This document shows positions 1-64,000 of a stretch of 64,000 nucleotides of DNA, piece by piece; position 1 is the first letter of the stretch, and the number at the start of each line of letters is the position of its first letter. The position numbers were made by a program, and so were the translations under genes. Below the pieces are notes generated by a model. It worked only from the letters and a program-made list of their open reading frames with translations. It ran no database searches and had not been told where the DNA came from. The DNA is from a virus. Location of the stretch: IMG/VR virus record IMGVR_UViG_3300048091_000425, one strand, 5' to 3'.

Positions 1-456
1 TCAGTAAATCGAGCGAACGCGGACATCGCCGGACGGTGTGATGCACCACATCAGGCCGCCCATCATCGGCGAAACAAGTCCTTTGCGCACCAAGGAGTTG
101 ATGGTACGCGAGCACGGATCATGGATGTTTTTCGACAGCTCTCTGCGGGGCGCCGTGGCGATCTGCACCAGCAGCGTCTCTTCCCTTGAGCTGAGCTTAA
201 TATGCTCGCTACCAAGGTCATTCTGGCTGCCCAGAAGCTGCCATGGCCGCGCCGGCGAGTCCGGATTGAACCACTCCCACCCGTCAGTACCAACATCCTG
301 GCCAACAGCACTCATCATGACTTTTTCTTCGCGGCCAAGTGTGGTGCGAATCTTCAACGCGGTAACACCCTCTCTGACCAAGGCTCCGGTGATTTCCCCT
401 TCATAGCCGTGGCGGTGCCGCACTTTGATACCAACCCAATTCTGGTGCATGTTCAC
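1..456 (-). CDS. Hypothetical protein; possible C-terminal winged helix
   Basis: 151-aa ORF co-oriented with neighbours, start overlaps upstream stop; C-terminal 'INSLVRKGLV...ITPSG' resembles a wHTH wing. Confidence 0.6.
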   Translation of the reverse strand: MNMHQNWVGIKVRHRHGYEGEITGALVREGVTALKIRTTLGREEKVMMSAVGQDVGTDGWEWFNPDSPARPWQLLGSQNDLGSEHIKLSSREETLLVQIATAPRRELSKNIHDPCSRTINSLVRKGLVSPMMGGLMWCITPSGDVRVRSIY

Positions 457-722
457 GTCCTTGCCAATTTTTTCAGTTCGTTAGTCTGTGCTTCAAGGCA
501 GTCGTTCCACCACACGGCGTAGTTGGTGCGAAGCCCGGTGCCGTTGAGCTCCTCGCACCGCGAAGGCAAAGAGATAGTACTGGTGACATGTCCTATCGCG
601 ATGTCCCCGTTCAGTTTGGCACCGCAATAAGTGCACCATTTGCCAGGGCCACTGAGGCCCAGCGTCAAGTTGCCACAGGCCTCGCACTTATCGGCGGTAA
701 CGTCAAACGTCAAGTTCATCAC
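453..722 (-). CDS. Small zinc-ribbon protein
   Basis: CEACG and CTYCG CxxC pairs. Confidence 0.6.
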   Translation of the reverse strand: MMNLTFDVTADKCEACGNLTLGLSGPGKWCTYCGAKLNGDIAIGHVTSTISLPSRCEELNGTGLRTNYAVWWNDCLEAQTNELKKLART

Positions 723-758
723 TTGCCCTCGAGGCTGTAGAACGGAGAACTTCGGTGT

Positions 759-1190
759 TCAGGCCGGTGCGCGGGCCGCCAGCAACTGCTGTTCCAGCCA
801 ACCCACATAGGAGGCCTGGCCACTGCTTTGGAATTCCTTGTACAGCGCCAACGAGCTGGAAGGAACCAGGCTCAGAATCCCCTCCTCGAGATCATCGTCA
901 GCCGTAACGTACAAGTCTTCTTGCGGCTTGTACTGCCCAGCCTCACGGGCGGTGAGCGTCGGCTGGCCGTGCTTGTCGTAGTAGTTCGATTGTTCGAGCG
1001 CCTTATTGTGCTCGTCAAAGGCGCTGTAATCGACGCTCAAGACGGCAACATCATCGTGTTTCAGATGCACCGCCACCAGGTGTGCCCGCATTTTGGCATC
1101 CGGGTAGGTCTCAAGGGTCTCAACCTTCGGGCCAAACTCAATGACCAAAGGGCCGGCTGCCAGCAGGTGTTTCAATTCATGCGCATTCAT
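759..1190 (-). CDS. Hypothetical protein
   Basis: 143-aa ORF in the co-directional cluster. Confidence 0.65.
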   Translation of the reverse strand: MNAHELKHLLAAGPLVIEFGPKVETLETYPDAKMRAHLVAVHLKHDDVAVLSVDYSAFDEHNKALEQSNYYDKHGQPTLTAREAGQYKPQEDLYVTADDDLEEGILSLVPSSSLALYKEFQSSGQASYVGWLEQQLLAARAPA

Positions 1191-1220
1191 CGTTTATCCC
1201 TCAATCCAGATGGTGTTTGG

Positions 1221-2159
1221 TTAACGCGCAGCAGCTTTGTATTCGAGCTGCTTGCCAAAGAATTCACGCAGATAAGAGCTCATCTGTTCTTTGGAGTTTG
1301 GCCAATCTGCATGCCAGGCATCCTGCAGGGCCACCCGGTCTGGGTTTTCGCAATCAGGGTGGAGCAAATTCAGGAAATCATTTCCCCAAACAGTTATCAC
1401 GGCTAACCCATGCTGAAACGCCAGCAACCCCATGTTTCGCAATTTTATTTGAGAGCGGCCTGAGCCCACCCATTCTTTCCCAGAAGAGAGATTTTCCGCC
1501 ATGAAATAACGTTTCCTGATCCAATACAGGAACTGCAGGGAGTATTCATCCATTCTAGGATTAGAATCGTCGACACCGACTTTACGCAGGCAATCCGTTA
1601 ACAAGGCCTGCGAATTGATGTTGAAATTGTAATCGAAGAAGTGCCTTGCCCTGCCCTTGGCAGACCACTGACGGTACTTTGGATCCTCAGTCGTCGTGAT
1701 CTCCAGTACTCTACAGATCTTCGACTCCCATATGGCGGTCAGGATCAGCGCCGGGCGCTCCCTTCTCGCTTCCTCGGCGCCAAGGCAATGGGTGAGCAGT
1801 ACCTCGAAACTATTTGCACCTGAAAAGCCTGGGTGGGCTGCAAACCAGATCTCGCCGGCGCTTTTAATTACCTGGAAAGGATCAAGTTCTGTTTTTTCAA
1901 GCTCACCGTTCAGCAGCTCGACCACAAAGTCAGATTTAGCCCATTCCGAGTCGCGGAGCTTCCAGCCAGGTTCACCCACGTAGGGATAGTCGGCTTCGGT
2001 CAAACCCTCTGGGTATCGAAACTCAAAGAGCGCGAGAGACCGCGTGTAGACCACGAGGACTTGGCGCCCAGGCCAGCGTTCAGCCGCAAAAGGGGCAATA
2101 TCGCGAGCATTGTCACGACCTTCCATTACCAGAACGACGTTCGACTGTGAAACTTCCAT
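1221..2159 (-). CDS. Degenerate Toprim/topoisomerase-IA-derived protein (paralogue of 2228-3214)
   Basis: Collinear with the upstream paralogue (FEFRYP, FFDYNFNINS, LHPDCE); acidic motifs altered (MEGR for LEKP, HPGFSG for DPDHSG). Confidence 0.75.
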   Translation of the reverse strand: MEVSQSNVVLVMEGRDNARDIAPFAAERWPGRQVLVVYTRSLALFEFRYPEGLTEADYPYVGEPGWKLRDSEWAKSDFVVELLNGELEKTELDPFQVIKSAGEIWFAAHPGFSGANSFEVLLTHCLGAEEARRERPALILTAIWESKICRVLEITTTEDPKYRQWSAKGRARHFFDYNFNINSQALLTDCLRKVGVDDSNPRMDEYSLQFLYWIRKRYFMAENLSSGKEWVGSGRSQIKLRNMGLLAFQHGLAVITVWGNDFLNLLHPDCENPDRVALQDAWHADWPNSKEQMSSYLREFFGKQLEYKAAAR

Positions 2160-2227
2160 GACCCTTTTCCTTTTAAAATGGTGATATTCAAGTTCAGCAC
2201 TGCGCCAGCGTCTGGCGCAGATAACAA

Positions 2228-3214
2228 TCAGCGAGCCGGCTTGAACCGGGCTTGCTTGCCGAAAAAGGTGCGCAGGTAGCGGGTCATGGGGGCTTTAGTG
2301 TTCGGCCAATCCGCTTGCCAGGCCGCCAGCCTGGCCGACAGGTCAGGATCTTCGCAGTCCGGGTGCAACTGATTCAGGAAGTCATTCCCACGGTCGGTTA
2401 TGACGATCAGCTTTTCTTGAAAAGCAGTTAACCCGGCTGTCCGCAACTGAGTGATGATGGAGGCTCTAGACGCCGGCGAACCTATTTCGAAGGGCTCGTA
2501 GCGGCCTGTTCCAGTCCATTTATCCATTGACCAACAGATCCGGCCCTCGGAGAGTGGTTGCTGGCCCCGCAGCCAGTACAGAAGCTGCAAGGCGTACTTG
2601 CTCATGCCGAAGCCTGACGTGTCGACCCCTACTTTACGCAGGCAATCGCCGAACAAGGCCAGCGAGTTCACGTTGAAGTTGTAGTCGAAAAACCGCTTTG
2701 CCGAACCACGGTTCGACCAGTCACGGTATTTCGGATCCGCAGTCGTCGTCGGCGTGGCCAACATCCGAACAATGTCCGCATCAGCCATTGACCTAAAGAT
2801 CAGCGCAGGGTGCTCCTTGGCCGCCACGTCAGCACCGAAACACTGGGCCAGCAGCACATCGAAGGCATTTGCACCCGAGTGGTCAGGGTCGCACGCAAAC
2901 CAGACCTCACCCGCACTTTTGACTACATGGAAAGGGTCAAGGCCTGATTTGACGATCTCGCCATTGACGAACTCGACCGTAAAACTCGCTTCCGGCCACC
3001 CAAAATCTCTTACTTTCCAGGAAGGTTCCCCTACAAATGGAAAGTCGGTGTGGGATAAACCGCGAGGATAACGAAATTCGTAGAGACCCAGGTAGAAGGT
3101 ATAAACCGCGAAGACTTTTCGGCCCGGCCAGCGATCAGCCACAAAAGGGGCGATGGCGCGTGTCTGCATGGGTTTTTCGAGGACGAGCACAATGCTCGGT
3201 TGAGTTGTTTCCAT
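2228..3214 (-). CDS. Topoisomerase IA/III-derived protein: Toprim plus domain IV, lacking domains II/III
   Basis: VLVLEKP, ACDPDHSG (cf. DxDREG), KRFFDYNFNVNS (cf. R..D...G.N.S), IGSPASRASII..L (cf. GTPATRA.II..L), T.RG; only 328 aa. Confidence 0.8.
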   Translation of the reverse strand: METTQPSIVLVLEKPMQTRAIAPFVADRWPGRKVFAVYTFYLGLYEFRYPRGLSHTDFPFVGEPSWKVRDFGWPEASFTVEFVNGEIVKSGLDPFHVVKSAGEVWFACDPDHSGANAFDVLLAQCFGADVAAKEHPALIFRSMADADIVRMLATPTTTADPKYRDWSNRGSAKRFFDYNFNVNSLALFGDCLRKVGVDTSGFGMSKYALQLLYWLRGQQPLSEGRICWSMDKWTGTGRYEPFEIGSPASRASIITQLRTAGLTAFQEKLIVITDRGNDFLNQLHPDCEDPDLSARLAAWQADWPNTKAPMTRYLRTFFGKQARFKPAR

Positions 3215-3368
3215 GATCCGTACTCCTGATTCAGGAAGGTGGGTAAAGCACGGCTTAGCCGTGGACTGCGTGCAATTTATACCAATTGTTAGGCTATGAA
3301 AAGGCCATTTGGCATCATTTTATGGACTTGTCATGCGTCAAGTGCAAAGTATCGATTGAGTACAGTGT

Positions 3369-3743
3369 TTATTGAAGCCTTTCGTGCTCGTCGAGCATTT
3401 TCACAACATTGCTTGTAGCGGCTCGCAATGCCACCAGGTCGGTTCTGTCCAGAGCCTCAACCTCTACCTCAACGTCGGTAAACAACTCAGACATTTCCTT
3501 CAGCCAGCCAAACAAGAACTCTTCTTCTGACACCAGGCCCTTGTCTTTGGGTTGCGGTTGTCCGACGACTTCAGCCTGCTTTGCTACTAGATCCGCAGCG
3601 AACTTCAACAGCTCGTCCTGCGTCACCTGGTACACGATTGAGTTCTCCAGGTAGGCCTGTGGATCAGTTCCAATTACCCGTTCGAACAAGTCGATGACCT
3701 GCTTGTTATCCAGCGTCTTGGTTGCACACTCTGTAATGCTCAT
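3369..3743 (-). CDS. Hypothetical protein
   Basis: 124-aa ORF abutting the upstream gene. Confidence 0.6.
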   Translation of the reverse strand: MSITECATKTLDNKQVIDLFERVIGTDPQAYLENSIVYQVTQDELLKFAADLVAKQAEVVGQPQPKDKGLVSEEEFLFGWLKEMSELFTDVEVEVEALDRTDLVALRAATSNVVKMLDEHERLQ

Positions 3744-4520
3744 TTACACCTCTGATTCTGGTTGTTCTGGCTGACCCACCGGCAGGGACATGATTTCTTC
3801 CCAATCGCGAATAACCACTTCGGCGCCCCGGAGCACATAACCGCCCTGCCTCCGAACGTGGTTCTCGAAAGAAACGACCCGAGCTGTCGGCAGCCGCGAG
3901 CTGATGAACGCACACAGCGCCGCTCGGCTGGCGTCGCAGTCAAGCACCCCTACTTCGTGTTTCTCATCGGACAGCACATAGCCCTGCTCGCGCAAGCTCT
4001 GAAGCCATAGGCGCTTGCGTTCTTTGTCCGATATCGGAGTTTCGGATAAGGTCGAACTGTAATCGCCATACAGACCACAAGACAGCTTCACCTTGCAGAT
4101 GTAGGGCCCGAACGTGGTCTCGGAAACAAGCCCGAAACCTTCATGCCGCCACCAGGCGTTGATCCGCTCTTCCAGGCTGCGAACACCCAACTGGATCAGC
4201 TGCGGCGACTGAGCATTGCCAAGTTGGGCTTCGAGCTCACGCACACGCCCGTTGGCGGTACGTAAAGCCAGATGCCGCCGCTCGACCTCATCCCCGCTCA
4301 TCGTCTCGACGTCAAGCTTCTTGCCGATGTCGGCCATCCGGTACTCAGCCACACTCAACACGCTACGGGCAGATTCGTGCTCCAGCGGCTCAGGGCTATC
4401 CATGAAAAAGATAAGAGTCGCCAAGGCCTCTTGGGCTTCCTTGACCAGACGCTTCACGACGGCTGCAGCATCCTCATCGAGAACGATGTCCGGCTTATTG
4501 CACGCAGGTTTGTCGAACAT
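3744..4520 (-). CDS. Hypothetical protein with coiled-coil segment
   Basis: 258-aa ORF; heptad-like 'LRTANGRVRELEAQL'. Confidence 0.7.
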   Translation of the reverse strand: MFDKPACNKPDIVLDEDAAAVVKRLVKEAQEALATLIFFMDSPEPLEHESARSVLSVAEYRMADIGKKLDVETMSGDEVERRHLALRTANGRVRELEAQLGNAQSPQLIQLGVRSLEERINAWWRHEGFGLVSETTFGPYICKVKLSCGLYGDYSSTLSETPISDKERKRLWLQSLREQGYVLSDEKHEVGVLDCDASRAALCAFISSRLPTARVVSFENHVRRQGGYVLRGAEVVIRDWEEIMSLPVGQPEQPESEV

Positions 4521-4722
4521 GGGGAGATCCTTCTAATTCAACTGGCTGACCAGGATCGGCCTAGATCAGAAATATCGGAGTGGTAGGCCAAGCGCCGGCG
4601 ATGAGCCTGTTGCTGGCGCTTACGCAACAGCGCTTCGCCACTGCGCCCCTGGGCCGGGAAGCGCCTGTTTTCTTCCTCAGGCATCACACAGACAATCTGA
4701 GGAAAGTCTTCGGCGATGCCCA

Positions 4723-5262
4723 TCAGCCATGCTCCGAAGCGGTGGCCGTAAGTTCAAGAACGACCGCGTCGGTGCCGTCATTCCCCTTGGCCACGGCGAC
4801 CGAAGTGCTCTTTCCGCTGTCGAGCACCAGCTTTTGCATGAAGTACTTGTTTTGTGAACCCACCAGCGAGACAGCCACACCACCGGTCGCAACCTCATCG
4901 TTACCCAATGGGGCCGACCGGTTGAAATTCACCATCACCTTGATCTTGCCCTGCTCGTCGAACGCCGGTGATAGGATCAGGTTGTCCCCAAAATCCAGGT
5001 GCTTGTACACCTCTTTGGGCTTGCCCTGCCCGTACTCGGCGCTCGCCAGGTACGGCGTCGATGAATCGAGCAACTCAGTGGACAGCGCCCCGCCGTCCGG
5101 CACGCTGGCCGACATAGTGGCCATGGTTTCACCGGCTGAGGTCAGCTTGAAGTCCAACTTGATCATCTGTCGACCAGACACCACCGTCGCCGGCAATTCG
5201 AGTGCCTGGGACTGCGTCGAAAGTTGCGCCAGGAGCGCCAACGCCATTGCTGCCTTTTTCAT
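4723..5262 (-). CDS. Putative exported protein
   Basis: MKK + hydrophobic core + SQA cleavage-like signal peptide. Confidence 0.7.
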   Translation of the reverse strand: MKKAAMALALLAQLSTQSQALELPATVVSGRQMIKLDFKLTSAGETMATMSASVPDGGALSTELLDSSTPYLASAEYGQGKPKEVYKHLDFGDNLILSPAFDEQGKIKVMVNFNRSAPLGNDEVATGGVAVSLVGSQNKYFMQKLVLDSGKSTSVAVAKGNDGTDAVVLELTATASEHG

Positions 5263-5341
5263 TCGATTTTAATTCCGTCAATTTTTGATATTCACTCGGC
5301 AGTAAATATCACTTTTTAGCTATGTATTGCCACTTTTAAAG

Positions 5342-5665
5342 TCATTGGTCACCGGGCTTTCTCAACAGGTGGTATTCCACGCCCAGGGAGTTTGGCCCCC
5401 TGAAGCTGGACATCCACTCGGCGTCCGCCAGCGTCAACTCACGATCCGTGCACACCAGGAAGTTCTGCTTTTGAACCTGTACACCATTACCGGTGAGCCT
5501 CCTCGATGAGATTTCGTAGAGGTACGGGCGAGTCGCGCATTTCTCGCCAGCCGCCTCGGCCTGCGTGGTCACGATACCAAAGTCGTACTCAGCGTGGGCC
5601 AGCGAGCACAGAAAGGTTCCAAGGAGCAGCCCGCAAGCCGCTCCCAGCGATTTAGAGTGTGTCAT
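5342..5665 (-). CDS. Putative exported small protein
   Basis: Likely start MTHSK at 5665; signal peptide ending AHA; two Cys in the mature part. Confidence 0.65.
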   Translation of the reverse strand: MTHSKSLGAACGLLLGTFLCSLAHAEYDFGIVTTQAEAAGEKCATRPYLYEISSRRLTGNGVQVQKQNFLVCTDRELTLADAEWMSSFRGPNSLGVEYHLLRKPGDQ

Positions 5666-5807
5666 GTAGGTCAGCGTCCTGATTGGTTGACGAAACGGCG
5701 CGTAAGCTCTCACAGGCTATCTGGAAAAATCCAGCCGGCGAGCGCCGGAGGGACGACTTCTCTCTTCAAGACCCTCGATCCCTCCACTCCGGCGCCGGTT
5801 CGAGCGA

Positions 5808-6161
5808 TTATCGAAACAACGGGGAGAGTGTCGCCTCATGCCAGACGTGATCAGCTTCGAACTGATTGCATTTCAGCCGATCCTCCATTGTGACGATCTC
5901 GTAGGCTTTGTGGCGGGGTCTCGTTGTTTCCGCGTGGGCATCGACGATCTTGCGGTTCACGTACCCCATGCACGCATCGGACGAATGCTGAAATCCAACG
6001 ATCAGGTAGGCTTCCGGGACTCGCTCGGCGACCGGGGCGGCAAGCCTCTCACGCAGCTCCATCAAGGCCAGGACGCTGTCCACACCGGCGCCGCTTGCCA
6101 ATCGCTTCGCCAGATCCAAGGGAATTTCGATGGTGGCGCCCAGGTTATTCGCCACGAGCAA
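5808..6161 (-). CDS. Hypothetical protein
   Basis: 117-aa ORF overlapping the upstream stop. Confidence 0.5.
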   Translation of the reverse strand: MLVANNLGATIEIPLDLAKRLASGAGVDSVLALMELRERLAAPVAERVPEAYLIVGFQHSSDACMGYVNRKIVDAHAETTRPRHKAYEIVTMEDRLKCNQFEADHVWHEATLSPLFR

Positions 6162-6915
6162 GATCCAGCTCGACCAGAATTTCGCTCACCAGCCCATTGA
6201 TGTCGCTTTCGCTGATCTTGAACTCTTCCTCTTTGCAATCAGACTCGTTGTGGCGGGCGAAAACCCCGTGCACTGCCGACCACTGCTCCTGGCTCAGCGC
6301 CACTCCATAGGCTTCGGTTACAAAAGCGTACTTTCTGCCAGGTTCTTCATCCGACAATTTGGCCGCGAGCGCAGCGTCGCGGCGGGAAAACCAGCCTTTC
6401 GGAACAACTCCCAACTCAAGGACAGTTGGAGATTCCTTGACCTCCCCCAGCAACTCGACCAGTTCAGAATTACGCTGTTCAAAGCCGCTTGCAAGATCCA
6501 ACAGGTGATCATTTTCCACCGACAGGTCGCGGTAGTCCTGTCTGATCTGGGTAAGTTCTGTCGACAGCAAATGGCAAGTGACAGACCAAGCAAGCTCAAC
6601 CTTCAAGCGCTCCCGCAGAATGCGGTTTTCCTCTCGTAAGGCGATCAGCGCCGGCTGCTCTTGTGTGTATTGGATCGTCTCGAAAGGCAAGTGCTTGGCG
6701 ACGTCCCATCGGTCAGTGACGCAAAGCTGGCCGTCTTCGTCGGTGAACACCCATACCGGCTCACCTAGGCGCTCGGCTACCAGGGCCTCATCGAGGATGT
6801 TGCGCACTTCCTTCGCCGTGTAGACAGGGCTCAAAACGCCTTCAGCAGCATGCGCTTCGAGCAATTGAATGGCCTTTTCCAGAAGCTCCGCTGCGATTTC
6901 TGACTTTTTCGTCAT
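6145..6915 (-). CDS. Phage-like modular (Ead/Ea22-style) coiled-coil protein
   Basis: Likely start MTKKS at 6915; 'RNSELVELLGEV' module shared with neighbours. Confidence 0.6.
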   Translation of the reverse strand: MTKKSEIAAELLEKAIQLLEAHAAEGVLSPVYTAKEVRNILDEALVAERLGEPVWVFTDEDGQLCVTDRWDVAKHLPFETIQYTQEQPALIALREENRILRERLKVELAWSVTCHLLSTELTQIRQDYRDLSVENDHLLDLASGFEQRNSELVELLGEVKESPTVLELGVVPKGWFSRRDAALAAKLSDEEPGRKYAFVTEAYGVALSQEQWSAVHGVFARHNESDCKEEEFKISESDINGLVSEILVELDLARGE

Positions 6916-6928
6916 TGTTGCATTCCTT

Positions 6929-7453
6929 TCATTCCCCATCGAGGGGTGTGAGTGCCTTGGCGATAACCTGTTCTGTGTACTCAATGCACGCCGATACGCC
7001 GGCAGAGCATTCACTGCCAGACAGGTCTTTGAATTCTTCGGGCAGACCCTTCAGCAACACGACCAGCTCCGCATTCCGCCGCTCGGAGGCGACAAGGCGA
7101 TCATGTAGGCTTTGCCCGTTGAGCTTCTGCGTGGTGACCACCACTTCAAATTGCTCGGTACCATCATCCAACGCAATGGTGAAAACCTGGCCAGTGTAGT
7201 TTTTGGCGCCGGAGTCCACCAGGTGACGCCCAGCGGCCTCAGCGAGAATCTGAAAATGATTCAGGCCACGGATACGCTCCAGCTCTGCACGCAACTCTGC
7301 CATTTCAGGCGGTTCCGCCTTGACGGCAGGAGGTTCAGCAAGAAGCTTGCGCAGGTCTTTGGCCATGTCGCGCCACTTTGGACTGGCATCCCATTCCATT
7401 TTGTTCAGCGCGTACTCCGCAATTACCCGCGTGACTTCGAGTTTGTCTGTCAT
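6929..7453 (-). CDS. Phage-like modular protein
   Basis: Likely start MTDKL at 7453; 'ERRNAELVVLL' module. Confidence 0.6.
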   Translation of the reverse strand: MTDKLEVTRVIAEYALNKMEWDASPKWRDMAKDLRKLLAEPPAVKAEPPEMAELRAELERIRGLNHFQILAEAAGRHLVDSGAKNYTGQVFTIALDDGTEQFEVVVTTQKLNGQSLHDRLVASERRNAELVVLLKGLPEEFKDLSGSECSAGVSACIEYTEQVIAKALTPLDGE

Positions 7454-7773
7454 GGATGTGCCGCACCTTTCAGCTTGTCGATTTCCGCCGTAAGCGCTTT
7501 GATGTGGCACAGCGCTCGCTGCGCCAGCTTGTTACCGTTCGCTAACTCGGCGTAAAACTCCAGGAGTTGCTGCTCGTCCGTCATCTCCTGCCATTGCAGA
7601 TCGAGGATGCGAACAGTAGGCACCGCGCCGTTTGCATGGCGAACTTGAACAAATCCAGGCGCCTGGTCATTCAGGTACTCAACCCAGCCACGGCCACAGT
7701 TTTTTTCATTGGCGACATGAAACAATTTGTCGCCACGTTGCAAAGTCTTTCCGGACACCATGGATTCGCTCAT
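7450..7773 (-). CDS. Hypothetical protein
   Basis: 107 aa, ATGA coupling to the next gene. Confidence 0.6.
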   Translation of the reverse strand: MSESMVSGKTLQRGDKLFHVANEKNCGRGWVEYLNDQAPGFVQVRHANGAVPTVRILDLQWQEMTDEQQLLEFYAELANGNKLAQRALCHIKALTAEIDKLKGAAHP

Positions 7774-7805
7774 GCGTTACTCCAGATTCTTGAGGGTTTA
7801 GGGTG

Positions 7806-8060
7806 CTATTCGATCAGTAGCTCGTCAAGGCGACCGCGAGAATCGAGATCCAGGGTTTCGCTGCGACCGGTGCAGTGCTTGCCATCGGTGAAGCCGGCTG
7901 CGATTGGCTTTTTGTACTGACGCTCCCAGTTATCGGGGTTGCCGTTCTTAAACGTTTTCAAATAATTGACGACATCGGCGAAATCGTCGTGGTTGAAACG
8001 CTTGGGGAAGATGAAGATCTCTTCTTTGCCATCTTCATCCTGGGTAACTACGTATTTCAT
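7806..8060 (-). CDS. Hypothetical phage/plasmid protein
   Basis: 84 aa, ATGA overlap; ends in 'GRSETLDLDSR..D..LI'. Confidence 0.65.
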   Translation of the reverse strand: MKYVVTQDEDGKEEIFIFPKRFNHDDFADVVNYLKTFKNGNPDNWERQYKKPIAAGFTDGKHCTGRSETLDLDSRGRLDELLIE

Positions 8061-8716
8061 TCACTTGATCCCGATTCGTTGAGCCTCAGGGCGGCTTCAA
8101 TTTCAGCTATGAATGCTTCTGAGAAAGAGTGCCCTGCGATGAGTTGAGCTTCATCGAGCAATTTGGCAAGAGCCGCGTTGCTCCGCTCGACGGCGGCCAG
8201 ACGCTGCTGCAGCGCGTCCTCACGATCAATGGATAACTCGAGACACTGTTGAGTAGTGTCGCGCTGTTCCAGAAGCCTTGTTATCTCGGACTGGGCATCC
8301 TTAAGCCGGATCAGGGGCTCGATGCTGTAGAAGCCAGGGGTGCTCGGCTGCTCCTGGATCTTGTCATCTACCCATGGCACTTTCCGGTAAGCCTTGACCT
8401 CTGCCATTTCCGCAGAAGGGGTGCATTCCCGGCCAACGATTTGAAATACCACCGGCCCCTGGCGCTCCACGACTTGGGAGGGCTTCTCAGGGAAAGGCCA
8501 AAGCTCAATGTCCAACTCCGCTTTGCAGTGGGGGCAGTCACCGTCCGCATCCGCCCTGCTCGCCATCGTCACTGGAACCTTGCAGCTCCAGCAGGGCCAG
8601 GAGTTTGGGTGGGCAGCGAGTATTGCACGCAACTCTGGCCCGATTGGGGACACGAGGCGCATCTCATAAGCCCAGCGCTGCAGCACCTCCCGCCCCAGTT
8701 CGATCTTATTGCTCAT
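8057..8716 (-). CDS. Phage-like modular protein with zinc ribbon
   Basis: CWSC...CPHC; 'VVERQ' module; likely start MSNKI at 8716. Confidence 0.6.
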   Translation of the reverse strand: MSNKIELGREVLQRWAYEMRLVSPIGPELRAILAAHPNSWPCWSCKVPVTMASRADADGDCPHCKAELDIELWPFPEKPSQVVERQGPVVFQIVGRECTPSAEMAEVKAYRKVPWVDDKIQEQPSTPGFYSIEPLIRLKDAQSEITRLLEQRDTTQQCLELSIDREDALQQRLAAVERSNAALAKLLDEAQLIAGHSFSEAFIAEIEAALRLNESGSSE

Positions 8717-9494
8717 GGCTATCCCCTGCTTTGTTTTGGCCCACTGCAAGCGGCGCTGGCTGTCTTACAGCTGCACGCCATACCTCAAGCGCTGCACCTT
8801 TAAGTCCCTCGAAGCGGAACACGTCACGCAGCATCTGTTCGTTTGCCTCGAACCATGGCTCCACGTCCGCCCAAGTGGTTTGTTTCACCACCGGCACTGG
8901 AGGCAAATCCTTGCACCTGTCGAGATAGGATAGAAGTGTTGCGGCGGCGCAGCTCAACATCCCGCTTTCGAAAACTTGTTGATCAAGCCAGTACGCCAGG
9001 GCGGTCACTCGCTGTTCTTCTGTTTCAGCATTCGCACTGTCATGCACGGCTTGCTTGAGCTTTTCGGTAACCACCGATTCCGGCTCGGGCCGCAGGGCGA
9101 ACTCTTTGTACGCAACCCACAAACCCTGGACATATTCATCGGCATAGCCTTGAAGGTCATCGCTGCGAGCAAGTGATCGGTCGTCGAGAAACCCGAAAAC
9201 CGGGTGTTTCGTCGCCATTACCCATTTCTGGAAAGGCTCACAATCCCCTGGCAGAGGCTCTTGGCGCTCGACGACTGGGGCGGCGCGAGTGTTCCATTCA
9301 GCAATCAAGCGGAGCTTTTCGTCGGGGTGATCGCTGTCCGTGTTCGCAGTGCTGCTGTTACGCGGGAACACGCATTTCTGGTCGTGTTCCCCATAGATGC
9401 GGTGACCAGTGGATCGCCCGCTTTCAATGCGCATTTGGCAGTCGCAGAACGGACACGGCGCCAGCTCCTTCGATATTTCAATGCTTGCGTTCAT
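8706..9494 (-). CDS. Lar (restriction-alleviation)-like N-terminal domain, modular protein
   Basis: ELAPCPFC ... AEWNTRA, the typical Lar pattern. Confidence 0.55.
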   Translation of the reverse strand: MNASIEISKELAPCPFCDCQMRIESGRSTGHRIYGEHDQKCVFPRNSSTANTDSDHPDEKLRLIAEWNTRAAPVVERQEPLPGDCEPFQKWVMATKHPVFGFLDDRSLARSDDLQGYADEYVQGLWVAYKEFALRPEPESVVTEKLKQAVHDSANAETEEQRVTALAYWLDQQVFESGMLSCAAATLLSYLDRCKDLPPVPVVKQTTWADVEPWFEANEQMLRDVFRFEGLKGAALEVWRAAVRQPAPLAVGQNKAGDSHEQ

Positions 9495-10660
9495 TGGCTT
9501 GTTCCCGAGTCATTGATCTTGGCGTCAGCTTCTATCGCCACCGGCGAGGGCATCGAGCCGTAAAATAGTGGCTTCCAATCGAAATAGTCCTCCCGTGGAA
9601 ACAGGAGTGTGTATTCGCCGCTGATTAAACCAACTCGACATTCATCGAGTGTTTTGCTCGCAAAGGAGATATGGGTATCAGGCTCACCAAAGTGGCTTTG
9701 ATTTTTGCGCTTGTATTCCCATGCCACCGGCTCACCCCGACCAAACTTCAGTCCCTCGTTTTCCGTCGTCAGCTGGGCGATTCGTTTTCGCATCTCTGGC
9801 ATATCACGCAAAAACGCTGTTTGGATTTTCATCCACATGAGCCCAGTATTGTCCCCTACTGCTTTGGCAGTAATGTCGATCACCTCCTGCAAAGAATCCT
9901 GATCGTCTTTCTGCTGGGCGATGGTGGCTTGCAATTCGGCGAGTTCGGGTGCTGCACTTTGTACCGGAGCAGTTGGCTGTATCTCGTACCCTGTTATGCG
10001 CCCTTCCAGAATGCCCCTCAAGAACATGGCATTTGAAGAAGCGAGCTCTCCGCGCCATTCGTAGCTATTGATTGCTTCCAGAAGACGGCGAGGAACGCCC
10101 ACAATTTCATCACGAATCACAAGAGGTTCAAGCTCGACGGCCAGGCCAGCTGGCTTCACCGCTGGATTAACGACTGCCGCAATCCGTGCCCAGAGCGCTT
10201 TGTCTGAAAGCAGTGGGAGCTTGCCGCTTACCTCACGCAGCAACTCGACCAGTTCCGTGTTCAGCTGCACGGAGGCTTTTAACTGCTCACCCAGTTTCGC
10301 AATGGTCGAATCGTCCAATTCGGCCAGACGCTTGCTGTTTGTCAGAACCTCAACGATTGACTGCTCGGTCTGACCACGAAATTTCTCGACAATGCGCCTG
10401 AGCGAATTGAAGTTGATTTCCGTCATTTGATGGCCAATGAAAAAGTCTGGATCTGGCGTAAATTCACTGCCGCGCACTTCGCTAACAGCATTGACAAGTT
10501 CGACCCAGGTCAGCTCGCGCACTTCGACAGGAGCTTCGAGAATTGCACGTATCTCGTCATCGAGCCGCGTAGTTCCGCTCTCATCTGAGCTGTGGTGCTG
10601 GGCCAGCTCGCACAGGATCCGCTCCACCATCTCCGGCGTGAATTCGATTTTACGAGTCAT
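9491..10660 (-). CDS. Phage-like modular protein
   Basis: 389 aa; modules 'IRAILEAP', 'ELVELLREV', 'AELAELQATIAQ', 'EPVAW'. Confidence 0.65.
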   Translation of the reverse strand: MTRKIEFTPEMVERILCELAQHHSSDESGTTRLDDEIRAILEAPVEVRELTWVELVNAVSEVRGSEFTPDPDFFIGHQMTEINFNSLRRIVEKFRGQTEQSIVEVLTNSKRLAELDDSTIAKLGEQLKASVQLNTELVELLREVSGKLPLLSDKALWARIAAVVNPAVKPAGLAVELEPLVIRDEIVGVPRRLLEAINSYEWRGELASSNAMFLRGILEGRITGYEIQPTAPVQSAAPELAELQATIAQQKDDQDSLQEVIDITAKAVGDNTGLMWMKIQTAFLRDMPEMRKRIAQLTTENEGLKFGRGEPVAWEYKRKNQSHFGEPDTHISFASKTLDECRVGLISGEYTLLFPREDYFDWKPLFYGSMPSPVAIEADAKINDSGTSQ

Positions 10661-11036
10661 GGCTGCACCAGTTGAATTTGTTAGCTTCCAGGATTTCGAT
10701 CTCGCGCTTTAGCGCGTCGATTGCGTTTAACTTGGAGTTGATTACGCATTGAATCGCGGCGTTGATGTCCGCCTCTACCTCAGCCTCGGTGTCGAACACC
10801 TGGCTGACGTGCAAAAACATAGGCCCGATAAGGCTGCCGGAGGTCGACCAGGCTTCCAGAGACCCATCCCGCAAAGAAGTCGTGTTCGCCACTGTGACCG
10901 GAACCGCCTCAAACTTATGATCCGCAAGGGCTAGAGGGCCAGTACTGTGAAGGGCCATTTTAAGGCTGCGTGAAAGTCCTATGAAGCCAGTCCCACGGCC
11001 CGACGGCCAACGGGCTAGAAACTGATGGTTTCTCAT
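10650..11036 (-). CDS. Hypothetical protein
   Basis: 128 aa, coupled to both neighbours. Confidence 0.55.
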   Translation of the reverse strand: MRNHQFLARWPSGRGTGFIGLSRSLKMALHSTGPLALADHKFEAVPVTVANTTSLRDGSLEAWSTSGSLIGPMFLHVSQVFDTEAEVEADINAAIQCVINSKLNAIDALKREIEILEANKFNWCSHDS

Positions 11037-11599
11037 TCCGCGACCGCCGCTTCTGCAGGCTTGAGCTTGATATCAAACACTTCAGCCAGCTCTTGCAGCA
11101 GGAACCCATTACGGATCATTTCTTCAAGATCGTTTGACGGGTGGGTGTAGCTGCAGCCGGTGATCGCTGACACGCCGTCGATGCCCAAGCGACGGATCAG
11201 CGCATTCAACAACTTGGTTTTTGCCGCATCACTTTCCTGGGCGGCGCCCAACGCCGAACGATGGTTCTTGATAGAGCGCTCGGCGGATTGCAGCAACTGA
11301 TCGGTATTGGCCAAGTCTTTACGCAAGGCCACCACGTCAGGCTGCTCGCCTGGATTCAGGAAGAGCTGCGTTCCAACTGGCAAACGGGCCAGTTCCGGGC
11401 CGTACCAAAGGCGCTGATGAGGATTTGGCACGATGTAATCAACGATCTCTGCAACCACATGGCCCTGACCATCGGCCACGGCGCCGGCAACCAGGACGCG
11501 CAGCTCAGCCAAGGCCTGTTTGTTCACAACGATGCCGCGACATTCAGTAGTGTCCAGACGATCTACAGCGGCCTTGATTGCTTCGATTTTACTGCTCAT
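11033..11599 (-). CDS. Phage-like modular protein
   Basis: Likely start MSSKI at 11599; 'LPVGTQLF' module plus coiled coil. Confidence 0.6.
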   Translation of the reverse strand: MSSKIEAIKAAVDRLDTTECRGIVVNKQALAELRVLVAGAVADGQGHVVAEIVDYIVPNPHQRLWYGPELARLPVGTQLFLNPGEQPDVVALRKDLANTDQLLQSAERSIKNHRSALGAAQESDAAKTKLLNALIRRLGIDGVSAITGCSYTHPSNDLEEMIRNGFLLQELAEVFDIKLKPAEAAVAE

Positions 11600-11656
11600 C
11601 TGAGCCTCACATTCAAAAATAGGGTTTGTGCACAAAAAGCCGAATGGGCTCAGCGT

Positions 11657-12133
11657 TTAACAGGCGTAACAGAACTGAAAGTACCGACCATCGGGCAACG
11701 GCATGCTCATCGTGCCGGCATAGTCATCGCCAGACATCCCGCCATTGGTGGTCTGATCGACGTACACATCCCCCAGGTCAAAGGATTCGTCCTGAGGTTG
11801 GCCAAGAGGCGCCGCCGCGATCAGGTAGCTGTGCGTGTAGCTCGAATCACTGAGTGTGTCCTTGATCTGGTCGAAGACCTTAGGCGAGACCATCGCCTTA
11901 ACCTGCTCCAGCACGGCATTTTCCTGCTCACGCTGCTCCGCCATTTCACGGTGCATCTCGTCGTAGGCCGCCAGGCACTCGGCGTCTTCCGGGCTAAGCG
12001 TGGCCTCGTCATCAGGGACAGTGGTTTGCGCCCCGAAAACCAGCAGTTCGCTTGCAGGCATGGCTTTAAGCTGATCCATAGCAGTACGGGCTGCGGCCTT
12101 CACTGGCGCCGAGTTGGCAAATTTTCTTGGCAT
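11657..12133 (-). CDS. Hypothetical acidic protein
   Basis: 158 aa; C-terminal 'YVDQTTNGG..GD.YAG'. Confidence 0.65.
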   Translation of the reverse strand: MPRKFANSAPVKAAARTAMDQLKAMPASELLVFGAQTTVPDDEATLSPEDAECLAAYDEMHREMAEQREQENAVLEQVKAMVSPKVFDQIKDTLSDSSYTHSYLIAAAPLGQPQDESFDLGDVYVDQTTNGGMSGDDYAGTMSMPLPDGRYFQFCYAC

Positions 12134-12196
12134 TTGATCGCTCCTAATCCTTCAGTGCACTGCTCATGAAACATCTAGGCCGCTTGGATACAGTCC

Positions 12197-12763
12197 TTAC
12201 GATTGGCTCGCCGGCTGCTCTTGCTGCTTTTGTTTCTCTTCGAATTCACGTACCCGCTCCTGGTAATAGGCCCAGGCAGCGTTGAACTGCTCTCGTTTCC
12301 AATTCCGGATGAGCTTTCTTCGGCTCCGGATGGTGTTGTCCTCAATGATCAAACCTGGGCCAACCATCCGTTGAATACGGCGGATCACCGCCGACTTGCA
12401 GCCCGAACTGTTTTTGTAAACGCCGCAGAAATCGCCTCGAAGCTCTTCTTCCTCGACATGAAGTTCGTACTTATAGACGATCCTTACCTGCTCACCTTCT
12501 CGGGTAAGTCTGTCTTTGAGCCAGGCGTTTACCCGACCCTGGAACTTCATTGCCAGATCATAGGGGGACGGGTAAGAAGCGTACGTGCCCCCATCGCGGA
12601 ACGTCCCAAAAAGCTCAACGCAGGTTTCAATTTTAAGTACGGCTGCCGCACCCCGAAAATGCTTGCGCTGGTCTTTGTTGATGCAAATGTGGTTCCGCTG
12701 ATCTCGATACATCAGCGGCACATGATCACCTTGCATCTCGCAATAGGTTCCCCTGCTTGCCAT
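12197..12763 (-). CDS. Hypothetical protein
   Basis: 188-aa ORF with GGAG RBS upstream. Confidence 0.65.
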   Translation of the reverse strand: MASRGTYCEMQGDHVPLMYRDQRNHICINKDQRKHFRGAAAVLKIETCVELFGTFRDGGTYASYPSPYDLAMKFQGRVNAWLKDRLTREGEQVRIVYKYELHVEEEELRGDFCGVYKNSSGCKSAVIRRIQRMVGPGLIIEDNTIRSRRKLIRNWKREQFNAAWAYYQERVREFEEKQKQQEQPASQS

Positions 12764-12802
12764 TTTTACTCCCTACAAGTTCTGTCTAAGCTGAGTGCCG
12801 AA

Positions 12803-13051
12803 TTATTCAAGGCCGCGCAAACGCAGGCCTTCGCTTTCACAAATTTTGCGTAATTCGTCCTTGTCCATGTCATCCAGACCGATGCAATTCGCCTCGGTAA
12901 GACCGAATTCTCGCAACAAGTCAGCGGCATAGAGCGGCTGATCTGCAGAGCGCATCAACGACGCAGCGGCCAGCAGCACACCCAATTCGAACTCAGTCGG
13001 CTTGTTGCGGCGACGTTTGGGTTTAAGGGGACTGGGCATGGTCACTTCCAA
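12803..13051 (-). CDS. Hypothetical protein
   Basis: 82 aa in the co-directional cluster. Confidence 0.55.
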   Translation of the reverse strand: MEVTMPSPLKPKRRRNKPTEFELGVLLAAASLMRSADQPLYAADLLREFGLTEANCIGLDDMDKDELRKICESEGLRLRGLE

Positions 13052-13266
13052 GCGAAAGGTACGTCGTCAAAGAGCGGAGCCATCGCGTCGATGGTCTCGA
13101 TCAGTTGCGCTTCGCTAACTTTCACCCCGGCATATTCCTTGGCCAGCTCCAGAAACGTTGCGTGCGGCACCCCACCGTACGTGGGGAGGTTACCGCCACA
13201 CGATTGCACCTCATACAGTGCAAGAGTCACCATATTAAGCGCTAAAATTGCATCTTTACTGAACAT
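13042..13266 (-). CDS. Hypothetical protein
   Basis: 74 aa with GGAG RBS. Confidence 0.6.
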   Translation of the reverse strand: MFSKDAILALNMVTLALYEVQSCGGNLPTYGGVPHATFLELAKEYAGVKVSEAQLIETIDAMAPLFDDVPFAWK

Positions 13267-13276
13267 GGTGGTGCTC

Positions 13277-13564
13277 CTATGCCGCCTGCCGAGAGACAGC
13301 AGCCTTGATGTTCATCCGAGCGTAAACGACCGGCGTGCCTGGGCCCTCGGGATTGATCACCGTCGAATTGACGTACGTCTTGCGGTATGGGGAATACACC
13401 GGCTGTTCACGCAGGAAGCCGCGTTGGACGTCTTTGGCCTGGAAGAATGGATATTCTTTGACAAAATCACCTGCGAACTGATCGCAGTCGGTGCCCTCAC
13501 GCCAGGCGAATCGCGTGGAATCAGTGAATTTCCAGGTGTGCAGGGATTTGATGGTTGGCATCAA
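13277..13564 (-). CDS. Hypothetical protein
   Basis: 95 aa with GGAG RBS. Confidence 0.6.
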   Translation of the reverse strand: MMPTIKSLHTWKFTDSTRFAWREGTDCDQFAGDFVKEYPFFQAKDVQRGFLREQPVYSPYRKTYVNSTVINPEGPGTPVVYARMNIKAAVSRQAA

Positions 13565-13587
13565 GCAACTCCATTTTATTCTTGAAT

Positions 13588-14319
13588 TTAAGCGGCTGCC
13601 CAGGCCATCGCCCGGTCAAAGTCAGTTTCGCTCATCGGCACACCGGTTCGGCAGATCCTCAGGAAGGCGTGCTTGGCTTCCTCTGGGGTCGCATCGACAA
13701 TCACGGTCAAAGTGACACGGGCGTTGCCGAAAGCCTCGGAGGCCCGGCCAAAAAGATCGGCCATCTCTTCGACACCTTCCCTTCCCTGAGCATCCATCTC
13801 CCGCAGCAGCTTCATGGCCCGCTGATAAATTTCCGTAGAGACGCTGCTCATGACCGTCCAGGCCGGCAGGCACATCGACTTTTTTGCGACCTTATGACTC
13901 ACAAACTTCATGGACTGAGAAGCCAGATCCAGCACCAGGCACTGATTGCCTAGAAACATATGCTCTGAGGGAGAGTAGTCCAGGGCTGGCGCCGGCCCTT
14001 CCAGCATCAGCCAAGCCAAGGTAGCCAGACGGTGCTGACCGTCGAGCAACAGCGCCACCGTTTTCCATTTCTCGCCATCGTGGGACAGAGAAATAGGCCC
14101 CAACCGGGTTTTGGCGATCTTGGACAGATCTGCCTTGTCTTCTGGCTGCCACATCAGCATGCCGCCCACCGGGAAGCCTGACAGAATCGAATCGCACAAG
14201 GCCTCAACGTCGCTCCTGTCCCACTGATAGGGGCGCTGCATCGCTGCAGGCATCATCCGGCCTGATTTGACGTCAGCCAGCAGAGAGGGCAAGAAAGTTG
14301 TGCTCAGTACGGTTCGCAT
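13588..14319 (-). CDS. Stand-alone DUF262 (GmrS/ParB-like) domain protein
   Basis: QRPYQW, LCDSILSGFPVGGML.W, LLDGQHRL.TL motifs. Confidence 0.85.
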   Translation of the reverse strand: MRTVLSTTFLPSLLADVKSGRMMPAAMQRPYQWDRSDVEALCDSILSGFPVGGMLMWQPEDKADLSKIAKTRLGPISLSHDGEKWKTVALLLDGQHRLATLAWLMLEGPAPALDYSPSEHMFLGNQCLVLDLASQSMKFVSHKVAKKSMCLPAWTVMSSVSTEIYQRAMKLLREMDAQGREGVEEMADLFGRASEAFGNARVTLTVIVDATPEEAKHAFLRICRTGVPMSETDFDRAMAWAAA

Positions 14320-14368
14320 TCGAATTCCTTTGGCTGCTTAGCGGCAGATAACCTCTCTGACTGTGAGA

Positions 14369-14397
14369 ATAATAAACCCCTAGCGTTATACCTGCAA
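14369..14397 (-). promoter_or_regulatory. Sigma70 promoter with CTAG-centred spacer operator (copy 1)
   Basis: TTGCAG-gtataacgCTAGgggtt-TATTAT, 17-bp spacer. Confidence 0.7.
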
Positions 14398-14399
14398 GC

Positions 14400-14708
14400 C
14401 TATTTTTTCACTTTCTCTTTGCACAAGGCCCGCGCATTCTCCTCGAACCGCTTTTCGTTGCTCCGGTGCATCGCCATCGACATCAGCACATAGCTGACAA
14501 AGGACGCCAGGACATTGAGGGCGAAGATCGCATCAATCATGCCGTAATGCTGACAGGTACCCGAAGGCGTGCCCATGCTCCAAGAGAACGCCGGAGCTAG
14601 CTTGAAGATCACCAGATACACCGTCAGAAACAGGCTGGACATGAAGACCAGGCCGGCGACTATGTGCAGCCGATGATAGCCTTCGCTCGACAGCTCAAGG
14701 CGGCTCAT
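14400..14708 (-). CDS. Small membrane protein (2 TM)
   Basis: Two hydrophobic stretches. Confidence 0.6.
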   Translation of the reverse strand: MSRLELSSEGYHRLHIVAGLVFMSSLFLTVYLVIFKLAPAFSWSMGTPSGTCQHYGMIDAIFALNVLASFVSYVLMSMAMHRSNEKRFEENARALCKEKVKK

Positions 14709-15139
14709 TGGGAGAGTCCTTTGGCAGCGAGGTCGATCACACAGCTGGCCGCCAGCATCTGATCACCCAGCTCCGTGCAATTTCCATTAACTTTCAGGGT
14801 GTAGGCGGAGTCGAGGTTGAGTTCAACCGTCGAGCGGGCTGTGTCGATTACCAGAGCTTCGATGTCCGCTCGCTTCTGGTCACACAGGCATAGCGCGATG
14901 TGGTTCTCGCTGCACCAATCAATCGCTTCCTTGATCTGCGCCGGCGCGTTTTTCAGCTTGCTGATGTGGTCGAAGGCGACAATGACCGTGTCATTGGGGG
15001 GCTGGCGCCAGGTCTTGGCGCTTAACACGTCAACCGACAGAGGATCGACCAGGAACACATTTCCTATGGCTTTGATTGTCTGGAGCAAGTGCGTTTTGCC
15101 GGCGCCAGCGCCACCGGTAATCATGATGATGTGCATCAA
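14705..15139 (-). CDS. Small P-loop NTPase-like protein
   Basis: Walker A GGAGAGKT; Walker-B-like IVAFD. Confidence 0.65.
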   Translation of the reverse strand: MMHIIMITGGAGAGKTHLLQTIKAIGNVFLVDPLSVDVLSAKTWRQPPNDTVIVAFDHISKLKNAPAQIKEAIDWCSENHIALCLCDQKRADIEALVIDTARSTVELNLDSAYTLKVNGNCTELGDQMLAASCVIDLAAKGLSQ

Positions 15140-15196
15140 GGTTTTCCTGTAGGCGGCACCATTATGCGGCTGCCGCGAATTATCGTTGAACGTGGT

Positions 15197-15742
15197 TTAT
15201 GCCGCCTGAGCGCCCTGCTCTGTCGGCGTGTTCGTCATCTGACGCAAGGCCTGCTGCACAACTTCAACCATCTCGATGAAGTGCAGATACTGTTCGGTGG
15301 TCTTGGACTTCAGACAGTGCGGCCAGTCAGGCCCGAACACCGCAGATAGAAGCGAGCCGTCGTGATAGGGGTCACGCATGCCGCCAGGAATCTTGGAAAG
15401 CAGTTCCTGGTATGTCTCTAGATCGATTTCCTTATCGCGGCGGCGCTCTTTGAGGTAGCGCTTGGCTTCCCGCTCGGTGGCTTTGAAGTCGTATTCACTA
15501 GAGGCTGGGGCCCCGAGGTTGCCGCCCAGGTAGGTGGAATCGCAGCCGATGAAAAACGGCACAATGGTCGACCCCATGCTGCCCCAGTAGCCATTCCAGG
15601 TCTTGCCGTCATGAGTGATGGAGATCTTGCCGGCGTGGTGCGCGGTGTCCTCCAACATCACAGTGATGGTGCTGAAACCGTACTTTTTACCCTTGGCTTC
15701 GGTGATGACAATCTGGGTTACAACCTTCGTCGCAATTTGCAT
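15197..15742 (-). CDS. Phage-type hypothetical protein
   Basis: 'GKISI...W..YWGSMG.TI..FF..CD..YL' pattern. Confidence 0.65.
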   Translation of the reverse strand: MQIATKVVTQIVITEAKGKKYGFSTITVMLEDTAHHAGKISITHDGKTWNGYWGSMGSTIVPFFIGCDSTYLGGNLGAPASSEYDFKATEREAKRYLKERRRDKEIDLETYQELLSKIPGGMRDPYHDGSLLSAVFGPDWPHCLKSKTTEQYLHFIEMVEVVQQALRQMTNTPTEQGAQAA

Positions 15743-15846
15743 GAAATGTTCCAGTCCGTTGCATCCATGACCAGCACCAGCTGTCGGTAGCCTGGGCCGA
15801 AAGCACTGAACCAGAGCCTTGTTGGCGGTGTCAGTGAAGTTCTCGA

Positions 15847-15874
15847 ATTATACCGACCAAACAATGGTTGTCAA
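15847..15874 (-). promoter_or_regulatory. Consensus sigma70 promoter
   Basis: TTGACA-16 bp-TATAAT on the minus strand. Confidence 0.75.
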
Positions 15875-16008
15875 TTGCCACTACTGGCGAACAAGGGCAG
15901 TCCTGCAAGCAGGAAGCAAGTCGACTTCTCCGCGAAGCGGCTACTGCACCGCCGCCTACCGTGATAGTCTTATAGTTGACCCGACCAACATCACGAGAAT
16001 GTTCGCCC

Positions 16009-16257
16009 ATGCGAATTGAGACAGTCAGCTTTTTGAAAAAACACGCATCCAAGCTGCCCCTGGATGAGCCGTTGGTGATTACGCAAAATGGCATTCCTGC
16101 CTATGTGGTCGAGTCCTACGCGGATAGCAAGCGCCGCGAAGAGACTATCGCCCTGGTGAAAATGCTAGCGTCCAGTTCAGGCCAGTACGCCCAAGGCAAA
16201 CATTGCTCGACGGATGAGCTGAAGAGTCGGTTAAGCCGACGGTACGCTCACAGATAA
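16009..16257 (+). CDS. Orphan Phd/YefM-family antitoxin (PfiA-like)
   Basis: [31 protein letters not shown]; closely resembles the Pf4 prophage antitoxin PfiA as recalled from memory; terminator follows directly, no toxin. Confidence 0.8.
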
Positions 16258-16290
16258 GGGTTCCGCCGACTCCGGTCGCTGCCTGAAACG

Positions 16291-16325
16291 AAAAAGCCCC
16301 GGCGAGTTATCGCAGGGGCTTTTTT
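16291..16325. terminator. Bidirectional rho-independent terminator (repeat copy A)
   Basis: AAAAAGCCCC-GGCGAGTTATCGCA-GGGGCTTTTTT. Confidence 0.8.
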
Positions 16326-16387
16326 GTGGGGTTCAGATTGTGATCACCCAGAGCGCTTAAAATATTTATCAACAATTGCCTTGTGAA

Positions 16388-16406
16388 ATTACCCACTTAG
16401 GGTAAT
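16388..16406. promoter_or_regulatory. Palindromic operator candidate upstream of the mqsA-like gene
   Basis: ATTACCC-N5-GGGTAAT perfect arms. Confidence 0.5.
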
Positions 16407-16440
16407 CTCTGCACCTCAAACCAACCGAAGTAAGCAAAAA

Positions 16441-16860
16441 ATGTTAAGCAAAGATCAATGTGTGGCCTGTGGTCACAAGGGAACCGTCCCGTTTAGTAAT
16501 CGTTCGTTCGCAATCGCCCATAAGTACGTCACAGCAGATGTACATGGCATCAGCGGGGTCGAATGTTCGCATCCAGAATGCAAAGAGATTGTGTTCAATC
16601 CAGATGACAGCAGTGCAGTACGATATTCGGAGGCCCTGGACAGTTTAATTGCCAGGTACCGTGGGCACGAAATGCGTCGAATTCGAGGGAAGTTGGGCCT
16701 CACCCAAAAGCAAATGGTGGAGCGCGTTTGTGGTGGTGGGCACAATGCCGTGTCGCGGTACGAGAAAGGCGAAATTTGTGTTCCGACCCCACTGTGGGTC
16801 TTGATAGTCCTGTTGGACAAAAAACCCGAACTGTTGACCGAACTGAGCATGAAAATATGA
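16441..16860 (+). CDS. mqsA: Orphan MqsA-family antitoxin (Zn finger + Cro HTH)
   Basis: CVAC...CSHPEC and GGGHNAVSRYEKG...LLDKKPELL, matching E. coli MqsA GGGVNAFSRYEKG...LDKHPELL. Confidence 0.85.
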   Translation: MLSKDQCVACGHKGTVPFSNRSFAIAHKYVTADVHGISGVECSHPECKEIVFNPDDSSAVRYSEALDSLIARYRGHEMRRIRGKLGLTQKQMVERVCGGGHNAVSRYEKGEICVPTPLWVLIVLLDKKPELLTELSMKI

Positions 16861-16882
16861 GGTGGCCTCAGTTGAAGGCAAC

Positions 16883-16918
16883 AAAAAAGCCCCGGCGAGT
16901 GATCGTCGGGGCTTTTTT
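16883..16918. terminator. Bidirectional terminator (repeat copy B)
   Basis: AAAAAAGCCCCG-GCGAGTGATCGT-CGGGGCTTTTTT; near-identical to copy A. Confidence 0.8.
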
Positions 16919-16945
16919 CATAAATCAGGCATCGTTCGGTAAACC

Positions 16946-17503
16946 CTAGCGACCGTACACCACGCGTCGGTGATCCCCTCGGCGCCGAAACTCCACAACT
17001 ACGCTTTTTTCCTTCATTTCCACATTGGTGATCTGCCAGTTGAAGTACAACTGGATGCTGAGATCATGCACTTCTGCAGCAGTAAATCCGAAGTCCGGGT
17101 AACGCTGTTGAATTTCGAGCCTTTCTGCCTCGTACAGCTTCGCGGCATCAGTGTTCATAGACTCATCTTTCCAGTTGCCTGATGCCCGCCAGTAGCTTCG
17201 TTTTCGATCTTTAACAGACCAAAGAACATCATTCTCCACGGCAAAACTATCTATATCTGCGCCGGACATCACCCTGTCAGCTATTGCCTCCAGGTGCTTT
17301 CCAGAAGCCTCTGGATACCGCTTGTTAACAGCTTTGCGCACCTTTTTTGCCTTGTCCTTATCCATTTGCTCACCGATGTGAACAAAGGCCATAGACACGG
17401 CAAAAAACATCACAATGCAGATAAAGACCTTGGGGAAGAAAATGGCGCTGGCCAATAATGCCAACAGTACAGCGCCGGCAGACATTACAAAGTCGAGCAA
17501 CAT
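16946..17503 (-). CDS. Membrane-anchored hypothetical protein
   Basis: Two N-terminal TM segments. Confidence 0.65.
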   Translation of the reverse strand: MLLDFVMSAGAVLLALLASAIFFPKVFICIVMFFAVSMAFVHIGEQMDKDKAKKVRKAVNKRYPEASGKHLEAIADRVMSGADIDSFAVENDVLWSVKDRKRSYWRASGNWKDESMNTDAAKLYEAERLEIQQRYPDFGFTAAEVHDLSIQLYFNWQITNVEMKEKSVVVEFRRRGDHRRVVYGR

Positions 17504-17563
17504 TGGACACCCTCAATCGAGCGGCAAACGGCTGCAGGCAATGAAGCCTGCAGCTCCTCGGGA

Positions 17564-18355
17564 TTACTGCGCTTTGCCAGCCAGCGCTTTTGGAACCAAA
17601 CGATCCGGTGGGCTGTAGCCACCCATCATCTCACCGCTCTCCAGGTAAATGGTCGGCGTACCGCGCACACCCAGCAACTTGCCGAGTTCATACTGCGCCG
17701 CCACTTGGTTATCGCATGTCAGTTTCGCAATTGGGGTCTCGCCAGTGGCGTCATCCATAGCCTTGCGGGCATCTGGCGCACACCAGACGCTGACCATCTT
17801 CTGGTAGGTCTCGCTCTCCAGCCCCATACGCGGGAACGCCAGGTATCGGACTTCAATGCCCTGAGCGTTCAGCGCCGGCACGTCGTCGTGCAGTTTCGCG
17901 CAATACGGGCAATCAACATCCGTGAATACCGTGATGGTGGCTTTGCGGTTGGCAGCCGGGTAGATCACCATGTCCGACTCTTTCAGGCCTTTCAGCTTTT
18001 GCACTGCAACCTTCTTCTGGGCCTCATCGGTGACGTTGACGATGGCGCCGTCGACATTCTTGAAGAGGTTTCCTGCGAAGATATAAGCCCCATCCTCGGT
18101 GGCATACAGCGGGCGACCGCTGGCCAGTTCTACGGAGTACAGGCCGGCAATATCCGACTTCTGGATCGACGTGACACTCACGTCATTCTGAAGGATCTTC
18201 AGCGTGGCCATGATCTTGTCGTCATGGCGCGATTCGACCTTTTGTGGGGCAGCAGGGGCCTTCAAGACGTTACTGTTGCTTACATACCAAGCCGCAGACA
18301 CGCCAAGAAGGACGACCACCGTCGAAACCAGTGTGGATCTTTTAAGTGTTGCCAT
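17564..18355 (-). CDS. dsbC: Thiol:disulfide isomerase DsbC family
   Basis: FTDVDCPYC active site, cis-Pro GTPT, N-terminal dimerisation domain and membrane/signal segment; start MATLK at 18355. Confidence 0.9.
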   Translation of the reverse strand: MATLKRSTLVSTVVVLLGVSAAWYVSNSNVLKAPAAPQKVESRHDDKIMATLKILQNDVSVTSIQKSDIAGLYSVELASGRPLYATEDGAYIFAGNLFKNVDGAIVNVTDEAQKKVAVQKLKGLKESDMVIYPAANRKATITVFTDVDCPYCAKLHDDVPALNAQGIEVRYLAFPRMGLESETYQKMVSVWCAPDARKAMDDATGETPIAKLTCDNQVAAQYELGKLLGVRGTPTIYLESGEMMGGYSPPDRLVPKALAGKAQ

Positions 18356-18450
18356 TAAATTCTCCGAATAAACTGAGCGGGTTCTGTTTTGGATCTGATA
18401 TTGCGTATATATTGACAAGGATAACAAAAACACATTCATTCCGGTGATTC

Positions 18451-18849
18451 ATGTATCCGCTGCGTAAAGCACTTCTGCTGTCTGTTTTCGCTCTTCTGGC
18501 CGCTTGCTCCCAACCAAAAATCGATGCCAGTTCTGATGAGGCCCTGACGGCATCACTGAACACGCTCTACGAGACCCTGCCGCCGAATGAGAGCGAAAAG
18601 CTCCGCCAAGACATCGACCGGCTCAATGAACACTTCCAGCAGCGGGTGTACAAAGGCGAATCGCTCGAGGATTCAAAGGCCGCGTTTTACCAATTGCTCA
18701 ATGGCAAGACGCCAAGCGATGTGGCTGACGAGGTCAGTAAGCTGCTCCCCAGCCCATTCACAGCGCAAGGCTGGCCAATTCGAGGAACACACTTTGGCGA
18801 AACGAGAAATAATCAGCATCCAGTCCGCCTGGTGGGTGTGGTTGGTTGA
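18451..18849 (+). CDS. Putative lipoprotein
   Basis: Lipobox LAAC followed by SQPKIDASS. Confidence 0.75.
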   Translation: MYPLRKALLLSVFALLAACSQPKIDASSDEALTASLNTLYETLPPNESEKLRQDIDRLNEHFQQRVYKGESLEDSKAAFYQLLNGKTPSDVADEVSKLLPSPFTAQGWPIRGTHFGETRNNQHPVRLVGVVG

Positions 18850-19222
18850 AGGAAAAGCAATCAGGGTAGCCACGGAGGAAGAAGCTGCAAAGCTTCTCCG
18901 CGACCATGGTGCTGAGTACACCGGCCTGAAGGAATCACACAGGGAACTGGCCAACGCCGTCCGCGAGGTGCTGTGGAACGAGCCTCTCCCCGAGGGGCAG
19001 ACCTTTCATAAGACCATTTTCGATCCCTTGAAGATGCTCTTGTACAAAGGCCAGGCTCGAAAAATCCTGCCAAGGATGTCACCGTCTCGGTTAAAGCGTG
19101 TTCCGCCTGAATGGGCCGACCTGTACAGGGCTGCAGACGCCGATAGCGACGTTTTGTCGATCAAGTCGGGGATTCCCCTGGTCAAGCAGCTTGAAGCCCG
19201 GTGGCCGACCCAGGACGCTTGA
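18794..19222 (+). CDS. Hypothetical protein
   Basis: Probable TTG start after GAGGA within ORF 18587-19222; terminator follows. Confidence 0.5.
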   Translation: MAKREIISIQSAWWVWLVEGKAIRVATEEEAAKLLRDHGAEYTGLKESHRELANAVREVLWNEPLPEGQTFHKTIFDPLKMLLYKGQARKILPRMSPSRLKRVPPEWADLYRAADADSDVLSIKSGIPLVKQLEARWPTQDA

Positions 19223-19234
19223 GCACACGCAAAG

Positions 19235-19261
19235 AAAAAGGCGCCGTCGAGGCGCCTTTTT
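19235..19261. terminator. Bidirectional terminator
   Basis: AAAAAGGCGCC-GTCGA-GGCGCCTTTTT between convergent genes. Confidence 0.8.
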
Positions 19262-19275
19262 CAATTGTGCTGAGG

Positions 19276-20127
19276 TTACATGCTCGGGCCGTCGTCAAGG
19301 TCAACCTGACGAGCCGGCTTCTTGGCCGGAAGTTCGATCTCGTTCAACTCAGCCAGCACACGAGCAGCTGTTGGGTATCCTGCTGCCGCCACCTTCGCAA
19401 CCAGTGACTTGGCGTGGGAAGCGTGGTTTTGGCCGACCTCGTCATACACCTCGCGAAACACACCGGCAACATACGGGAGAGCCCTCAATTCATCCGCAGT
19501 CAGTGGTTTATAGGCCCAATTCCCGACAGTGAATTCCTTGCCAGAAAACAGAAATTCAGAGCGCCGTGGATGATCCCCATAACCAGCCCAAAACATGGCG
19601 CCTAGCGAGGCCTGTTCCCGCCCCAATGTTTCGTCATCGTTTGTGGATTTCACAGCATGCGACAACGCTAGTAATGCCAGAAATGGCACAGCCTGAGGTG
19701 ACTGAATAGCACCAATAAAGCATTCCGCAAATTGCTTTTTGGAAACCTCTTTGAACGCCGTTTCGGAGTTCATGACTGCCTTAACGTCATAAGGGGCCGT
19801 AGATCCCCCTGTATGGTTGAGGATCGCCTCGCGCATTTCATCAAGCTGCTCGAGTTTTAACTCGCCTTTGAAAACGACCTCTGCCGTATCGCCCCTATTC
19901 TTGTTGAACGGCACATCGTAAAACCGCTGTGTACCGTCGGCCCGGAACGCGACTGGCTCGACAGGGTACCGATTAAAAAACCCGTCAAGTTCGTGAAATC
20001 TGAAAGGAGAAGCCAGATCCTTTTTTCGATAAACGCCAAATACAGGGTCACCAAAAACGTCCGGATGATCACGGGTAACGTCCAGGTTTCCATACATCTT
20101 GGTCAGAGTGTTTGTTGGCGTTGTCAT
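19276..20127 (-). CDS. Hypothetical protein with DDGPSM tail
   Basis: Likely start MTTPT at 20127. Confidence 0.7.
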   Translation of the reverse strand: MTTPTNTLTKMYGNLDVTRDHPDVFGDPVFGVYRKKDLASPFRFHELDGFFNRYPVEPVAFRADGTQRFYDVPFNKNRGDTAEVVFKGELKLEQLDEMREAILNHTGGSTAPYDVKAVMNSETAFKEVSKKQFAECFIGAIQSPQAVPFLALLALSHAVKSTNDDETLGREQASLGAMFWAGYGDHPRRSEFLFSGKEFTVGNWAYKPLTADELRALPYVAGVFREVYDEVGQNHASHAKSLVAKVAAAGYPTAARVLAELNEIELPAKKPARQVDLDDGPSM

Positions 20128-20354
20128 TTGCAGCTCCAAAAATTCGGTTTCTTCTACCAGTCTAAAGGCACCAGACGACAAGATTCAATCACAAATACAT
20201 GCAACATTTGCCATCATCATTTAGGTCTCGCGGCGCGACCTAAAGGCCTTAAGATTTTGCCAGCTTTTGGTTTCTGAAACTGGCTCGATGTGCTTTACTT
20301 ATCCGAAGTTTTGGCAATATTTGAGAATCACTGCCGCGACCTTTTTCTCCCGAA

Positions 20355-20702
20355 TTGGAACCCCTCATGCACAACGTAGAACCGTTCCGCATTGAAACCA
20401 CCCGTGAGCGCCTGGCTACCGCCGTAGGCCTCGCCAATGCTGCCTCAGTAAAGAATCGCCAGACCCTGGGCGCTGACGGCAACGAGCACCTTGATGCTGA
20501 CATCAAGATGCACGCCGACGAGATGATCGCGATCTACTACACCCTGCGCGTTCGCGGTATCGCAGAAGCGGACTTCGACCAGCATGTTGGCCAGCTGACT
20601 GTTGATGACATCATCATTGCCATCGAAAAGTCGCCGACCAGTGAAGACGAAATCATCGTCTACACCGTCGCCTCGGCAGAGGCAGATTCGCCGGAGGTTT
20701 GA
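20355..20702 (+). CDS. Small acidic protein, weakly ACP-like
   Basis: 'LGAD' and 'TVDDII.AIEK'; no DSL serine. Confidence 0.55.
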   Translation: MEPLMHNVEPFRIETTRERLATAVGLANAASVKNRQTLGADGNEHLDADIKMHADEMIAIYYTLRVRGIAEADFDQHVGQLTVDDIIIAIEKSPTSEDEIIVYTVASAEADSPEV

Positions 20703-20714
20703 TCACAAACCAAC

Positions 20715-20749
20715 AAAAAATGGCGCCAACCGGGCGCCCTTTCTTTTTT
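20715..20749. terminator. Terminator
   Basis: GGCGCC-AACCG-GGCGCC flanked by A and T tracts. Confidence 0.65.
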
Positions 20750-20898
20750 GCAGATCCGGACACCACTTTCGACACGCCTTGCGCGTGTACAGCTTTCGCT
20801 GCTGGAGGGCGTTCAATCTCATCCGGGTGTCGCCCTGAACCATGATCATACCAGTCCGCTGATCGCGCCGTAAAGGAGCTCTCAGGAGGTGCACATGG

Positions 20899-21396
20899 TC
20901 AGTTATAATTTTTCAGCACTTCGGCATCTAGAGCCTCGGATGGGTGGAAACCGGCTTCAACAAACTTCTCCCGAATGCCCTCAATCGGCAGCTTGGTTTT
21001 GATGGAAAAAACGGCCTCCATCTCCTCGTCGAATTTCATCCCTTTGGGCAGGAACGACTTCACAGCTTGATGGTGATGGACGTCTTCCATCTCGAAATCT
21101 GCGTCGTACATCCGCTTTTCGGCCAGGTACAGCCGTTGGCCGTCGTCGTAAGGCATCACCGAAAAGTAGAAGTCGCTGGCCTGGAAGCTGTTGTGCGGTC
21201 GGAAAAACATGTTCATGCCATCGACCGAAACTGCGGCGCGGTCTTCGTTGACCAGCACAACACCCACGACAGGATGCCGAAACCGGCGAACCTCATCTTC
21301 CAGGATGTTCTTGAACTTGGCTTCGCGCTTCCACTCTTTCTCAGCAGTATGCGGATAAAGGTTAACCAGGAGTTCCCGGCAGTCTTCGGTGCTCAT
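20899..21396 (-). CDS. Hypothetical protein (tandem paralogue 2)
   Basis: MST.DC.ELLV..YPHT...WKR.AK shared with 21393-21887. Confidence 0.75.
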   Translation of the reverse strand: MSTEDCRELLVNLYPHTAEKEWKREAKFKNILEDEVRRFRHPVVGVVLVNEDRAAVSVDGMNMFFRPHNSFQASDFYFSVMPYDDGQRLYLAEKRMYDADFEMEDVHHHQAVKSFLPKGMKFDEEMEAVFSIKTKLPIEGIREKFVEAGFHPSEALDAEVLKNYN

Positions 21397-21887
21397 TGTC
21401 CATCCCCGTTCCTGAGAGAAATATCCACAAAACCGCTGTCCAGGAACATCTGCTTAAGCACATTAGGGTCTGTGATGGAGTAAATCGCAAAGCATGCCTC
21501 CATCTCTTCTTCGCACTTCAGAGGTTTCGGGAAAAAGCCTTTGACCGCGTTTTCGAGGTGAGTAGATTCAAAATACCCGTGCTTATCGAAATAGTCCTTC
21601 AGTACCAGGTAGACCTGGATCTGGTCGCCCATTTCATGGCTGCTGTCGATGGAAAAGTAGAAATCCGAAGGCTTCAGAGCCGACTTCTGACGTGTTTTGA
21701 AGAAGGTGGAGTCAGTAATGACCTCCCCTTCCTCCTCGTCGACGAAAACAGTACCGACATGAGGGTGTGCGAAAACGCGGATCTCTTCATCAAAGCTATT
21801 CAGGTACTTCGCCGTCCGCTTCCAATCTTTAGCCTTGGTATGAGGGTACTCATCGACCAGGAGTTCTTTGCAGTCTGCAGTGCTCAT
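21393..21887 (-). CDS. Hypothetical protein (tandem paralogue 1)
   Basis: Collinear paralogy, ATGA coupling. Confidence 0.75.
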   Translation of the reverse strand: MSTADCKELLVDEYPHTKAKDWKRTAKYLNSFDEEIRVFAHPHVGTVFVDEEEGEVITDSTFFKTRQKSALKPSDFYFSIDSSHEMGDQIQVYLVLKDYFDKHGYFESTHLENAVKGFFPKPLKCEEEMEACFAIYSITDPNVLKQMFLDSGFVDISLRNGDGQ

Positions 21888-21921
21888 GCGACCGTTCCTT
21901 CAAATATAGACGTTGAGGGCA

Positions 21922-22092
21922 TCAAACGACATCGATGGAGTAGATCGTCGCACCCGGATTCTCATCCAGGAACTTTTTGCGCACGCTTTCCATGTCATTG
22001 CCGGTGATTTCGGTCTTGTCGCAGGTGTGCACCTCAGCATCCCAGGCGGAGCCGTGCATGTGGTACCAGATTTCGAATGTGTCTCGCTTCAT
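21922..22092 (-). CDS. Small hypothetical protein
   Basis: GAGGA RBS before MKRDT at 22092. Confidence 0.55.
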   Translation of the reverse strand: MKRDTFEIWYHMHGSAWDAEVHTCDKTEITGNDMESVRKKFLDENPGATIYSIDVV

Positions 22093-22112
22093 GACAATTT
22101 CCTCGCAATGTT

Positions 22113-22450
22113 GTGTTGGGGTGGCGCCAGACTGCCTGGGCCGCGCCGGTGGTGAAACTTTTGACGCAGCTGTTGGTGCCTCGGCGCCGCTTCGAGTAAC
22201 ATCAAAGTACGGCATCAAGACCGGCCACGTGCTGGCCTTGATGGGCTACTGCGGCACCAGGTTCTATCTGGTGATTTCCAAGGGCTGTTGCATTGCCGGA
22301 GTGCTGGATCGTGTGGAGCTCCTCTTTCCAGACGACGATGCAAACAGTTTGGAGCCAGGCGACAATGCTAAACCCACCGTAAATCATGGTGGGTTTAGCA
22401 TTTCCAGCGCCTGGAAACGACGATTCTCTCCTTACCACGCCCCCTAACAC
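22113..22450 (+). ncRNA. Candidate structured ncRNA or ssDNA element (~340 nt)
   Basis: 13-bp terminal stem (22113-22126 with 22438-22450), long hairpin 22355-22414, further stems 22213-22243 and 22255-22273; two G-U wobbles favour the + strand. Confidence 0.45.
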
Positions 22451-22483
22451 TCAAAAGTGCAAGCACCGCCTGTACAACGCATC

Positions 22484-22988
22484 TCACGGCTTAACCTGGG
22501 CTTGAACAGCCTTTGGCATTGGCGGGATGTTCAGCATTTTCGGTGGCGGAAGATCCTTCAGAGGCACTGTTTCGGGTTTGGCTGGCGGTGTACGCTCCCG
22601 GCCCACAATCTTGATCTTGCTGGCCTCAAACACGCAGAACCACTCCTCGTCCTCCAGCTTGATGCGCAAACCGTCATAACCGCTCGACTTCCACTTGCAC
22701 AGGTGCCGCCAAATGGTCTCCCCACGCGCTGTCCGCAGGTAGTACAGAAACTTCTTTGGCGTGACCTTCTTGAGCTTGAGCCCGCCGAGGTCAGCGGCAA
22801 CAACCGATGGTGTGTTCGGAGCACGGCCCGCTTCGTAGCCGTTGCTGGCCCAGCGCCAGGCGCCGGCAACCACGTCAGTGAAGAAGAACCCCATCTGAGT
22901 CGTCGGATTGTCACAGCTCACGCCGAGGTTTTTGCTGTCAAACCGGTCAAATTCGAAGTTCGTCCCATGGTACGCAATCAGGCTGGAA
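22484..22988 (-). pseudogene. ADP-ribosyltransferase-like (ART-PolyVal-type) gene body, separated from its first 11 nt (24999-25009) by IS605
   Basis: YHGT..F..F, GFFFT, GYDG, EEW..VF...IK motifs; rejoining the flanks gives ATG GAA ATG ACT TCC AGC CTG ATT GCG TAC CAT GGG ACG (171 aa). Confidence 0.75.
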
Positions 22989-23105
22989 CTGAGTATCCCC
23001 ATGGATGAATCAAGGGGGTTCTGAAGGTGAATCCTACGGGGTGTCCAACTTGCGCTGGCTGTGACCGTAGGCGACCCTTCTTTACGTACCATCCGCTCTG
23101 CCGGC

Positions 23106-24503
23106 CTACGCCGGGGCCGTGGCATGAGCCACGACACTCGCAGATTGATTTTTCCATAGCCCGGTACGTCGCAGCACACACTCTTGAGCTGCCAGCACCT
23201 TAGCGATGCCGGGGGAACTATGGATCTTGCCATCTGTGCAAAACGCCAGCAACGCCGAGTACACGTCACGCTGAATCAGCCCGCTGCCATCGCCAAAGGC
23301 GTGCCAGCGCAGCGATAGCGGTTTTTTCGTGTAAGTCTCGGTGCAGTGATCGTATTGCGACATCTTGAGCCTCCAGGTATCCAACTCGACCACCTTGCCG
23401 CCAGCACTTTCAGCCTTGCGTTTCAGGTGGTTGACGAAATAGCCCGGTGCCCGGTTCCTCACCGACTTTCCGAACATCTTCTGGAAAGCCTTGTATGACA
23501 ATTTTTCGATATTCCAGGTATTTGCCTGCTTGAGCAGGTTGTTTACCAATTCGCCATGCTCGCTTTTTCGTAGTCCCTGCAGGGCCCTTTCGGTGTTAGC
23601 GATCTGCCGGCGAACGTCGAGCAAGCGATTCGAACTCGCAAGGCGCTGGCCTTTTATCCAGCGGCCTTTTTCATCGAAACAGTGTGGATTGGTAGCCCTG
23701 ACAGACCGATCTGCTTTTCGCTGCAGGCGGCGCAAGGTCTTGGCGCACGGGTCTACGCCGGGACAAAACTTCTGGAGAGAAGCGCCAGTATCACTGAAGC
23801 TGGCGACCGTGGAAGGGCCGATATCCAGGCCACCCGAGGCATTGACCGACTCACAGGTAACCGGAGGCTTTCCTTCAATCGTGAGCTGGACTAAAAACCG
23901 TTTCTTGCCGTTGATATTTCGCCACACAACGCGGGAGAACTTCACCCGGCCAGCCAGAGCCTCATCCAGATATTCATCTTTCCCTGGCGCTGGAAGGATG
24001 ACCGGCATCAGCAAGCCAGCCCACTGGACGCACGCAGTTTCTGGCACGTAGCGGATGGCGGAAGCGGAGCTCTTACCTTCAATCGAGTGCAGGGGCCGCT
24101 TGCGGCCCTTGAAGCGTGGCAGGCCGCGCTTCTTGAAACTGTATTCATCCAGGGCTGAGAAAACACGCTTGGCCAGGGTCTGTGGCTCGTGGGCGCCGAG
24201 GTGATCACGCCAAAGGCGGTTTTTCAGCCCCGTCCCAAACGAAGACAGTGCGTATTCCGAAAAACCATAGGTATCGCGCAGAGATTTGTAGCCGGCGCGT
24301 TTGGCCAAGATATCTTTGACATCCCGCAGCTCTGTCCACAGAGGGTCTCTGCGCATGGCCTTGAGACGACCAATCCCCTCTGACAGCAGTGCATTGTACA
24401 GTCGTTTTGCAGCCTCGAACCGCTTGCGCATCACCGCCACGTCGCGACCTTTGGTCACGAGCGGCAGGGTGATGACGAAACTCGGTGTCTTGGCTTTTTT
24501 CAT
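23106..24503 (-). CDS. tnpB: TnpB RNA-guided nuclease
   Basis: RuvC D (GLDIGP), E (NIEKL), D (QRDVYSA) intact. Confidence 0.9.
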   Translation of the reverse strand: MKKAKTPSFVITLPLVTKGRDVAVMRKRFEAAKRLYNALLSEGIGRLKAMRRDPLWTELRDVKDILAKRAGYKSLRDTYGFSEYALSSFGTGLKNRLWRDHLGAHEPQTLAKRVFSALDEYSFKKRGLPRFKGRKRPLHSIEGKSSASAIRYVPETACVQWAGLLMPVILPAPGKDEYLDEALAGRVKFSRVVWRNINGKKRFLVQLTIEGKPPVTCESVNASGGLDIGPSTVASFSDTGASLQKFCPGVDPCAKTLRRLQRKADRSVRATNPHCFDEKGRWIKGQRLASSNRLLDVRRQIANTERALQGLRKSEHGELVNNLLKQANTWNIEKLSYKAFQKMFGKSVRNRAPGYFVNHLKRKAESAGGKVVELDTWRLKMSQYDHCTETYTKKPLSLRWHAFGDGSGLIQRDVYSALLAFCTDGKIHSSPGIAKVLAAQECVLRRTGLWKNQSASVVAHATAPA

Positions 24504-24907
24504 ACGTCTTTTTGTTGCTCAATGTACTGCTTGATCACTTCAAGCGGTGCGCCACCGACCGTGGAAACGAAGTAGCTGTTTGTCCATAGGGTGGGTAGTC
24601 TGGACTTCAAAAAGCCAAACTCAGATCGCAGCAGGCGTGAAGATTTTCCCTTGATGTGCTTGATCAGGCGGTGGATGCCAAATTGCGGATCTACCTCTAC
24701 CAGCAAGTGAACGTGATCAGGCATCACTTCGAGCTCAATCAGATCACACTCAAGCTCTATACAGGTCTCCTGTATAATTTGCTTGAGGCGGACGTCTGCC
24801 CCATCAATCAAGACGGCCCTACGGTACTTCGGGCACCATACAACGTGGTACTTACAAGAGTACACGACGTTGTTATTGCGCTTGTATTGGAGTTTGAATT
24901 CGGACAT
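24500..24907 (-). CDS. tnpA: IS200-family Y1 HUH transposase
   Basis: YHVVWCPKYRR, DHVHLL (HUH), catalytic YIEQQ. Confidence 0.95.
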   Translation of the reverse strand: MSEFKLQYKRNNNVVYSCKYHVVWCPKYRRAVLIDGADVRLKQIIQETCIELECDLIELEVMPDHVHLLVEVDPQFGIHRLIKHIKGKSSRLLRSEFGFLKSRLPTLWTNSYFVSTVGGAPLEVIKQYIEQQKDV

Positions 24908-25032
24908 GAATTGACTATACAGCTACGGGCTACATAGTCAAGAGCAATTACCACCCGCTAGACCCCATGGATGAATCGAGGCTTGCGCGGCTGATCTGGT
25001 CATTTCCATGTAATCCTCACGGTTAACAGCGC

Positions 25033-25698
25033 TCAACCAAGGATTTCTGCCCTGGCCTTCTCAAATGCGCCGAACGCATCATCGAGACACTCTGGAGCAT
25101 TACCGATGGCCATCAGCAGCATGTCGACGCCAGCGTCCAAATGAATCTTTGCCTTATCGCTGGCGTCTTTCGCCATTTCGCGACTTTCCATGTCGCCATG
25201 CGACTCATAAATCCGGAGAAGGCGCCCCTCTTCTTCCAAAAACGTCTGCGCCTGGTGGCGATGGTACGCCGCAGCAACCCGTAGACCCTTTGAAGCCTCG
25301 GCGGCGGGTGAAGGCTGCTTTCTCGAATTCTCCTGGTCATCACGGTATTGCAGATCAGCTACCAGCGTGACGTAAAGGCCAATGGCTGCGGCCATAGCTA
25401 CCTCGCCCTTCTCAACGGATGAATTAGGGCCACCCGCCTCATAGAAGACCTTCCGGTAACGTGACGCTGCCGCCTGCAAAGCCGGCCCACGCAAGATTGA
25501 GTCTTTCAACCATGGATCAGCCATCTCGGCAAGCTTGATCGCCTGCAGGGTGCTTTCATAATTCCCCACCAACACGACAGGGGGTCTATCTTTTGCGAAC
25601 TGACCTTGCGAGGTTTTAAGGTCGTTCAGGAGCTTGTGGATTTCATCCTTCGATATCGGGGGAAGCCTTGGCAAGCTCTCTGGCTTTTCGTCGGTCAT
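25033..25698 (-). CDS. Hypothetical protein
   Basis: 221-aa helical ORF directly upstream of the ART start. Confidence 0.65.
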   Translation of the reverse strand: MTDEKPESLPRLPPISKDEIHKLLNDLKTSQGQFAKDRPPVVLVGNYESTLQAIKLAEMADPWLKDSILRGPALQAAASRYRKVFYEAGGPNSSVEKGEVAMAAAIGLYVTLVADLQYRDDQENSRKQPSPAAEASKGLRVAAAYHRHQAQTFLEEEGRLLRIYESHGDMESREMAKDASDKAKIHLDAGVDMLLMAIGNAPECLDDAFGAFEKARAEILG

Positions 25699-25755
25699 CG
25701 TAGTTCCTTCACAGATTGGTTTGGTTACCGCGAGCCACTATCACGGTCTGGGTGC

Positions 25756-26028
25756 TTATTCGGTCATTTCCTTGACCCAGTTCTCGGCGATTTTCCGACC
25801 TGTCTGCTCGGCATGCCCCAGGCACCGCTCTCGGATCCGGTCGGACATAGGGACTTGCACGGAAACCTGACTTCTGCACTGCTTTTCCATCATTTCTGGA
25901 AACTTTTCCCAGGTGAACGCGGAACCACGGTTTTTTGGATTGCACATGGAAGCCATCCAATTACCGACAGTGGCGTGGCAGACCAGCGAAATTTCCATTT
26001 GTTTCTTAGCACTGAGCATTTGTGCCAC
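25756..26028 (-). CDS. Hypothetical protein
   Basis: 90 aa in the cluster. Confidence 0.5.
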   Translation of the reverse strand: MAQMLSAKKQMEISLVCHATVGNWMASMCNPKNRGSAFTWEKFPEMMEKQCRSQVSVQVPMSDRIRERCLGHAEQTGRKIAENWVKEMTE

Positions 26029-26223
26029 TCCGACGGCGGGGATCTTCCCATGGCTCAGGGCCTTCCCCGACCCAGACGTATGAACGCGTTACATGATCAT
26101 GCAGGTATCCACAACGGAGAGCCGCCGCGTGCACCCGATCAACGCGGTCTTTCATTGACGGCGTTGGCTTGCTTATTTCTTTGCGGCACTCCGCCCTGAC
26201 CCAGTCTGGCAGTCCCATCAGAC

Positions 26224-26736
26224 CTACTCCACCGCCACCGGTTTCAACACGCCGGCCAACACAGCCAGACCAAGCTCAGTGAAGACGACGTCGAAGTACT
26301 TTTCATTTGGCGCCAAACTGGCCGGCATCTCAGCGATGAGTCCCTTGTCACGGCAGGCAACCGCCGCTCGGAATTCTGAGCGCCCGCACTCACTTGATTC
26401 AGTGGTTGTCAGATCCGAGTCAAAACCCTTCAGGAAGACCCGCTGCGGCTCGGTGAGCTTGCCCAGGATTTTTGTAGCCTGCAGGTCGATCAGGAAGCGT
26501 TCCACCTGCTCAGCGGGGATCTCAGCCTTGGCCCAGGTCGCAAATGACGTACGAGTCATGTTGCCATGCTGCTCATTGGGGGAACCAGCTTGGCCGCTCA
26601 AGACGCGATAGCGCAGGCAATCGGTGTCGGTGACAGCGTCGTACAGCTTGTACTGGGCGCCTTCATCCAGCACCTCGCGAACGCCGAGCTTTCCATCGCT
26701 GTAGAAGCCACCTTTTTTGATTTCAGACTTTTTCAT
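26224..26736 (-). CDS. Hypothetical protein
   Basis: 170 aa; C-terminal wHTH-like 'FTELG'. Confidence 0.65.
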   Translation of the reverse strand: MKKSEIKKGGFYSDGKLGVREVLDEGAQYKLYDAVTDTDCLRYRVLSGQAGSPNEQHGNMTRTSFATWAKAEIPAEQVERFLIDLQATKILGKLTEPQRVFLKGFDSDLTTTESSECGRSEFRAAVACRDKGLIAEMPASLAPNEKYFDVVFTELGLAVLAGVLKPVAVE

Positions 26737-27184
26737 GAGGATTCATCCCAAATGGTTGAGCGGCGCCGAATACCGGCAAGCGACTTACATCGACAGGAGC
26801 CTCAAAACGGTCAACCAAATCTGGCAGTTGAACGAGATTAAAGCCATCAACCAAGGCCTCAAGCACTTGGCCGATCTGCACGCCGGCGTCGCCCAGCATG
26901 CCCAGGCCTTCCTCCGAATCGATGGACACAGGAGGTTCGTGATACAGCACCCCAGAGGTGCTGGAGGTATGGTCGCTGCCACTCTGGAGCACCGAGAACT
27001 CCACCATGCGATCAGCGCTGACCGTCAGCACGGCGAGATCCTGAGGCCCGATATTGACCTCATCGACCACGTGCTCGTTGAAATAGGGCATTTCGCACGC
27101 TTGCATACGCTTGCGAAGGGTTGTCTCGGCGCCGGCGATGACTTCGAAGCCAGCGTCGATCAGCATCTGGGTTGTGACACTCAT
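26723..27184 (-). CDS. Hypothetical protein
   Basis: 153 aa downstream of promoter copy 2. Confidence 0.6.
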   Translation of the reverse strand: MSVTTQMLIDAGFEVIAGAETTLRKRMQACEMPYFNEHVVDEVNIGPQDLAVLTVSADRMVEFSVLQSGSDHTSSTSGVLYHEPPVSIDSEEGLGMLGDAGVQIGQVLEALVDGFNLVQLPDLVDRFEAPVDVSRLPVFGAAQPFGMNPHEKV

Positions 27185-27216
27185 CTGAGGTGATCCCTGT
27201 CAGTTCTATGGGTTAG

Positions 27217-27244
27217 ATAGTATCACTCTAGAGATTAATTACAA
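27217..27244 (-). promoter_or_regulatory. CTAG-operator promoter (copy 2)
   Basis: TTGTAA-ttaatctCTAGagtga-TACTAT, 16-bp spacer. Confidence 0.7.
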
Positions 27245-27258
27245 GCGTTAAAACGAAG

Positions 27259-27281
27259 AAACCCCGAATTAACGGGGTTTT
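27259..27281. terminator. Terminator
   Basis: AAACCCCG-AATTAA-CGGGGTTTT. Confidence 0.7.
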
Positions 27282-27329
27282 ATCTCTGGCTAGCCAAATA
27301 CCGGTTGGTAGGCCTCAGTCGTACAGCGG

Positions 27330-27701
27330 TTACCGGGCGACGAGTGTGCCTGAAACAGATTCAGCAGCGCCTTGCTCGGCCAGTTCGGAGCAATACAGCG
27401 AGAACCGGCGATGGTAATCGGTATGGCCTGCGGCGCTGCGCTCAACTCGCACCAACGACTCCAGGGTCACGCTCGAATTGCCGGCCTCATGGATCTTTTC
27501 GACCAGCGTATTGCACATACGAACCACGTAATGAGGCGCCTTGTAGACAGGATCATGGCGCAAGTCGTCGGCCTTGATGCCGCGAAGAGACGATTCAATG
27601 ATCGTTGCATAAGGCTCATAAGCCCCGGCAGGTGTTTTGGCTGGCTCCACCGGTACGGTTCCCCAGTAAAACAGGTCTTTCAATCGATTCAACAAACTCA
27701 T
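27330..27701 (-). CDS. Hypothetical protein
   Basis: 123 aa; 'GHTDY..RF.LYC.EL' pattern. Confidence 0.65.
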   Translation of the reverse strand: MSLLNRLKDLFYWGTVPVEPAKTPAGAYEPYATIIESSLRGIKADDLRHDPVYKAPHYVVRMCNTLVEKIHEAGNSSVTLESLVRVERSAAGHTDYHRRFSLYCSELAEQGAAESVSGTLVAR

Positions 27702-27834
27702 GACGACTACCTTTCTGTGATGGCTGGCATTGTAATGGCATGGTGGATTTCAATCCAGCCATATGGAGGCACGCCAGACGATAAGGCTAGAGAGAAGTCG
27801 CCACTCCAGCGCGAAGCGTCTGGCTACGCTGTCA

Positions 27835-28173
27835 TCAACCCGGCAGAGGCGACAGGCGATGCCACAAGGTGCCAACAGGGGCGTCGGTGACGTAGCGGGT
27901 GCCGCCGTAGATCAAGCGATCATCCTTGGCGTACTCGACGGTGTACACGCCAGTGCGCGGCGGAGTATCGCCAAACTTTTCCGCGACCGCATACAGACCG
28001 GGCTCGGTTGGCGCTTCAGGTGTCCAGCTAAACTTCCGGGCTGCCATGTCCCAGCCTTGGCGCACTCCTTGCTCGACCACAGAGTTATCGACCGAGCCCA
28101 GGGGGCCGGTATCCAGGATTTGTACGCAGTCGACAGCTTCGGAGATTTCTTTCTCAGTTGGCTTGAGCATCAC
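27835..28173 (-). CDS. Phage-like hypothetical protein
   Basis: 112 aa; 'PTEPGLY' module. Confidence 0.55.
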   Translation of the reverse strand: MMLKPTEKEISEAVDCVQILDTGPLGSVDNSVVEQGVRQGWDMAARKFSWTPEAPTEPGLYAVAEKFGDTPPRTGVYTVEYAKDDRLIYGGTRYVTDAPVGTLWHRLSPLPG

Positions 28174-28182
28174 AATTTATCC

Positions 28183-28503
28183 TTAATGTTGAGACGGAAT
28201 ATCGCCGGATTCCGGCGCTGTAGCGATTTCGAGTGCGTCCTCGAATACGCAGTTTTCGACAATGATGCCTTCACCCGAGGCACGAATGATGTCCGGGAAA
28301 TCGAGCAATTTGATCTCAATGTCCGCTGCCACAACACTTTCCAGAGTCGGGAAGTAGGTGCACTCGAAAATCACGAAACTTCCACCATCAACCACGTCAA
28401 CATGGTTACGCTCAAGGTCGACCAGACACGTGTAGCCTGGGCCTGGATTTTCGGTTCGGCGAGTAGAGCCATTCCAGTCGACGAAAAATCCCTTGATCTC
28501 CAT
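28183..28503 (-). CDS. Acidic hypothetical protein
   Basis: 106 aa after promoter copy 3. Confidence 0.65.
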   Translation of the reverse strand: MEIKGFFVDWNGSTRRTENPGPGYTCLVDLERNHVDVVDGGSFVIFECTYFPTLESVVAADIEIKLLDFPDIIRASGEGIIVENCVFEDALEIATAPESGDIPSQH

Positions 28504-28564
28504 ACCGTAGCCTCTTGCGTTGAATGATGGCGGCGCCCTACTGCGAGGGTAAGCCCGATGAACA

Positions 28565-28594
28565 GATTATGTATTACTCTAGAGATTACCGCAA
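28565..28594 (-). promoter_or_regulatory. CTAG-operator promoter (copy 3)
   Basis: TTGCGG-taatctCTAGagtaata-CATAAT. Confidence 0.6.
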
Positions 28595-28633
28595 GACCAC
28601 CATCGCACAAATTTTCTGACGGGCTCGAAACAC

Positions 28634-28659
28634 AAAAAGCCTGGGAATCCCAGGCCTTT
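28634..28659. terminator. Terminator
   Basis: GCCTGGG-AAT-CCCAGGC with A/T flanks. Confidence 0.7.
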
Positions 28660-28676
28660 CAAGTGTTGCGGAAGCC

Positions 28677-29594
28677 TTATGGCGCCGGAGAATCGTCTTC
28701 TGGTATGTGCACCGGTTGCTTCGCCACCTGGTTACGCGTCACCAGAAGAATAATGAGGTGGCTATCCACAGCCACCTCATCATACTGAGGAAGGCTGTCA
28801 CACACTTCATACGCAAGCTCTTCGACCTTGCTTTTGGCATGACGGCTTCCGGAGTTGAGCTCGGGGAGCAAAATATCGATGGCTTTGACGCTTGGGTGGG
28901 ATTTGATTTTCTCCCATACCGCCATCTCATGTTCACACCGATAGGTCATCTCCAGGTGCCAGGAGAGCTCCTCCGTCGTCTTCGCGCCGATGTGTTCAGC
29001 AAAGGTCACGAAATCTGGATCGCACTTCTCTGCCAGTTCTTCGACCAGACGGTACAGACTGATAGCTGACATAGCTCCAGCGACGGAGGTCTCATGGCCG
29101 GGGAATTGACTTCGTACGAATGGGCCAACCGATGCCCAAAGCGGCGACTCCAAGGTGTATTTTACATTGGCATCCCTGGCATCACGCTCCGCCTTAATCT
29201 CCAAATCCGTTTTTCGATACTCGGTCAGCATTTTTTCCGGCCAACTCTGCCCGATCTTTTTTGCTTGCGCAGACAAGATTTCATTAAATCGATTAATTTC
29301 AGCGTCTCCGAACTTAGCAAGCAATTTTTCCGGCCAAGGCATCATAGGAGGGCGCTCAAACAAGGTCGCATTAACCGGGTTCAAGGACAGTTGAATTTCG
29401 GCACCCCAAACGCGATCACTGAAACGATGGACAGCGTTCGCGTTGAGTTCCCCAGTGATGGCATCTAAGAGTGAGCTGTCACCTACTGTGCCCAGGTACT
29501 GTAGGTTCTCCTTGATTCGCTCCGGCGCAAAACCAAACTGCTCTTTGCAAGCTTCTTGCAGAACGACAAACAGCGCTTCAATGCGACGGCTCAT
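28677..29594 (-). CDS. Hypothetical protein, 'LQEAC..QFGFA.ERI..NLQY.G' family copy C
   Basis: Clear paralogy to 29663-30478 and 30970-31755. Confidence 0.8.
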   Translation of the reverse strand: MSRRIEALFVVLQEACKEQFGFAPERIKENLQYLGTVGDSSLLDAITGELNANAVHRFSDRVWGAEIQLSLNPVNATLFERPPMMPWPEKLLAKFGDAEINRFNEILSAQAKKIGQSWPEKMLTEYRKTDLEIKAERDARDANVKYTLESPLWASVGPFVRSQFPGHETSVAGAMSAISLYRLVEELAEKCDPDFVTFAEHIGAKTTEELSWHLEMTYRCEHEMAVWEKIKSHPSVKAIDILLPELNSGSRHAKSKVEELAYEVCDSLPQYDEVAVDSHLIILLVTRNQVAKQPVHIPEDDSPAP

Positions 29595-29662
29595 AAAGAA
29601 ATCCTTGGAAAAATGGAGCTCTGCTCGAGCTATTCGGTGAAAAGGTGAATCGCTTGGAAGCC

Positions 29663-30478
29663 CTACGGCTCCATGGACGGCTCGTCCGCCTTTTGTGATG
29701 GCGCCGAAGCGCGTGCTGATTCAGCTTTCCGCGCCGATCTGTCACGCATCACCAGGACGATGAGAAGACTTTCAGTGGTTGGTGAAAGATGATGCTGAGG
29801 CAGCAATGGGAACATCTCAGTTGAAAGGCGACCGGCTTCTTTGTCAGCCGCTTTATCGCCGGCCAGCACCTGGTCGATCAGGTTTTCGATAGCCTGAATG
29901 TTCGGGTGATCCTTCACCAAATCCCACACTTCCAGCTCCGCCTCTCGATGGTGGGTCTTAAGAAGATATGAAGACAGCTCGTGGAGATCCTGAGTCCCCA
30001 TTTTTTCAGCAAAAGCAGCCAACTCAAGGTCGCCTTTTGCTGAAAGCTCTACAACGAGATCGTAGGCACCCACCCTTGGCACTGGGGCGGAGCCGTTGTA
30101 GGTCGGATGATCACGGAACATGGCGTGAATGTCAGCGCTGTAGCTGGCCCATAACGGAGACGCCAACGCAAAACGCAACTTCTCATCCCAAGCCTCCTGC
30201 TCCGCCTGAAGCTGCTCATCGGATTTGCAGTAGGCCTGCAACAGGCTTTCTGGCCAATCTGGCTCATCCTCACCTTCACGCTGAAAGAGAGTGGCTGTCG
30301 GCGGGTTCAGTGACAAATGGATCTCGGAATGCGACATGTGATCGCGAAACCGATGACTGACGCCAGTCAGTGGCCCCATGTACTGGAGATTGTCCGAGAT
30401 GCGCTCCGGGGCAAAACCAAACTGCGCTTTACAGGCTTCTTGCAGTATGACGAACAACGCGTCGGTGCGACGGCTCAT
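29663..30478 (-). CDS. Same family, copy B
   Basis: Start MSRRTDALF at 30478. Confidence 0.8.
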   Translation of the reverse strand: MSRRTDALFVILQEACKAQFGFAPERISDNLQYMGPLTGVSHRFRDHMSHSEIHLSLNPPTATLFQREGEDEPDWPESLLQAYCKSDEQLQAEQEAWDEKLRFALASPLWASYSADIHAMFRDHPTYNGSAPVPRVGAYDLVVELSAKGDLELAAFAEKMGTQDLHELSSYLLKTHHREAELEVWDLVKDHPNIQAIENLIDQVLAGDKAADKEAGRLSTEMFPLLPQHHLSPTTESLLIVLVMRDRSARKAESARASAPSQKADEPSMEP

Positions 30479-30559
30479 AACGAATTCCTTGGAATTTTGG
30501 TGCATGCTTCCAGCCTGACTAATCAGCCAGGCGTGGGTCAATGCTCAGCGGTAAGGCTT

Positions 30560-30925
30560 CTACTCGGCCACCCAGTTGCTACGGGTGATTTTTGGCTTGC
30601 TGTGAGCCGCTGTGAAGCACGCTTGCGCTTCGGCCAGTGCCTGAGCTGTTTTATTCCTGGCGGCCTCCCAGGCGAGCGTTATGGCGGCGTCAACGTCTTC
30701 CGGAGCGTCGACGTAAACCCAACACAAAATCCCGGTACTGGAAGCCACGCATTCCACACAGGCCAATGCCTCGACCTTGATTCGCTTGCCATGAGCGGTG
30801 TCGAATACCACCGCCCCTTTCCGAGCGGGAATGGTAACCACCTCGATGGTCATCTCACCGCCAAGTCCAGCAGTCAGCAAGACGCGGAACAGCTCGGTGT
30901 TGAAGCCCTGCTTTGACGTGGCCAT
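30560..30925 (-). CDS. Hypothetical protein
   Basis: 121 aa between copies A and B. Confidence 0.55.
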   Translation of the reverse strand: MATSKQGFNTELFRVLLTAGLGGEMTIEVVTIPARKGAVVFDTAHGKRIKVEALACVECVASSTGILCWVYVDAPEDVDAAITLAWEAARNKTAQALAEAQACFTAAHSKPKITRSNWVAE

Positions 30926-30969
30926 GCTCGTCGCCCCTCGGATTATTCAATTGTGGATCAGCGAAGATC

Positions 30970-31755
30970 TTACGGCGCCGGCGAGGGTGGTTCTGGTTCC
31001 GACGACGCAATCATCGATCTATTTCGCATGGTCAGGATTATGATCTGGCTTGCGACGCCCTCCCCTTGGAGATGGCTCGGGAGGGCTTCTTCTATTTCAC
31101 GAGCGAGGCGCTTAGCTTCTTTGTCTGCCGAGCTGACACCCAGCAGAACCTCATCAGTCACTTTCACGATAGCCTTGAGCTTTGGATTCTCTTTAATCGC
31201 CGCCCATATCTGATCTTCAATTTCGAGTTTGTAGACATCAATCAGGTAAAACGTGAGTTCTTGAACGTCTGGAGTTCCCATTCGCTTAGAAAAAGCGACG
31301 AATTCCGGATCTGCCTGACCAAGCAGCTCACCGACCAGGTTGTAAGCCCCAATAAACGGCTCAGTCCCTGTAACCTGGTTCGGCTGCTCGGGGAACAAGG
31401 AGCGGATGTACGCACCGTGAGTGGCCCACAATGGCGACTCAAGGGTCAGCCGTATGTTTGCCAGCCGGGCATCATGCTCAACCTGAAGTTGATCATCGGA
31501 TTTTCGGTATTCGGTCAGCAGACTTTCTGACCAATCCAGTTCTGGCTGACCTGGTCGCTCAAAAAGCGCGGCAGACAAAGGATTCAAGGTCAGATGAATT
31601 TCTGCGTGGGACAGTGTATCGCGGAAGCGATGTTGGCCATCGTGCAATGGCCCCATGTATTGGAGGTTGTCCGAGATTCGTTCCGAGGCAAAACCAAATT
31701 GCTTACCACAGGCTTCCTGGAGCATCTCAAACAACACATCGACATCACGGCTCAT
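30970..31755 (-). CDS. Same family, copy A
   Basis: MSRDVDVLFEMLQEACGKQFGFASERISDNLQYMGP. Confidence 0.8.
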   Translation of the reverse strand: MSRDVDVLFEMLQEACGKQFGFASERISDNLQYMGPLHDGQHRFRDTLSHAEIHLTLNPLSAALFERPGQPELDWSESLLTEYRKSDDQLQVEHDARLANIRLTLESPLWATHGAYIRSLFPEQPNQVTGTEPFIGAYNLVGELLGQADPEFVAFSKRMGTPDVQELTFYLIDVYKLEIEDQIWAAIKENPKLKAIVKVTDEVLLGVSSADKEAKRLAREIEEALPSHLQGEGVASQIIILTMRNRSMIASSEPEPPSPAP

Positions 31756-31951
31756 AGCAATTTCCCTGAAATTGAGGTTTCGAATTCTCTCGGTTGTAGC
31801 ACTTTGCCGGAAACAGGATCGCGGTCAGGTCTTTCTCGTTAACGTCCAGCTCGACGATTTCGACGCTGTCGAATTCGTCCGACTTGCGCGCTTTAACCAG
31901 CTCACCCTTGAGGTATTCCGGGTTGTCGCTTATTCGTATTCCGACATGCAA
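31745..31951 (-). CDS. Small hypothetical protein
   Basis: 68 aa. Confidence 0.5.
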   Translation of the reverse strand: MHVGIRISDNPEYLKGELVKARKSDEFDSVEIVELDVNEKDLTAILFPAKCYNRENSKPQFQGNCYEP

Positions 31952-32037
31952 GCGATGGCTTCAATGCCGTATTCACCTTGATAGGCACATTTACGTTGAG
32001 CAACGAAGACGTGAATTTTCATTTTTCGCTTCCTGCT

Positions 32038-32931
32038 TTATGGGTGATTACGCCATTTCGCTGCTAGGCCCTTAAGTTCGTCGCGGATGACGTTCAAATT
32101 AAGTGGGCTTAGACGCTTCTTATCGGCAATAAAAGCGGTCAGCAGAAACCCCTCCCCGAACCATTTGCGCCCAGGTTTGACGTAGCAAGAAACCGGAGCA
32201 TTGATTGTCTCTTGAAGAGCCAGCATGTCAGCCGAGACAGGAACATACTTCTTGTTCAACAGAACCCAAACAATAACACCCTCAGTCTTCAGCTGGTAAT
32301 CATAAGCAACCAGCGCATGACCATGGAAATCTCCACTGAAAGTTTTGTAGACCGAGGCGATAAACTCCTGAGAAAGCAGATTATCCTCATCCAAAATCCC
32401 GCAATCTTCGGAAAACGAGAAGGTCTTGAAATAGCCTTCCAACAGCGGCAATCCGTGAATACCTCGATCCATTTTAGTCGCCGGGTAATCGAAAAGCTTG
32501 CGCTCCGGATCCACCTGGCGCATCAGCATGAACAACGGCTCGACGCCACACAGTTCAGTGACCTCCACAAGATCGGTCAGCGGAATACTCCGGTCAGTGC
32601 CCACGTAACGCTCGAAAATATTCTTGAGCAAGGCCCTGGCGCTGTGCAGGCCTGGTTTTGCCTCCAACTGCGCAAGCGAGGTCACATCCACCGTAGTTCT
32701 GGCTCTGGCGAGATCGTAGGAGGTCTGCAGGCTCATCCAGAAATCAGCCTTCTCGTTGAGTACCTTCTCGAGGCGGATGGCTGTCTCCGGGGTGATTGCG
32801 GCCTTGCCGGTCAGAATCCGACTGATGCTGGCGGGAGACATGCCCATGGCCACTGCCAGTTCTGAAGGCCGGACATTCATATGGGGCAGGATGTCAGAAG
32901 AGATGATTTCGCCGGGGGATCTGATCGTCAT
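32038..32931 (-). CDS. higA: HigA-family antitoxin HTH fused to an unknown ~210-aa domain; no toxin
   Basis: SPGEII...ELAVAMG.S...ISRIL.GK..ITPE.AIRL....ADFWMSLQ..YDL. Confidence 0.8.
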   Translation of the reverse strand: MTIRSPGEIISSDILPHMNVRPSELAVAMGMSPASISRILTGKAAITPETAIRLEKVLNEKADFWMSLQTSYDLARARTTVDVTSLAQLEAKPGLHSARALLKNIFERYVGTDRSIPLTDLVEVTELCGVEPLFMLMRQVDPERKLFDYPATKMDRGIHGLPLLEGYFKTFSFSEDCGILDEDNLLSQEFIASVYKTFSGDFHGHALVAYDYQLKTEGVIVWVLLNKKYVPVSADMLALQETINAPVSCYVKPGRKWFGEGFLLTAFIADKKRLSPLNLNVIRDELKGLAAKWRNHP

Positions 32932-32960
32932 GATGAGGCTTATCCTGAGGTAATGATCCG

Positions 32961-32994
32961 ATTGTAGTTGCTCCTTGCGTAAGGCGCAACTACA
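32961..32994 (-). promoter_or_regulatory. higA promoter covered by a 32-bp inverted repeat
   Basis: TTGCGC-17-TACAAT; TGTAGTTGC-tCCTT-gcgt-AAGGc-GCAACTACA. Confidence 0.7.
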
Positions 32995-33025
32995 TAGTCA
33001 ATACTCAGCAAATAACTTGCTTAAC

Positions 33026-33319
33026 CTACCAAGTGCCCGTGAAGGAGTACTCGAGCTGACGGGCAGCCTCGGAACGCATGTTGCGCCAGACTATGAGCCA
33101 CTCATCCAAGGTGTAATCACTCAAGCGAGGCACCATCACCGAGCAGCTCGACCAGTTGGCCGCTCCGCCACCGGTGAAGTACAGGTAGCCATTCCCTTTG
33201 ACCAAACGCTCTTTTGCGCCGATCTTGGCCAGCGCGTCGTTGACAGCGGCAAAGGTCAGTCGAGGACGCTGCTCCGATGCGGTCTTGTCTTTAACGGTGG
33301 TGCGTTTGGAGGTCGACAT
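33026..33319 (-). CDS. Hypothetical protein
   Basis: 97 aa after promoter copy 4; no RelE/HigB features seen. Confidence 0.6.
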   Translation of the reverse strand: MSTSKRTTVKDKTASEQRPRLTFAAVNDALAKIGAKERLVKGNGYLYFTGGGAANWSSCSVMVPRLSDYTLDEWLIVWRNMRSEAARQLEYSFTGTW

Positions 33320-33353
33320 ACCAGGCTTCCTGCTGAATGGGTCATTGAGGAAG

Positions 33354-33382
33354 ATAGTATTACGCTAGGGGTTAATTAGCAA
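33354..33382 (-). promoter_or_regulatory. CTAG-operator promoter (copy 4)
   Basis: TTGCTA-attaacccCTAGcgtaa-TACTAT. Confidence 0.75.
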
Positions 33383-33492
33383 GCATCCGCACAATTATTT
33401 TGATTGTTTGGGAGGCTCTGTTAACCTGGATGGCTCTGTTGAATTCAGGGCGAGTTCGCGAGTGGCGTGCTCCTAGAGTCCTGGTACCGAAC

Positions 33493-33729
33493 ATGAGCAG
33501 ATCACGCCGCAAGACCCCGATAATCGGCCACACCACAGCCGTCTCCGAATCCTTCGACAAAGCCAAGTGGCACCGCGCTTTTCGCCGAGCTGAGAATAAA
33601 CGCCTGAGCTGCGACCCTGAAAGCGAATCGCACCACCTGAAAGAGTTCTTTAATCCGTACAGCATGCACAAGGACGGCAAGCAGTGGATTGGGATTCCGT
33701 GCCGCCACCCGGAAGAAATGCGAAAGTGA
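33493..33729 (+). CDS. Small basic protein (MSRSRRKTP...KDGK type)
   Basis: MSRSRRKTPI.G.TTA.SE..DK..WHR..R ... M.KDGK pattern. Confidence 0.65.
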   Translation: MSRSRRKTPIIGHTTAVSESFDKAKWHRAFRRAENKRLSCDPESESHHLKEFFNPYSMHKDGKQWIGIPCRHPEEMRK

Positions 33730-33764
33730 CCTCGCGCTCTGCCTAACCGCCTGATCCTGGTCAG

Positions 33765-34202
33765 CTAGAGCGCGTAGTCTTCCTCATCAAAACACAACTC
33801 GGCACCCCGGAGAATATTGGTCTCCACCACGGGCACGCCAGCGGCAGCATGCTCAGCCGTGAAGAACTCGGCCAATCCACGTTCAGTGGCTGCCATTTTA
33901 CATTCGCCATCGTAGATGTTGCAGCCAATCAAGACGATATCCCCCATCCCCTTCCCGTGCGGTTGCATCATCACAATCGTGGCGACACCTACGCGGGCCA
34001 ATTGCTCCTTGGTGAACACGCTGAAAACGGACAGTTTCGGATTGTTGAACTGCCTGATCCATCGGGCGGCGTCTTCGTGGGTCGAGAACCGACGATAGCG
34101 AGCCGCTGGGAAGCCATGAACCTGCTCGTACGCACCGTAGTACCAAGACTCGTACACACCGGGATTAAGGCCTTTGGCAACAGCGTAGTATTTGTGTCCC
34201 AT
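33765..34202 (-). CDS. RNase H1 hybrid-binding (Cauli_VI/viroplasmin) domain fusion
   Basis: KYYAVAKG..PGVY.SW......V.GFP.ARYRRF.T.E.A..W; C-terminus is not RNase H. Confidence 0.8.
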   Translation of the reverse strand: MGHKYYAVAKGLNPGVYESWYYGAYEQVHGFPAARYRRFSTHEDAARWIRQFNNPKLSVFSVFTKEQLARVGVATIVMMQPHGKGMGDIVLIGCNIYDGECKMAATERGLAEFFTAEHAAAGVPVVETNILRGAELCFDEEDYAL

Positions 34203-34210
34203 ATCGGCTC

Positions 34211-34402
34211 CTATCGCCGTAGAGCTTTACGCTTGGCCTTGGCAAAGCGTTCGTTTATCGATTTCTCAGTTTCCGAGCTGACAAGCTCACGTGCAAAATC
34301 GCTCACAGGCGCTTTTGACTCGTAGCGGCGCAAAACTCTCGTGAGGAAGTCGTCCTTTTTGCCGAAGCGGATGACCTTGATCAAATTCATGAACCACTTC
34401 AT
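34211..34402 (-). CDS. Small basic protein
   Basis: 63 aa with GGAG RBS to the next gene. Confidence 0.5.
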   Translation of the reverse strand: MKWFMNLIKVIRFGKKDDFLTRVLRRYESKAPVSDFARELVSSETEKSINERFAKAKRKALRR

Positions 34403-34635
34403 TCCCGCTGCTCCGGCGCGAGTGAAACCACTCGGTTGTTATAGTCGACGACCATCGCTTGCGAGCACTTGCTGTTACGGCACACTAGCTCCTGGAATTG
34501 CAGCATCGTCGTTGGCGGTTCAAACGACTTTGTACACGCCGGGCACGTCACGCTCCAGCGATTCGTTCGTTTGTCACTCGACGCCCCCAGATACTCCGGA
34601 GTCGTCTCTGCTTTGGCCATAATAATTGCCTTCAA
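34399..34635 (-). CDS. Small zinc-ribbon protein
   Basis: CPAC...CRNSKC. Confidence 0.6.
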   Translation of the reverse strand: MKAIIMAKAETTPEYLGASSDKRTNRWSVTCPACTKSFEPPTTMLQFQELVCRNSKCSQAMVVDYNNRVVSLAPEQRE

Positions 34636-35456
34636 ATGACTTGTCCGCTAGCTACTGCCGCCCGCGCCTGCCGGAAGTCGCGCTTGAGGTGCACGTACAC
34701 CACATAGGCGCCCAGGGCTGCCACCAGGTGCTTGATCGAATGACCGCTCACGTACATGAAGGCCTCGTAGATCGCGCCGTCCCAGTGCTCGCAGGCCTTG
34801 GCCGTGGCGTAGTACACGATCACCAGCCAGATCGTTTTCGACTTCAAGAACTCGGCCTTGGTCTTGCTGATGAGGATTGGAACCAAAACCAGGGGCAGGA
34901 ACTGCACCAGGACGTATGGACGCAAGTCGCCATGGCCCTGCCCTTCGGTATACCACCAGTAGCCCACCGAGCCGATACCCAGCACCAGCAGCGGCCCAAG
35001 CAAGGCTTTGGCCAGCGGCATGCTCGCGTGGTACCCGATCACCATGCAGAAGAAGGCCATGAACGAAATGGTCATCGGCAGCCTGTCCCATACCAGGGTC
35101 AGGTTGGTCGGATTGGAGTGGTAGTACGCTGATCCGAGCCCAGTCAGCAGGATGCCGATGAAGAACGTGATGAACAGAGAAGTCGCCTCTTTGCCGGCGA
35201 ACCGCCAGGCCTGCCGAAACTTGACCATGCACGTCAGAACCAGGCCGGACACGCCCAGCGTGATGAACGGCAGATTGGAGGCCACATTCCAGAAGTTGTC
35301 GACGCCCAGCAGGTGCCGGTGGTCAACAAACAGGTGGTAGGCAGGATCCTGACTGATCGCCGGGATGAAGAACAACGCCATGAAAGCGACCACCGCAACG
35401 GCGGCCATGACCCAGGCTTTCACAGCCGAAATGCTGAACTGCACGGTAACGCTCAT
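34632..35456 (-). CDS. Alkaline ceramidase-like (CREST) multi-TM hydrolase
   Basis: YH.F.D.R...G..NFWNV.SNLPF, GSAYYH, WDRLPM, GHSIKH Zn ligands; about 7 TM. Confidence 0.85.
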   Translation of the reverse strand: MSVTVQFSISAVKAWVMAAVAVVAFMALFFIPAISQDPAYHLFVDHRHLLGVDNFWNVASNLPFITLGVSGLVLTCMVKFRQAWRFAGKEATSLFITFFIGILLTGLGSAYYHSNPTNLTLVWDRLPMTISFMAFFCMVIGYHASMPLAKALLGPLLVLGIGSVGYWWYTEGQGHGDLRPYVLVQFLPLVLVPILISKTKAEFLKSKTIWLVIVYYATAKACEHWDGAIYEAFMYVSGHSIKHLVAALGAYVVYVHLKRDFRQARAAVASGQVI

Positions 35457-36064
35457 TATTGTTCCTTACGATCTTCAGGGATTGCAGTTTCAGTCGGTGG
35501 CTTTACCCATGGCCCCCAATACCGTTTGGACATAAGCTCGTGCCACTTGGTATCGCCATGAAAGAGACCGGAAGCCATGTTCCGTTCCGGGCAATACCAA
35601 ACCCAATCGCCGGGGAACGGTGCCCAATACCAACCACGTGGAACCGCCTGCATCGCAGACTCTGCGTGCCAGCCTGGCGTAAGTGGCACCTGGTCTGCTT
35701 TGAGCGCCTCACCGACGAGATAGCTTAGCCACATCTGGCGCTCTTTAAACATCCCTTCTGGAGGTTCATTGCCGGCTTCGATGTGAACAGCCATCCGGTT
35801 GCCCACATTGACGAGCTTTTCCTCAAGCTCAGCACGCCCGTCCGAGCCAGCGCGGGTGTTCCATGCGCGGCGAGTAGCGGCATCGAAGCCATCCAAGTCA
35901 AACTTACTGGCACTGTCCACGAAATCACTGCGGTTTACGGCTGGCCCGCGAGCCCCGCAAAAACACAGTACGAAGCCACGCCCATGCTCCGAGGCAAGCC
36001 CCATCCCTTCGTGTTCCCCGCAATGGGCGCAGTGTGCGTAGTGCTTGTCCGGAAACATCGTCAT
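35456..36064 (-). CDS. Lar-like zinc-binding domain protein
   Basis: CAHCG...CFCGARGP...A.RAWNTRA. Confidence 0.6.
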   Translation of the reverse strand: MTMFPDKHYAHCAHCGEHEGMGLASEHGRGFVLCFCGARGPAVNRSDFVDSASKFDLDGFDAATRRAWNTRAGSDGRAELEEKLVNVGNRMAVHIEAGNEPPEGMFKERQMWLSYLVGEALKADQVPLTPGWHAESAMQAVPRGWYWAPFPGDWVWYCPERNMASGLFHGDTKWHELMSKRYWGPWVKPPTETAIPEDRKEQ

Positions 36065-36154
36065 GGCAATTTCCTTGAAAAGTTAAGCTGGTGACGTGTG
36101 GCGTTATGGGAAAGAGCCAGCCTCCTGCGGAGGAGTGTCGACTCTCTCGATCCC

Positions 36155-36928
36155 TCACCAGCCCTGCGTTCGGCCAACCAGGTCAACGAACACCGGCGCT
36201 TGGATGTGCTGCCAGGTCTCGACGAAGGATTCTGAATCCCAGCCACCGGTGCAGGTGTTGTAGGCATCCCGGTAAAAGTCGTAGGCACGAGCCGTACTGA
36301 AGCTTTCACCATCGTATCGACGCACGCAATACAGATAGGCATCTTTGTCCATGACGGCGTACTCAAAGCGACCAATGAACAACGCCTTGCCTGGATTAGC
36401 CTCCAGCAACTTGCGGTAACGGCCCAGCAACTGGTTATAGGTCAAAATCTCGGCCAGGAGGTCGGCATAGGCCTGCAGCAACTGGGCTTCTGTGTAGGCA
36501 CCGCCGCTCCCATCTTCTGCCAACAAGCCATGGTCGTCACAGATGGCGAGGAAATCTTTGGCCTCGGAAATGTCGTGAACCGTCACACCGCAGTCGTGAA
36601 GGACGTTCATCGCCGCCAGTTTGATATCGCTAGCCTGGACGGCGGTGGTGACACTGGCGGCCACGCCAGCCTTCCTGTCACGCCGACCGGCGTCAGCCCA
36701 GCCAATCACTCGACACAAAGGGATTTCGAACTTTTCGTGCAGGCCACCAGCGGGGTTCGTGGTGCTCAGCGCACCCGCTGGGAACGTTTTCGAACTCCGC
36801 AACACATCGCCGGCGTGGATCGAACCATCATCGAGCAAGAAAATGCAGGGGCCATCAAATGGGCCTGGCAGTCCTGCTGTGAAGGTTACATTTACAGGCT
36901 GCCCATCGGGCCGGGTAACGTTTGGCAT
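36155..36928 (-). CDS. Hypothetical protein (paralogue with N-terminal extension)
   Basis: C-terminal ~160 aa collinear with 36983-37483. Confidence 0.75.
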   Translation of the reverse strand: MPNVTRPDGQPVNVTFTAGLPGPFDGPCIFLLDDGSIHAGDVLRSSKTFPAGALSTTNPAGGLHEKFEIPLCRVIGWADAGRRDRKAGVAASVTTAVQASDIKLAAMNVLHDCGVTVHDISEAKDFLAICDDHGLLAEDGSGGAYTEAQLLQAYADLLAEILTYNQLLGRYRKLLEANPGKALFIGRFEYAVMDKDAYLYCVRRYDGESFSTARAYDFYRDAYNTCTGGWDSESFVETWQHIQAPVFVDLVGRTQGW

Positions 36929-36982
36929 GATGCTTTTCCTTTATGCACGGCGCCGAATCTCTCAATCCGGCGCGGTTCCATG

Positions 36983-37483
36983 TTATTGGGCGAAATCGAG
37001 AAACACAGGATCTTCGATATACCGCCAGGTCTCAACGAAGGTATCCGCATTCCAACCACCGACGCAGGTGTTGTACGCCGAGCTATCAAAATCGTAGACG
37101 CCGGCCTCGGTGAAGGTTTCCGTGTTGGATTTGTTAACCCCGTACAAGTAACCATCCTTGTCCAGGACAGCGTAGTCATCTTGGCCGATGTGCAGCGCCT
37201 TGCCTGGATGAAGCTCCAGCAGGCGACGGTAGTGACCCAGAACCTGATCGTAGGTCAAAACTTCGACCAGCAGCTCACGATAGGCCGTCAGAAGCCCGGC
37301 TTCGGTGTAGGCGTCCTGATCGGTGTCGGTGGCCAGAAGTCCATGCTCATCGCAGAAGGCAACAAACGCTTTGGCATCAGCAAACTCGCGAATCACCTTG
37401 CTGGTGTTGTCGAGGACGTTCAGTACGGCCTCTTTTACGTCATCTACTTGATGAACGGTGGCGCTTTTGTCGTTTGCGGTCAT
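36983..37483 (-). CDS. Hypothetical protein (paralogue)
   Basis: AYNTC.GGW...FVETW shared with the neighbour. Confidence 0.75.
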   Translation of the reverse strand: MTANDKSATVHQVDDVKEAVLNVLDNTSKVIREFADAKAFVAFCDEHGLLATDTDQDAYTEAGLLTAYRELLVEVLTYDQVLGHYRRLLELHPGKALHIGQDDYAVLDKDGYLYGVNKSNTETFTEAGVYDFDSSAYNTCVGGWNADTFVETWRYIEDPVFLDFAQ

Positions 37484-37548
37484 GGAGTCTTCCGTCCTGG
37501 TCGATTGCGGCCACGCCGGGAAGGGCTTGGCCGCTGGAAAGTAGGACT

Positions 37549-37577
37549 ATTGTATTATTCTAGGGATTCATTAGCAA
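37549..37577 (-). promoter_or_regulatory. CTAG-operator promoter (copy 5)
   Basis: TTGCTA-atgaatccCTAGaataa-TACAAT. Confidence 0.75.
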
Positions 37578-37598
37578 GCAGTTATCGCCAATTCACTG

Positions 37599-38054
37599 CT
37601 ATTTATCGACTTTTGGCTTGAGGTCATCCCAAGAAAGCTCGCGAAGAACCCCGGAACAATTTCCCGAGAATACATCGCTACATAGCTTCCCAGCTTTACT
37701 TGGGCCAATCATGGGAGAGATCATTTGTCCGCAGTCCGGGCAAAGGTTCCAGTCAGACCGAAGTTCAAGTCCAGGCGCATCAGCGAATAGGAAACTCTCT
37801 GCGTAGCGCAAATGAGCGCGTCGAATGTTCGCATCATCATAACCGTTGCGAGCCAATTCCAAGGCTTGACGCCCCTTCTCTACCGCTTCACCGCCAGTTC
37901 CGTGCCTCCAGAAGCCACTGTTGTCTTTAAGCATTCCTGCTACAGAACTGAGTGCAGACGTCGCGCTATACAGGCGAGCGCAGTGTTGAATGAGCTCTTC
38001 GCGAGTGCATTCATCGAACGGGGTTTGTCCCCATTGAAGCTCTTTGTCGGCCAT
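37599..38054 (-). CDS. Hypothetical protein with C-terminal Zn-binding motif
   Basis: CPDCG...C...C. Confidence 0.65.
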   Translation of the reverse strand: MADKELQWGQTPFDECTREELIQHCARLYSATSALSSVAGMLKDNSGFWRHGTGGEAVEKGRQALELARNGYDDANIRRAHLRYAESFLFADAPGLELRSDWNLCPDCGQMISPMIGPSKAGKLCSDVFSGNCSGVLRELSWDDLKPKVDK

Positions 38055-38090
38055 GCGTGAGAAGCCCTCCAGGCTAGTTTTCGTGGTCAG

Positions 38091-38348
38091 TTATTCGTCC
38101 TTACGGGTTTCGACGGTGAAGTCGATGGTGTCGTAGCCACCAAAGCCGCTGTGCAGCTCATCCCGGATGTTCATCGCATGAAAGGCGCCGAACTCGCAGA
38201 CGTCTTGGCAGAAGCGAGCTTCGCTGATGCCGGCAGGCTTGATAACCTTTACACCGGTCTTGAAGTCGCAGCGCTCAGCTTTGAATTTGGTGCCATTGCG
38301 ACTGGTGTGCCCAAACTTGCGTTCAGCCATCGGAGTGTTGTTCAACAT
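38091..38348 (-). CDS. Hypothetical protein
   Basis: 85 aa after promoter copy 6. Confidence 0.55.
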   Translation of the reverse strand: MLNNTPMAERKFGHTSRNGTKFKAERCDFKTGVKVIKPAGISEARFCQDVCEFGAFHAMNIRDELHSGFGGYDTIDFTVETRKDE

Positions 38349-38428
38349 ATCAAGCCTTCCTTGTGTTCGGCACGGGCGGCGCCGGTCAATTGGAGCGCAG
38401 CTTTGTCCGCTCCGCTCTTTCGCCTACA

Positions 38429-38457
38429 AATGTATTACCCTAGGGCTTCACGCGCAA
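38429..38457 (-). promoter_or_regulatory. CTAG-operator promoter (copy 6)
   Basis: TTGCGC-gtgaagccCTAGggtaa-TACATT. Confidence 0.75.
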
Positions 38458-38529
38458 GCTATTTATTGCTATTCTTTGTGGCAAGCCAACACTGGCTCCT
38501 TAAGCACACTGGAAACCGTGGAAGAATAA

Positions 38530-38769
38530 ATGGACGACATCGACTACAAAGAAACCGATATGGCCGAACTCAACATGAATGAGTTCGTTTCCCATAACAT
38601 CACACTGCAACGGATCGTGTCCGACGGGCGAATGAAGTTCAAGGTGATCGCTGGGCGCAATCGTTATGGCTTAAACACTGAATACGAACACGACACCGAG
38701 CTGGCAGCCAAGCAGGACTTCATGACCCGTGTGCGCGAGACCCTGGCACTCCCTGAAGGTACCTATTAA
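38530..38769 (+). CDS. Hypothetical protein
   Basis: First gene of a + strand operon; TAATG coupling. Confidence 0.6.
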   Translation: MDDIDYKETDMAELNMNEFVSHNITLQRIVSDGRMKFKVIAGRNRYGLNTEYEHDTELAAKQDFMTRVRETLALPEGTY

Positions 38770-39047
38770 TGGAAGTTAAGTATGGCGATGGCCAGACCAA
38801 GTTCGGCCCAGGCGTCCTCATCGAAATGACCGGGGATGAGGTGGCGACAGCGATTGACGCCTACCTCGTTGCCCACGGAGTTAGCGTACGCGGCCCGCGT
38901 ACCATCAGGCTCAACGAAACGCTCTGCACCCACATGGACATGGAGATGTACGTCGATCCAAGTGGTTCGGTCGTCGCCGGCGAGACACGCTTCTCTGGCA
39001 GCGGCCCGGAAACGGATGAAGCAGACCGCCGTGCTTTGTTAGACTGA
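38769..39047 (+). CDS. Hypothetical protein
   Basis: 92 aa, coupled. Confidence 0.65.
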   Translation: MEVKYGDGQTKFGPGVLIEMTGDEVATAIDAYLVAHGVSVRGPRTIRLNETLCTHMDMEMYVDPSGSVVAGETRFSGSGPETDEADRRALLD

Positions 39048-39056
39048 CAACCAGCG

Positions 39057-39521
39057 ATGAAAAAACGGAGCCTCAGAATGCCGATCACCACTAAAGAATT
39101 TGCCCTCAAACTCCAAGCCTGGCTTGATCCTCTGGACGCTGCGCAGGTCGAGTGTGATGGTATGTGCCGGTTGATCTCGGCAGTGCTGAGCGCCAACGAC
39201 ATCGAGCATGAGGTGATTGGCGGCATCTTGAGCGACCGGGATGGGGCAACCCCTGAAATGACGCACTTCTGGGTTGAGCTCCCTAACGGATACACCATCG
39301 ACTACCGAGCTCGCATGTGGATGGGAGAAGAAGCGCAACACGGGGTGTTCATCAGATCCAGTGATCGCTTCGTTTATGAATCGCGTGGTGAGGTCGTCTT
39401 CAATTACCTGCCTAACTGGATACTTCAGGCTATGAGTGGTATCGACCTTGAAAGCTACCCTGTCCTGGATGTGGTTGGCGCCATCGAAACCAGAGACCAT
39501 GACGAAAGCCCAACCCCATGA
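39057..39521 (+). CDS. Papain/transglutaminase-like fold protein
   Basis: Candidate triad C (VECDG), H (THFWVE), D (IDYR). Confidence 0.6.
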   Translation: MKKRSLRMPITTKEFALKLQAWLDPLDAAQVECDGMCRLISAVLSANDIEHEVIGGILSDRDGATPEMTHFWVELPNGYTIDYRARMWMGEEAQHGVFIRSSDRFVYESRGEVVFNYLPNWILQAMSGIDLESYPVLDVVGAIETRDHDESPTP

Positions 39522-39699
39522 ACGACCAATGGCTGGGTTCCCCTACCCGGCTTTGCCAGTTCTCCTGAGCGTCGACGATATTGGTAAATTGTCAGCCGTT
39601 TGAGTACCATCTGGTCTCTTTCGAGCGGTTGTCATTACTGTAGCAAATCGACTTCGCTATGCTCTGCACACCTCGAAAACGAATCACACGGACGCCCTG

Positions 39700-40272
39700 A
39701 TGAACAACCAATCGACCGAAGCAAAACTCGACTGTCCACTCGCCCAGAAGGTGATGGACTTTTTGAATGAGGCAGGCCTGCCGGTCTCGGTTGTTCCAGG
39801 AGTGACTGGTTTCGTGAAGAACATCGCGCTCGTTGAGGGTAAAGTGCAGGTCGACCCAAAGTGCTTGCCGTCCGTCTTGCTCCACGAAGCCGGACACCTG
39901 GCGGTAATTCCGTCACGATACCGACACATGATGAGTGGCAACCTGTACGCCAGCATGCGGCAGATCTTTGCAGATCCGGAAATCGACCTCATGAACCCCG
40001 ATGAACCGGTCTCCCGCGCCCTCCTCCAATGCGGCGACTCTGAAGTCACCGCTTGGGCCTGGGCGGTCGGGAAGCATCTTGGCATCGATGAAGACCAGAT
40101 CATCCTGGACGATCAGTATCAGGAAGGTGGGGATTTCATTCGGATTCAGCTTCAAACACGGGGTTACATCGGCATTAACGGGTTGTCGCACGGTGGATTT
40201 TGCGTCCCGCGTGCCAACTCTTACCGGCCTTTACCCGTCTACCCGCAATTAGCTTTTTGGCTACAACCTTAA
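39700..40272 (+). CDS. HExxH zinc-metallopeptidase-like protein
   Basis: LLHEAGH plus downstream E (DSEVTAWAW). Confidence 0.7.
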   Translation: MNNQSTEAKLDCPLAQKVMDFLNEAGLPVSVVPGVTGFVKNIALVEGKVQVDPKCLPSVLLHEAGHLAVIPSRYRHMMSGNLYASMRQIFADPEIDLMNPDEPVSRALLQCGDSEVTAWAWAVGKHLGIDEDQIILDDQYQEGGDFIRIQLQTRGYIGINGLSHGGFCVPRANSYRPLPVYPQLAFWLQP

Positions 40273-40313
40273 ACACTATGCGTTGCCACCGAAATTTATA
40301 AGAGGCTTGCAAG

Positions 40314-40853
40314 ATGCTTCCTGAAACACTTTCACAATGTGCAGAAACCAGGAAAAAACTGCGCGATATCAAGAGCGCTCATGAATATGCGCTGTCTTTT
40401 GGTGATGTTCCAGCTGTTAATTGGGCTGAAGCCTCAATCTACGCAATTAGTTGGTCAGTATTTTTAGTGTCACTTTGTGCGGCTGTTTCAATCATTCCAA
40501 AGGACGCTGTACTGTTGATTATTCTAGGATTTATAATCAGCATTTCAATGGGTGCGGCAACCTGGTTCATCGCCTCCAAGTTTATTGAGCACCATATAAG
40601 AAACAAACCAACATGGGTCATGATGCTCGAAGAAAAACTCTGCTCGTATACACCAATTGATGCTGGTAGATTTCAAAAATTTCAAAATGCAGTCAAAATA
40701 AAAGGCTGTATTGAAGAGGCTGAATTCAAATCATGGTTCGAAGACGAGCGCCAGGCGATTAAGTCTCATAATGCGCATCTTCAGTATTTGTCCACGAACG
40801 TCAACATTAGCCCCAAAGGGCCGTTTATGACAATGCCAATAGTGAAAGATTGA
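40314..40853 (+). CDS. Two-TM membrane protein
   Basis: Two hydrophobic helices; homologous to 58175-58621. Confidence 0.65.
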   Translation: MLPETLSQCAETRKKLRDIKSAHEYALSFGDVPAVNWAEASIYAISWSVFLVSLCAAVSIIPKDAVLLIILGFIISISMGAATWFIASKFIEHHIRNKPTWVMMLEEKLCSYTPIDAGRFQKFQNAVKIKGCIEEAEFKSWFEDERQAIKSHNAHLQYLSTNVNISPKGPFMTMPIVKD

Positions 40854-40870
40854 CGCTTCTGTTTAATATT

Positions 40871-40909
40871 AAAAAACCAGGCGTCAACGATAATTTGAGC
40901 GCCTGGTTT
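40871..40909. terminator. Terminator between convergent units
   Basis: AAACCAGGCG...CGCCTGGTTT. Confidence 0.6.
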
Positions 40910-40966
40910 AAGCCAACCATGATTTCAATAAGCCCGTCTTACGCGGGAAGTACGAGCTCTCTCCGA

Positions 40967-41239
40967 TCAACACGGCTGAAAATCAGACGACTCCCCACGA
41001 CCACCGGACTTCATGGCCTCAATCGCCAGCTGTGCAATTTCTGCCTGGGCGGCCACCACCGAGGACATCACCCAATTGCTGACAACGTAGCAGGTTCCGC
41101 GTGGGGTCTGCAGGCCATGGGCGTACGTCGCACCGCCAGAAAAGAATGGACTCTGCAGCTTCCAGACCTTAGCGCCGGCCTTAACTGAGCGCACGGCCCG
41201 GTTGGCGTCGATGGGTTTCCACTTTGTAGGGTCTGACAC
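40967..41239 (-). CDS. Hypothetical protein
   Basis: GTG start with GGAGG RBS. Confidence 0.55.
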   Translation of the reverse strand: MSDPTKWKPIDANRAVRSVKAGAKVWKLQSPFFSGGATYAHGLQTPRGTCYVVSNWVMSSVVAAQAEIAQLAIEAMKSGGRGESSDFQPC

Positions 41240-41256
41240 GACTTCCCCCTCCTCGA

Positions 41257-41721
41257 TTACAGCGATGGGCCGGAAGGCTCGATATGGTTCTGACTTCGAT
41301 CTTTATGAAAACCTTTCAGGTGATCGGCATACTGCTGGATCACCTCAGGGTCTTTCTTGTTGATTTTTGCCCATTGAACAAAATCATTGAGCTTTCGGTA
41401 GGCGAACCGGTATGCAAAATCGCTGACCGTATCTTTTAAGTTCTCAGTTTCTTTCAGAGTTTCTTTTAAGGCGTCAGTTGAAAATGGAAACTCGTTGCTG
41501 AACTGCATCTTTTCAGCAGCCTTGTAGACTGACTGTAATTTCTCAATGGCATCCGTTTCTTCTGGGTGGTTTTTGACCAAAGAATGGTAGGCATCAGAAG
41601 CCATGTAATAGGCGCCGAGGAAGGCAAACGATTTAAGCCTGGTCTCCTGATCCTTGCACTGCTCAATCGTCTGTTCAATTTTTCTGATCTGCGACCTGGA
41701 AAAATCACTCATCTTCTTCAT
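41257..41721 (-). CDS. Hypothetical helical protein with EPSGPSL tail
   Basis: 154 aa. Confidence 0.65.
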   Translation of the reverse strand: MKKMSDFSRSQIRKIEQTIEQCKDQETRLKSFAFLGAYYMASDAYHSLVKNHPEETDAIEKLQSVYKAAEKMQFSNEFPFSTDALKETLKETENLKDTVSDFAYRFAYRKLNDFVQWAKINKKDPEVIQQYADHLKGFHKDRSQNHIEPSGPSL

Positions 41722-41856
41722 TCAGCCGTACCCTATTATTTCAGTTGCTGGTAAATCCCATGATACCGGTGGAGCAACACATGCATCCACGGAGCAACAT
41801 AGGCTCGTTACCCCCATGGCTGGCGACGACCAGTAACGGCCTAGACATGGCTGACT

Positions 41857-42177
41857 TTAGGCCGTAAGCACTTTAGCTGTTGTAAACATCAGCAAAATAA
41901 TGACCGTTATAGCACCGCTCGCTACCACCACGGTATTAAGTCCTGATTCCATTCTTGACCTTTTCGGGTGATCTGCAATCAAAGGCCGCATATGGGCCAT
42001 GAACAAACATCCGTGCCCAAGATGCAACACTAACATCAGCAGGCAAACTGGCAATACTGTAAAGAACGAGATAAATGGCATGAAAGCAATTGTCGCCGAG
42101 CCAATAACACTGAACAAAGCTATTACTACTGCAAACTCAACCAGCGGGTTATTCATTGTCACGTTAACCTTTCTCAA
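41857..42177 (-). CDS. Membrane protein (about 3 TM)
   Basis: Hydrophobic stretches. Confidence 0.6.
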   Translation of the reverse strand: MRKVNVTMNNPLVEFAVVIALFSVIGSATIAFMPFISFFTVLPVCLLMLVLHLGHGCLFMAHMRPLIADHPKRSRMESGLNTVVVASGAITVIILLMFTTAKVLTA

Positions 42178-42192
42178 TAAATGATCGACTGC

Positions 42193-42828
42193 TTAATTAC
42201 CGTCTACGCTCAAGCCGAAGCTCAATTCGCTCATGTGCACAGGTTTTTTATAGCCATCTTCTACCACGTAAACATACGGGAAAAGCGCGTAGAAAAAGTT
42301 ACAGTCTGAACCTGGGAGATTCAGTTCTCTTCGGATTTCATAGGGGATGTGGGCGATTTCAACTTCGCGATTTTGATAATAACCACGACGGTGCAGGCAG
42401 CTATCTGAATATTTGCGAGTTTGTCTTTCATCGGTTTGCTGATCGCCGATAAAATCCGGCTCACAAAGCTCAGCAGGAATACGGAAAAAGTCCATATAGA
42501 CTTTAATTTTGTTGTACGAATTCTGATCAACAAAGTAGATTTTAGTCACACCTGTGCGTGCGGTAAGCTCGCAAGTAAACACCAATTCGTCATCGAGAAA
42601 ATATGCCATTTCCCCAACGTGCGTGTCGGTGCAATTCCATTTGTTGATCCAATAGCCTTTCAGGCGATGGCGATACTCGTTGGTTTCCGTCCAAGTGTTC
42701 CACAGCTTGTGGCGGTCGAGCCCATCAATTTCAAAAAGACTTTCCAGTGCGCTTTCAAATTTCGGAATGTCGTCGCAATTTTCTTTGGTCTTGGTGACTC
42801 GGCGAGCGGCATCAATGGTCAGCATCAT
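42193..42828 (-). CDS. Hypothetical protein
   Basis: 211 aa, AT-richer codon use. Confidence 0.65.
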   Translation of the reverse strand: MMLTIDAARRVTKTKENCDDIPKFESALESLFEIDGLDRHKLWNTWTETNEYRHRLKGYWINKWNCTDTHVGEMAYFLDDELVFTCELTARTGVTKIYFVDQNSYNKIKVYMDFFRIPAELCEPDFIGDQQTDERQTRKYSDSCLHRRGYYQNREVEIAHIPYEIRRELNLPGSDCNFFYALFPYVYVVEDGYKKPVHMSELSFGLSVDGN

Positions 42829-42915
42829 TCAGTTCCTTTTCTAATTAATCCGGCCATGAAAGAATTAAGTTGCACCAAACCAAACGGTGCGTTATTTAGC
42901 GTGGGTGTATATGTC

Positions 42916-43641
42916 TTACTTCCCGAGCCGAGCGGCCAGATTGTCGATGGAGCTATCCAGTTCTTCACTGGAATCGACGTACTGGGTGTAGCAATCATGA
43001 TCAATCGATATGGATAGTTGATCCATACCGACCAGTGCGCGGATTTTCTCATAGCGCCGGGCATTGGCTGCCATCTGCGCGAGATGACCGTTTAACTGGA
43101 TCGTCTCATCGATACACTCGTTCCAGGCATCTCGCGTGCGCGGTGAGGGATAGTCGTCAGGCCTACGGGCCGGGAGGATCAATGCTCCGACCCTCTCAAC
43201 TGGAGAGATCTGCTGATCTGCCGAGACGTGAGCCGGCTCAATAGTGTCTGGAAGCCGACAGCCATGGAAATAAACCGTGTCTACGCCAGCCGCTCGCCAA
43301 TCACGGGTCAGCACTCTCAGGCGCTCCATGAGGGCCAGGATCGCCTCATGGTGGATGGGAAAGCCTCTGAAGCATATGTCCTCGCGAAAGGTCACCAGCG
43401 GCAGCCAGGTGGTCAGCATCGGGCCGTGCGCAGCGTTAGTACACAGACTTAGCAGGTTGCCCTCGAATTCCTGTTTCCAGTAACTGAGCACCCACGCAAA
43501 AAACGTCTCTGCATCCTCGCCTTCTAGGATGATGTCTTGAGTCCCCGGCACGCCTACTGTGACGCCGCCTTGGTCAAGCTTATATTGAGCCGACTCGAGT
43601 ACCAGCGGTCGAGTAAGGTCGATCTGAATTATTGAAGCCAT
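42916..43641 (-). CDS. Phage-like modular protein
   Basis: 241 aa; 'AWNEC' and 'NARRYEKIR' modules. Confidence 0.6.
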   Translation of the reverse strand: MASIIQIDLTRPLVLESAQYKLDQGGVTVGVPGTQDIILEGEDAETFFAWVLSYWKQEFEGNLLSLCTNAAHGPMLTTWLPLVTFREDICFRGFPIHHEAILALMERLRVLTRDWRAAGVDTVYFHGCRLPDTIEPAHVSADQQISPVERVGALILPARRPDDYPSPRTRDAWNECIDETIQLNGHLAQMAANARRYEKIRALVGMDQLSISIDHDCYTQYVDSSEELDSSIDNLAARLGK

Positions 43642-44042
43642 GCACCTTGCTCCCCTTCAAGACCGAGTCGCTCTCGCAGTTCAGTGAGGGATTCTTTGCC
43701 CCGAGCGATGCGGGCCGCTTCTTTCTCTGGTGTAACTTCGTAGGTGTACAGACGCTGCGCAGCCTCAACCACCAGACGAGCAGAAACGCCCTTCTGGAAC
43801 CGAGTATCAGCCACTTTTGCCGGCATTTCGAGCACCGGCCAGTTGGCATCGGCCTGCGGCGGTGTGAAGTTAACCGGCACCAGCAGGTTACGCAGTTCGT
43901 TGGCTTTGAAGCGGTAGTGCTGGGCCAGGTAGCGCCCTTCCCCGTCATCCGGCTCTTTGTCGGCCAGGTGCTCGTACACCTTGATCATCTCTTCGACGTC
44001 TTTCTGCGGGACTCCAATCAATTTGCCCATGTTCGTATCCAT
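43629..44042 (-). CDS. Phage-like hypothetical protein
   Basis: 137 aa; 'F.KGV.AR.VVEAAQR.Y'. Confidence 0.65.
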   Translation of the reverse strand: MDTNMGKLIGVPQKDVEEMIKVYEHLADKEPDDGEGRYLAQHYRFKANELRNLLVPVNFTPPQADANWPVLEMPAKVADTRFQKGVSARLVVEAAQRLYTYEVTPEKEAARIARGKESLTELRERLGLEGEQGAWLQ

Positions 44043-44208
44043 GCAATGTCTAGGTCACTATCAGTTGAGAATGGCAATTTAACACCATTATCTGTGAAAA
44101 TCACCTGAAAATGTGGTCGCCGCCGTGATGAACTACGGTAGAAAGGCACCCTAGCTGGCAATTTATGGTTAAATAAATCATCGCTTCAAAGCCCATCAAG
44201 GTAAGGTT

Positions 44209-44748
44209 ATGAACATTCTTTTGTACGCCAAAAAGACCCTGTGTTTCTGGTTAGGACGGGAGGTCGATTATGCGACCCCGGATGACGTTAAGCCGGAAGA
44301 ATTCGTGATACGAGAGATCGATGGCCGGCGCTATCTGACCATCCGGAAGGCCAAGAGCCTTGCCCAACAGATCATCTACCCGGAGCAGCGAGAGGAAAAC
44401 ATCTGGCACGACCACGCGATGGCCAAGCTCATCAAATCAGTCGAAAAGATGTTCAACGGGGGAAGCTTCTTCGATGTCTGCGTCGTAAACGAGGCCGTGA
44501 AGGATTTTGACCTGCAATCAACACCTTCTGTGGCGCAAGCGATAAAACATCTGAACCTGATTCACTGCACCAATTTCAGCGAGATGTCGCCAGAGGTTTT
44601 CCAGGCAATTCCTCGGTATCTGACCCATATTTTCAGCGAAGGGCGAATTCCTCTGGAGGCAACCGCACGCAGTGGGGAAATGGTGAATCTGGAGAAGAAA
44701 CCAGAACCACCAACAGCTGAAGATGGTTCTGTTATCGCCTTGGAGTAA
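44209..44748 (+). CDS. Hypothetical protein
   Basis: 179 aa, AAGG RBS, divergent orientation. Confidence 0.65.
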   Translation: MNILLYAKKTLCFWLGREVDYATPDDVKPEEFVIREIDGRRYLTIRKAKSLAQQIIYPEQREENIWHDHAMAKLIKSVEKMFNGGSFFDVCVVNEAVKDFDLQSTPSVAQAIKHLNLIHCTNFSEMSPEVFQAIPRYLTHIFSEGRIPLEATARSGEMVNLEKKPEPPTAEDGSVIALE

Positions 44749-44787
44749 TCGAAGCATGGGCCTGTTTCTGTTACGCCTGGATGAGGC

Positions 44788-45156
44788 TCAGGCGTCAACC
44801 TCAGGCTCGTCCTTGATCTGGCGCCGGCATGGATGGTGAAAGCTTCCATTGAAAATCGCACCGATCCAGGAACTGGCCCGATCACCGACATTGACCCAGG
44901 TCTCGGTGTCGTCAAGCAGCCAATAGTCGCTAGGCAGAATCTTGTCCCCGTCCTCCAGCAGTCGGTACCTTGGCTTCGGCTTATCACCGCCCTCGACGCT
45001 ATTTCCCAAAGTGGCCTTCCCCGCATCCCAATCACTCAGGGCCTCCTGCAGCGGGCCGACGTCGTAGCAGGTGTCGCTGTCCATGCTGTTCAGCAGATCC
45101 GTTGCGGCTTTGGCGACAGTATCACCGAGTCGTAGCGTCATTTCTGCTTGCTCCAT
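44788..45156 (-). CDS. Hypothetical protein
   Basis: 122 aa; 'YRLL..G..I...D.W' module. Confidence 0.6.
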   Translation of the reverse strand: MEQAEMTLRLGDTVAKAATDLLNSMDSDTCYDVGPLQEALSDWDAGKATLGNSVEGGDKPKPRYRLLEDGDKILPSDYWLLDDTETWVNVGDRASSWIGAIFNGSFHHPCRRQIKDEPEVDA

Positions 45157-45417
45157 TTCGTTAGCACCTTTCCCATCCAGTAGAAATCGTGCAGGGGAAC
45201 CAATCGTAGCGTCTCACCAGCAAATAGCTGGGAAGCCACAGGAAGCCGCCAGGGCGAATGCGCCGCAACCGTGAATGTTCAGGTTTCGTTAAGAAACCTT
45301 GCATCCCGAATTCGCGCACCGCTGCGAGGAATAGCTCAGGATCGTGCTGCCCCCGGCTGAAGTATATGGCGCCGCCATCAGGCGACGCATCGCACTCAAT
45401 TTTGAGGGGATACGTTT

Positions 45418-45777
45418 TCACGCCATAGACTCCTCGTAGGTGCGCTCGCCTTTGCACAGCCAGTCAACAACCAGGACTGCAGCGTCGTAGAAGTTGCGGT
45501 GGGAGAAGGAGTAGACCTCCGCCGAGTCCTTCGGATCACCGGATGGGAACTCGAAATCCTGCCGCTCACCGACGGTGACGATGATCGAGTTGCTGTTACC
45601 ATGGCCGTGCACGTTGCACTTGCGAGAGCCGTCCCAGATCATGAGCGAAAGCCCAGGGTTTCGACCACTGACGTAGATATCGTGGGTATCTGGAAGGTCT
45701 TCGTCCATCAAGGTATGAGCAATCGCAAGTACCGCTTGAGCCTTTGCGTGAGCGCCGAAAGTTCTGATTTTAGCCAC
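45418..45777 (-). CDS. Hypothetical protein
   Basis: 119 aa. Confidence 0.6.
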   Translation of the reverse strand: MAKIRTFGAHAKAQAVLAIAHTLMDEDLPDTHDIYVSGRNPGLSLMIWDGSRKCNVHGHGNSNSIIVTVGERQDFEFPSGDPKDSAEVYSFSHRNFYDAAVLVVDWLCKGERTYEESMA

Positions 45778-45785
45778 TGTGAAAC

Positions 45786-46739
45786 CTATCCCTGAACTGA
45801 ATTGTTAGCTGGCGACCCAGCCTGCCCGCACATGCAGCCAGCGGACAACCGTATGACTTCCGACAGACGAACCACAGGTTCGATATCGGAACACTCATCG
45901 CCAAATAGCGATTTCACGTAATCACGGCCAAAAGCCAGGGAGCGCGGGCCTTCACCTTCCTGCGTGAAACGCGAGTGAGCTACCCCGTTATCCGTCCAGA
46001 ACACACCGTAGGCTTCAGCTTTAAGGCCATCCCACCAGTTTGTACCCGATACAGCTGGTGGTGGAGCAAAATCAATGCACTCCCCAACCTTACGCTTACT
46101 CATCAACGCCTCGAGTAAATCGATTCGCCCCCACGCCTGAGTTAGCCTTTCGGTTTGGGCCGCCACCCATTGCCCATAGTGCAGGAGCTTTTTGTTGGCA
46201 TCTTCCAGGTCGGTGCAAGTCCTGACCGGATTGTTTACGTCGGCCAGTTTGAGCGCCTTGACTTCGGTTTCCAGCTCCGTATTGCGGATGAGCAGCTTGG
46301 ACACATGCTCACGGTGATCCCCCAGGCGCACCAGGGAAACAATTTCGGTACCCGTTTCACCTTCGTCGTAGGCCTTGCGAACATCATCCTCGTTCGAGCT
46401 GCCCAGCCAGATACCACCGCCGCTGCCGATCAGCTCGTGCACATGAATGAAAACCTCTGGCTCGCCGGCGCTGCCACGAAGAGTGGAAATGGAGCGAGGG
46501 TTGTTCAGAGAAGTCGCCTTCTCAACGCAGGCGTTCCAGCCCTTATCAAAAGTATCCAGCTCCTGACCCTCGTCAGCCACGCGCAGAGCCGGCAGCCTTG
46601 CGCCGGCCACGCGGTATTCGTTGGCGCCAGCCAGGAGCGCCTGCAGGTCGGCCAGAAATGGGCTATCGGCGGGCAAATCACCCTCGATACCCTTCAACAG
46701 CGCCCGTGTCGCAGTAATCAGCTCAAATTCCATTTTCAA
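45786..46739 (-). CDS. Phage-like modular protein
   Basis: 317 aa; 'GWNAC' module. Confidence 0.6.
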   Translation of the reverse strand: MKMEFELITATRALLKGIEGDLPADSPFLADLQALLAGANEYRVAGARLPALRVADEGQELDTFDKGWNACVEKATSLNNPRSISTLRGSAGEPEVFIHVHELIGSGGGIWLGSSNEDDVRKAYDEGETGTEIVSLVRLGDHREHVSKLLIRNTELETEVKALKLADVNNPVRTCTDLEDANKKLLHYGQWVAAQTERLTQAWGRIDLLEALMSKRKVGECIDFAPPPAVSGTNWWDGLKAEAYGVFWTDNGVAHSRFTQEGEGPRSLAFGRDYVKSLFGDECSDIEPVVRLSEVIRLSAGCMCGQAGSPANNSVQG

Positions 46740-46891
46740 CCACCTTAATCGTTTTCATATTGGTGTTTTTGCAGTGGCCGATGGCTTGCGAGGCATAGGT
46801 GCCGTGCTTTGTGCAACGGTCGTTACTCTTCGCGTTCTTGTGGCCTTTCGGCCAGCCGGCGTTGTAGTGGTGCATGCAGCCTTTGCAGTGC

Positions 46892-47677
46892 TTATCCATG
46901 GGCTCCCTCCCCGCTGCTCGCAGCAGCTGATCCCTGACTCTGGGCCTTGGCGGCCTCAAGCGCGTCGATCACCGTATAGTCCAGGCGCTCGTGGTTGGTC
47001 GCAAACTCAACCTCGCAATCATCCGGGTCGAACAGATTGACGGTGCCGGCGCCCCGCTCGATGCCCATCTGGATCTCCCAGCCTTCCGGAAGCTCGCCAG
47101 CGGCCCGCTCGACCGCCGCGTACAACGGCGGAACTTTCGTCAGCACCTTGAACTTCGCCTGCAGATCCTGGTGAGCTTTTTCCAGCAGCACATTGCGCTG
47201 GCGCAGGACATCGACCTCGAGGCCGTCGGTACCTTCGTTGAGGTGCGCGATCATGTCGATCAACACCATGTTTGCCGATTCGACGTCATTGTGGAATCGG
47301 GCTGCCACTGGGGCGACGCCGGCGATGGTCGCCGACACATAGTGCCCGCTCGGGTTCCGATTGAGGGTGGCCCTGCGCCGCTGTCCGGTGTCGTATAGGA
47401 AGGTCATCAGGCGCTGGAGCGTCTCGGACACAGCAGTCAGCCCCGCCGCCATTCTTTCCTGGTTGCCCCCAACTTCCTCAGCATTTGGCTGTTCAGCCGA
47501 AGCCAGCGCAGCCCGTAAGGTTTGGGCAGCCAGCGCTGTGCGGAACTCGTTCACCGTCTCCGTGACGTGCGGCAGAAAGCCAATGCCGCCAGAGCCGTCG
47601 TTTCCAACGCTTTCCGGCCAGAGCGCCGACATGCGATTGAGAAGATCGAGGGGCATTTCTACGGTTTTTATGGTCAT
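46892..47677 (-). CDS. Phage-like modular protein
   Basis: 261 aa; 'RAAGELPEGWEI...IERGAG.V.L' module. Confidence 0.65.
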   Translation of the reverse strand: MTIKTVEMPLDLLNRMSALWPESVGNDGSGGIGFLPHVTETVNEFRTALAAQTLRAALASAEQPNAEEVGGNQERMAAGLTAVSETLQRLMTFLYDTGQRRRATLNRNPSGHYVSATIAGVAPVAARFHNDVESANMVLIDMIAHLNEGTDGLEVDVLRQRNVLLEKAHQDLQAKFKVLTKVPPLYAAVERAAGELPEGWEIQMGIERGAGTVNLFDPDDCEVEFATNHERLDYTVIDALEAAKAQSQGSAAASSGEGAHG

Positions 47678-47837
47678 CGCTTCACTTTCCTGGCATTGGG
47701 CAAGTTTTTGTAGTGATCCGTTTTCTTGCAGCGCTTGCAGGTGATCGACTCCCTTACACCGCTATTCCCGGCAAATCCCTGTATCCCGCAGGCAACCTCG
47801 GTTGTGTACGGGATGTGCACGTGCACCATGGACTTGC

Positions 47838-48269
47838 TCATGACCGGAAAGCATCTTCGAGGGCGGCATAGGCGCTCTGAATACGAGCCAGTTTTTCTTC
47901 TGCCACTTTCAGTTGGTGCTCAGAGTACGACGAAGTGATAGGCAGGTTACCAACCGACGTTTCGCAGGCGACACCCGCGAAGGCCTTCAGAATCTTGTCG
48001 ACCTCAGGGGAGCCGCCAAAATCGCGGGATCCGATAGAAAGCAAGGTGCAGATCTGACGCATATTGGTAAAGCCGATTTTTACAGCAGTGCCGCCACAGT
48101 GAATCAGAGCGAAACCTTCGTCCGCACGCGGCGCCAGATCAATCGGGCCGCTGTTCAGACCTACCCCGTTGTAACTCGGGGCAGTTACTGTGGCTGGCTT
48201 TTCCTTTGCGCTCTTGTTGTCCCAGCTATTCGGCTTGTAGCCGTTGTTCAAAAGTCCCATACCAGGCAT
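47838..48269 (-). CDS. Hypothetical protein
   Basis: 143 aa with RBS. Confidence 0.55.
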   Translation of the reverse strand: MPGMGLLNNGYKPNSWDNKSAKEKPATVTAPSYNGVGLNSGPIDLAPRADEGFALIHCGGTAVKIGFTNMRQICTLLSIGSRDFGGSPEVDKILKAFAGVACETSVGNLPITSSYSEHQLKVAEEKLARIQSAYAALEDAFRS

Positions 48270-48300
48270 GACTGTTCCTTACTTTTAGAATTGAATGGCG

Positions 48301-49383
48301 TTATGTGGACGGCACATCGGAGCCAGCGCCCAGCGCTGAAGTCACGACTTGTCTCAGCACACGACCCAACTGGGTGTCGGCGGGCATCAGCTGCTCAAAG
48401 ACAGCGGCAGCGACGCCGTATTCGTAGCCAGGCTTGATCGGCGGCTCGGCGTGGGCGCGGTTCCAGTCCAACAGCCTGATCTGCAGGCCGAGCAAATCAG
48501 CAACTTCAGCTTTGGCCTGCTCCGGCTCTGCCGCTGAAACATGACCTTCGGCCAAAAGCGATGTAAGAGGCTCACCGTCTCCAGATGGAGCGAACGAAGC
48601 CAGGACTATCAATGCGCTGTTTCGAGCGGACGAGCCGTCTACAGAGATCCCATAGGTACTAATGAACCTACGAATAGCCAATTGAAGCTGAAGCACTTGC
48701 GCGTTAGTAGCGTCGCGCTGAGCCTCTACTTGAAGCAGTTCTTCTGCGGCGCTGTAGTTCGGTTTTGGATCTTCCGCCAGGATGCTGAAGCTATCTCCCT
48801 CGCGCATCAGCTCAGCGACGGTACAGAAAATGCGATTGCCTGCATCGTGGTCACAGGTCGACACATCAACGCTGATCGTTTTACCGACGATCTTGCTCTC
48901 CAGATAGTCGATGAGCACCACGTTGTCGGTAGGGTCGCCGTGCACCACCTCAGCTTTCGCTTCCTGGAGGACAGCATTGATCTCCTCGGCATGCGCCAGC
49001 CCGTCCCTTCGGCCCCAGTCATACAAGAAATTCGAGCTGGTTTCGAGGAGGTCTACAAACCTCGCGTTCTGCTCCTTCAAGAAGTCCCGTTCAGCCTCGG
49101 CCTCACGAATCAGGCGTAGGAACTCTGATTCGTACTTTTCCAGCATGGCCACGCGCCCACGGATTAGCTGCAGCTCTTCACTCGGGTCGCGGAACAACGC
49201 GATGCGTCTTTCCCCGCTTGGACTATCCCCACCGTGGCGCCAAAGCGTTGCATAAAGTCCATTGCCATTGCCATCGACCTGATCTAAGTCGAATTCGTCA
49301 ACGTAGCCCGCAGGCTTTTGAGCTTTGTGCATCAGGGCATCCTCAGCAGCGTAGCCAATGGTGATAGTCCGAAATTCAGGCAT
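48301..49383 (-). CDS. Phage-like modular protein
   Basis: 360 aa; 'GKT.S.DVST.D.DAG.RIF' module. Confidence 0.65.
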   Translation of the reverse strand: MPEFRTITIGYAAEDALMHKAQKPAGYVDEFDLDQVDGNGNGLYATLWRHGGDSPSGERRIALFRDPSEELQLIRGRVAMLEKYESEFLRLIREAEAERDFLKEQNARFVDLLETSSNFLYDWGRRDGLAHAEEINAVLQEAKAEVVHGDPTDNVVLIDYLESKIVGKTISVDVSTCDHDAGNRIFCTVAELMREGDSFSILAEDPKPNYSAAEELLQVEAQRDATNAQVLQLQLAIRRFISTYGISVDGSSARNSALIVLASFAPSGDGEPLTSLLAEGHVSAAEPEQAKAEVADLLGLQIRLLDWNRAHAEPPIKPGYEYGVAAAVFEQLMPADTQLGRVLRQVVTSALGAGSDVPST

Positions 49384-49385
49384 GG

Positions 49386-50876
49386 TTAAACGCTCTCCGT
49401 TGGCGAATTCAACCGTCGATAGTCCTCGAGGAACCGCTCCGACGCCGCGAGCGTAAAGCCGCGCATGGTTTCGTTGTTGATCCAGTGGCGAATGATCACG
49501 TCGGCGGTCTCCAGCAGCTTGGCAAAGCTGTCCAGGCGGGCCGTCATGGCTTCAAAGGAGTAGGCACTACGGCGCAGCTCCCATTTACGGTGGAAATTCC
49601 AGCCCAGGCCAGTTGGCGCCGGCTCGTGCGGCAATCGCACAGCCAACTTGCCGGGCTCGCCCTGGTACAGAATGGCTTCAGCGGGTACCACCTCACCCTG
49701 TGAAATAACCTGGGCCGCCAGCGCATCGAAGTCAGAGGCCAGCACATACGAGCCGAATTCGTCCTGGTGTTTGTCACCAAAACGGTCGAATTCATAGCGT
49801 TTGACCTCGCCCACCGCCTCAGTCGCCATGCTTGGCACTTTCACGCCGATCATCTTGAACGCCAGTGCGTCACTCGATTTCAACGCCCGCGCATATTCCA
49901 GCAGCGCCGCGTTAACACGGGTGCACAACGAGTCATCGTCTTCATCTTCAACGCATGCAACAGATGCGTACATTGCAATCGTTTGACGTAAGGTCTCAGC
50001 CAGAGAATCTGCTTGCTGGCGCAGACCGTTCGAAACGTTGCGGTGGTGATCGCGCTGCAGCTGCATTGCAGAGTGCAGGGATTGCCAGCGCCCCTCCTCC
50101 CCATCAGCCAGGCTTCTGGCGGCCTCAGCACAGGCTTTCCAGGTGTTCAGTCGCGCATTGTAGGAGTCGGCAAGCGGATAGAAGCTGGCATCCATAACCA
50201 TTACAACGTAGCAGTTGTGGACGTCGGAGAACTTCAGGAAATTCGGGATCGGAAATTTCGCCTCGAAAGCCGCACGGTCGTGAAGCTCACACCCATTCGG
50301 GAGATCAGCCGCAGCGGACAGGATCATTCCCGCTGGGAGGTTTTCGATATCCCAGTCACCGAGCGATTCCAGCCGCACCGACTCCGGCAAGCCATCGGAG
50401 CCCAGAGGCCCGTGCACTACCTTGAAAAGACCTTGCGCAGGTTTCACGTCCAGACATTCGGCCCCGTTAGCAGGAAGTGGTTCAGTGTTGGCCGAACTGC
50501 GGACGTTGACATCTTTCAGCAGCGTGGCCTTACTAAAGCCTCCCATTGGCATCATGTTGCCGGATTGGGCGCTTGCGTGAATGACCGAACCCATGTCCGA
50601 CACTTTCGCAAGGCTGTTACCCATGTCCAGAGTCGACTGAAAGTCTTGCCCTTCGATGCAGTTATGTTGCGCACCAAAAATGGATGGGCTACTGACATTG
50701 ATGCCTTTGCGTTGGCCGGGTTTCAGATCTTGAGGTAACGAGGCCTGAAAATCCTTTTCGATTTGCAACCATGGGTTACGCTGCTCATGCATTTGCGATG
50801 GATCGCTGCCCTGCTGGCTGACATCCTGAGCGTTATTGGAAGTCTCATCGCCTGAGTCGCTGATGTGCTTGGTCAT
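49386..50876 (-). CDS. Large phage-like modular protein
   Basis: 496 aa; 'G.YV...D.DAL' module. Confidence 0.65.
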   Translation of the reverse strand: MTKHISDSGDETSNNAQDVSQQGSDPSQMHEQRNPWLQIEKDFQASLPQDLKPGQRKGINVSSPSIFGAQHNCIEGQDFQSTLDMGNSLAKVSDMGSVIHASAQSGNMMPMGGFSKATLLKDVNVRSSANTEPLPANGAECLDVKPAQGLFKVVHGPLGSDGLPESVRLESLGDWDIENLPAGMILSAAADLPNGCELHDRAAFEAKFPIPNFLKFSDVHNCYVVMVMDASFYPLADSYNARLNTWKACAEAARSLADGEEGRWQSLHSAMQLQRDHHRNVSNGLRQQADSLAETLRQTIAMYASVACVEDEDDDSLCTRVNAALLEYARALKSSDALAFKMIGVKVPSMATEAVGEVKRYEFDRFGDKHQDEFGSYVLASDFDALAAQVISQGEVVPAEAILYQGEPGKLAVRLPHEPAPTGLGWNFHRKWELRRSAYSFEAMTARLDSFAKLLETADVIIRHWINNETMRGFTLAASERFLEDYRRLNSPTESV

Positions 50877-50959
50877 GGGTAAACAGTCCTTTCTAAATTC
50901 GATTTCCGCGTCGTCGGTTAGACGCTCTGCGATGTTCCGGTGTGGGTTGATCAGCCGAG

Positions 50960-51391
50960 TTACAAGAGATCAACTTTCCCAAACTTCGCAAGCTCAGACT
51001 GAAGGTTCTTCTTATCGCCTTCCAGTTGAGCAACCTTTTCGCGCAGCTCGGCGATCAGCCGGCGAGCATGCTTGGCCGGGTAATCCGGGTCATCCAGCAG
51101 TGCCAACAGCGCATCGTAGTCGCCAGCGTCGACAACCATCAGGTTGGCCGGGCCTAGGTAGCCAGGGCGGCAGACCTTCATGCGCTCGACCCCGTGTGGA
51201 TTTTGGGACAGTGGGTGGACAGGAGCTGCCGCGAGGGCCGCATTCCAGATCTCGAAAGCACCACCGCCACAGCAGCGTGCACGGCTCGCAATGGATTCAG
51301 CGATGTCGTCATCAAGATCGACCGGCACAAGCTGCCACCGCTCTTTAATAGCTGGCTTGGTGGAGGTTTCTGCTTGCTTGGTGGTGTCCAT
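50960..51391 (-). CDS. Phage-like modular protein
   Basis: 'W.LVP.......IW.A.LAAAP' module. Confidence 0.65.
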   Translation of the reverse strand: MDTTKQAETSTKPAIKERWQLVPVDLDDDIAESIASRARCCGGGAFEIWNAALAAAPVHPLSQNPHGVERMKVCRPGYLGPANLMVVDAGDYDALLALLDDPDYPAKHARRLIAELREKVAQLEGDKKNLQSELAKFGKVDLL

Positions 51392-51459
51392 GGCAATTCT
51401 CTCGAAATGTTATGTTTATGGCGCCAGCATAGACGCCTCGAATGAAGTCGTTGGAGTTC

Positions 51460-51819
51460 TTAAGCTTGCGGCGCCTTCCGGGCCATGAGCGCAGAGAGAT
51501 CGTAGATCGGGCCGCTGGAGATGATCGGCTGGCCACCCTCGACACTGATCACCTGCACCAGAAAGGCATTGCCGGCGATCCAGTACACAAAGCAAAAAGC
51601 CCATACGCAGAGCTTAATCTTGCGGGTGTTCAGGTAGGTGATTTTAGCGTCATTGCACCAAAGCAAGAGCATCACTACGGGCAGGGTGAAGTAGGCCGCA
51701 CCCCTTGCCTGATCAAGGAAAACCATGCACCAAGCCAGAGCAATGGTCATTATGGCGATGCCGAGGGTGAACCACCGCGATGGAAAATCAATTCGGCTTT
51801 TTTCAATGGCAAAGGACAT
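51460..51819 (-). CDS. Membrane protein (about 3 TM)
   Basis: Hydrophobic stretches. Confidence 0.6.
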   Translation of the reverse strand: MSFAIEKSRIDFPSRWFTLGIAIMTIALAWCMVFLDQARGAAYFTLPVVMLLLWCNDAKITYLNTRKIKLCVWAFCFVYWIAGNAFLVQVISVEGGQPIISSGPIYDLSALMARKAPQA

Positions 51820-51827
51820 GGCTAGAC

Positions 51828-52046
51828 TCAGTTGGAGGGCTGCGTGATTCGGGACAGGCTCAATTCAGCGCTACGCTGACGGCCACGGGCCTTTTCCAGC
51901 TGGGCGGTGAGCCGCTTGTGGGGCAAGGTGCCTGGAATGAATTTCACGACGGCCTGTTCGAGCCGAGAAACTTCCCGTGCCGCTTCGTCTGCCATGGCTT
52001 TGATGGCGTTGCGCTTAGATGGCTTCATTCCTGAGATTCCATTCAT
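51828..52046 (-). CDS. Small basic coiled-coil protein
   Basis: After promoter copy 7. Confidence 0.55.
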   Translation of the reverse strand: MNGISGMKPSKRNAIKAMADEAAREVSRLEQAVVKFIPGTLPHKRLTAQLEKARGRQRSAELSLSRITQPSN

Positions 52047-52078
52047 TATATGGATTAAAACAGATCTGTCTGACGCAC

Positions 52079-52107
52079 AATGTATGCCTCTAGGGATTAA
52101 CTGGCAA
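52079..52107 (-). promoter_or_regulatory. CTAG-operator promoter (copy 7)
   Basis: TTGCCA-gttaatccCTAGaggca-TACATT. Confidence 0.7.
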
Positions 52108-52169
52108 CCATTTATTTGGAATTGTTCGCCGTCGCGTCGAGGTTTTGCCAGGCCTTGGCCACAAAAACA

Positions 52170-52197
52170 AAAAAACCGCCCTGAGAGAGGCGGTTTT
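52170..52197. terminator. Terminator
   Basis: AAAACCGCC...GGCGGTTTT. Confidence 0.7.
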
Positions 52198-52312
52198 CGT
52201 TTGCTGAATTCGGCTTGCGGGCCTCATCCTGCGACATCCACGGGATGCAGTCACGTCAATTGATCATATTTGACCAGCAACAACGCGTCAATAATGGTCG
52301 GTCAGTCCAGAG

Positions 52313-52396
52313 CTATTCGATGGGAAACGGGATCTTATGGAACGTTTCGCATGGTTGGCCGGCATCACGGCACACGTGACAGCAGAACCAGTCCTC
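52313..52396 (-). pseudogene. Orphan 3' fragment duplicating the end of 52806-53060
   Basis: Encodes EDWFCCHVCRDAGQPCETFHKIPFPIE* versus EDWFCCHVCRDAAKPCETFHKIPFPVE*; no start codon. Confidence 0.75.
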
Positions 52397-52397
52397 A

Positions 52398-52796
52398 TTA
52401 GCCTTCGAACGAAACTTTTCCCGGAAAATTTATTGAGAATTGAACGCCTGACTTGATCGCCAACTCACGAAACGTCTGTTCGGCCTGCGCAAGAAACGGT
52501 GGTACCTCCAAGAGTTCAAGCACCACCTGCGGCTTCATGCCCAAGAACGCAAAGAGCCGCGTGAAGGCATCGGCCACGTCTTCACGCACGGAAGGGTCTG
52601 TGTTCAGCGATTCATCCAGGCAGGCTTTGCAGGCTGCGTGGATCGGCTCAAGACTGGCCTTCTTCTCGTCATCACCAGCGGCGATCCGGTCGGCATCGCA
52701 ACTCAGGAATATCCGAAGCATGTCCAAGACTGATTCATGTCGATAGCTCATGCGAAGCAGCTCATAAGCATCGGAGTTTGAATACACCTTCATCAT
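52398..52796 (-). CDS. Hypothetical protein
   Basis: 132 aa, flanked by the duplicated segment. Confidence 0.65.
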   Translation of the reverse strand: MMKVYSNSDAYELLRMSYRHESVLDMLRIFLSCDADRIAAGDDEKKASLEPIHAACKACLDESLNTDPSVREDVADAFTRLFAFLGMKPQVVLELLEVPPFLAQAEQTFRELAIKSGVQFSINFPGKVSFEG

Positions 52797-52805
52797 TTTG
52801 CGCGA

Positions 52806-53060
52806 CTACTCAACAGGAAAAGGGATTTTGTGGAAAGTCTCACACGGTTTTGCTGCGTCACGGCACACATGGCAGCAGAACCAGTCCTCCCAGCCTTCAA
52901 ATGATTCTTCGTCGCCGGTGTGCACGCATTCCCAGTTACCTTTGGTGTCATCCGCGCCGCAATACATGCAGGCCACTTCATGAACCGGGGCGGCAGTCTG
53001 AAGGACGCCATTGTTGGCGCCCTCCTCGGTCAATTTGATGTCTTCATTCGGGTCGGCCAT
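52806..53060 (-). CDS. Small zinc-finger protein
   Basis: CMYC...CCHVC. Confidence 0.7.
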   Translation of the reverse strand: MADPNEDIKLTEEGANNGVLQTAAPVHEVACMYCGADDTKGNWECVHTGDEESFEGWEDWFCCHVCRDAAKPCETFHKIPFPVE

Positions 53061-53106
53061 GGAAAGGACTCACAATGCTCTTTCATGTCATTTTAGTAGC
53101 ATTGTT

Positions 53107-53652
53107 TTACTTTGCAAGCTCAGCGAGTCTGTTCATTTCATCGGCGATGAACAAGCCGGCGCAGTGCTTTTTGATTTCCGGCCACTCATGCTCAATATCG
53201 AAACCCGTCTTCGCCCACTCCCCAGGATGGAGAAGCGGCCCAATCTGATCGTCGATGACGAGCATCTGAGCGATCAGGATTTGCCCAGGGTGATCAATCC
53301 GGAAGAACTCGACCATCGTTCCCTCCACGCCTCCCCCGAACTCTTCTTTCAGAAGCACACTGGGGAAGTGGCTTGCATCGATTGAGCGGCCTTTGACCAC
53401 GCCAACAGACAGCGTCGTGCCAAGCCCAAAGCCCTTGACCGCCGCCAGCAACTGCGTACTGCCGGCCAGATCATTGGCCTGGCGAACAGATTGCTCGCAA
53501 TCATGCATACCGCAGAAAATGAAAGGTTTTCCATCGAGCAAAACGCAGATCCCTTTCGACGAACAGATCGCCTCGGTCATCCGCCAACGGCCTACCATAA
53601 GGTCGCAGCGGTCGTAACACTGCACTAGTCGATCATTGAAGTTTTCGGACAT
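53107..53652 (-). CDS. Hypothetical protein
   Basis: 181 aa. Confidence 0.6.
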   Translation of the reverse strand: MSENFNDRLVQCYDRCDLMVGRWRMTEAICSSKGICVLLDGKPFIFCGMHDCEQSVRQANDLAGSTQLLAAVKGFGLGTTLSVGVVKGRSIDASHFPSVLLKEEFGGGVEGTMVEFFRIDHPGQILIAQMLVIDDQIGPLLHPGEWAKTGFDIEHEWPEIKKHCAGLFIADEMNRLAELAK

Positions 53653-53661
53653 GACAGCCCC

Positions 53662-53919
53662 TTAATCGGCAATGACGGTGGCCGATACGACCTTGTGTTC
53701 CGGGAACATGATCGCCCGGATATCACTCTCTTTAGCGTCCAGCGTCACCACCGCCAGGCGCTCGAACTCTTTCGTCGCCTCGTATTTAGCCTTTTGCTCA
53801 GGAATGTAGTCCGGGTTACCGTCCATGTCCGCCTCAGAAGCGCAGGCTAAAGCTTCGAGTGCGTATTCGCCGGGATAGTTGATGCAGATGCGTTGGCCGA
53901 ACAGAACGTAAAGATTCAT
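53662..53919 (-). CDS. Hypothetical protein
   Basis: 85 aa with GGAGG RBS. Confidence 0.65.
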   Translation of the reverse strand: MNLYVLFGQRICINYPGEYALEALACASEADMDGNPDYIPEQKAKYEATKEFERLAVVTLDAKESDIRAIMFPEHKVVSATVIAD

Positions 53920-53970
53920 GAAACCTCCAGAAAGCCCAGGAAGCCTGGGCGAAAAATGAAATCGACCAGC

Positions 53971-54804
53971 CTACAGAAGCGACAGCGCCCCTGCCGTGTA
54001 CAGATCCGATTCCTTACCAGTTATGGTCGCCATGCGCTCGGGGAACTCAGGGCCGATTACCAGCAACTTGCTGGTGCCAGAATCGAAGCCAACGTAATGC
54101 ACGTTGGAAGTGTCGAGGGTCTCTTTCAACACCTCGAGGTCAGCGTCTGTCTTGATGCCCATGCCGATCTTACCGAAACCTGCCGTCAACCAACCGCGCA
54201 GTGCGGGATCGGACAGGCACAGCTTCATGGAGCCGTCACTGGAGCCCTCCAGCGGCGTCAGGAGGCTCGCCATCATCGTCAGGCAACCCAGTGCTGCCAT
54301 TTTGGCCGCAACCTCCTTGGGCAGCGGCTGCTGCTTGGAGAAAACGAACCACTGGCGAGCGATCAGGTCGGCGCCGGCGAGCGGAACAGCCTTTTGAGCA
54401 GATGGCGTGAATACGCCCTGGGCAGCAGTGGTCACCGTCGGCACACCACCAAACTCGGTAAGCCCGCGATCCGTGATGACCGTCGACAGCTCTGGATTCT
54501 CAAGCGAGCCCCGGAGTTCAGCCTCGTCAGCCACCATTTCGACCACAACCGCGTCATGTTCGATCAGCTGCAACAGCCTCTGGTAGTTCAGCGCCGAGAG
54601 AACCCGGTACTCGCCGAAGTCATCCATAGAGTTGAGCAGCTGAGCGCAGGCCGCGTGAGCCACTTGGGCCGCCAGCTTCCCCTTGCGCATGTTGAGATCG
54701 CGACGGGCGAAGATCTCCATGAGCCACATCGGCACGTCAGATTGACCCTCTGCAGGTTCAAGAATGCTGATGGATGGTGAACCATTTGGATTACATTCAG
54801 CCAT
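53971..54804 (-). CDS. pth2: Tandem-domain peptidyl-tRNA hydrolase, Pth2 type
   Basis: RRDLNMRKGKLAAQVAHA and ITDRGLTEF..PTVT (catalytic K/D/T); second Pth2-like half W..AG.GKI...VIGP....ITG..L.LL. Confidence 0.8.
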   Translation of the reverse strand: MAECNPNGSPSISILEPAEGQSDVPMWLMEIFARRDLNMRKGKLAAQVAHAACAQLLNSMDDFGEYRVLSALNYQRLLQLIEHDAVVVEMVADEAELRGSLENPELSTVITDRGLTEFGGVPTVTTAAQGVFTPSAQKAVPLAGADLIARQWFVFSKQQPLPKEVAAKMAALGCLTMMASLLTPLEGSSDGSMKLCLSDPALRGWLTAGFGKIGMGIKTDADLEVLKETLDTSNVHYVGFDSGTSKLLVIGPEFPERMATITGKESDLYTAGALSLL

Positions 54805-54868
54805 TTTTTAAACCTTCTTCAGCTTTACCGCAATTCACAGCGCCGCGCTGGCCGCCTTATAGATTTGT

Positions 54869-54897
54869 AGCGTATTACGCTAGGGGTTTACTTGCAA
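54869..54897 (-). promoter_or_regulatory. CTAG-operator promoter (copy 8)
   Basis: TTGCAA-gtaaacccCTAGcgtaa-TACGCT. Confidence 0.75.
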
Positions 54898-54947
54898 GCA
54901 CCCCGATGCTAATTTGAACTGGTCAGCATCCACGAAAAAGGAAAACC

Positions 54948-55181
54948 ATGAAACAGCTCAACGCAGAACGCATTGCCAAGGTGATGCAGGAAATGGCCGA
55001 AGATTTGCGCAGCCGGGCCGCGCTGATCGAGCAGCAAGCGAAGGAGTTGATCGAGACCGGCGACTTGGATACAGCAGTTGTGGCGCTCAGTGCAGCGGTC
55101 GGCACCCAGAACCTCAATGTCGGTAAGCTACTGAATACCACGATCCGTGAGCTTAACCGCGTCAACGATTCGTCGGAATGA
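54948..55181 (+). CDS. Small helical protein
   Basis: AAGGA RBS, 77 aa. Confidence 0.6.
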   Translation: MKQLNAERIAKVMQEMAEDLRSRAALIEQQAKELIETGDLDTAVVALSAAVGTQNLNVGKLLNTTIRELNRVNDSSE

Positions 55182-55246
55182 ACAAGCATGCCGTCAGCTC
55201 GAATTAAGCAGCTGAACTGCAGGACGTGTGCCCTAACCGTTGGTTT

Positions 55247-55666
55247 CTAGCGAAGTCCGATCTCGGCCTGCTCAGGCGTCTTCCTGTCGGTTAACCAACG
55301 AGGACATGTCACGCCAGCCCAGTTGTAGACTTCCTTAAGTCCAATCGGGCCCACACCGATGTTCTCAATGAAATCAGGCGTCAGTGTCGCCAGTGACTTG
55401 GCAACCTCATCCCTATCCATACTTCCGAGACAATTCAGTACGGTTGTTGGGCCATCTGGTAAGCCTGCACAGCGGAATTCCGCTATTGACTGGATTTCCC
55501 AATGGCGGATTGCTCGCTCGGCCTTAACAATCATTGCTCTGATGGCCGAGACACCGACACCCTCTTCCTTTGCGATCTTGGTGTACGATCCTACCTCCCG
55601 GTAGCGGAAGGCAACTTTGAACCGGCGATAGCTAGCAGCGGTGAAGATCTGTTCTGGATAACGCAT
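55247..55666 (-). CDS. Sigma-region-4-like HTH plus RNAP alpha-CTD-like protein
   Basis: 'SYTKIAKEEGVG.SAIRAMI.KA' HTH; 'TVLNCL...NIGVGPIGLKEV' HhH-like motif. Confidence 0.55.
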   Translation of the reverse strand: MRYPEQIFTAASYRRFKVAFRYREVGSYTKIAKEEGVGVSAIRAMIVKAERAIRHWEIQSIAEFRCAGLPDGPTTVLNCLGSMDRDEVAKSLATLTPDFIENIGVGPIGLKEVYNWAGVTCPRWLTDRKTPEQAEIGLR

Positions 55667-55792
55667 ACGTCACCTCATATCTTGTTGATGAGGTCAGTGT
55701 ATCGAGCATCCAAAACCGTTCCGATGGTGACTTTTTGGATATATTTCTGAAAAATCCCCCTTTCTGTCGGCGGGGTTTTATGCAGGCGCTGT

Positions 55793-55981
55793 CTACTTCC
55801 GCTTGCTGCGATTCCTGGCCTTCTCACCCTTGCTGCGAATAGCCGGCGAAAACGGATCGCCCTTACGTTTTTCATTTTCGCGATAGAACGACGTCCGAAG
55901 GTCGGCGATCTTTCCCAGCGACGTCACAACGCGGCTGTGTTCGTTGTTTTGGTAATACGACATTCCCGAGCCTTCGGTCAT
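55793..55981 (-). CDS. Small basic peptide (RSKGEKARNR), cut off from its RBS by the IS
   Basis: Paralogue of 57339-57521; ATG sits exactly at the IS junction. Confidence 0.6.
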   Translation of the reverse strand: MTEGSGMSYYQNNEHSRVVTSLGKIADLRTSFYRENEKRKGDPFSPAIRSKGEKARNRSKRK

Positions 55982-57272
55982 CCAGTCCTAGCCTTGGAAA
56001 CCCCTTCCTTCAGGTGGGGGAGGAAAAGGCTTCAATGAAGTTGAAATTAGTTGTACATATATACAGCATTATGCAATAGTCAATTTATGACAAAACGCGC
56101 CTACAAATATAGGTTTTACCCTACTCAAGAGCAGGTTTTGCTCCTGGAGAAAACCTTTGGCTGCGTTCGATTCGTATACAATCATGTCCTGAATTTCAGG
56201 TCAAAACAATACTCAGAAAATGCCGTTCGAATTGGCTTCACACAGGCCAATGCTGAGCTCACTCGCCTGAAAAAAGACCCTGAAAAATCCTGGCTCTCAG
56301 AGGTCTCATGCGTGCCGCTTCAGCAGGTGCTACGGCACCAGCAGACCGCTTTCACAAATTTCTTCGAAAAACGCGCTGGATACCCATCCTTCAAGAAAAA
56401 GCACCATCGGCAGTCGGCTGAGTTCACGCGCAGCGCGTTCAAGTATGTCGGCGGCCAACTGTTCATGGCCAAGAGCAAAATCCCCCTGAATATCCGCTGG
56501 AGCCGCGAGCTGCCCAGCGATCCGTCGACCGTCACGATTTCCAAGGATTGGGCCGGGCGCTACTTCGTGTCCATGCTTTGCGAATTCACACCAGAAGCGC
56601 TACCTGTGACACCGGAAATGGTTGGAATCGACCTTGGCTTGACCCACCTATTTATCCGTGACGACGGCAAGAAAGAAGAAAATCCAAAACACACGGCCCG
56701 CTACGCGGCCCGATTGGCGCTGCTCCAGCGCCGGCTGTCAAAGAAAAAGCTGGGCTCTGCGAATCGCCAGAAGGCGAAGCGCAAGGTGGCCAAGTTGCAC
56801 GCGAAGATTGCCGATACTCGCCAGGACAACCTTCACCAGGTGTCACGCAGATTGATCAACGAAAACCAAGTGATCTGTGTCGAGTCTCTTAAAATCAAAA
56901 ATATGGTAAAAAACCGTCGATTATCCAAGGCTATAAGTGATGCCGGTTGGGGAGAATTTATCCGCCAGCTGGACTACAAAGGCACTTGGGCTGGTCGTCA
57001 GCTGGTCAAAATTGACCAATGGGCGCCCAGTAGCAAGAAATGCTCTTGCTGCGGTCACGTGATGGAAAAGATGCCGCTGAATGTTCGATTCTGGACGTGC
57101 CCTGCCTGCCAGGAAAAGCACGACCGCGATGTGAACGCAGCGCGAAATATTAGAGCCGTGGGACTCACGGTGCTAGCCTGTGGAGAGGCCAGAAGTCCAA
57201 ACGCTCTAGCAGCGTAAGGCAGGCCTCTGCGAAGCAGGAATCCCCTTCTCTTCAGGGAGGGGAGGATGTCAA
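55982..57272 (+). mobile_element. IS1341-type (tnpB-only) IS200/IS605 element
   Basis: Left guide GAAA at +16..+19 predicts target TCAT (55978-55981, seen); right guide GAAT with end TCAA (57269-57272); hairpins CCCCTTCCTTCAGGTGGGGG and CCCCTTCTCTTCAGGGAGGGG. Confidence 0.92.
56087..57217 (+). CDS. tnpB: TnpB RNA-guided nuclease
   Basis: AYKYRFYPT start, GIDLG, VESL, CSCCG/CPAC Zn finger, DRDVNAA. Confidence 0.95.
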   Translation: MTKRAYKYRFYPTQEQVLLLEKTFGCVRFVYNHVLNFRSKQYSENAVRIGFTQANAELTRLKKDPEKSWLSEVSCVPLQQVLRHQQTAFTNFFEKRAGYPSFKKKHHRQSAEFTRSAFKYVGGQLFMAKSKIPLNIRWSRELPSDPSTVTISKDWAGRYFVSMLCEFTPEALPVTPEMVGIDLGLTHLFIRDDGKKEENPKHTARYAARLALLQRRLSKKKLGSANRQKAKRKVAKLHAKIADTRQDNLHQVSRRLINENQVICVESLKIKNMVKNRRLSKAISDAGWGEFIRQLDYKGTWAGRQLVKIDQWAPSSKKCSCCGHVMEKMPLNVRFWTCPACQEKHDRDVNAARNIRAVGLTVLACGEARSPNALAA

Positions 57273-57338
57273 GATAACGCTCCGTAGCTGCACGCTGATA
57301 GACGATCACCATATATTGGCATCGCCTGCTGAAGGGTA

Positions 57339-57521
57339 CTAGTTCCGCTTGTGGCGATTGCGGGCTTTCTCGCCTTTGCTGCGAAAGGCCGGAGTGAACG
57401 GATCAAGCTTGCGCTGTTCATTCTCCCGATGAAAAGCTGCACGAAGACCGACTGACGGAAATCCAATTTCATTGAGTCGGTTGATCGTAAGGTGAAACGA
57501 TTTCCCAAAACCTACTTCCAT
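57339..57521 (-). CDS. Small basic peptide (RSKGEKARNR)
   Basis: FHRENEQRK.DPF.PA.RSKGEKARNR shared with 55793-55981. Confidence 0.65.
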   Translation of the reverse strand: MEVGFGKSFHLTINRLNEIGFPSVGLRAAFHRENEQRKLDPFTPAFRSKGEKARNRHKRN

Positions 57522-57525
57522 GTTC

Positions 57526-57702
57526 CTATCGCTCGCGAGTCATGAAATCGGTGAAGAACTCGAGCCACAAGCCTGCGTTGTCATCCCCCAGTTCCAGCGG
57601 GAAAATCTCGGGGTTGGCGGCGTGCGAAGCGCGATACTCAGCAGCAAAGGCTTCGATATCGACCTTCACCTCCTCGACGAATTGTTCCAGAGTCTGTGCC
57701 AT
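57526..57702 (-). CDS. Small acidic phage-type protein
   Basis: GGAG RBS before MAQTLEQF. Confidence 0.6.
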   Translation of the reverse strand: MAQTLEQFVEEVKVDIEAFAAEYRASHAANPEIFPLELGDDNAGLWLEFFTDFMTRER

Positions 57703-57795
57703 GGGTTCTCCTGGGATTTCCTGGGGCGGAAATGCCCCTTCTCTACGCACACGGCCCCGCGTGTGCGGGGCTTGTGAGTTTAGCGTTGGGCTCAA

Positions 57796-58107
57796 TCAGA
57801 GGCCCAGATCCGAGGCTGGGATACCAATCGTTTCTGCCCATTTTCGACCATAGCCTTCAACTTCAGCACCTTCGGCATCGTCCAGAATTTCGATGGCCTC
57901 CACCGGGTAATTGAGGGTTCCTTCATGGCCCTGTCGCGACACATACTTGATCGACTGGCCAACGGCGGTGATCGGCGTGACCACCTTCGACCCGATGAAG
58001 ACTCGGGCACCGAACGGCTGTACGTCAATCACCACGCCATCGCGCACGTACCATTCAGTGAAGTCCTGGCCACGGTCGACCAGAGTGAGTTTCTGTACTT
58101 GTGCCAT
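57796..58107 (-). CDS. Phage-type hypothetical protein
   Basis: 'D.GQDF.EW....G.V....PF' pattern. Confidence 0.65.
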   Translation of the reverse strand: MAQVQKLTLVDRGQDFTEWYVRDGVVIDVQPFGARVFIGSKVVTPITAVGQSIKYVSRQGHEGTLNYPVEAIEILDDAEGAEVEGYGRKWAETIGIPASDLGL

Positions 58108-58174
58108 GCTGATTTCCCTTCTATTGCTTTGACAGGTTAGTCATTTCTAACTTGCTCAGTTCCCGCCCCTCGGT

Positions 58175-58621
58175 TCAACGAACCTGGGGGAGTTCCTTGC
58201 GCATGAACCGCTGACCCACGCCATCTGTAGGCTTTGGTATATTGGCTCGAATGACCATTTCTTCATGCGCAGCCCACTTCAGCACTGCACTAAAACCGAG
58301 TTCGCCACATTCTTTCGTCTGTTCCTGCAACTTTGCATAGGCCAAAAAGTCGACCGGCTCGTAATCGGTCAATCTGTTATCCATTGCTTCGCCCCACGAC
58401 TTCGGCAATTTGCACATTTTGAATGCCAGAAAGAAAGCGAGCGTACAGATGATCAAAGACCAAACCAATGATTGGAGTGGTACAGACACGATCCCGGAAA
58501 CAATCATCGCTGCGAGTACGACTTGGGTATGCTGGGAAAATTCACCTTCCCGCACATTCACAGCAGCAGCCTGAATAGAGCCCAGCAGGTTGAGTTTTTC
58601 TTCGATGAATTTCTTGTCCAA
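58175..58621 (-). CDS. Two-TM membrane protein
   Basis: Homologous to 40314-40853 (Y.P.D...Y..LQ...W...E). Confidence 0.6.
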   Translation of the reverse strand: MDKKFIEEKLNLLGSIQAAAVNVREGEFSQHTQVVLAAMIVSGIVSVPLQSLVWSLIICTLAFFLAFKMCKLPKSWGEAMDNRLTDYEPVDFLAYAKLQEQTKECGELGFSAVLKWAAHEEMVIRANIPKPTDGVGQRFMRKELPQVR

Positions 58622-58723
58622 GTGATGCTCCAGGTCTGGTCTATGGGGCTGAATCGGCGCCTCCCCTACTGACTTAGCCCCGCTTTTGAGGGCGGGGCTT
58701 CGATCTGAAGCGAAACAAATAGT

Positions 58724-59083
58724 CTATTGATCAGGTTCATGATCAGGTTTTTCAGCACATGCCTCGATTTCAGCGTTCTTGCGCTTGGCAAGAAGCATGT
58801 CCCTGACGATGAACGCGGTGATCAGCAGGGAGATTAGGCTACCCACCATGAGCATGGTCAACGGCACCCTCCAGTCATACCACAGCCAGCCTGACTCCCA
58901 TATCAGACTATCCATTCCAAATAGTAGTTGGAAGACGCTACCCGCCATTAGGATCGAGACCACCACCGTTAGAAATCGGTACCCGGCCAGCCAGAAACCC
59001 AGGCACATCATGCTCAAGCCAACGCAGACTATTACCCAATCGCAGGTGGAGCCGTATTCCGACAGTGTTAGCGAAGTTTCCAC
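58724..59083 (-). CDS. Membrane protein (about 3 TM)
   Basis: Hydrophobic stretches, GAGGTG RBS. Confidence 0.6.
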   Translation of the reverse strand: METSLTLSEYGSTCDWVIVCVGLSMMCLGFWLAGYRFLTVVVSILMAGSVFQLLFGMDSLIWESGWLWYDWRVPLTMLMVGSLISLLITAFIVRDMLLAKRKNAEIEACAEKPDHEPDQ

Positions 59084-59178
59084 ATCACCACCTCTTGGGA
59101 CGAGCGTTAATTGACGTTAAATCTATCGAAATTGGGCAAATTATGCATTCAGCATAAACTCCCTAATTTCCCTACATT

Positions 59179-59388
59179 TCAGGCCATCAGTTTTTGAAGA
59201 CCGTCAGCGTAGCCTTCCCAAGTATCTACGCAGCCGTTCGTGACGACCGAGACAAGCCTAGTTTCGGTGTCTAGCCAATACACCTTCCCCCTGGCTCCGT
59301 GGGCGTTGTGGCCGTGATCCTGGATCACCACTGTGTCCTCCAGCGCCAAATCATCGAACGTCACGCTGGCAAATTGTTCATTGGCCAT
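59179..59388 (-). CDS. Small hypothetical protein (KOW/SH3-like)
   Basis: 69 aa. Confidence 0.55.
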   Translation of the reverse strand: MANEQFASVTFDDLALEDTVVIQDHGHNAHGARGKVYWLDTETRLVSVVTNGCVDTWEGYADGLQKLMA

Positions 59389-59782
59389 CGGACAGCCTCG
59401 CTATCTTGAGCAAGCACCTATCACACGTCACAGCTTCTGACTCGGTGCAGCTCCAGTCAGAGGAGCCTTGTGGGTGGGCGCCGCAAAACGCGTCCCAGGC
59501 GCCAGGCTTGACCGCGTGAACCACGCTGCCGTGATCCCGCTCATTTCCGTTCGCTCGCCGGCCAGTCTTCTGCAGGGCCAGATAGCGTTTGGACTGCGCC
59601 ACTGGCGTAGCCTCAGGTGGGAGCTCAGCGGTGGATTCAGGCTGGCGCTCGACGAGCTGGCCGGAGTCCTTCACCGATTTCATCAGTAGATCAAACGTAG
59701 TCATTGAGGATCTCCTCCAGCCTGAGAGCTCAGCCCTGTTCCAGGGAATCAGCCGATTCGCTTCTTTCTGAGCTTCTTGCAC
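59378..59782 (-). CDS. Zn-binding hypothetical protein
   Basis: H...CG...TCDRC; true start probably internal MTTF. Confidence 0.6.
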   Translation of the reverse strand: MQEAQKEANRLIPWNRAELSGWRRSSMTTFDLLMKSVKDSGQLVERQPESTAELPPEATPVAQSKRYLALQKTGRRANGNERDHGSVVHAVKPGAWDAFCGAHPQGSSDWSCTESEAVTCDRCLLKIARLSDGQ

Positions 59783-60237
59783 TTCTTTCTGAGCTGCTTC
59801 ATGCGCTCTGGATTTGCCCTCATTGTTTTAGCCATTGCATCGAAGAATTTATCCAAGGTATCAGCAAACTGATGGGCGCCAGCCTCGGTGCTGAACCTGG
59901 AACTGATGGCCACCCCATGGGAGAACCCAGCCTTTTCCAACTCCATGAATTTTGGGGTCAGGCGGACGTAAAAATCGCTGTCGAAGTAGACCATCGTCCA
60001 GAGGCTATCGCGGCGAAATGGATCACGACGCACGGTGCCTGGGATTTTGGTGATGTCGCCCTCAAGACCATGTTCCTTCATGTAATGGTCTTGAGGGATG
60101 AAAACCATCACGTCCACAGGCTTGGCACGCTCACGGGCTGCGACCAGCTTCCCACAGCACGGGGCAGTAAACGCCGGAACTGAGTAGCCTTTAAGCTTTT
60201 CGTTGCAGTACGGGCAACTCAAAAGATCTGGGGTCAT
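59749..60237 (-). CDS. Zinc-ribbon protein
   Basis: CPYC...CCG. Confidence 0.6.
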   Translation of the reverse strand: MTPDLLSCPYCNEKLKGYSVPAFTAPCCGKLVAARERAKPVDVMVFIPQDHYMKEHGLEGDITKIPGTVRRDPFRRDSLWTMVYFDSDFYVRLTPKFMELEKAGFSHGVAISSRFSTEAGAHQFADTLDKFFDAMAKTMRANPERMKQLRKKCKKLRKKRIG

Positions 60238-60467
60238 TATGAATACCGGCTCAATCTGAAGGTTTAAGGATTTTGAGGAACGCCATCATGAACAAAGTCG
60301 AGAGTACGGCGGCAACGCCAGACCTGGACAAGTATCCTTCCGGGACAGGCGGGAGCGTGATAACTGCCAATATGGCAGAAATCATTGCGCTGAAAAGAAG
60401 GGAAGTGACAAGTTTAAGTATCATTCAGAAATCTCGACATTCGATGGCAGAAGGAATCAATGGAGTG

Positions 60468-60496
60468 ATTGTATTACTCTAGGGATTCACTTGCAA
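60468..60496 (-). promoter_or_regulatory. CTAG-operator promoter (copy 9)
   Basis: TTGCAA-gtgaatccCTAGagtaa-TACAAT. Confidence 0.75.
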
Positions 60497-60762
60497 CCAA
60501 ATAATGCCAACAATTTGAACATCTTTCTCGCGCTGAAGATGCGGCGGCGCTCGTCACGCCGGCCTGTAAATTCATCAGTGCGAAGATAGCCATGCTCGGC
60601 AGCAAGGCCTTCACCCCGTCTAATGTTCACCTCGTCGGCCATGCCCAAGTCGACCGCCTGCCAGCCCTTCTCCAGGTACGTGTACAGGCTATGGCGCTGG
60701 GCACCGGTTATGCCAGGAAGACGCGCTTCCACCTCAGTAGGCAACGCGTCAACAAGGCCCAA
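60487..60762 (-). CDS. Hypothetical protein
   Basis: 91 aa. Confidence 0.55.
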   Translation of the reverse strand: MGLVDALPTEVEARLPGITGAQRHSLYTYLEKGWQAVDLGMADEVNIRRGEGLAAEHGYLRTDEFTGRRDERRRIFSARKMFKLLALFGCK

Positions 60763-60764
60763 GG

Positions 60765-61370
60765 CTACATGGCAGATTCAGGAGAGATCGCCAATCCGCG
60801 AGCGGCACGCAAGCGGCTACGCTCTTCACGTAGACCAGCTTCGATATCGGCACGGCATTTTTTCAGGAAGTCCTGACCTGAAACCACGTAGACACTGTGG
60901 GGGGACGCCAGCCACATCAAGACCTGCTCCATGGTTTCGCAGTCATCCGCGCTCAGTTTCGGCGGCTTCACAGCGCCCGGCTCCATCATCACCGCTTCCA
61001 AACTGCGGACACCGCTGTTTGTGGTACTGCTCCGGCGATTTTCCAGCGCCCACTCGGCGATGTAGCCCTCTTCCTTGTCCCCAATCACGTCGCACATCAG
61101 GTCGGCTTTCTGCAAGAAGCCCAGGCCATTGTTTGTTCCCAACCAGCGCACCATACTGGCCGCGACCGTGGCATGACGCTGGGTCAGAATACCGTCGCCC
61201 GGCGAAACAACGTGCATCAGCATGCCGTTCGGGCCGTCGAAATCCGGGTGATAACCATTGTCTTGCGCCAGCAGCTCCTGCCAGTTCTTTAGAAACACCT
61301 GCTCACCCAGACAGCCTTCGCGGGCCGGTCTGACGGGGTCGTGCTGGAAAGCCTGGTTCGCTTTGCTCAT
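60765..61370 (-). CDS. Hypothetical protein
   Basis: 201 aa; 'A.S.V.WLGTN.G..FL' pattern. Confidence 0.65.
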   Translation of the reverse strand: MSKANQAFQHDPVRPAREGCLGEQVFLKNWQELLAQDNGYHPDFDGPNGMLMHVVSPGDGILTQRHATVAASMVRWLGTNNGLGFLQKADLMCDVIGDKEEGYIAEWALENRRSSTTNSGVRSLEAVMMEPGAVKPPKLSADDCETMEQVLMWLASPHSVYVVSGQDFLKKCRADIEAGLREERSRLRAARGLAISPESAM

Positions 61371-61479
61371 TATTCAAATCCTGATGGTGGGGATATCCAT
61401 ACCCCATTAAGCGCGAATGACGATGCTGGATGCAAGCAGCCGGGCTGGCGCCGGAAGTGGCGACTTCTCTCTTGCCGCT

Positions 61480-61911
61480 CTACTCCTCGCTGTCTTCGTC
61501 ACTCGCCGGTGCGAGATCGTACTCAAGAGTGGCAACGGCGCCGGCATCCAGGGATCGCAAGCAGTCTTTGTCGTTTTCGCAGGGCTTCACGACAGGGAAC
61601 TCGCCGAGGAAGGCAGTGCCTTTGACCTCTTCAACCAAGATGCCGACGTCGTTTGGACAGGATTTGCGCTCAACCTCGACCTTGAAGGTATTTTCGCTTT
61701 CAGCTCGCACCAAAGCGCCGGTGAACGTGCACCGCCCCTTCATGTCGATCAAGCCTGCCTGGGAATTACCGCCGTGCAGGTTGTCGAGGCTGGTCATGGT
61801 CGAAACCTGGGTGGTTTCCGCCAGCGCCGGCTGTGCCAGGCACATCAGGCCAAAAGACATGACTGTGATGAGTGCTGCCGAGGTGCGCATTTTCATGAAA
61901 ATCCATTCCAT
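61480..61911 (-). CDS. Putative exported protein
   Basis: Signal peptide ending ALA; four Cys. Confidence 0.65.
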   Translation of the reverse strand: MEWIFMKMRTSAALITVMSFGLMCLAQPALAETTQVSTMTSLDNLHGGNSQAGLIDMKGRCTFTGALVRAESENTFKVEVERKSCPNDVGILVEEVKGTAFLGEFPVVKPCENDKDCLRSLDAGAVATLEYDLAPASDEDSEE

Positions 61912-61926
61912 AACTGTTGTGTCAGC

Positions 61927-61955
61927 AATGTATTACCCTAGGGGTTCAGTTGCAA
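61927..61955 (-). promoter_or_regulatory. CTAG-operator promoter (copy 10)
   Basis: TTGCAA-ctgaacccCTAGggtaa-TACATT. Confidence 0.75.
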
Positions 61956-62038
61956 GCGGTTATGGCATTTTAATGCAATTATTTTTAGGCGGTTGGCTTG
62001 CGGGCACCTTCGGGCTCGGCTCAAAAACAAGTAACCCC

Positions 62039-62117
62039 CTGGTGCGCAGTGCCGGACAAATCCGACCCGAGGCGTGGGGGTTTTTAACAACAGTCCACTG
62101 GTGCGCAGCACCGGACA
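62039..62117. repeat. Two 20-bp direct repeats with 39-bp spacer
   Basis: CTGGTGCGCAGTGCCGGACA (62039-62058) and CTGGTGCGCAGCACCGGACA (62098-62117), 18/20 identical. Confidence 0.7.
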
Positions 62118-62181
62118 TGGCCGGCCTGATGCGTGAGGATAGTGCACATTCGATGGTAAAGCGCGACCTGGTAGCCGTCAA

Positions 62182-62760
62182 TCACACCACTACCGCAAAG
62201 TCTTCGCAGGGAAAACGACCTTTCAACGCCTCAGCCAGAGCCAGGTTCTCCTCGGGCGAGTACTTGCTCGACCAGGTTATTTCGCTGGTCAGTAGCACCG
62301 GTTCCTTGATGCTGCGATAGATCTGGGTACTATCTTCACCTGGCTGAATTTTTTGCAACCATTCCGCAGGGATCTGTTCAAAGTGACGTGTCTGGCCGGC
62401 ACGTTTGTCCGCATTATGAGCCTTATTTTGGTCAAGGTATGGAGTCAGATGAACGTATGTTCTACATACCAAGACCAGCGAGCTCTCCTCGGTAATACCA
62501 AACGATTCAGCGAAATCGTGTGCTTCCTTGTGGTTCAGGGACGTAAAAAATCCGTAGTAGTCATTGTAATGGGCGCCTTTTTTTAAGATCTTCCCACCGT
62601 GGTGATACTCGATCTCGGTAGAAGACTCAGCCACCCATACGAATTGCTTGCTGAATTCGAATGCCTGGTTTTTACCGCCCACCAGCGAAAATTGCAGCAA
62701 ATCTTCGTCAGTGACTTTGTAGATAGGGCCCTTGGTCTGAATGGCCATGTTCTGTTGCAT
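62182..62760 (-). CDS. Hypothetical protein
   Basis: 192 aa. Confidence 0.65.
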   Translation of the reverse strand: MQQNMAIQTKGPIYKVTDEDLLQFSLVGGKNQAFEFSKQFVWVAESSTEIEYHHGGKILKKGAHYNDYYGFFTSLNHKEAHDFAESFGITEESSLVLVCRTYVHLTPYLDQNKAHNADKRAGQTRHFEQIPAEWLQKIQPGEDSTQIYRSIKEPVLLTSEITWSSKYSPEENLALAEALKGRFPCEDFAVVV

Positions 62761-62816
62761 GGTGCTGTCCTTCTTGTCTTGTGATGATGCCTTAGCCGGC
62801 GTGCAGCCTCAGTGTT

Positions 62817-63113
62817 TCAATCCCAGCCGTAGATGTACGCTGGCGCGTTCAGGGCTGCCACGTCCTGGCGCAGTGATGTTTCGAGCTTTTCAGTTTTTCC
62901 CTCGTCCACGTTAAACACATCCAGGGAATCGAGGTGCTTATCGCCTACCAACTGGACTTCATCGAGGGTGTAGTCTTCCCGTGGATAACCGAATTTCTCA
63001 CACAGAATTTCGATTGCCCCTTCCGGCGTGAACGCTGCAACGATGTCGTAATCACCGACCTGGTAAGCCTTCAGGGTTTGAGTGCTCGCTTCTGTCATTA
63101 TGATCTCCGGCAA
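62817..63113 (-). CDS. Acidic phage-type protein
   Basis: 'LKAYQVGD.DIVAA' pattern. Confidence 0.65.
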   Translation of the reverse strand: MPEIIMTEASTQTLKAYQVGDYDIVAAFTPEGAIEILCEKFGYPREDYTLDEVQLVGDKHLDSLDVFNVDEGKTEKLETSLRQDVAALNAPAYIYGWD

Positions 63114-63118
63114 TTAAG

Positions 63119-63652
63119 TCAGTTCAGCGTTGGATTTGGCGCCGGCGCCAGCGAGGCGATGGCGGCTTTGAAGTTGATGTGAACCTCGCTGAAAGCCGCA
63201 GAGTGCGAAAACACCCATTCGTACATCTCGTCTTTTGGCTTTTCTTTCAGGTCGTACGGGGCTTGCAACCGCATCATCTCGCCTCGTCGCATTTCCAGCC
63301 ACTGACGGAACGTCTCAAGGTTGTGCACGCCGGCGTGTATATGAAACCCATCCAGCGGCCCACTGGCCAGCAACTCGGCCACCGAGTACAGGTTGGCGGC
63401 CTTGAGGCGCTCGTCCAGGCCCAGCTTGTCTTCGTTCGCGCTCAGGCGCTGGATCACCGAAGAACCCACGTCCGTGAACTCGTAGCGTGAGAAACCCGTC
63501 GAGCGAATCATGCCAGCACGCGCCAGCGACGTCATACGCTCGGCGGGAACGTCATACCCCTGCCCGTCTTCCGAGGTCTCATGAAAGCGCTGGAGATCTT
63601 TCACCTGCCGCTCGGTGAGCGTGACTGTCAATTCAATGGTTTTATCGGTCAT
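63119..63652 (-). CDS. Phage-like modular protein
   Basis: Likely start MTDKT at 63652; 'L.RF.ET.EDG.GYDV' module. Confidence 0.65.
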   Translation of the reverse strand: MTDKTIELTVTLTERQVKDLQRFHETSEDGQGYDVPAERMTSLARAGMIRSTGFSRYEFTDVGSSVIQRLSANEDKLGLDERLKAANLYSVAELLASGPLDGFHIHAGVHNLETFRQWLEMRRGEMMRLQAPYDLKEKPKDEMYEWVFSHSAAFSEVHINFKAAIASLAPAPNPTLN

Positions 63653-63665
63653 CTGTTCGTCCCTG

Positions 63666-63917
63666 TCAGCAGAAAAAGTTGAGCAACTCAGCCCGGTCGG
63701 CCAGTTCTTTCTCACGTCCGGCCTCAAAGGCCTCAGTCCAGGCTGCCGGTGCTGGCGCCTGGGCGGCTTCGCCACGGTACCCCCTAACCCAGGCTGACTC
63801 AAGGTCACCTTTGCCGATATACGGATTTGCAGCGAGCCTTCCGGCGATGCAGGTGCATGGCACTGGAAGGTCGCTGGCGACGTACGCACAGTTCGGCTCA
63901 TGCTGGGTCTCGATCAT
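63666..63917 (-). CDS. Small hypothetical protein
   Basis: 83 aa, GAAGGTGAG RBS. Confidence 0.55.
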   Translation of the reverse strand: MIETQHEPNCAYVASDLPVPCTCIAGRLAANPYIGKGDLESAWVRGYRGEAAQAPAPAAWTEAFEAGREKELADRAELLNFFC

Positions 63918-64000
63918 GACTCACCTTCATCGGTTTGAGGGGCAGCGCCGATAAGGCTGCCATCCGCACGACGGAGTACCGTTCGGTCATCAGAGCGCTC

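Follow-up and report, generated by a model that had tools for sequence, protein, structure and literature searches.

A family of gate-less type IA topoisomerase derivatives on megaplasmids and conjugative elements

We found that a 64,000-nucleotide stretch of DNA (IMG/VR record IMGVR_UViG_3300048091_000425, hereafter the window) encodes a type IA topoisomerase III-like protein that has lost its gate. The protein, of 328 amino acids (aa), consists of Toprim domain I joined to domain IV, without domains II and III. Its open reading frame occupies positions 2228-3214 on the minus strand and starts with an ATG that is preceded, 8 nt upstream, by an AGGAG ribosome-binding site. The gate-less type IA identity of the product is confirmed far beyond chance, and the gene is real and under purifying selection. 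In type IA topoisomerases the single-stranded DNA (ssDNA) groove and the Mg2+ site are built from domains I and IV; the tyrosine comes from domain III, which together with domain II makes up the gate. The class is defined by this protein gate and the active-site tyrosine. Given this established architecture, we conclude with high confidence that the 328-aa protein cannot be a topoisomerase, because both the gate and the tyrosine domains are missing. The features of the locus are the following.

2228-3214, minus strand: gate-less type IA (topoisomerase III-like) gene, Toprim domain I plus domain IV; from the open reading frame, the AlphaFold2 model, the superposition on TopB and dN/dS
3170-3178, minus strand: EKP (E13, K14, P15), the Toprim glutamate and adjoining lysine; hhalign alignment to TopB 'CEKPS'
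2873-2890, minus strand: DPDHSG (residues 109-114, with D109 and D111), the Toprim DxD metal site; aligned to TopB 'DADREG'
2663-2701, minus strand: AKRFFDYNFNVNS (residues 172-184), first helix of domain IV; HMM alignment to TopB 160-180
2561-2602, minus strand: junction of the excised domains II and III (residues 213-225); local alignment with TopB
2462-2482, minus strand: GSPASRA (residues 245-251), the type IA groove motif 'G(T/R)P(A/S)T(R/Y)A' of domain IV; matches TopB 520-530 'GLGTEATRA'
2339-2368, minus strand: LHPDCEDPDL, a family-specific, nearly invariant His/Cys/acidic motif; at the position of TopB 'LPEMATRPDM'
2252-2281, minus strand: RYLRTFFGKQ, C-terminal helix and most conserved segment of the family; 250-member alignment
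3314-3341, minus strand: promoter-like, sigma-70-like TTGACG-16-AATGAT upstream of the gene; a weak consensus match
2200-2220, minus strand: perfect hairpin with a 9-bp stem between the 328-aa gene and the downstream paralogue; read from the sequence
1221-2159, minus strand: tandem paralogue of 312 aa, 54% identical to the 328-aa protein, downstream of the hairpin

Fold and architecture of the 328-aa protein

The AlphaFold2 model of the protein has a mean pLDDT of 93.9 and a pTM of 0.90. Its best structural match is E. coli topoisomerase III (1i7d_A), on which VIA-align superposed 302 of the 328 residues with a Z score of 24.7, an rmsd of 3.0 Å and 17% identity. In this superposition model residues 7-328 are spread over residues 1-613 of the 1i7d_A chain and domains II and III are skipped. 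TopA structures come next (Z 18-20). All significant Foldseek matches in the PDB (E ≤ 1e-3) are type IA topoisomerases or reverse gyrases, and in the ESM Atlas the model reaches a TM score, normalised by the query, of 0.79-0.81 against topoisomerases of 647-945 aa. A preliminary description, made from the sequence alone, had read the gene as Toprim and domain IV joined with the intervening domains deleted, and the superposition of the model on type IA domains I and IV by VIA-align, Foldseek and the ESM Atlas bears this out.

Sequence comparison gives the same picture. A profile of 26 family members matched E. coli TopB (E 2.7e-5) in two blocks, profile positions 63-189 on TopB 61-187 and 236-289 on TopB 520-572, so that about 330 TopB residues (about 188 to 519) have no counterpart in the family. 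With hhalign, residues 9-196 fall on residues 6-185 of the TopB of G001, the nearest whole genome compared, with 94% probability; residues 213-294 align locally to residues 483-572 of that TopB. General topoisomerase models scored the 328-aa protein below their cut-offs: 14 bits vs 35.1 for PF01131 and 21.2 bits vs 515.75 for TIGR01056 (topB), with the matches confined to residues 220-296 or 244-295. The Pfam search listed no match to PF01751 for the protein.

The Toprim catalytic glutamate and DxD are present: E13 and D109-P-D111 align to the TopB motifs and the fold agrees. The third acid of the type IA DxDxE motif is replaced by Ser in DPDHSG. The groove motifs of domain IV are also present; AKRFFDYNFNVNS pairs with TopB 160-180 and GSPASRA with TopB 520-530, and the AKRFFDYNFNVNS helix is the equivalent of the R..D..(L/I)xG motif that lines the ssDNA groove in type IA enzymes. 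All four motifs named in the preliminary description (EKP, DPDHSG, AKRFFDYNFNVNS and GSPASRA) thus lie where it had put them. The short spacing that it reported between the last two also stands, with a value of about 60 aa in place of its estimate of about 55.

The local alignment locates the deletion. The SKYALQLLY helix runs through LRGQ directly into QPLSEGRICWSM, which aligns with the 'PPKPFTEGDLIKAM' segment of TopB, the return from domain II into domain IV. Within the junction, QPLSEGRI is the counterpart of the TopB 'PPxPxTE..L' segment. Judged by its position, SKYxLQ would correspond to the 'SxGRVQ..L' helix that leads into domain II. The two hinge strands are in effect ligated, and about 280-330 residues are gone, including the YPR[ST]D tyrosine. 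This tyrosine motif, ITYPR(S/T)D, lies at residue 290, about 330 and about 335 in the three full-length G001 enzymes; alignment with these enzymes found no YPR[ST]D domain III segment in the 328-aa protein. There is likewise no domain II arch, and domains I and IV account for all residues.

We considered two other tyrosines as relocated catalytic residues. The sole YPR of the protein contains Y49 (in 'YPRG'); this candidate was rejected, as Y49 aligns to the structural TopB 'RYKRW' loop, and 20% of 250 family members have a hydrophobic residue (L, F, I or V) there. Y313 is probably structural: in a full-length plasmid type IA enzyme, its counterpart in the last core helix is an aromatic position.

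Size, conservation and selection of the family

With an E-value cut-off of 1e-3, an exhaustive representative search retrieved 477 clusters built at 50% identity, 351 of which have E ≤ 1e-10. Most members belong to Pseudomonadota and most are 310-360 aa long (median 332 aa). The dN/dS of the 328-aa gene against its orthologues is 0.15-0.20. Pfam, NCBIfam, PHROGs and PADLOC hold no model for the gate-less family. A dedicated search, which is weak evidence on this point, found no longer fused forms. One long member, P0164 (1006 aa), has a C-terminus without a Pfam or Atlas match. A second long candidate, P0187 (7482 aa, with 42 apparent stretches), is a false match: its sequence is repetitive, with much Ala, Thr, Ser and Asp, and its 'VWFRAAPDHE' units mimic a Toprim strand.

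Conservation was assessed on 250 aligned family members. In the Toprim domain, position 13 is E or D in 92% of the members, and K14, D109 and D111 are kept in 84%, 80% and 74%; the full acidic triad is found in 68%, and the third acid of DxDxE is Ser or Thr in most. Domain IV features are held more strictly. Of the 250 members, 93% carry the GSxxS motif (G245 and S249 in 94% each), and N183 (99%), K206 (95%) and Q210 (91%) occur together in 87%; F176 is found in 96%. The family-specific residues are close to invariant, with H284 and D289 in 98%, D291 in 94%, C287 in 88% and W299 in 98%. In the C-terminal helix Y313 is found in all 250 members, F318 in 99% and Q321 in 95%. Losses of the acidic triad are scattered over diverged members, and the Flavobacterium and Microvirga copies lack all the Toprim acids while keeping the domain IV motifs.

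The contrast between the triad, kept in about 68% of the members, and the groove motifs, kept in 87-93%, points to ssDNA binding as the most likely conserved function. From these residue patterns, the function common to the family most likely depends on the groove, not on metal chemistry. Metal chemistry may still be of importance in the Toprim-intact majority, which includes the 328-aa copy.

Genomic distribution, tandem copies and neighbourhoods

The first 6 kb of the window are 82% identical, over 71% of their length, to a 1.17-Mb Pseudomonas silesiensis plasmid, and we regard the 328-aa gene as belonging to a Pseudomonas megaplasmid. In PLSDB the family occurs on 17 of 72,556 plasmids, 10 of them larger than 400 kb; the carriers include pMPPla107, pBASL58, Vibrio plasmids of 880-940 kb and Variovorax plasmids. 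MOB-suite typed 13 of the 17 as non-mobilizable, so the link to conjugation is one of gene context. The family is also found on conjugative plasmids, in ICE-like regions and in one jumbo cyanophage. It is accessory, since only one of the 201 Pseudomonas species genomes searched carries it. Among Flavobacterium genomes 2 of the 151 searched are positive, and in a small Flavobacterium clade the gene is single-copy and Toprim-dead and lies amid housekeeping genes. The family marks megaplasmids (pMPPla107, pBASL58, and those of Vibrio and Variovorax) and conjugative elements.

Within 20 kb of the gene, the window encodes Lar-like, GmrSD_N, DsbC and ART-PolyVal genes. Proteobacterial neighbourhoods contain ArdC/MPTase-PolyVal genes. 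Other neighbours include genes for SSB, SNF2 helicases and type IV CRISPR components; for a type IV (thin) pilus with shufflon, TraW and IcmW; and for Rep3, ParA, KfrA, relaxase and HU, as well as ParB-HTH and an orphan methylase on mobile elements. An Acinetobacter plasmid has the gate-less gene in a transfer-gene cluster, after genes for a relaxase, T4CP, TraF peptidase, SLT and a 1451-aa ArdC-primase polyvalent protein, in this order; the position resembles that of traE (plasmid topoisomerase III) in RP4. Judged by this context, the proteobacterial neighbourhoods are those of conjugative elements. One Burkholderia scaffold with a family gene showed no obvious mobile-element genes, and the immediate neighbours of the 328-aa gene gave no Pfam, PHROGs or PADLOC match.

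The copy number varies among close relatives: three copies stand in tandem on related megaplasmid contigs, two in the window and one in G001. The three-copy arrays are made of copies of 327-347 and 311-314 aa. In the 312-aa paralogue of the window the Toprim domain is degenerate (DPD replaced by HPG, in HPGFSG) and the GSPASRA segment is deleted. This Toprim-dead lineage is nonetheless maintained and not decaying, because it is 75-83% identical to copies on two other megaplasmid contigs, three elements in all, with dN/dS of 0.21-0.30. Tandem arrays of one to three copies on the related megaplasmids mix Toprim-intact and Toprim-dead paralogues. As to local signals, a promoter scan returned 3 promoter-like sites vs 2.1 expected by chance, and the hairpin at 2200-2220, which has no T-run, was not called as a terminator in a terminator scan.

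Possible function, rival readings and related proteins

The gene derives from a topoisomerase III-type enzyme that has been reduced to domain I (Toprim, with E13, K14, D109 and D111) and the two halves of domain IV by excision of the domain II arch and domain III at two adjacent hinge strands. The type IA ssDNA groove, with the Mg2+ site at its end, is retained, and no 5'-phosphotyrosine link, gate opening or strand passage is possible. We propose that large plasmids and conjugative elements use the product to bind ssDNA, in a role other than that of a topoisomerase. It would cover or protect the ssDNA of an element with single-stranded or gapped stretches, during transfer and establishment or while a very large replicon is being copied. 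With moderate confidence, we favour such an ssDNA-groove protein, with single-stranded or gapped plasmid DNA as its target. The fold, the deletion, the retained motifs, the selection and the presence on mobile elements are directly supported by the results above. The ssDNA binding is suggested by the conservation of the groove motifs; the biological role in plasmid transfer, establishment or replication is speculative. The preliminary description had offered several functions for a compact ssDNA- and metal-binding module incapable of strand passage. Such a module fits all the data, and ssDNA binding or protection is the best fit among the options.

Two points sit less easily with ssDNA binding alone. 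The metal site probably matters in the two thirds of members with intact E, K and DxD, including the 328-aa copy, because these residues have been kept, which counts against a function restricted to ssDNA binding. The nearly invariant HPDCxDxD and RYxxTFFGKQ would both be left unexplained by simple ssDNA binding. A broader and distinctly tentative proposal is that the family represents a new class of plasmid factor derived from topoisomerase III. As a gate-less clamp on ssDNA, or as a Toprim nickase, it would have single-stranded plasmid DNA as its substrate while the plasmid is transferred, becomes established or, in the case of a megaplasmid, replicates, and catalytically intact and dead copies would be deployed in tandem arrays that diversify. 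If this were true, diversifying arrays are what would be expected of an arms race with host defences.

Several other readings have to be weighed against the favoured ssDNA-groove protein. The protein could be a hydrolytic ssDNA endonuclease or nickase of the Toprim type: without domain III, the scissile phosphate would adjoin the Mg2+ site and be open to water, as in OLD or RNase M5. The 328-aa copy has E13, K14, D109 and D111 intact, in the predicted fold the groove would bring ssDNA to the metal site, and the pairing of intact and dead copies in tandem on related megaplasmids is in line with this reading, as is the triad in the majority of members. However, the third of the family without a triad is conserved all the same, including the single-copy Flavobacterium genes, most members have Ser or Thr in place of the third acid of DxDxE, and there is no match to the nuclease families of PADLOC or PHROGs. 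We consider the nickase reading rather unlikely as an account of the family. The purely nuclease interpretation raised earlier is weakened by the triad-less third, and Mg2+-dependent hydrolytic nicking is possible for Toprim-intact copies such as the 328-aa protein but would not be the family-wide function. A decoy or inhibitor that competes for the ssDNA of the incoming element, be it with host TopA/TopB or with defence nucleases that act on ssDNA, would make the gene an anti-defence or host-manipulation factor. Its location amid anti-restriction and polyvalent-protein genes speaks for this, as does the variation from one to three copies, with diverged paralogues, among close relatives. Against it, type IA topoisomerases are monomers, which leaves no oligomer to poison, and the two full-length type IA enzymes of the G001 megaplasmid would be hindered too; we regard a decoy as unlikely.

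The idea that the gene is one half of a split type IA topoisomerase, with domains II and III supplied by another gene, is largely refuted. When the ORFs at 17 loci were compared all against all, none of the neighbouring genes recurred beyond close relatives. The six-frame translation of G001, scanned with PF01131, contains no free-standing gene for domains II and III: the matches are the family orthologue, the TopA and TopB of the chromosome, and two plasmid enzymes of 766 and 572 aa, both full-length and equipped with a Toprim domain and a tyrosine. In favour of a split, a single relative, P0151 (475 aa, on a plasmid contig), has a C-terminal segment that resembles domain III (PF01131 positions 119-248, E 6e-15). 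Its catalytic motif reads ITPPRTE, with Pro replacing Tyr, and the segment has no relatives among 5.8 billion proteins. In the AlphaFold2 model of this fusion protein the C-terminal 140 residues have pLDDT < 50 and are uninformative on docking against domains I and IV. A phmmer search of the window ORFs with three full-length topoisomerases and the P0151 C-terminus matched nothing, at a sensitivity so low that the 328-aa gene was missed as well. The half-enzyme suggested in the preliminary description is thus improbable. Hardly more credible is a winged-helix, MarR-like regulator that binds double-stranded DNA and carries a relic Toprim domain. Residues 174-320 match MarR-family structures at Z 7-8, and one relative is named 'HTH marR-type domain-containing protein' in a database. 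These Z scores are at background level, far under the 18-25 of topoisomerases; the conserved residues are the type IA ssDNA-groove motifs, and there is no MarR Pfam match. Lastly, the missing domains taken alone could suggest a recent truncation or decaying pseudogene of a plasmid topB/traE. This is refuted by hundreds of diverged homologues of the same length, a dN/dS of 0.15-0.20, and the compact, confident AlphaFold2 model: the homologues form a long-standing and stable family with a length of about 325 aa, and the caveat of a recent truncation falls away.

We compared the gate-less protein with known systems. TopB (TIGR01056; PF01751 plus PF01131; including RP4 TraE) has the domain I and IV fold in common with it, together with the EKP, DxD, Y..W..LP..P..W loop, GxxxS(T)RA and PPxPxTE motifs. 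Unlike TopB, the gate-less protein has no domain II arch, domain III or C-terminal extension, its third Toprim acid is Ser, and it carries the family-specific HPDCxDxD and RYxxTFFGKQ. With the Toprim nucleases (OLD family, RNase M5) it would share a Toprim metal site without a catalytic tyrosine, a possible analogy for Toprim-intact members. The likeness is limited to the Toprim fold, and the top structural matches are topoisomerases only; in addition, 328 aa leave no room for the ATPase domain of OLD and there is no PADLOC match.

A domain-deleted type IA derivative, the family is in spirit analogous to Mini-A, the viral type IIB topoisomerase A-subunit-like proteins (Takahashi et al. 2020, PMC7671362). 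Mini-A is also a shortened stand-alone topoisomerase derivative with Toprim, found on mobile elements and of unknown function. Mini-A is, however, unrelated: it is type IIB and keeps its tyrosine (5Y-CAP), whereas the gate-less family belongs to type IA and no longer has the tyrosine domain. PMC7671362 counts the type IA topoisomerase genes of pMPPla107 and pBASL58; the passages considered do not mention the gate-less family, which is on both plasmids. A literature search found no description of a gate-less topoisomerase III family.

A large natural family with the ssDNA groove and metal site alone amounts to a dissection of the type IA enzyme: the module of domains I and IV is stable and selectable by itself. 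With strand passage removed, ssDNA recognition and Toprim chemistry can be studied in it in minimal form. The family may also reveal an unrecognised step in ssDNA handling during transfer or in the maintenance of very large replicons. Automated annotation labels some members 'type IA DNA topoisomerase' in database records; as a statement of function this is an error, and it swells the counts of plasmid topoisomerases.

The tandem paralogue and other window genes

The gate-less gene under study is followed in the window by a second copy, and the two are separated by a 68-bp spacer that contains a hairpin.

1221-2159 (-): tandem paralogue of the family gene, 312 aa
2200-2220: perfect hairpin with a 9-bp stem and a 3-nt loop, without a T-run

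The Toprim domain of the paralogue is degenerate (its motifs read EGR and HPGFSG), and a 14-aa deletion removes GSPASRA, the groove motif of domain IV. Its lineage is retained in two other megaplasmid contigs at 75-83% identity, with a dN/dS of 0.21-0.30. Arrays in related elements carry one to three family copies. The spacer hairpin may act in attenuation or mark a site of RNA processing.

Five further window genes were assigned by their domains.

8706-9494 (-): Lar-like restriction alleviation
13588-14319 (-): GmrSD_N/DUF262
17564-18439 (-): DsbC-like
22484-23269 (-): ART-PolyVal
56051-57217 (+): IS605-family OrfB/TnpB (HTH_OrfB_IS605, OrfB_IS605 and Cas12f1-like TNB domains)

The first four are surrounded by many small ORFs, none with family matches, and this region resembles the establishment/anti-defence region of a conjugative megaplasmid.

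Longer and phage-encoded family members

Two relatives extend beyond the gate-less core, and one is encoded by a cyanophage.

L006:8001-9428: P0151, plasmid-borne, 475 aa
L011:4590-7610: P0164, fusion protein, 1006 aa
L031:5995-6936: family member of Dolichospermum phage Dfl-JY45 (PP438435.1), 313 aa

At its C-terminus, P0151 carries a segment that resembles domain III of topoisomerase IA; at the catalytic motif this segment has ITPPRTE, with Pro substituted for Tyr. A search of 5.8 billion proteins found no relatives of this segment, and its AlphaFold2 model is of low confidence. In P0164, the family domain is followed by ~680 aa of C-terminal sequence with no match in Pfam or the ESM Atlas; the P0164 gene adjoins genes for ArdC and a DnaB-type helicase.

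The cyanophage protein, labelled hypothetical in the record of this 209-kb genome, shares 26.5% identity with the query across 98% of the query and is the sole family match in 50,697 phage records. The BFVD entry A0A6J5S849, a 415-aa “DNA topoisomerase” from an uncultured phage, aligned with the structural model of the 328-aa protein at a TM score (by query) of 0.62 over 367 columns. A complete type IA core would not fit in this length, so the phage protein may represent one more compact variant.

Chromosomal copies and full-length enzymes

L018:8001-8993 (also L019 and L020): Flavobacterium family copies
L004:799-2517 (-), contig C1 of G001, the nearest whole genome examined: compact full-length type IA topoisomerase, 572 aa

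The Flavobacterium copies occupy one syntenic chromosomal locus with pgk, LysM/SLT, DUF4837, GNAT and S41 peptidase genes, and have lost all the Toprim acids. The family was detected in only 2 of the 151 Flavobacterium genomes searched.

The 572-aa enzyme has a Toprim domain, the SYPRTDS tyrosine and a GRPST motif, and its PF01131 match is limited to profile positions 3-225. On this related megaplasmid, a 766-aa type IA enzyme is encoded ~20 kb from its gene.

Follow-up and report, generated by a model that had tools for sequence, protein, structure and literature searches.

A putative CTAG-centred operator of two unlike halves in a promoter family of Pseudomonas megaplasmids, and a tandem KorA-like protein as its candidate repressor

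Introduction

Which protein reads a short CTAG-centred element that recurs at almost the same place in one promoter after another of a Pseudomonas megaplasmid? The question is raised by the stretch of 64,000 nucleotides analysed here (the window), a piece of a 1-Mb megaplasmid whose nearest whole replicon, C1, is a 1.06-Mb plasmid of Pseudomonas serbica. These 1-Mb megaplasmids consist mostly of genes without assigned function, and one switch over about 25 transcription units would show which of them act together and provide a handle for turning the regulon genes on.

The promoter family in the window

The sequence-only reading of the window had claimed ten minus-strand promoters, and all ten are present. 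Eight copies share one layout (TTGYNN, 8 nt, CTAG, 5 nt, TAYNNT) with a 17-bp spacer. The register shift reported for two copies was also recovered, CTAG being preceded by 7 nt at 27228 and by 6 nt at 28579 (copies are named by the position of the C of CTAG), as were the flipped arms at 14380 with an unchanged CTAG register. Over-long spacers of the MerR type (19-20 bp) were not found among the ten, the two shifted copies having 15-17 bp. The -35 and -10 hexamers are good sigma-70 matches. With a 24-nt motif matrix the ten copies score 29-36 bits, and the runner-up site in the window reaches 8.3 bits. The strict pattern TTGNNN-N6-8-CTAG-N5-TANNNT has nine matches on the minus strand of the window and none on the plus strand, shuffled sequence giving a mean of 0.2; the tenth copy falls outside it with a -10 of CATAAT. 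CTAG itself occurs 54 times in the window against 123 expected from dinucleotide frequencies, and a look-alike promoter near 53.1 kb (TTGCAA-N16-TAAAAT) is indeed devoid of it. The ten copies resemble each other over no more than about 35 bp, the sequence beyond being unrelated.

The genes behind these promoters, likewise on the minus strand, are mostly orphans, more than 90% of the regulon proteins having no family in Pfam and PHROG searches. The flipped copy at 14369-14397 (TTGCAG, GTATAACG-CTAG-GGGTT, TATTAT; CTAG at 14380, operator 14372-14391) precedes a gene for a GmrSD_N (DUF262) protein of 243 aa (13588-14319; Pfam PF03235, E 1.3e-14). Two orphans without family match follow the shifted copies: a 153-aa product (26723-27184) behind 27217-27244 (TTGTAA, ATTAATCT-CTAG-AGTGATAC, -10 TACTAT; CTAG at 27228), a promoter with a terminator hairpin immediately upstream (27259-27280), and a 106-aa product (28183-28503) behind 28566-28594 (TTGCGG, GGTAATCT-CTAG-AGTAATAC, -10 TACATA or CATAAT; CTAG at 28579). 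At 33354-33382 (TTGCTA, ATTAACCC-CTAG-CGTAA, TACTAT; CTAG at 33365), the first gene (33026-33319) encodes a 97-aa protein of phage family phrog_9154 (E 7.5e-20) without Pfam match. Orphans of 166 aa (36983-37483) and 85 aa (38091-38348), neither with a family match, are headed by 37549-37577 (TTGCTA, ATGAATCC-CTAG-AATAA, TACAAT; CTAG at 37560) and 38429-38457 (TTGCGC, GTGAAGCC-CTAG-GGTAA, TACATT; CTAG at 38440), respectively. The promoter at 52079-52107 (TTGCCA, GTTAATCC-CTAG-AGGCA, TACATT; CTAG at 52090) precedes ORFs of 72 aa and 119 aa without significant family (51460-52046), and that at 54869-54897 (TTGCAA, GTAAACCC-CTAG-CGTAA, TACGCT; CTAG at 54880) a gene for a PTH2-domain protein of 277 aa (53971-54804; Pfam PF01981, E 1.7e-12). 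The remaining units start with orphan ORFs of 57 aa and 162 aa (59749-60424) behind 60468-60496 (TTGCAA, GTGAATCC-CTAG-AGTAA, TACAAT; CTAG at 60479), which has the top matrix score of 36 bits, and with an orphan of 143 aa (61480-61911) behind 61927-61955 (TTGCAA, CTGAACCC-CTAG-GGTAA, TACATT; CTAG at 61938), all of them without family match. The copies at 33365, 38440, 52090, 54880 and 61938 are kept in pPL1, an 84%-identical plasmid.

Distribution and architecture of the element

The family comprises about 25-28 sites on C1, some 17 on pPL1 and some 10 on pPLMAXa. All ten window sites are kept in genome G001, in which the exact 16-nt pattern has 18 matches, all the listed ones on C1. The motif is confined to the replicon, the same pattern being all but missing from 400 other genomes of the genus, two of which have a single match each. 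Between the window's plasmid and pPL1 the operator is 92.5% identical (111/120 positions), the -35 83% and the flanks 65-72%.

The element had been described as a quasi-palindrome of like arms, a simple dyad, and this description has to be abandoned. The two sides of CTAG are different half-sites in strict pairing, 'B' being GTAT-N-AC(-N-CT) and 'A' RTNAAYCY(-CT). Each of the 21 clear promoters carries one B and one A, never B+B or A+A, and the sites listed for pPLMAXa show the same pairing. At 52090, the B half belongs to the GTATGCC type. With its unequal halves, the element spans 20 bp, is centred on CTAG within the spacer and overlaps the -10 by no more than its first 3 nt. In six of the 21 promoters it is flipped in the same register with the hexamers unchanged, so that at 14380 the B half adjoins the -35, and four further copies are not part of a promoter core at all but lie 30 bp upstream of promoters with a different operator.

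These features bear on the possibility that there is no operator at all, and that a promoter cassette has simply been copied by duplication or recombination, or that RNA polymerase favours this spacer. The joint conservation of -35, spacer and -10 in most copies and the quality of the hexamers would suit such an origin. However, an element that is inverted independently of its hexamers, that also occurs away from promoter cores, that has changed less than the -35 between diverged plasmids and whose copies are unrelated beyond about 35 bp is difficult to reconcile with it, and this explanation is very improbable. The earlier suggestion of a protein site that is separate from the promoter hexamers is supported by the flipped copies, the copies off promoter cores and the conservation of the spacer above that of its flanks. 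The ten sites are best explained as sigma-70-type promoters in which the 17-bp spacer and the first 3 nt of the -10 form a putative operator, very probably that of a KorA/TrfB-type repressor.

TrfB-related genes beside the same type of operator

The connection with this protein family comes from 14 other plasmid or contig loci of Pseudomonas, Stutzerimonas, Halomonas, Burkholderia, Paraburkholderia and a Sulfuriferula MAG, where a short TrfB/KorA-related gene is followed by a CTAG-type dyad 10-20 bp past its stop codon. The dyad is part of a TTGNNN / 20-bp dyad / TACNNT promoter in 13 of them, and pOLGA2 has no more than the dyad arms. Arm sequence varies with the recognition helix: GTATTAC accompanies [LI]-T-V helices and GTA[TC]GCC accompanies [KD]-A-V helices. 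One TrfB-related gene, that of P. kielensis, lacks an adjacent operator, and no DNA-binding family other than the TrfB-related one was found to recur with the motif. On smaller plasmids, the operator heads runs of small genes beside umuDC, SRAP and ardR genes. No description of the operator and gene pair in the small-gene regions of these plasmids was found in the literature; the pair marks such regions in many clinical and environmental plasmids of Pseudomonas, Halomonas and Burkholderia.

A tandem KorA-like protein as candidate repressor

The sequence-only reading had postulated a single repressor that it could not identify. The one-repressor reading is retained, and a candidate can now be named: a rare tandem gene (744291-744758 of C1) whose counterpart in the genome of the window lies about 35 kb past the window's end; it encodes a 155-aa single chain with two different KorA-type domains. 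This protein is the most likely repressor of the regulon, with a probability of about 0.6. Its AF2 model (pLDDT 90, pTM 0.78) consists of two four-helix domains whose best structural matches in Foldseek are KorA (2W7N, 5CM3, 5CLV; probability 0.99) and then ArdK (7BCB). A PDB profile search matched TrfB at E 0.03, and the score against Pfam KORA (PF16509) is 19.2 bits, below the cut-off of 26.7; the relatives P0004-6 and P0008 carry PF16509. The KorA-like proteins considered here end about 10 residues past the HTH domain, their Pfam match covering profile positions 1-60 of 84, and the C-terminal alpha-beta dimerisation domain of KorA and ArdK is absent from them. The tandem gene is conserved like the plasmid backbone: its pPL1 counterpart is 79% identical, and in neither domain do the core residues of the recognition helix differ by more than conservative V/I exchanges. 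Its own promoter has no conserved CTAG-type site in C1 and pPL1, so the usual signature of autoregulation is missing.

In the proposed mechanism, domain 1 (helix ...ASIHITVNRY) would read the B half and domain 2 (...ALSQAVKRY), assigned by exclusion only, the A half. The bound repressor would occupy the DNA between -35 and -10 and block RNA polymerase, and the operator could function in both orientations because the protein would fill the DNA between the two boxes either way. The first assignment draws on differences between lineages. In the window's plasmid family a domain 1 of the I-T-V type goes with GTATTAC as the conserved half, in pPLMAXa one of the K-A-I type with GTATGCCT. The second assignment is weakened by pPLMAXa, in which the domain 2 helix differs at several positions and the A half hardly changes. 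On a 174-kb plasmid of S. frequens, a tandem protein with two domains of identical type accompanies symmetric GTATTAC/GTAATAC sites. These three tandem cases, which amount to one lineage-level change and one symmetric case, fit the helix-to-arm rule of the 14 loci. The chances are about even that two diverged KorA-type domains are joined here in one chain as a natural 'heterodimer', and that each reads its own half-site by the rule shared with its single-domain relatives.

Other possible readers

A homodimer of a single-domain KorA/TrfB-like protein would be another conceivable reader. Such a protein of 70 aa is encoded on C1 (95687-95896) by the second gene behind a promoter with a perfect palindrome, GTAAGCCT-CTAG-AGGCTTAC. 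It passes the Pfam KORA cut-off (33.4 bits against 26.7), its operon lies behind a CTAG-type promoter in both C1 and pPL1, a classic signature of autoregulation, and its own site consists of two A-like halves. The homodimer model also passes its controls, scoring 0.75 against 0.00 for the best control, a mark attained by 20 of the 30 proteins with a solved pair structure and by one of the 23 with a solved single-chain structure; contacts agree between runs to at least 95%, and pLDDT is at least 92. The predicted interface joins helix 1 to the C-terminal helix, an arrangement that makes a head-to-tail fusion such as the tandem protein geometrically plausible. However, a homodimer leaves all 21 heterotypic sites unexplained, and the gene's own site reaches just 14 bits on the regulon matrix. 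Moreover, identity between the C1 and pPL1 versions is as low as 52%, and their helices, own operators and contexts differ, whereas the two plasmids have the same regulon motif. It is therefore quite doubtful that this protein controls the regulon.

The operator might instead be read by a different, unrecognised plasmid protein or heterodimer, in which case the TrfB linkage of the other loci could not be transferred to the megaplasmids. Since the regulon proteins are mostly without fold family, another unrecognised DNA-binding protein could be the reader, and the tandem gene lacks an autoregulatory site; against this stand the helix-to-arm relation over the 14 loci and the three tandem cases, and the fact that no other DNA-binding family accompanies the motif, which make such a reader unlikely. 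Far less probable still are two proteins encoded in the window, an orphan MqsA-like antitoxin (16441-16860) and a HigA-like HTH fusion (32038-32931). The former matches PF15731 (1.1e-17), and its promoter contains ATTACCC-N5-GGGTAAT, with TAGGGTAAT in common with the B half; it was rejected, the cassette being absent from C1 and no homologue having been found in G001, which nevertheless carries the full regulon. The HigA-like gene lies inside the 33365 unit but is served by a promoter of its own, in which the inverted repeat is a different one (GTAGTTGC...GCAACTAC), and its product is an unlikely repressor. The tandem protein remains the preferred reader.

Significance of a putative common switch

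Under the tandem repressor, one protein would keep about 25 transcription units, mostly of orphan genes, silent at steady state. They may be released in a burst of expression on entry into a naive host, the 'establishment' reading that had been proposed from the sequence. No relaxase was found with PF03432 or PF07514, and oriT was not placed. If the proposed reader is true, it would be a natural fused two-domain repressor on an asymmetric operator, with a half-site rule visible across many plasmids. Half-sites and domains would be modular and re-paired in evolution (GTATTAC here, GTATGCC in pPLMAXa, symmetric in a Stutzerimonas plasmid), and the proteins would form a subfamily of short TrfB-like repressors not described before, with operators centred on CTAG in the spacer and a readable recognition code. 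Such a system could be of use for studying the evolution of operator specificity and for designing orthogonal, orientation-free repressible promoters.

Comparison with known systems

Two analogues had been put forward for the family. The CUPs of IncN plasmids are long repeats of hundreds of bp. They resemble the present case as repeated promoter-bearing elements before several establishment genes under common repression, but the match is poor, since the present copies have no more than about 35 bp in common, and no long upstream repeat of the CUP type was found at the ten promoters, the flanks of which are unrelated.

The comparison with KorA is apt, since the leading candidate for the repressor belongs to the KorA/TrfB family. 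KorA (TrfB) of the IncP-1 plasmids RK2/RP4 (PDB 2W7N, 5CLV) belongs to the same HTH fold family (Pfam KORA) and is a plasmid-encoded repressor that acts through one operator type (OA) in the core of many promoters. It dimerises through a C-terminal domain and recognises a short, symmetric inverted repeat that lies on the -10 box (PMC9723621), whereas the candidates here lack that domain and the 20-bp operator fills the spacer, is asymmetric in the megaplasmids and is proposed to be read by one chain. ArdK of the IncW plasmid R388, with ArdK/ArdR of IncN pKM101 (PDB 7BCB), is another KorA-family repressor; it controls several promoters of maintenance and anti-restriction genes, and R388 undergoes a transcriptional overshoot after transfer (PMC9723621, PMC3937220). 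ArdK binds as a homodimer to direct repeats over the -35 of five promoters, with one domain rotated and dyad symmetry broken (PMC9723621, PMC3937220). Here, in contrast, the asymmetry lies in the half-site sequences, which would fit two different fused domains, the site is in the spacer and about 25 promoters are involved. The 20-bp operator is thus neither a KorA-style symmetric repeat on the -10 nor an ArdK-style direct repeat on the -35. The family trait of one operator type common to many plasmid promoters is found, and that of a repressor gene behind its own operator is seen for the single-domain genes and not, as a conserved site, for the tandem gene of C1 and pPL1. A parallel for a natural single chain with two DNA-binding modules acting as a pseudo-dimer on an asymmetric operator is Mce3R of Mycobacterium tuberculosis, reported as a double TetR-motif repressor with a non-palindromic site (PMC11667970). 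Mce3R differs in being of an unrelated family (TetR), chromosomal and ligand-responsive. Two fused, non-identical KorA-type domains would give a new twist to the known switching of gene blocks by plasmids.

Promoter architecture and distribution of the CTAG element

All ten minus-strand sites announced by the sequence-only reading are present in the window, and the common layout attributed to them holds for eight copies, which read TTGYNN, 8 nt, CTAG, 5 nt and TAYNNT when aligned on CTAG and have a spacer of 17 bp. The two shifted copies and the flipped one are also as described: the -35 lies nearer to CTAG by 1 nt at 27228 and by 2 nt at 28579 (sites are named by the C of CTAG), and the arms are inverted at 14380 with the CTAG position unchanged. 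Scanning of the 64-kb window with a 24-nt matrix derived from the window copies returned ten matches of 29-36 bits, the runner-up position scoring 8.3 bits, while a strict architecture pattern gave 9 minus-strand and 0 plus-strand matches (shuffle mean 0.2); the tenth copy, outside this pattern, has CATAAT as its -10. CTAG is indeed scarce, with 54 occurrences in the window against 123 expected from dinucleotides, and the ten copies display no relatedness beyond ~35 bp.

The window is part of a ~1-Mb megaplasmid. It matches Pseudomonas silesiensis pPL1 (1.17 Mb) at 84% over long stretches and the Pseudomonas serbica IT-P366 plasmid unnamed1 (1,059,468 bp; hereafter C1, the reference replicon of genome G001) mostly at 92-98%. 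An IS605-type insertion at window 22989-24998 (TnpA 135 aa, TnpB 465 aa) has no counterpart in C1, which joins its flanks exactly (window 22988/24999 = C1 818088/818087). A whole-replicon scan of C1 revealed ~28 strong sites, nearly all within 633-920 kb, with two further sites at 58.8 and 97.0 kb. The sequence-only reading had made its case depend on the motif not being equally frequent in the chromosome, and the matches in G001 are on C1: the exact 16-nt motif occurs 18 times in this genome, C1 holding all matches listed, and every motif-like site found by a looser pattern search of G001 is also on C1. Among 400 other genomes of the genus, the exact motif is present in two, once each.

The first genes of the window units encode a GmrSD_N/DUF262 protein, a PTH2-domain protein and a phrog_9154 protein, the rest being orphans. 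Almost none of the ~45 regulon proteins from these units has a Pfam or PHROG family, and the same searches left almost all of 100 pooled ORFs downstream of the C1 sites outside the window without one. No further DNA-binding family was detected in the window units with Pfam and PHROG.

Anatomy of the CTAG element and a second operator

For half-site analysis, 22 promoters with clear hexamers were oriented. In 21 of them the element combines a single B half with a single A half; the remaining one, the promoter of a single-domain KorA-like operon, is perfectly palindromic. The B half reads GTAT-N-AC-N-CT, with GTAT invariant and A(-5) and C(-4) each present in 19 of the 21; the A half reads R-T-N-A-A-Y-C-Y-CT, with A(-6) invariant and C(-4) in 20/21. 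The B half adjoins the -10 in 15 promoters and the -35 in 6, in a constant register. At two regulon sites (window 52079-52107 and C1 58819) the B half is GTATGCC, not GTATTAC. Across the six orthologous promoter pairs that could be aligned between the window and pPL1, identity reaches 92.5% in the 20-bp element, compared with 83% in the -35, 65-72% in the non-coding flanks and 81% in the downstream coding sequence. The CTAG element can be inverted, is also found apart from promoter cores and surpasses the -35 in conservation, and so behaves as a protein-binding site rather than promoter sequence, as had been claimed. Activation of the MerR type is excluded by the 17-bp spacer, and the simplest mechanism would be occlusion of RNA polymerase by a bound repressor.

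The copies outside promoter cores lead to a second operator. Four CTAG elements on C1 (673086-677360) lack promoter hexamers of their own and lie 30 bp upstream of promoters with the symmetric operator TGTT-N3-ACTATAGT-N3-AACA (motif A). Motif A differs from the CTAG motif and sits on the -10 of ~11 promoters in the 643-679 kb block of C1, these four among them; at 662.3 kb, a motif A promoter and a CTAG-type promoter are arranged in tandem. The occurrence of both elements at common promoters suggests dual control. Motif A is absent from the window and from the promoters of the single-domain and tandem KorA-like genes described below. Two PapB-family genes are located in the same block, at 644.5 and 654.2 kb.

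KorA-like genes and other candidate repressors

Two regulators encoded in the window were considered as repressors of the regulon. An orphan MqsA-like gene (16441-16860; PF15731, 1.1e-17) carries ATTACCC-N5-GGGTAAT in its own promoter. C1 lacks the whole mqsA cassette (16326-16884), and an MqsA homologue was not found in G001, even though the ten promoters are conserved there, and MqsA was consequently rejected. This cassette is flanked on both sides by near-identical terminator hairpins, its protein is 96% identical between the window and pPL1, well over the 84% of the backbone, and it resembles a gene cassette that has moved recently. A HigA-like HTH fusion (32038-32931), whose gene lies inside the unit begun at the 33365 promoter, is an unlikely repressor, since its own promoter (32935-33010) is overlapped by a different inverted repeat, GTAGTTGC...GCAACTAC. 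A paralogue of its HTH part is found at 909.7 kb on C1.

Scanned jointly, the 100 pooled C1 ORFs revealed a KORA/TrfB match, and one gene in C1 and one in pPL1 exceed the Pfam KORA cut-off. Both single-domain KorA-like genes stand behind a CTAG-type promoter with near-symmetric arms, and their products are only 52% identical and encoded in different contexts. The C1 gene appears to form one transcription unit, behind the perfect palindrome promoter, with a secreted DNA/RNA non-specific endonuclease (95687-96906; PF01223, 1e-45; signal peptide-like N-terminus), while the pPL1 gene lies at 391.6-392.6 kb between two near-duplicate promoter regions that have the operator and ~25 bp downstream in common (…CCATACAAACAA…).

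A second KorA-like gene, found by tblastn at C1 744291-744758, encodes a 155-aa protein with two tandem KorA-type domains (D1 and D2) bearing unlike recognition helices. This tandem protein is 79% identical between C1 and pPL1, and at the core of both recognition helices only conservative V/I exchanges separate the two versions. The exact protein is also encoded on a 1,077,129-bp contig and is indexed to the window's own genome, within a stretch beginning 36.7 kb past the window end. The tandem form appears rare: among 5.8 billion proteins, a search by exact 5-residue words, limited to relatives that have such words in common, retrieved only six relatives. The homologues P0006 and P0007 are 61-63% identical to it. 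A search for an autoregulatory CTAG site ahead of this gene gave a weak one on C1 that pPL1 does not conserve. A palindrome, GCATAG-G-CTATGC, lies in the conserved region upstream of the tandem operon in C1 and pPL1 and may be its own operator. The gene upstream (C1 744755-745260 region) overlaps the tandem start and encodes 146 aa with a weak BrnA-like tail. A more distant tandem KorA-like protein is encoded by Shewanella algae pKC-Na-R1 (helices ...ENLYDAVQRW and ...QSLYDAVRRW), amid a row of small genes; among these are ardR, annotated as antirestriction, and an S24 peptidase paired with a Y-family polymerase.

At the structural level, AF2 confidently models the tandem protein (pLDDT 90, pTM 0.78) as two four-helix domains. 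The best PDB matches of this model are the KorA structures 2W7N, 5CM3 and 5CLV (33-35% identity; probability 0.99), with ArdK 7BCB ranking next; the small size of the domain keeps the E-values of these matches weak. When PDB sequences were searched by profile, D2 aligned to the KorA recognition helix (E 0.03). KorA and ArdK dimerise via a C-terminal domain (PMC9723621), which both the tandem and the single-domain proteins lack. The homodimer model of the single-domain protein passes its controls, scoring 0.75 versus 0.00 for the best control. Among proteins solved as pairs, 20 of 30 attain that mark, as does 1 of 23 among those solved as single chains. At least 95% of contacts are shared between the runs, and pLDDT is at least 92. 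The predicted interface packs helix 1 (residues 4-15) against the C-terminal helix (61-70), so that the C-terminus of one copy would come close to the N-terminus of its partner, the arrangement needed for a head-to-tail fusion. The homodimer model supports the plausibility of such a fusion.

Recognition helices and operator arms

Fourteen further loci consist of a gene for a short TrfB-related DNA-binding protein followed, 10-20 bp past its stop, by a CTAG-type dyad, and 13 of them display the design TTGNNN | GTAxxxxx-CTAG-xxxxxTAC, in which the final TAC is the start of the -10. The full design is found on plasmids of P. aeruginosa (pNY7610-NR, pPALA50, pPAC1.3a) and P. fluorescens (pG20), in Pseudomonas sp. 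BA28, on three Stutzerimonas and three Halomonas plasmids, on Burkholderia gladioli p3 and on Pseudomonas and Sulfuriferula MAG contigs. The exception, Paraburkholderia pOLGA2, has GTATGCC arms and a GTAA centre, with no TTGNNN -35 or TACNNT -10 evident; the P. kielensis TrfB-related gene has no adjacent CTAG-type site. Helices of the type ...STV[HS][LI]TV.RY pair with the arm GTATTAC, ...GTVSKAVRSY with GTATGCC, and ...STV[SGA]DAV.RY with [GA]TACGCC. These pairings indicate that the operator arms follow the recognition helix, a rule that the tandem forms also fit. In the tandem protein of a 174-kb S. frequens plasmid, the two domains are near-identical, both of the ...STVHLTVKRY type; this plasmid has symmetric GTATTAC/GTAATAC promoters, and its separate single-domain gene (...GTVSKAV... 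type) adjoins a GTATGCC dyad. D1 in the plasmid family of the window (...ASIHITVNRY) falls into the I-T-V class, and GTATTAC is the invariant half there. In pPLMAXa, a plasmid of 0.95 Mb, D1 of the 46% identical tandem homologue (...DSVYKAIKRY) is of the K-A class; among the matches listed, all its operators have a GTATGCC-type B half, and GTATGCCT is paired with RTAAANCC in all of them, in both orientations.

It is highly probable (roughly 0.85) that the CTAG element is the operator of a KorA/TrfB-type repressor. The best candidate for this repressor is the tandem protein, a somewhat better than even assignment, since the strict pairing of B and A halves is accounted for only by a reader whose two domains differ. 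D2 would read the A half, an assignment made by exclusion only. Further weak points of the tandem reading are that no autoregulatory site is conserved at the tandem gene and that in pPLMAXa the D2 helix is changed and the A half is not.

Possible biological role and comparison with known systems

An establishment role of the regulon would fit by analogy with R388, in which an overshoot follows transfer (PMC3937220). Rows of small genes that adjoin umuDC, SRAP and ardR genes on smaller plasmids are led by the CTAG-type operator. A relaxase, sought with PF03432 and PF07514 to place the leading region, gave no match.

Global KorA-family regulons are well known. In the literature searched, no description was found of a short KorA-like subfamily devoid of a dimerisation domain, of a CTAG-centred operator in the promoter spacer for such a subfamily, or of a fused two-domain KorA-like form with a heterotypic operator. 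The nearest mechanistic parallel found is Mce3R, a double-TetR repressor (PMC11667970).
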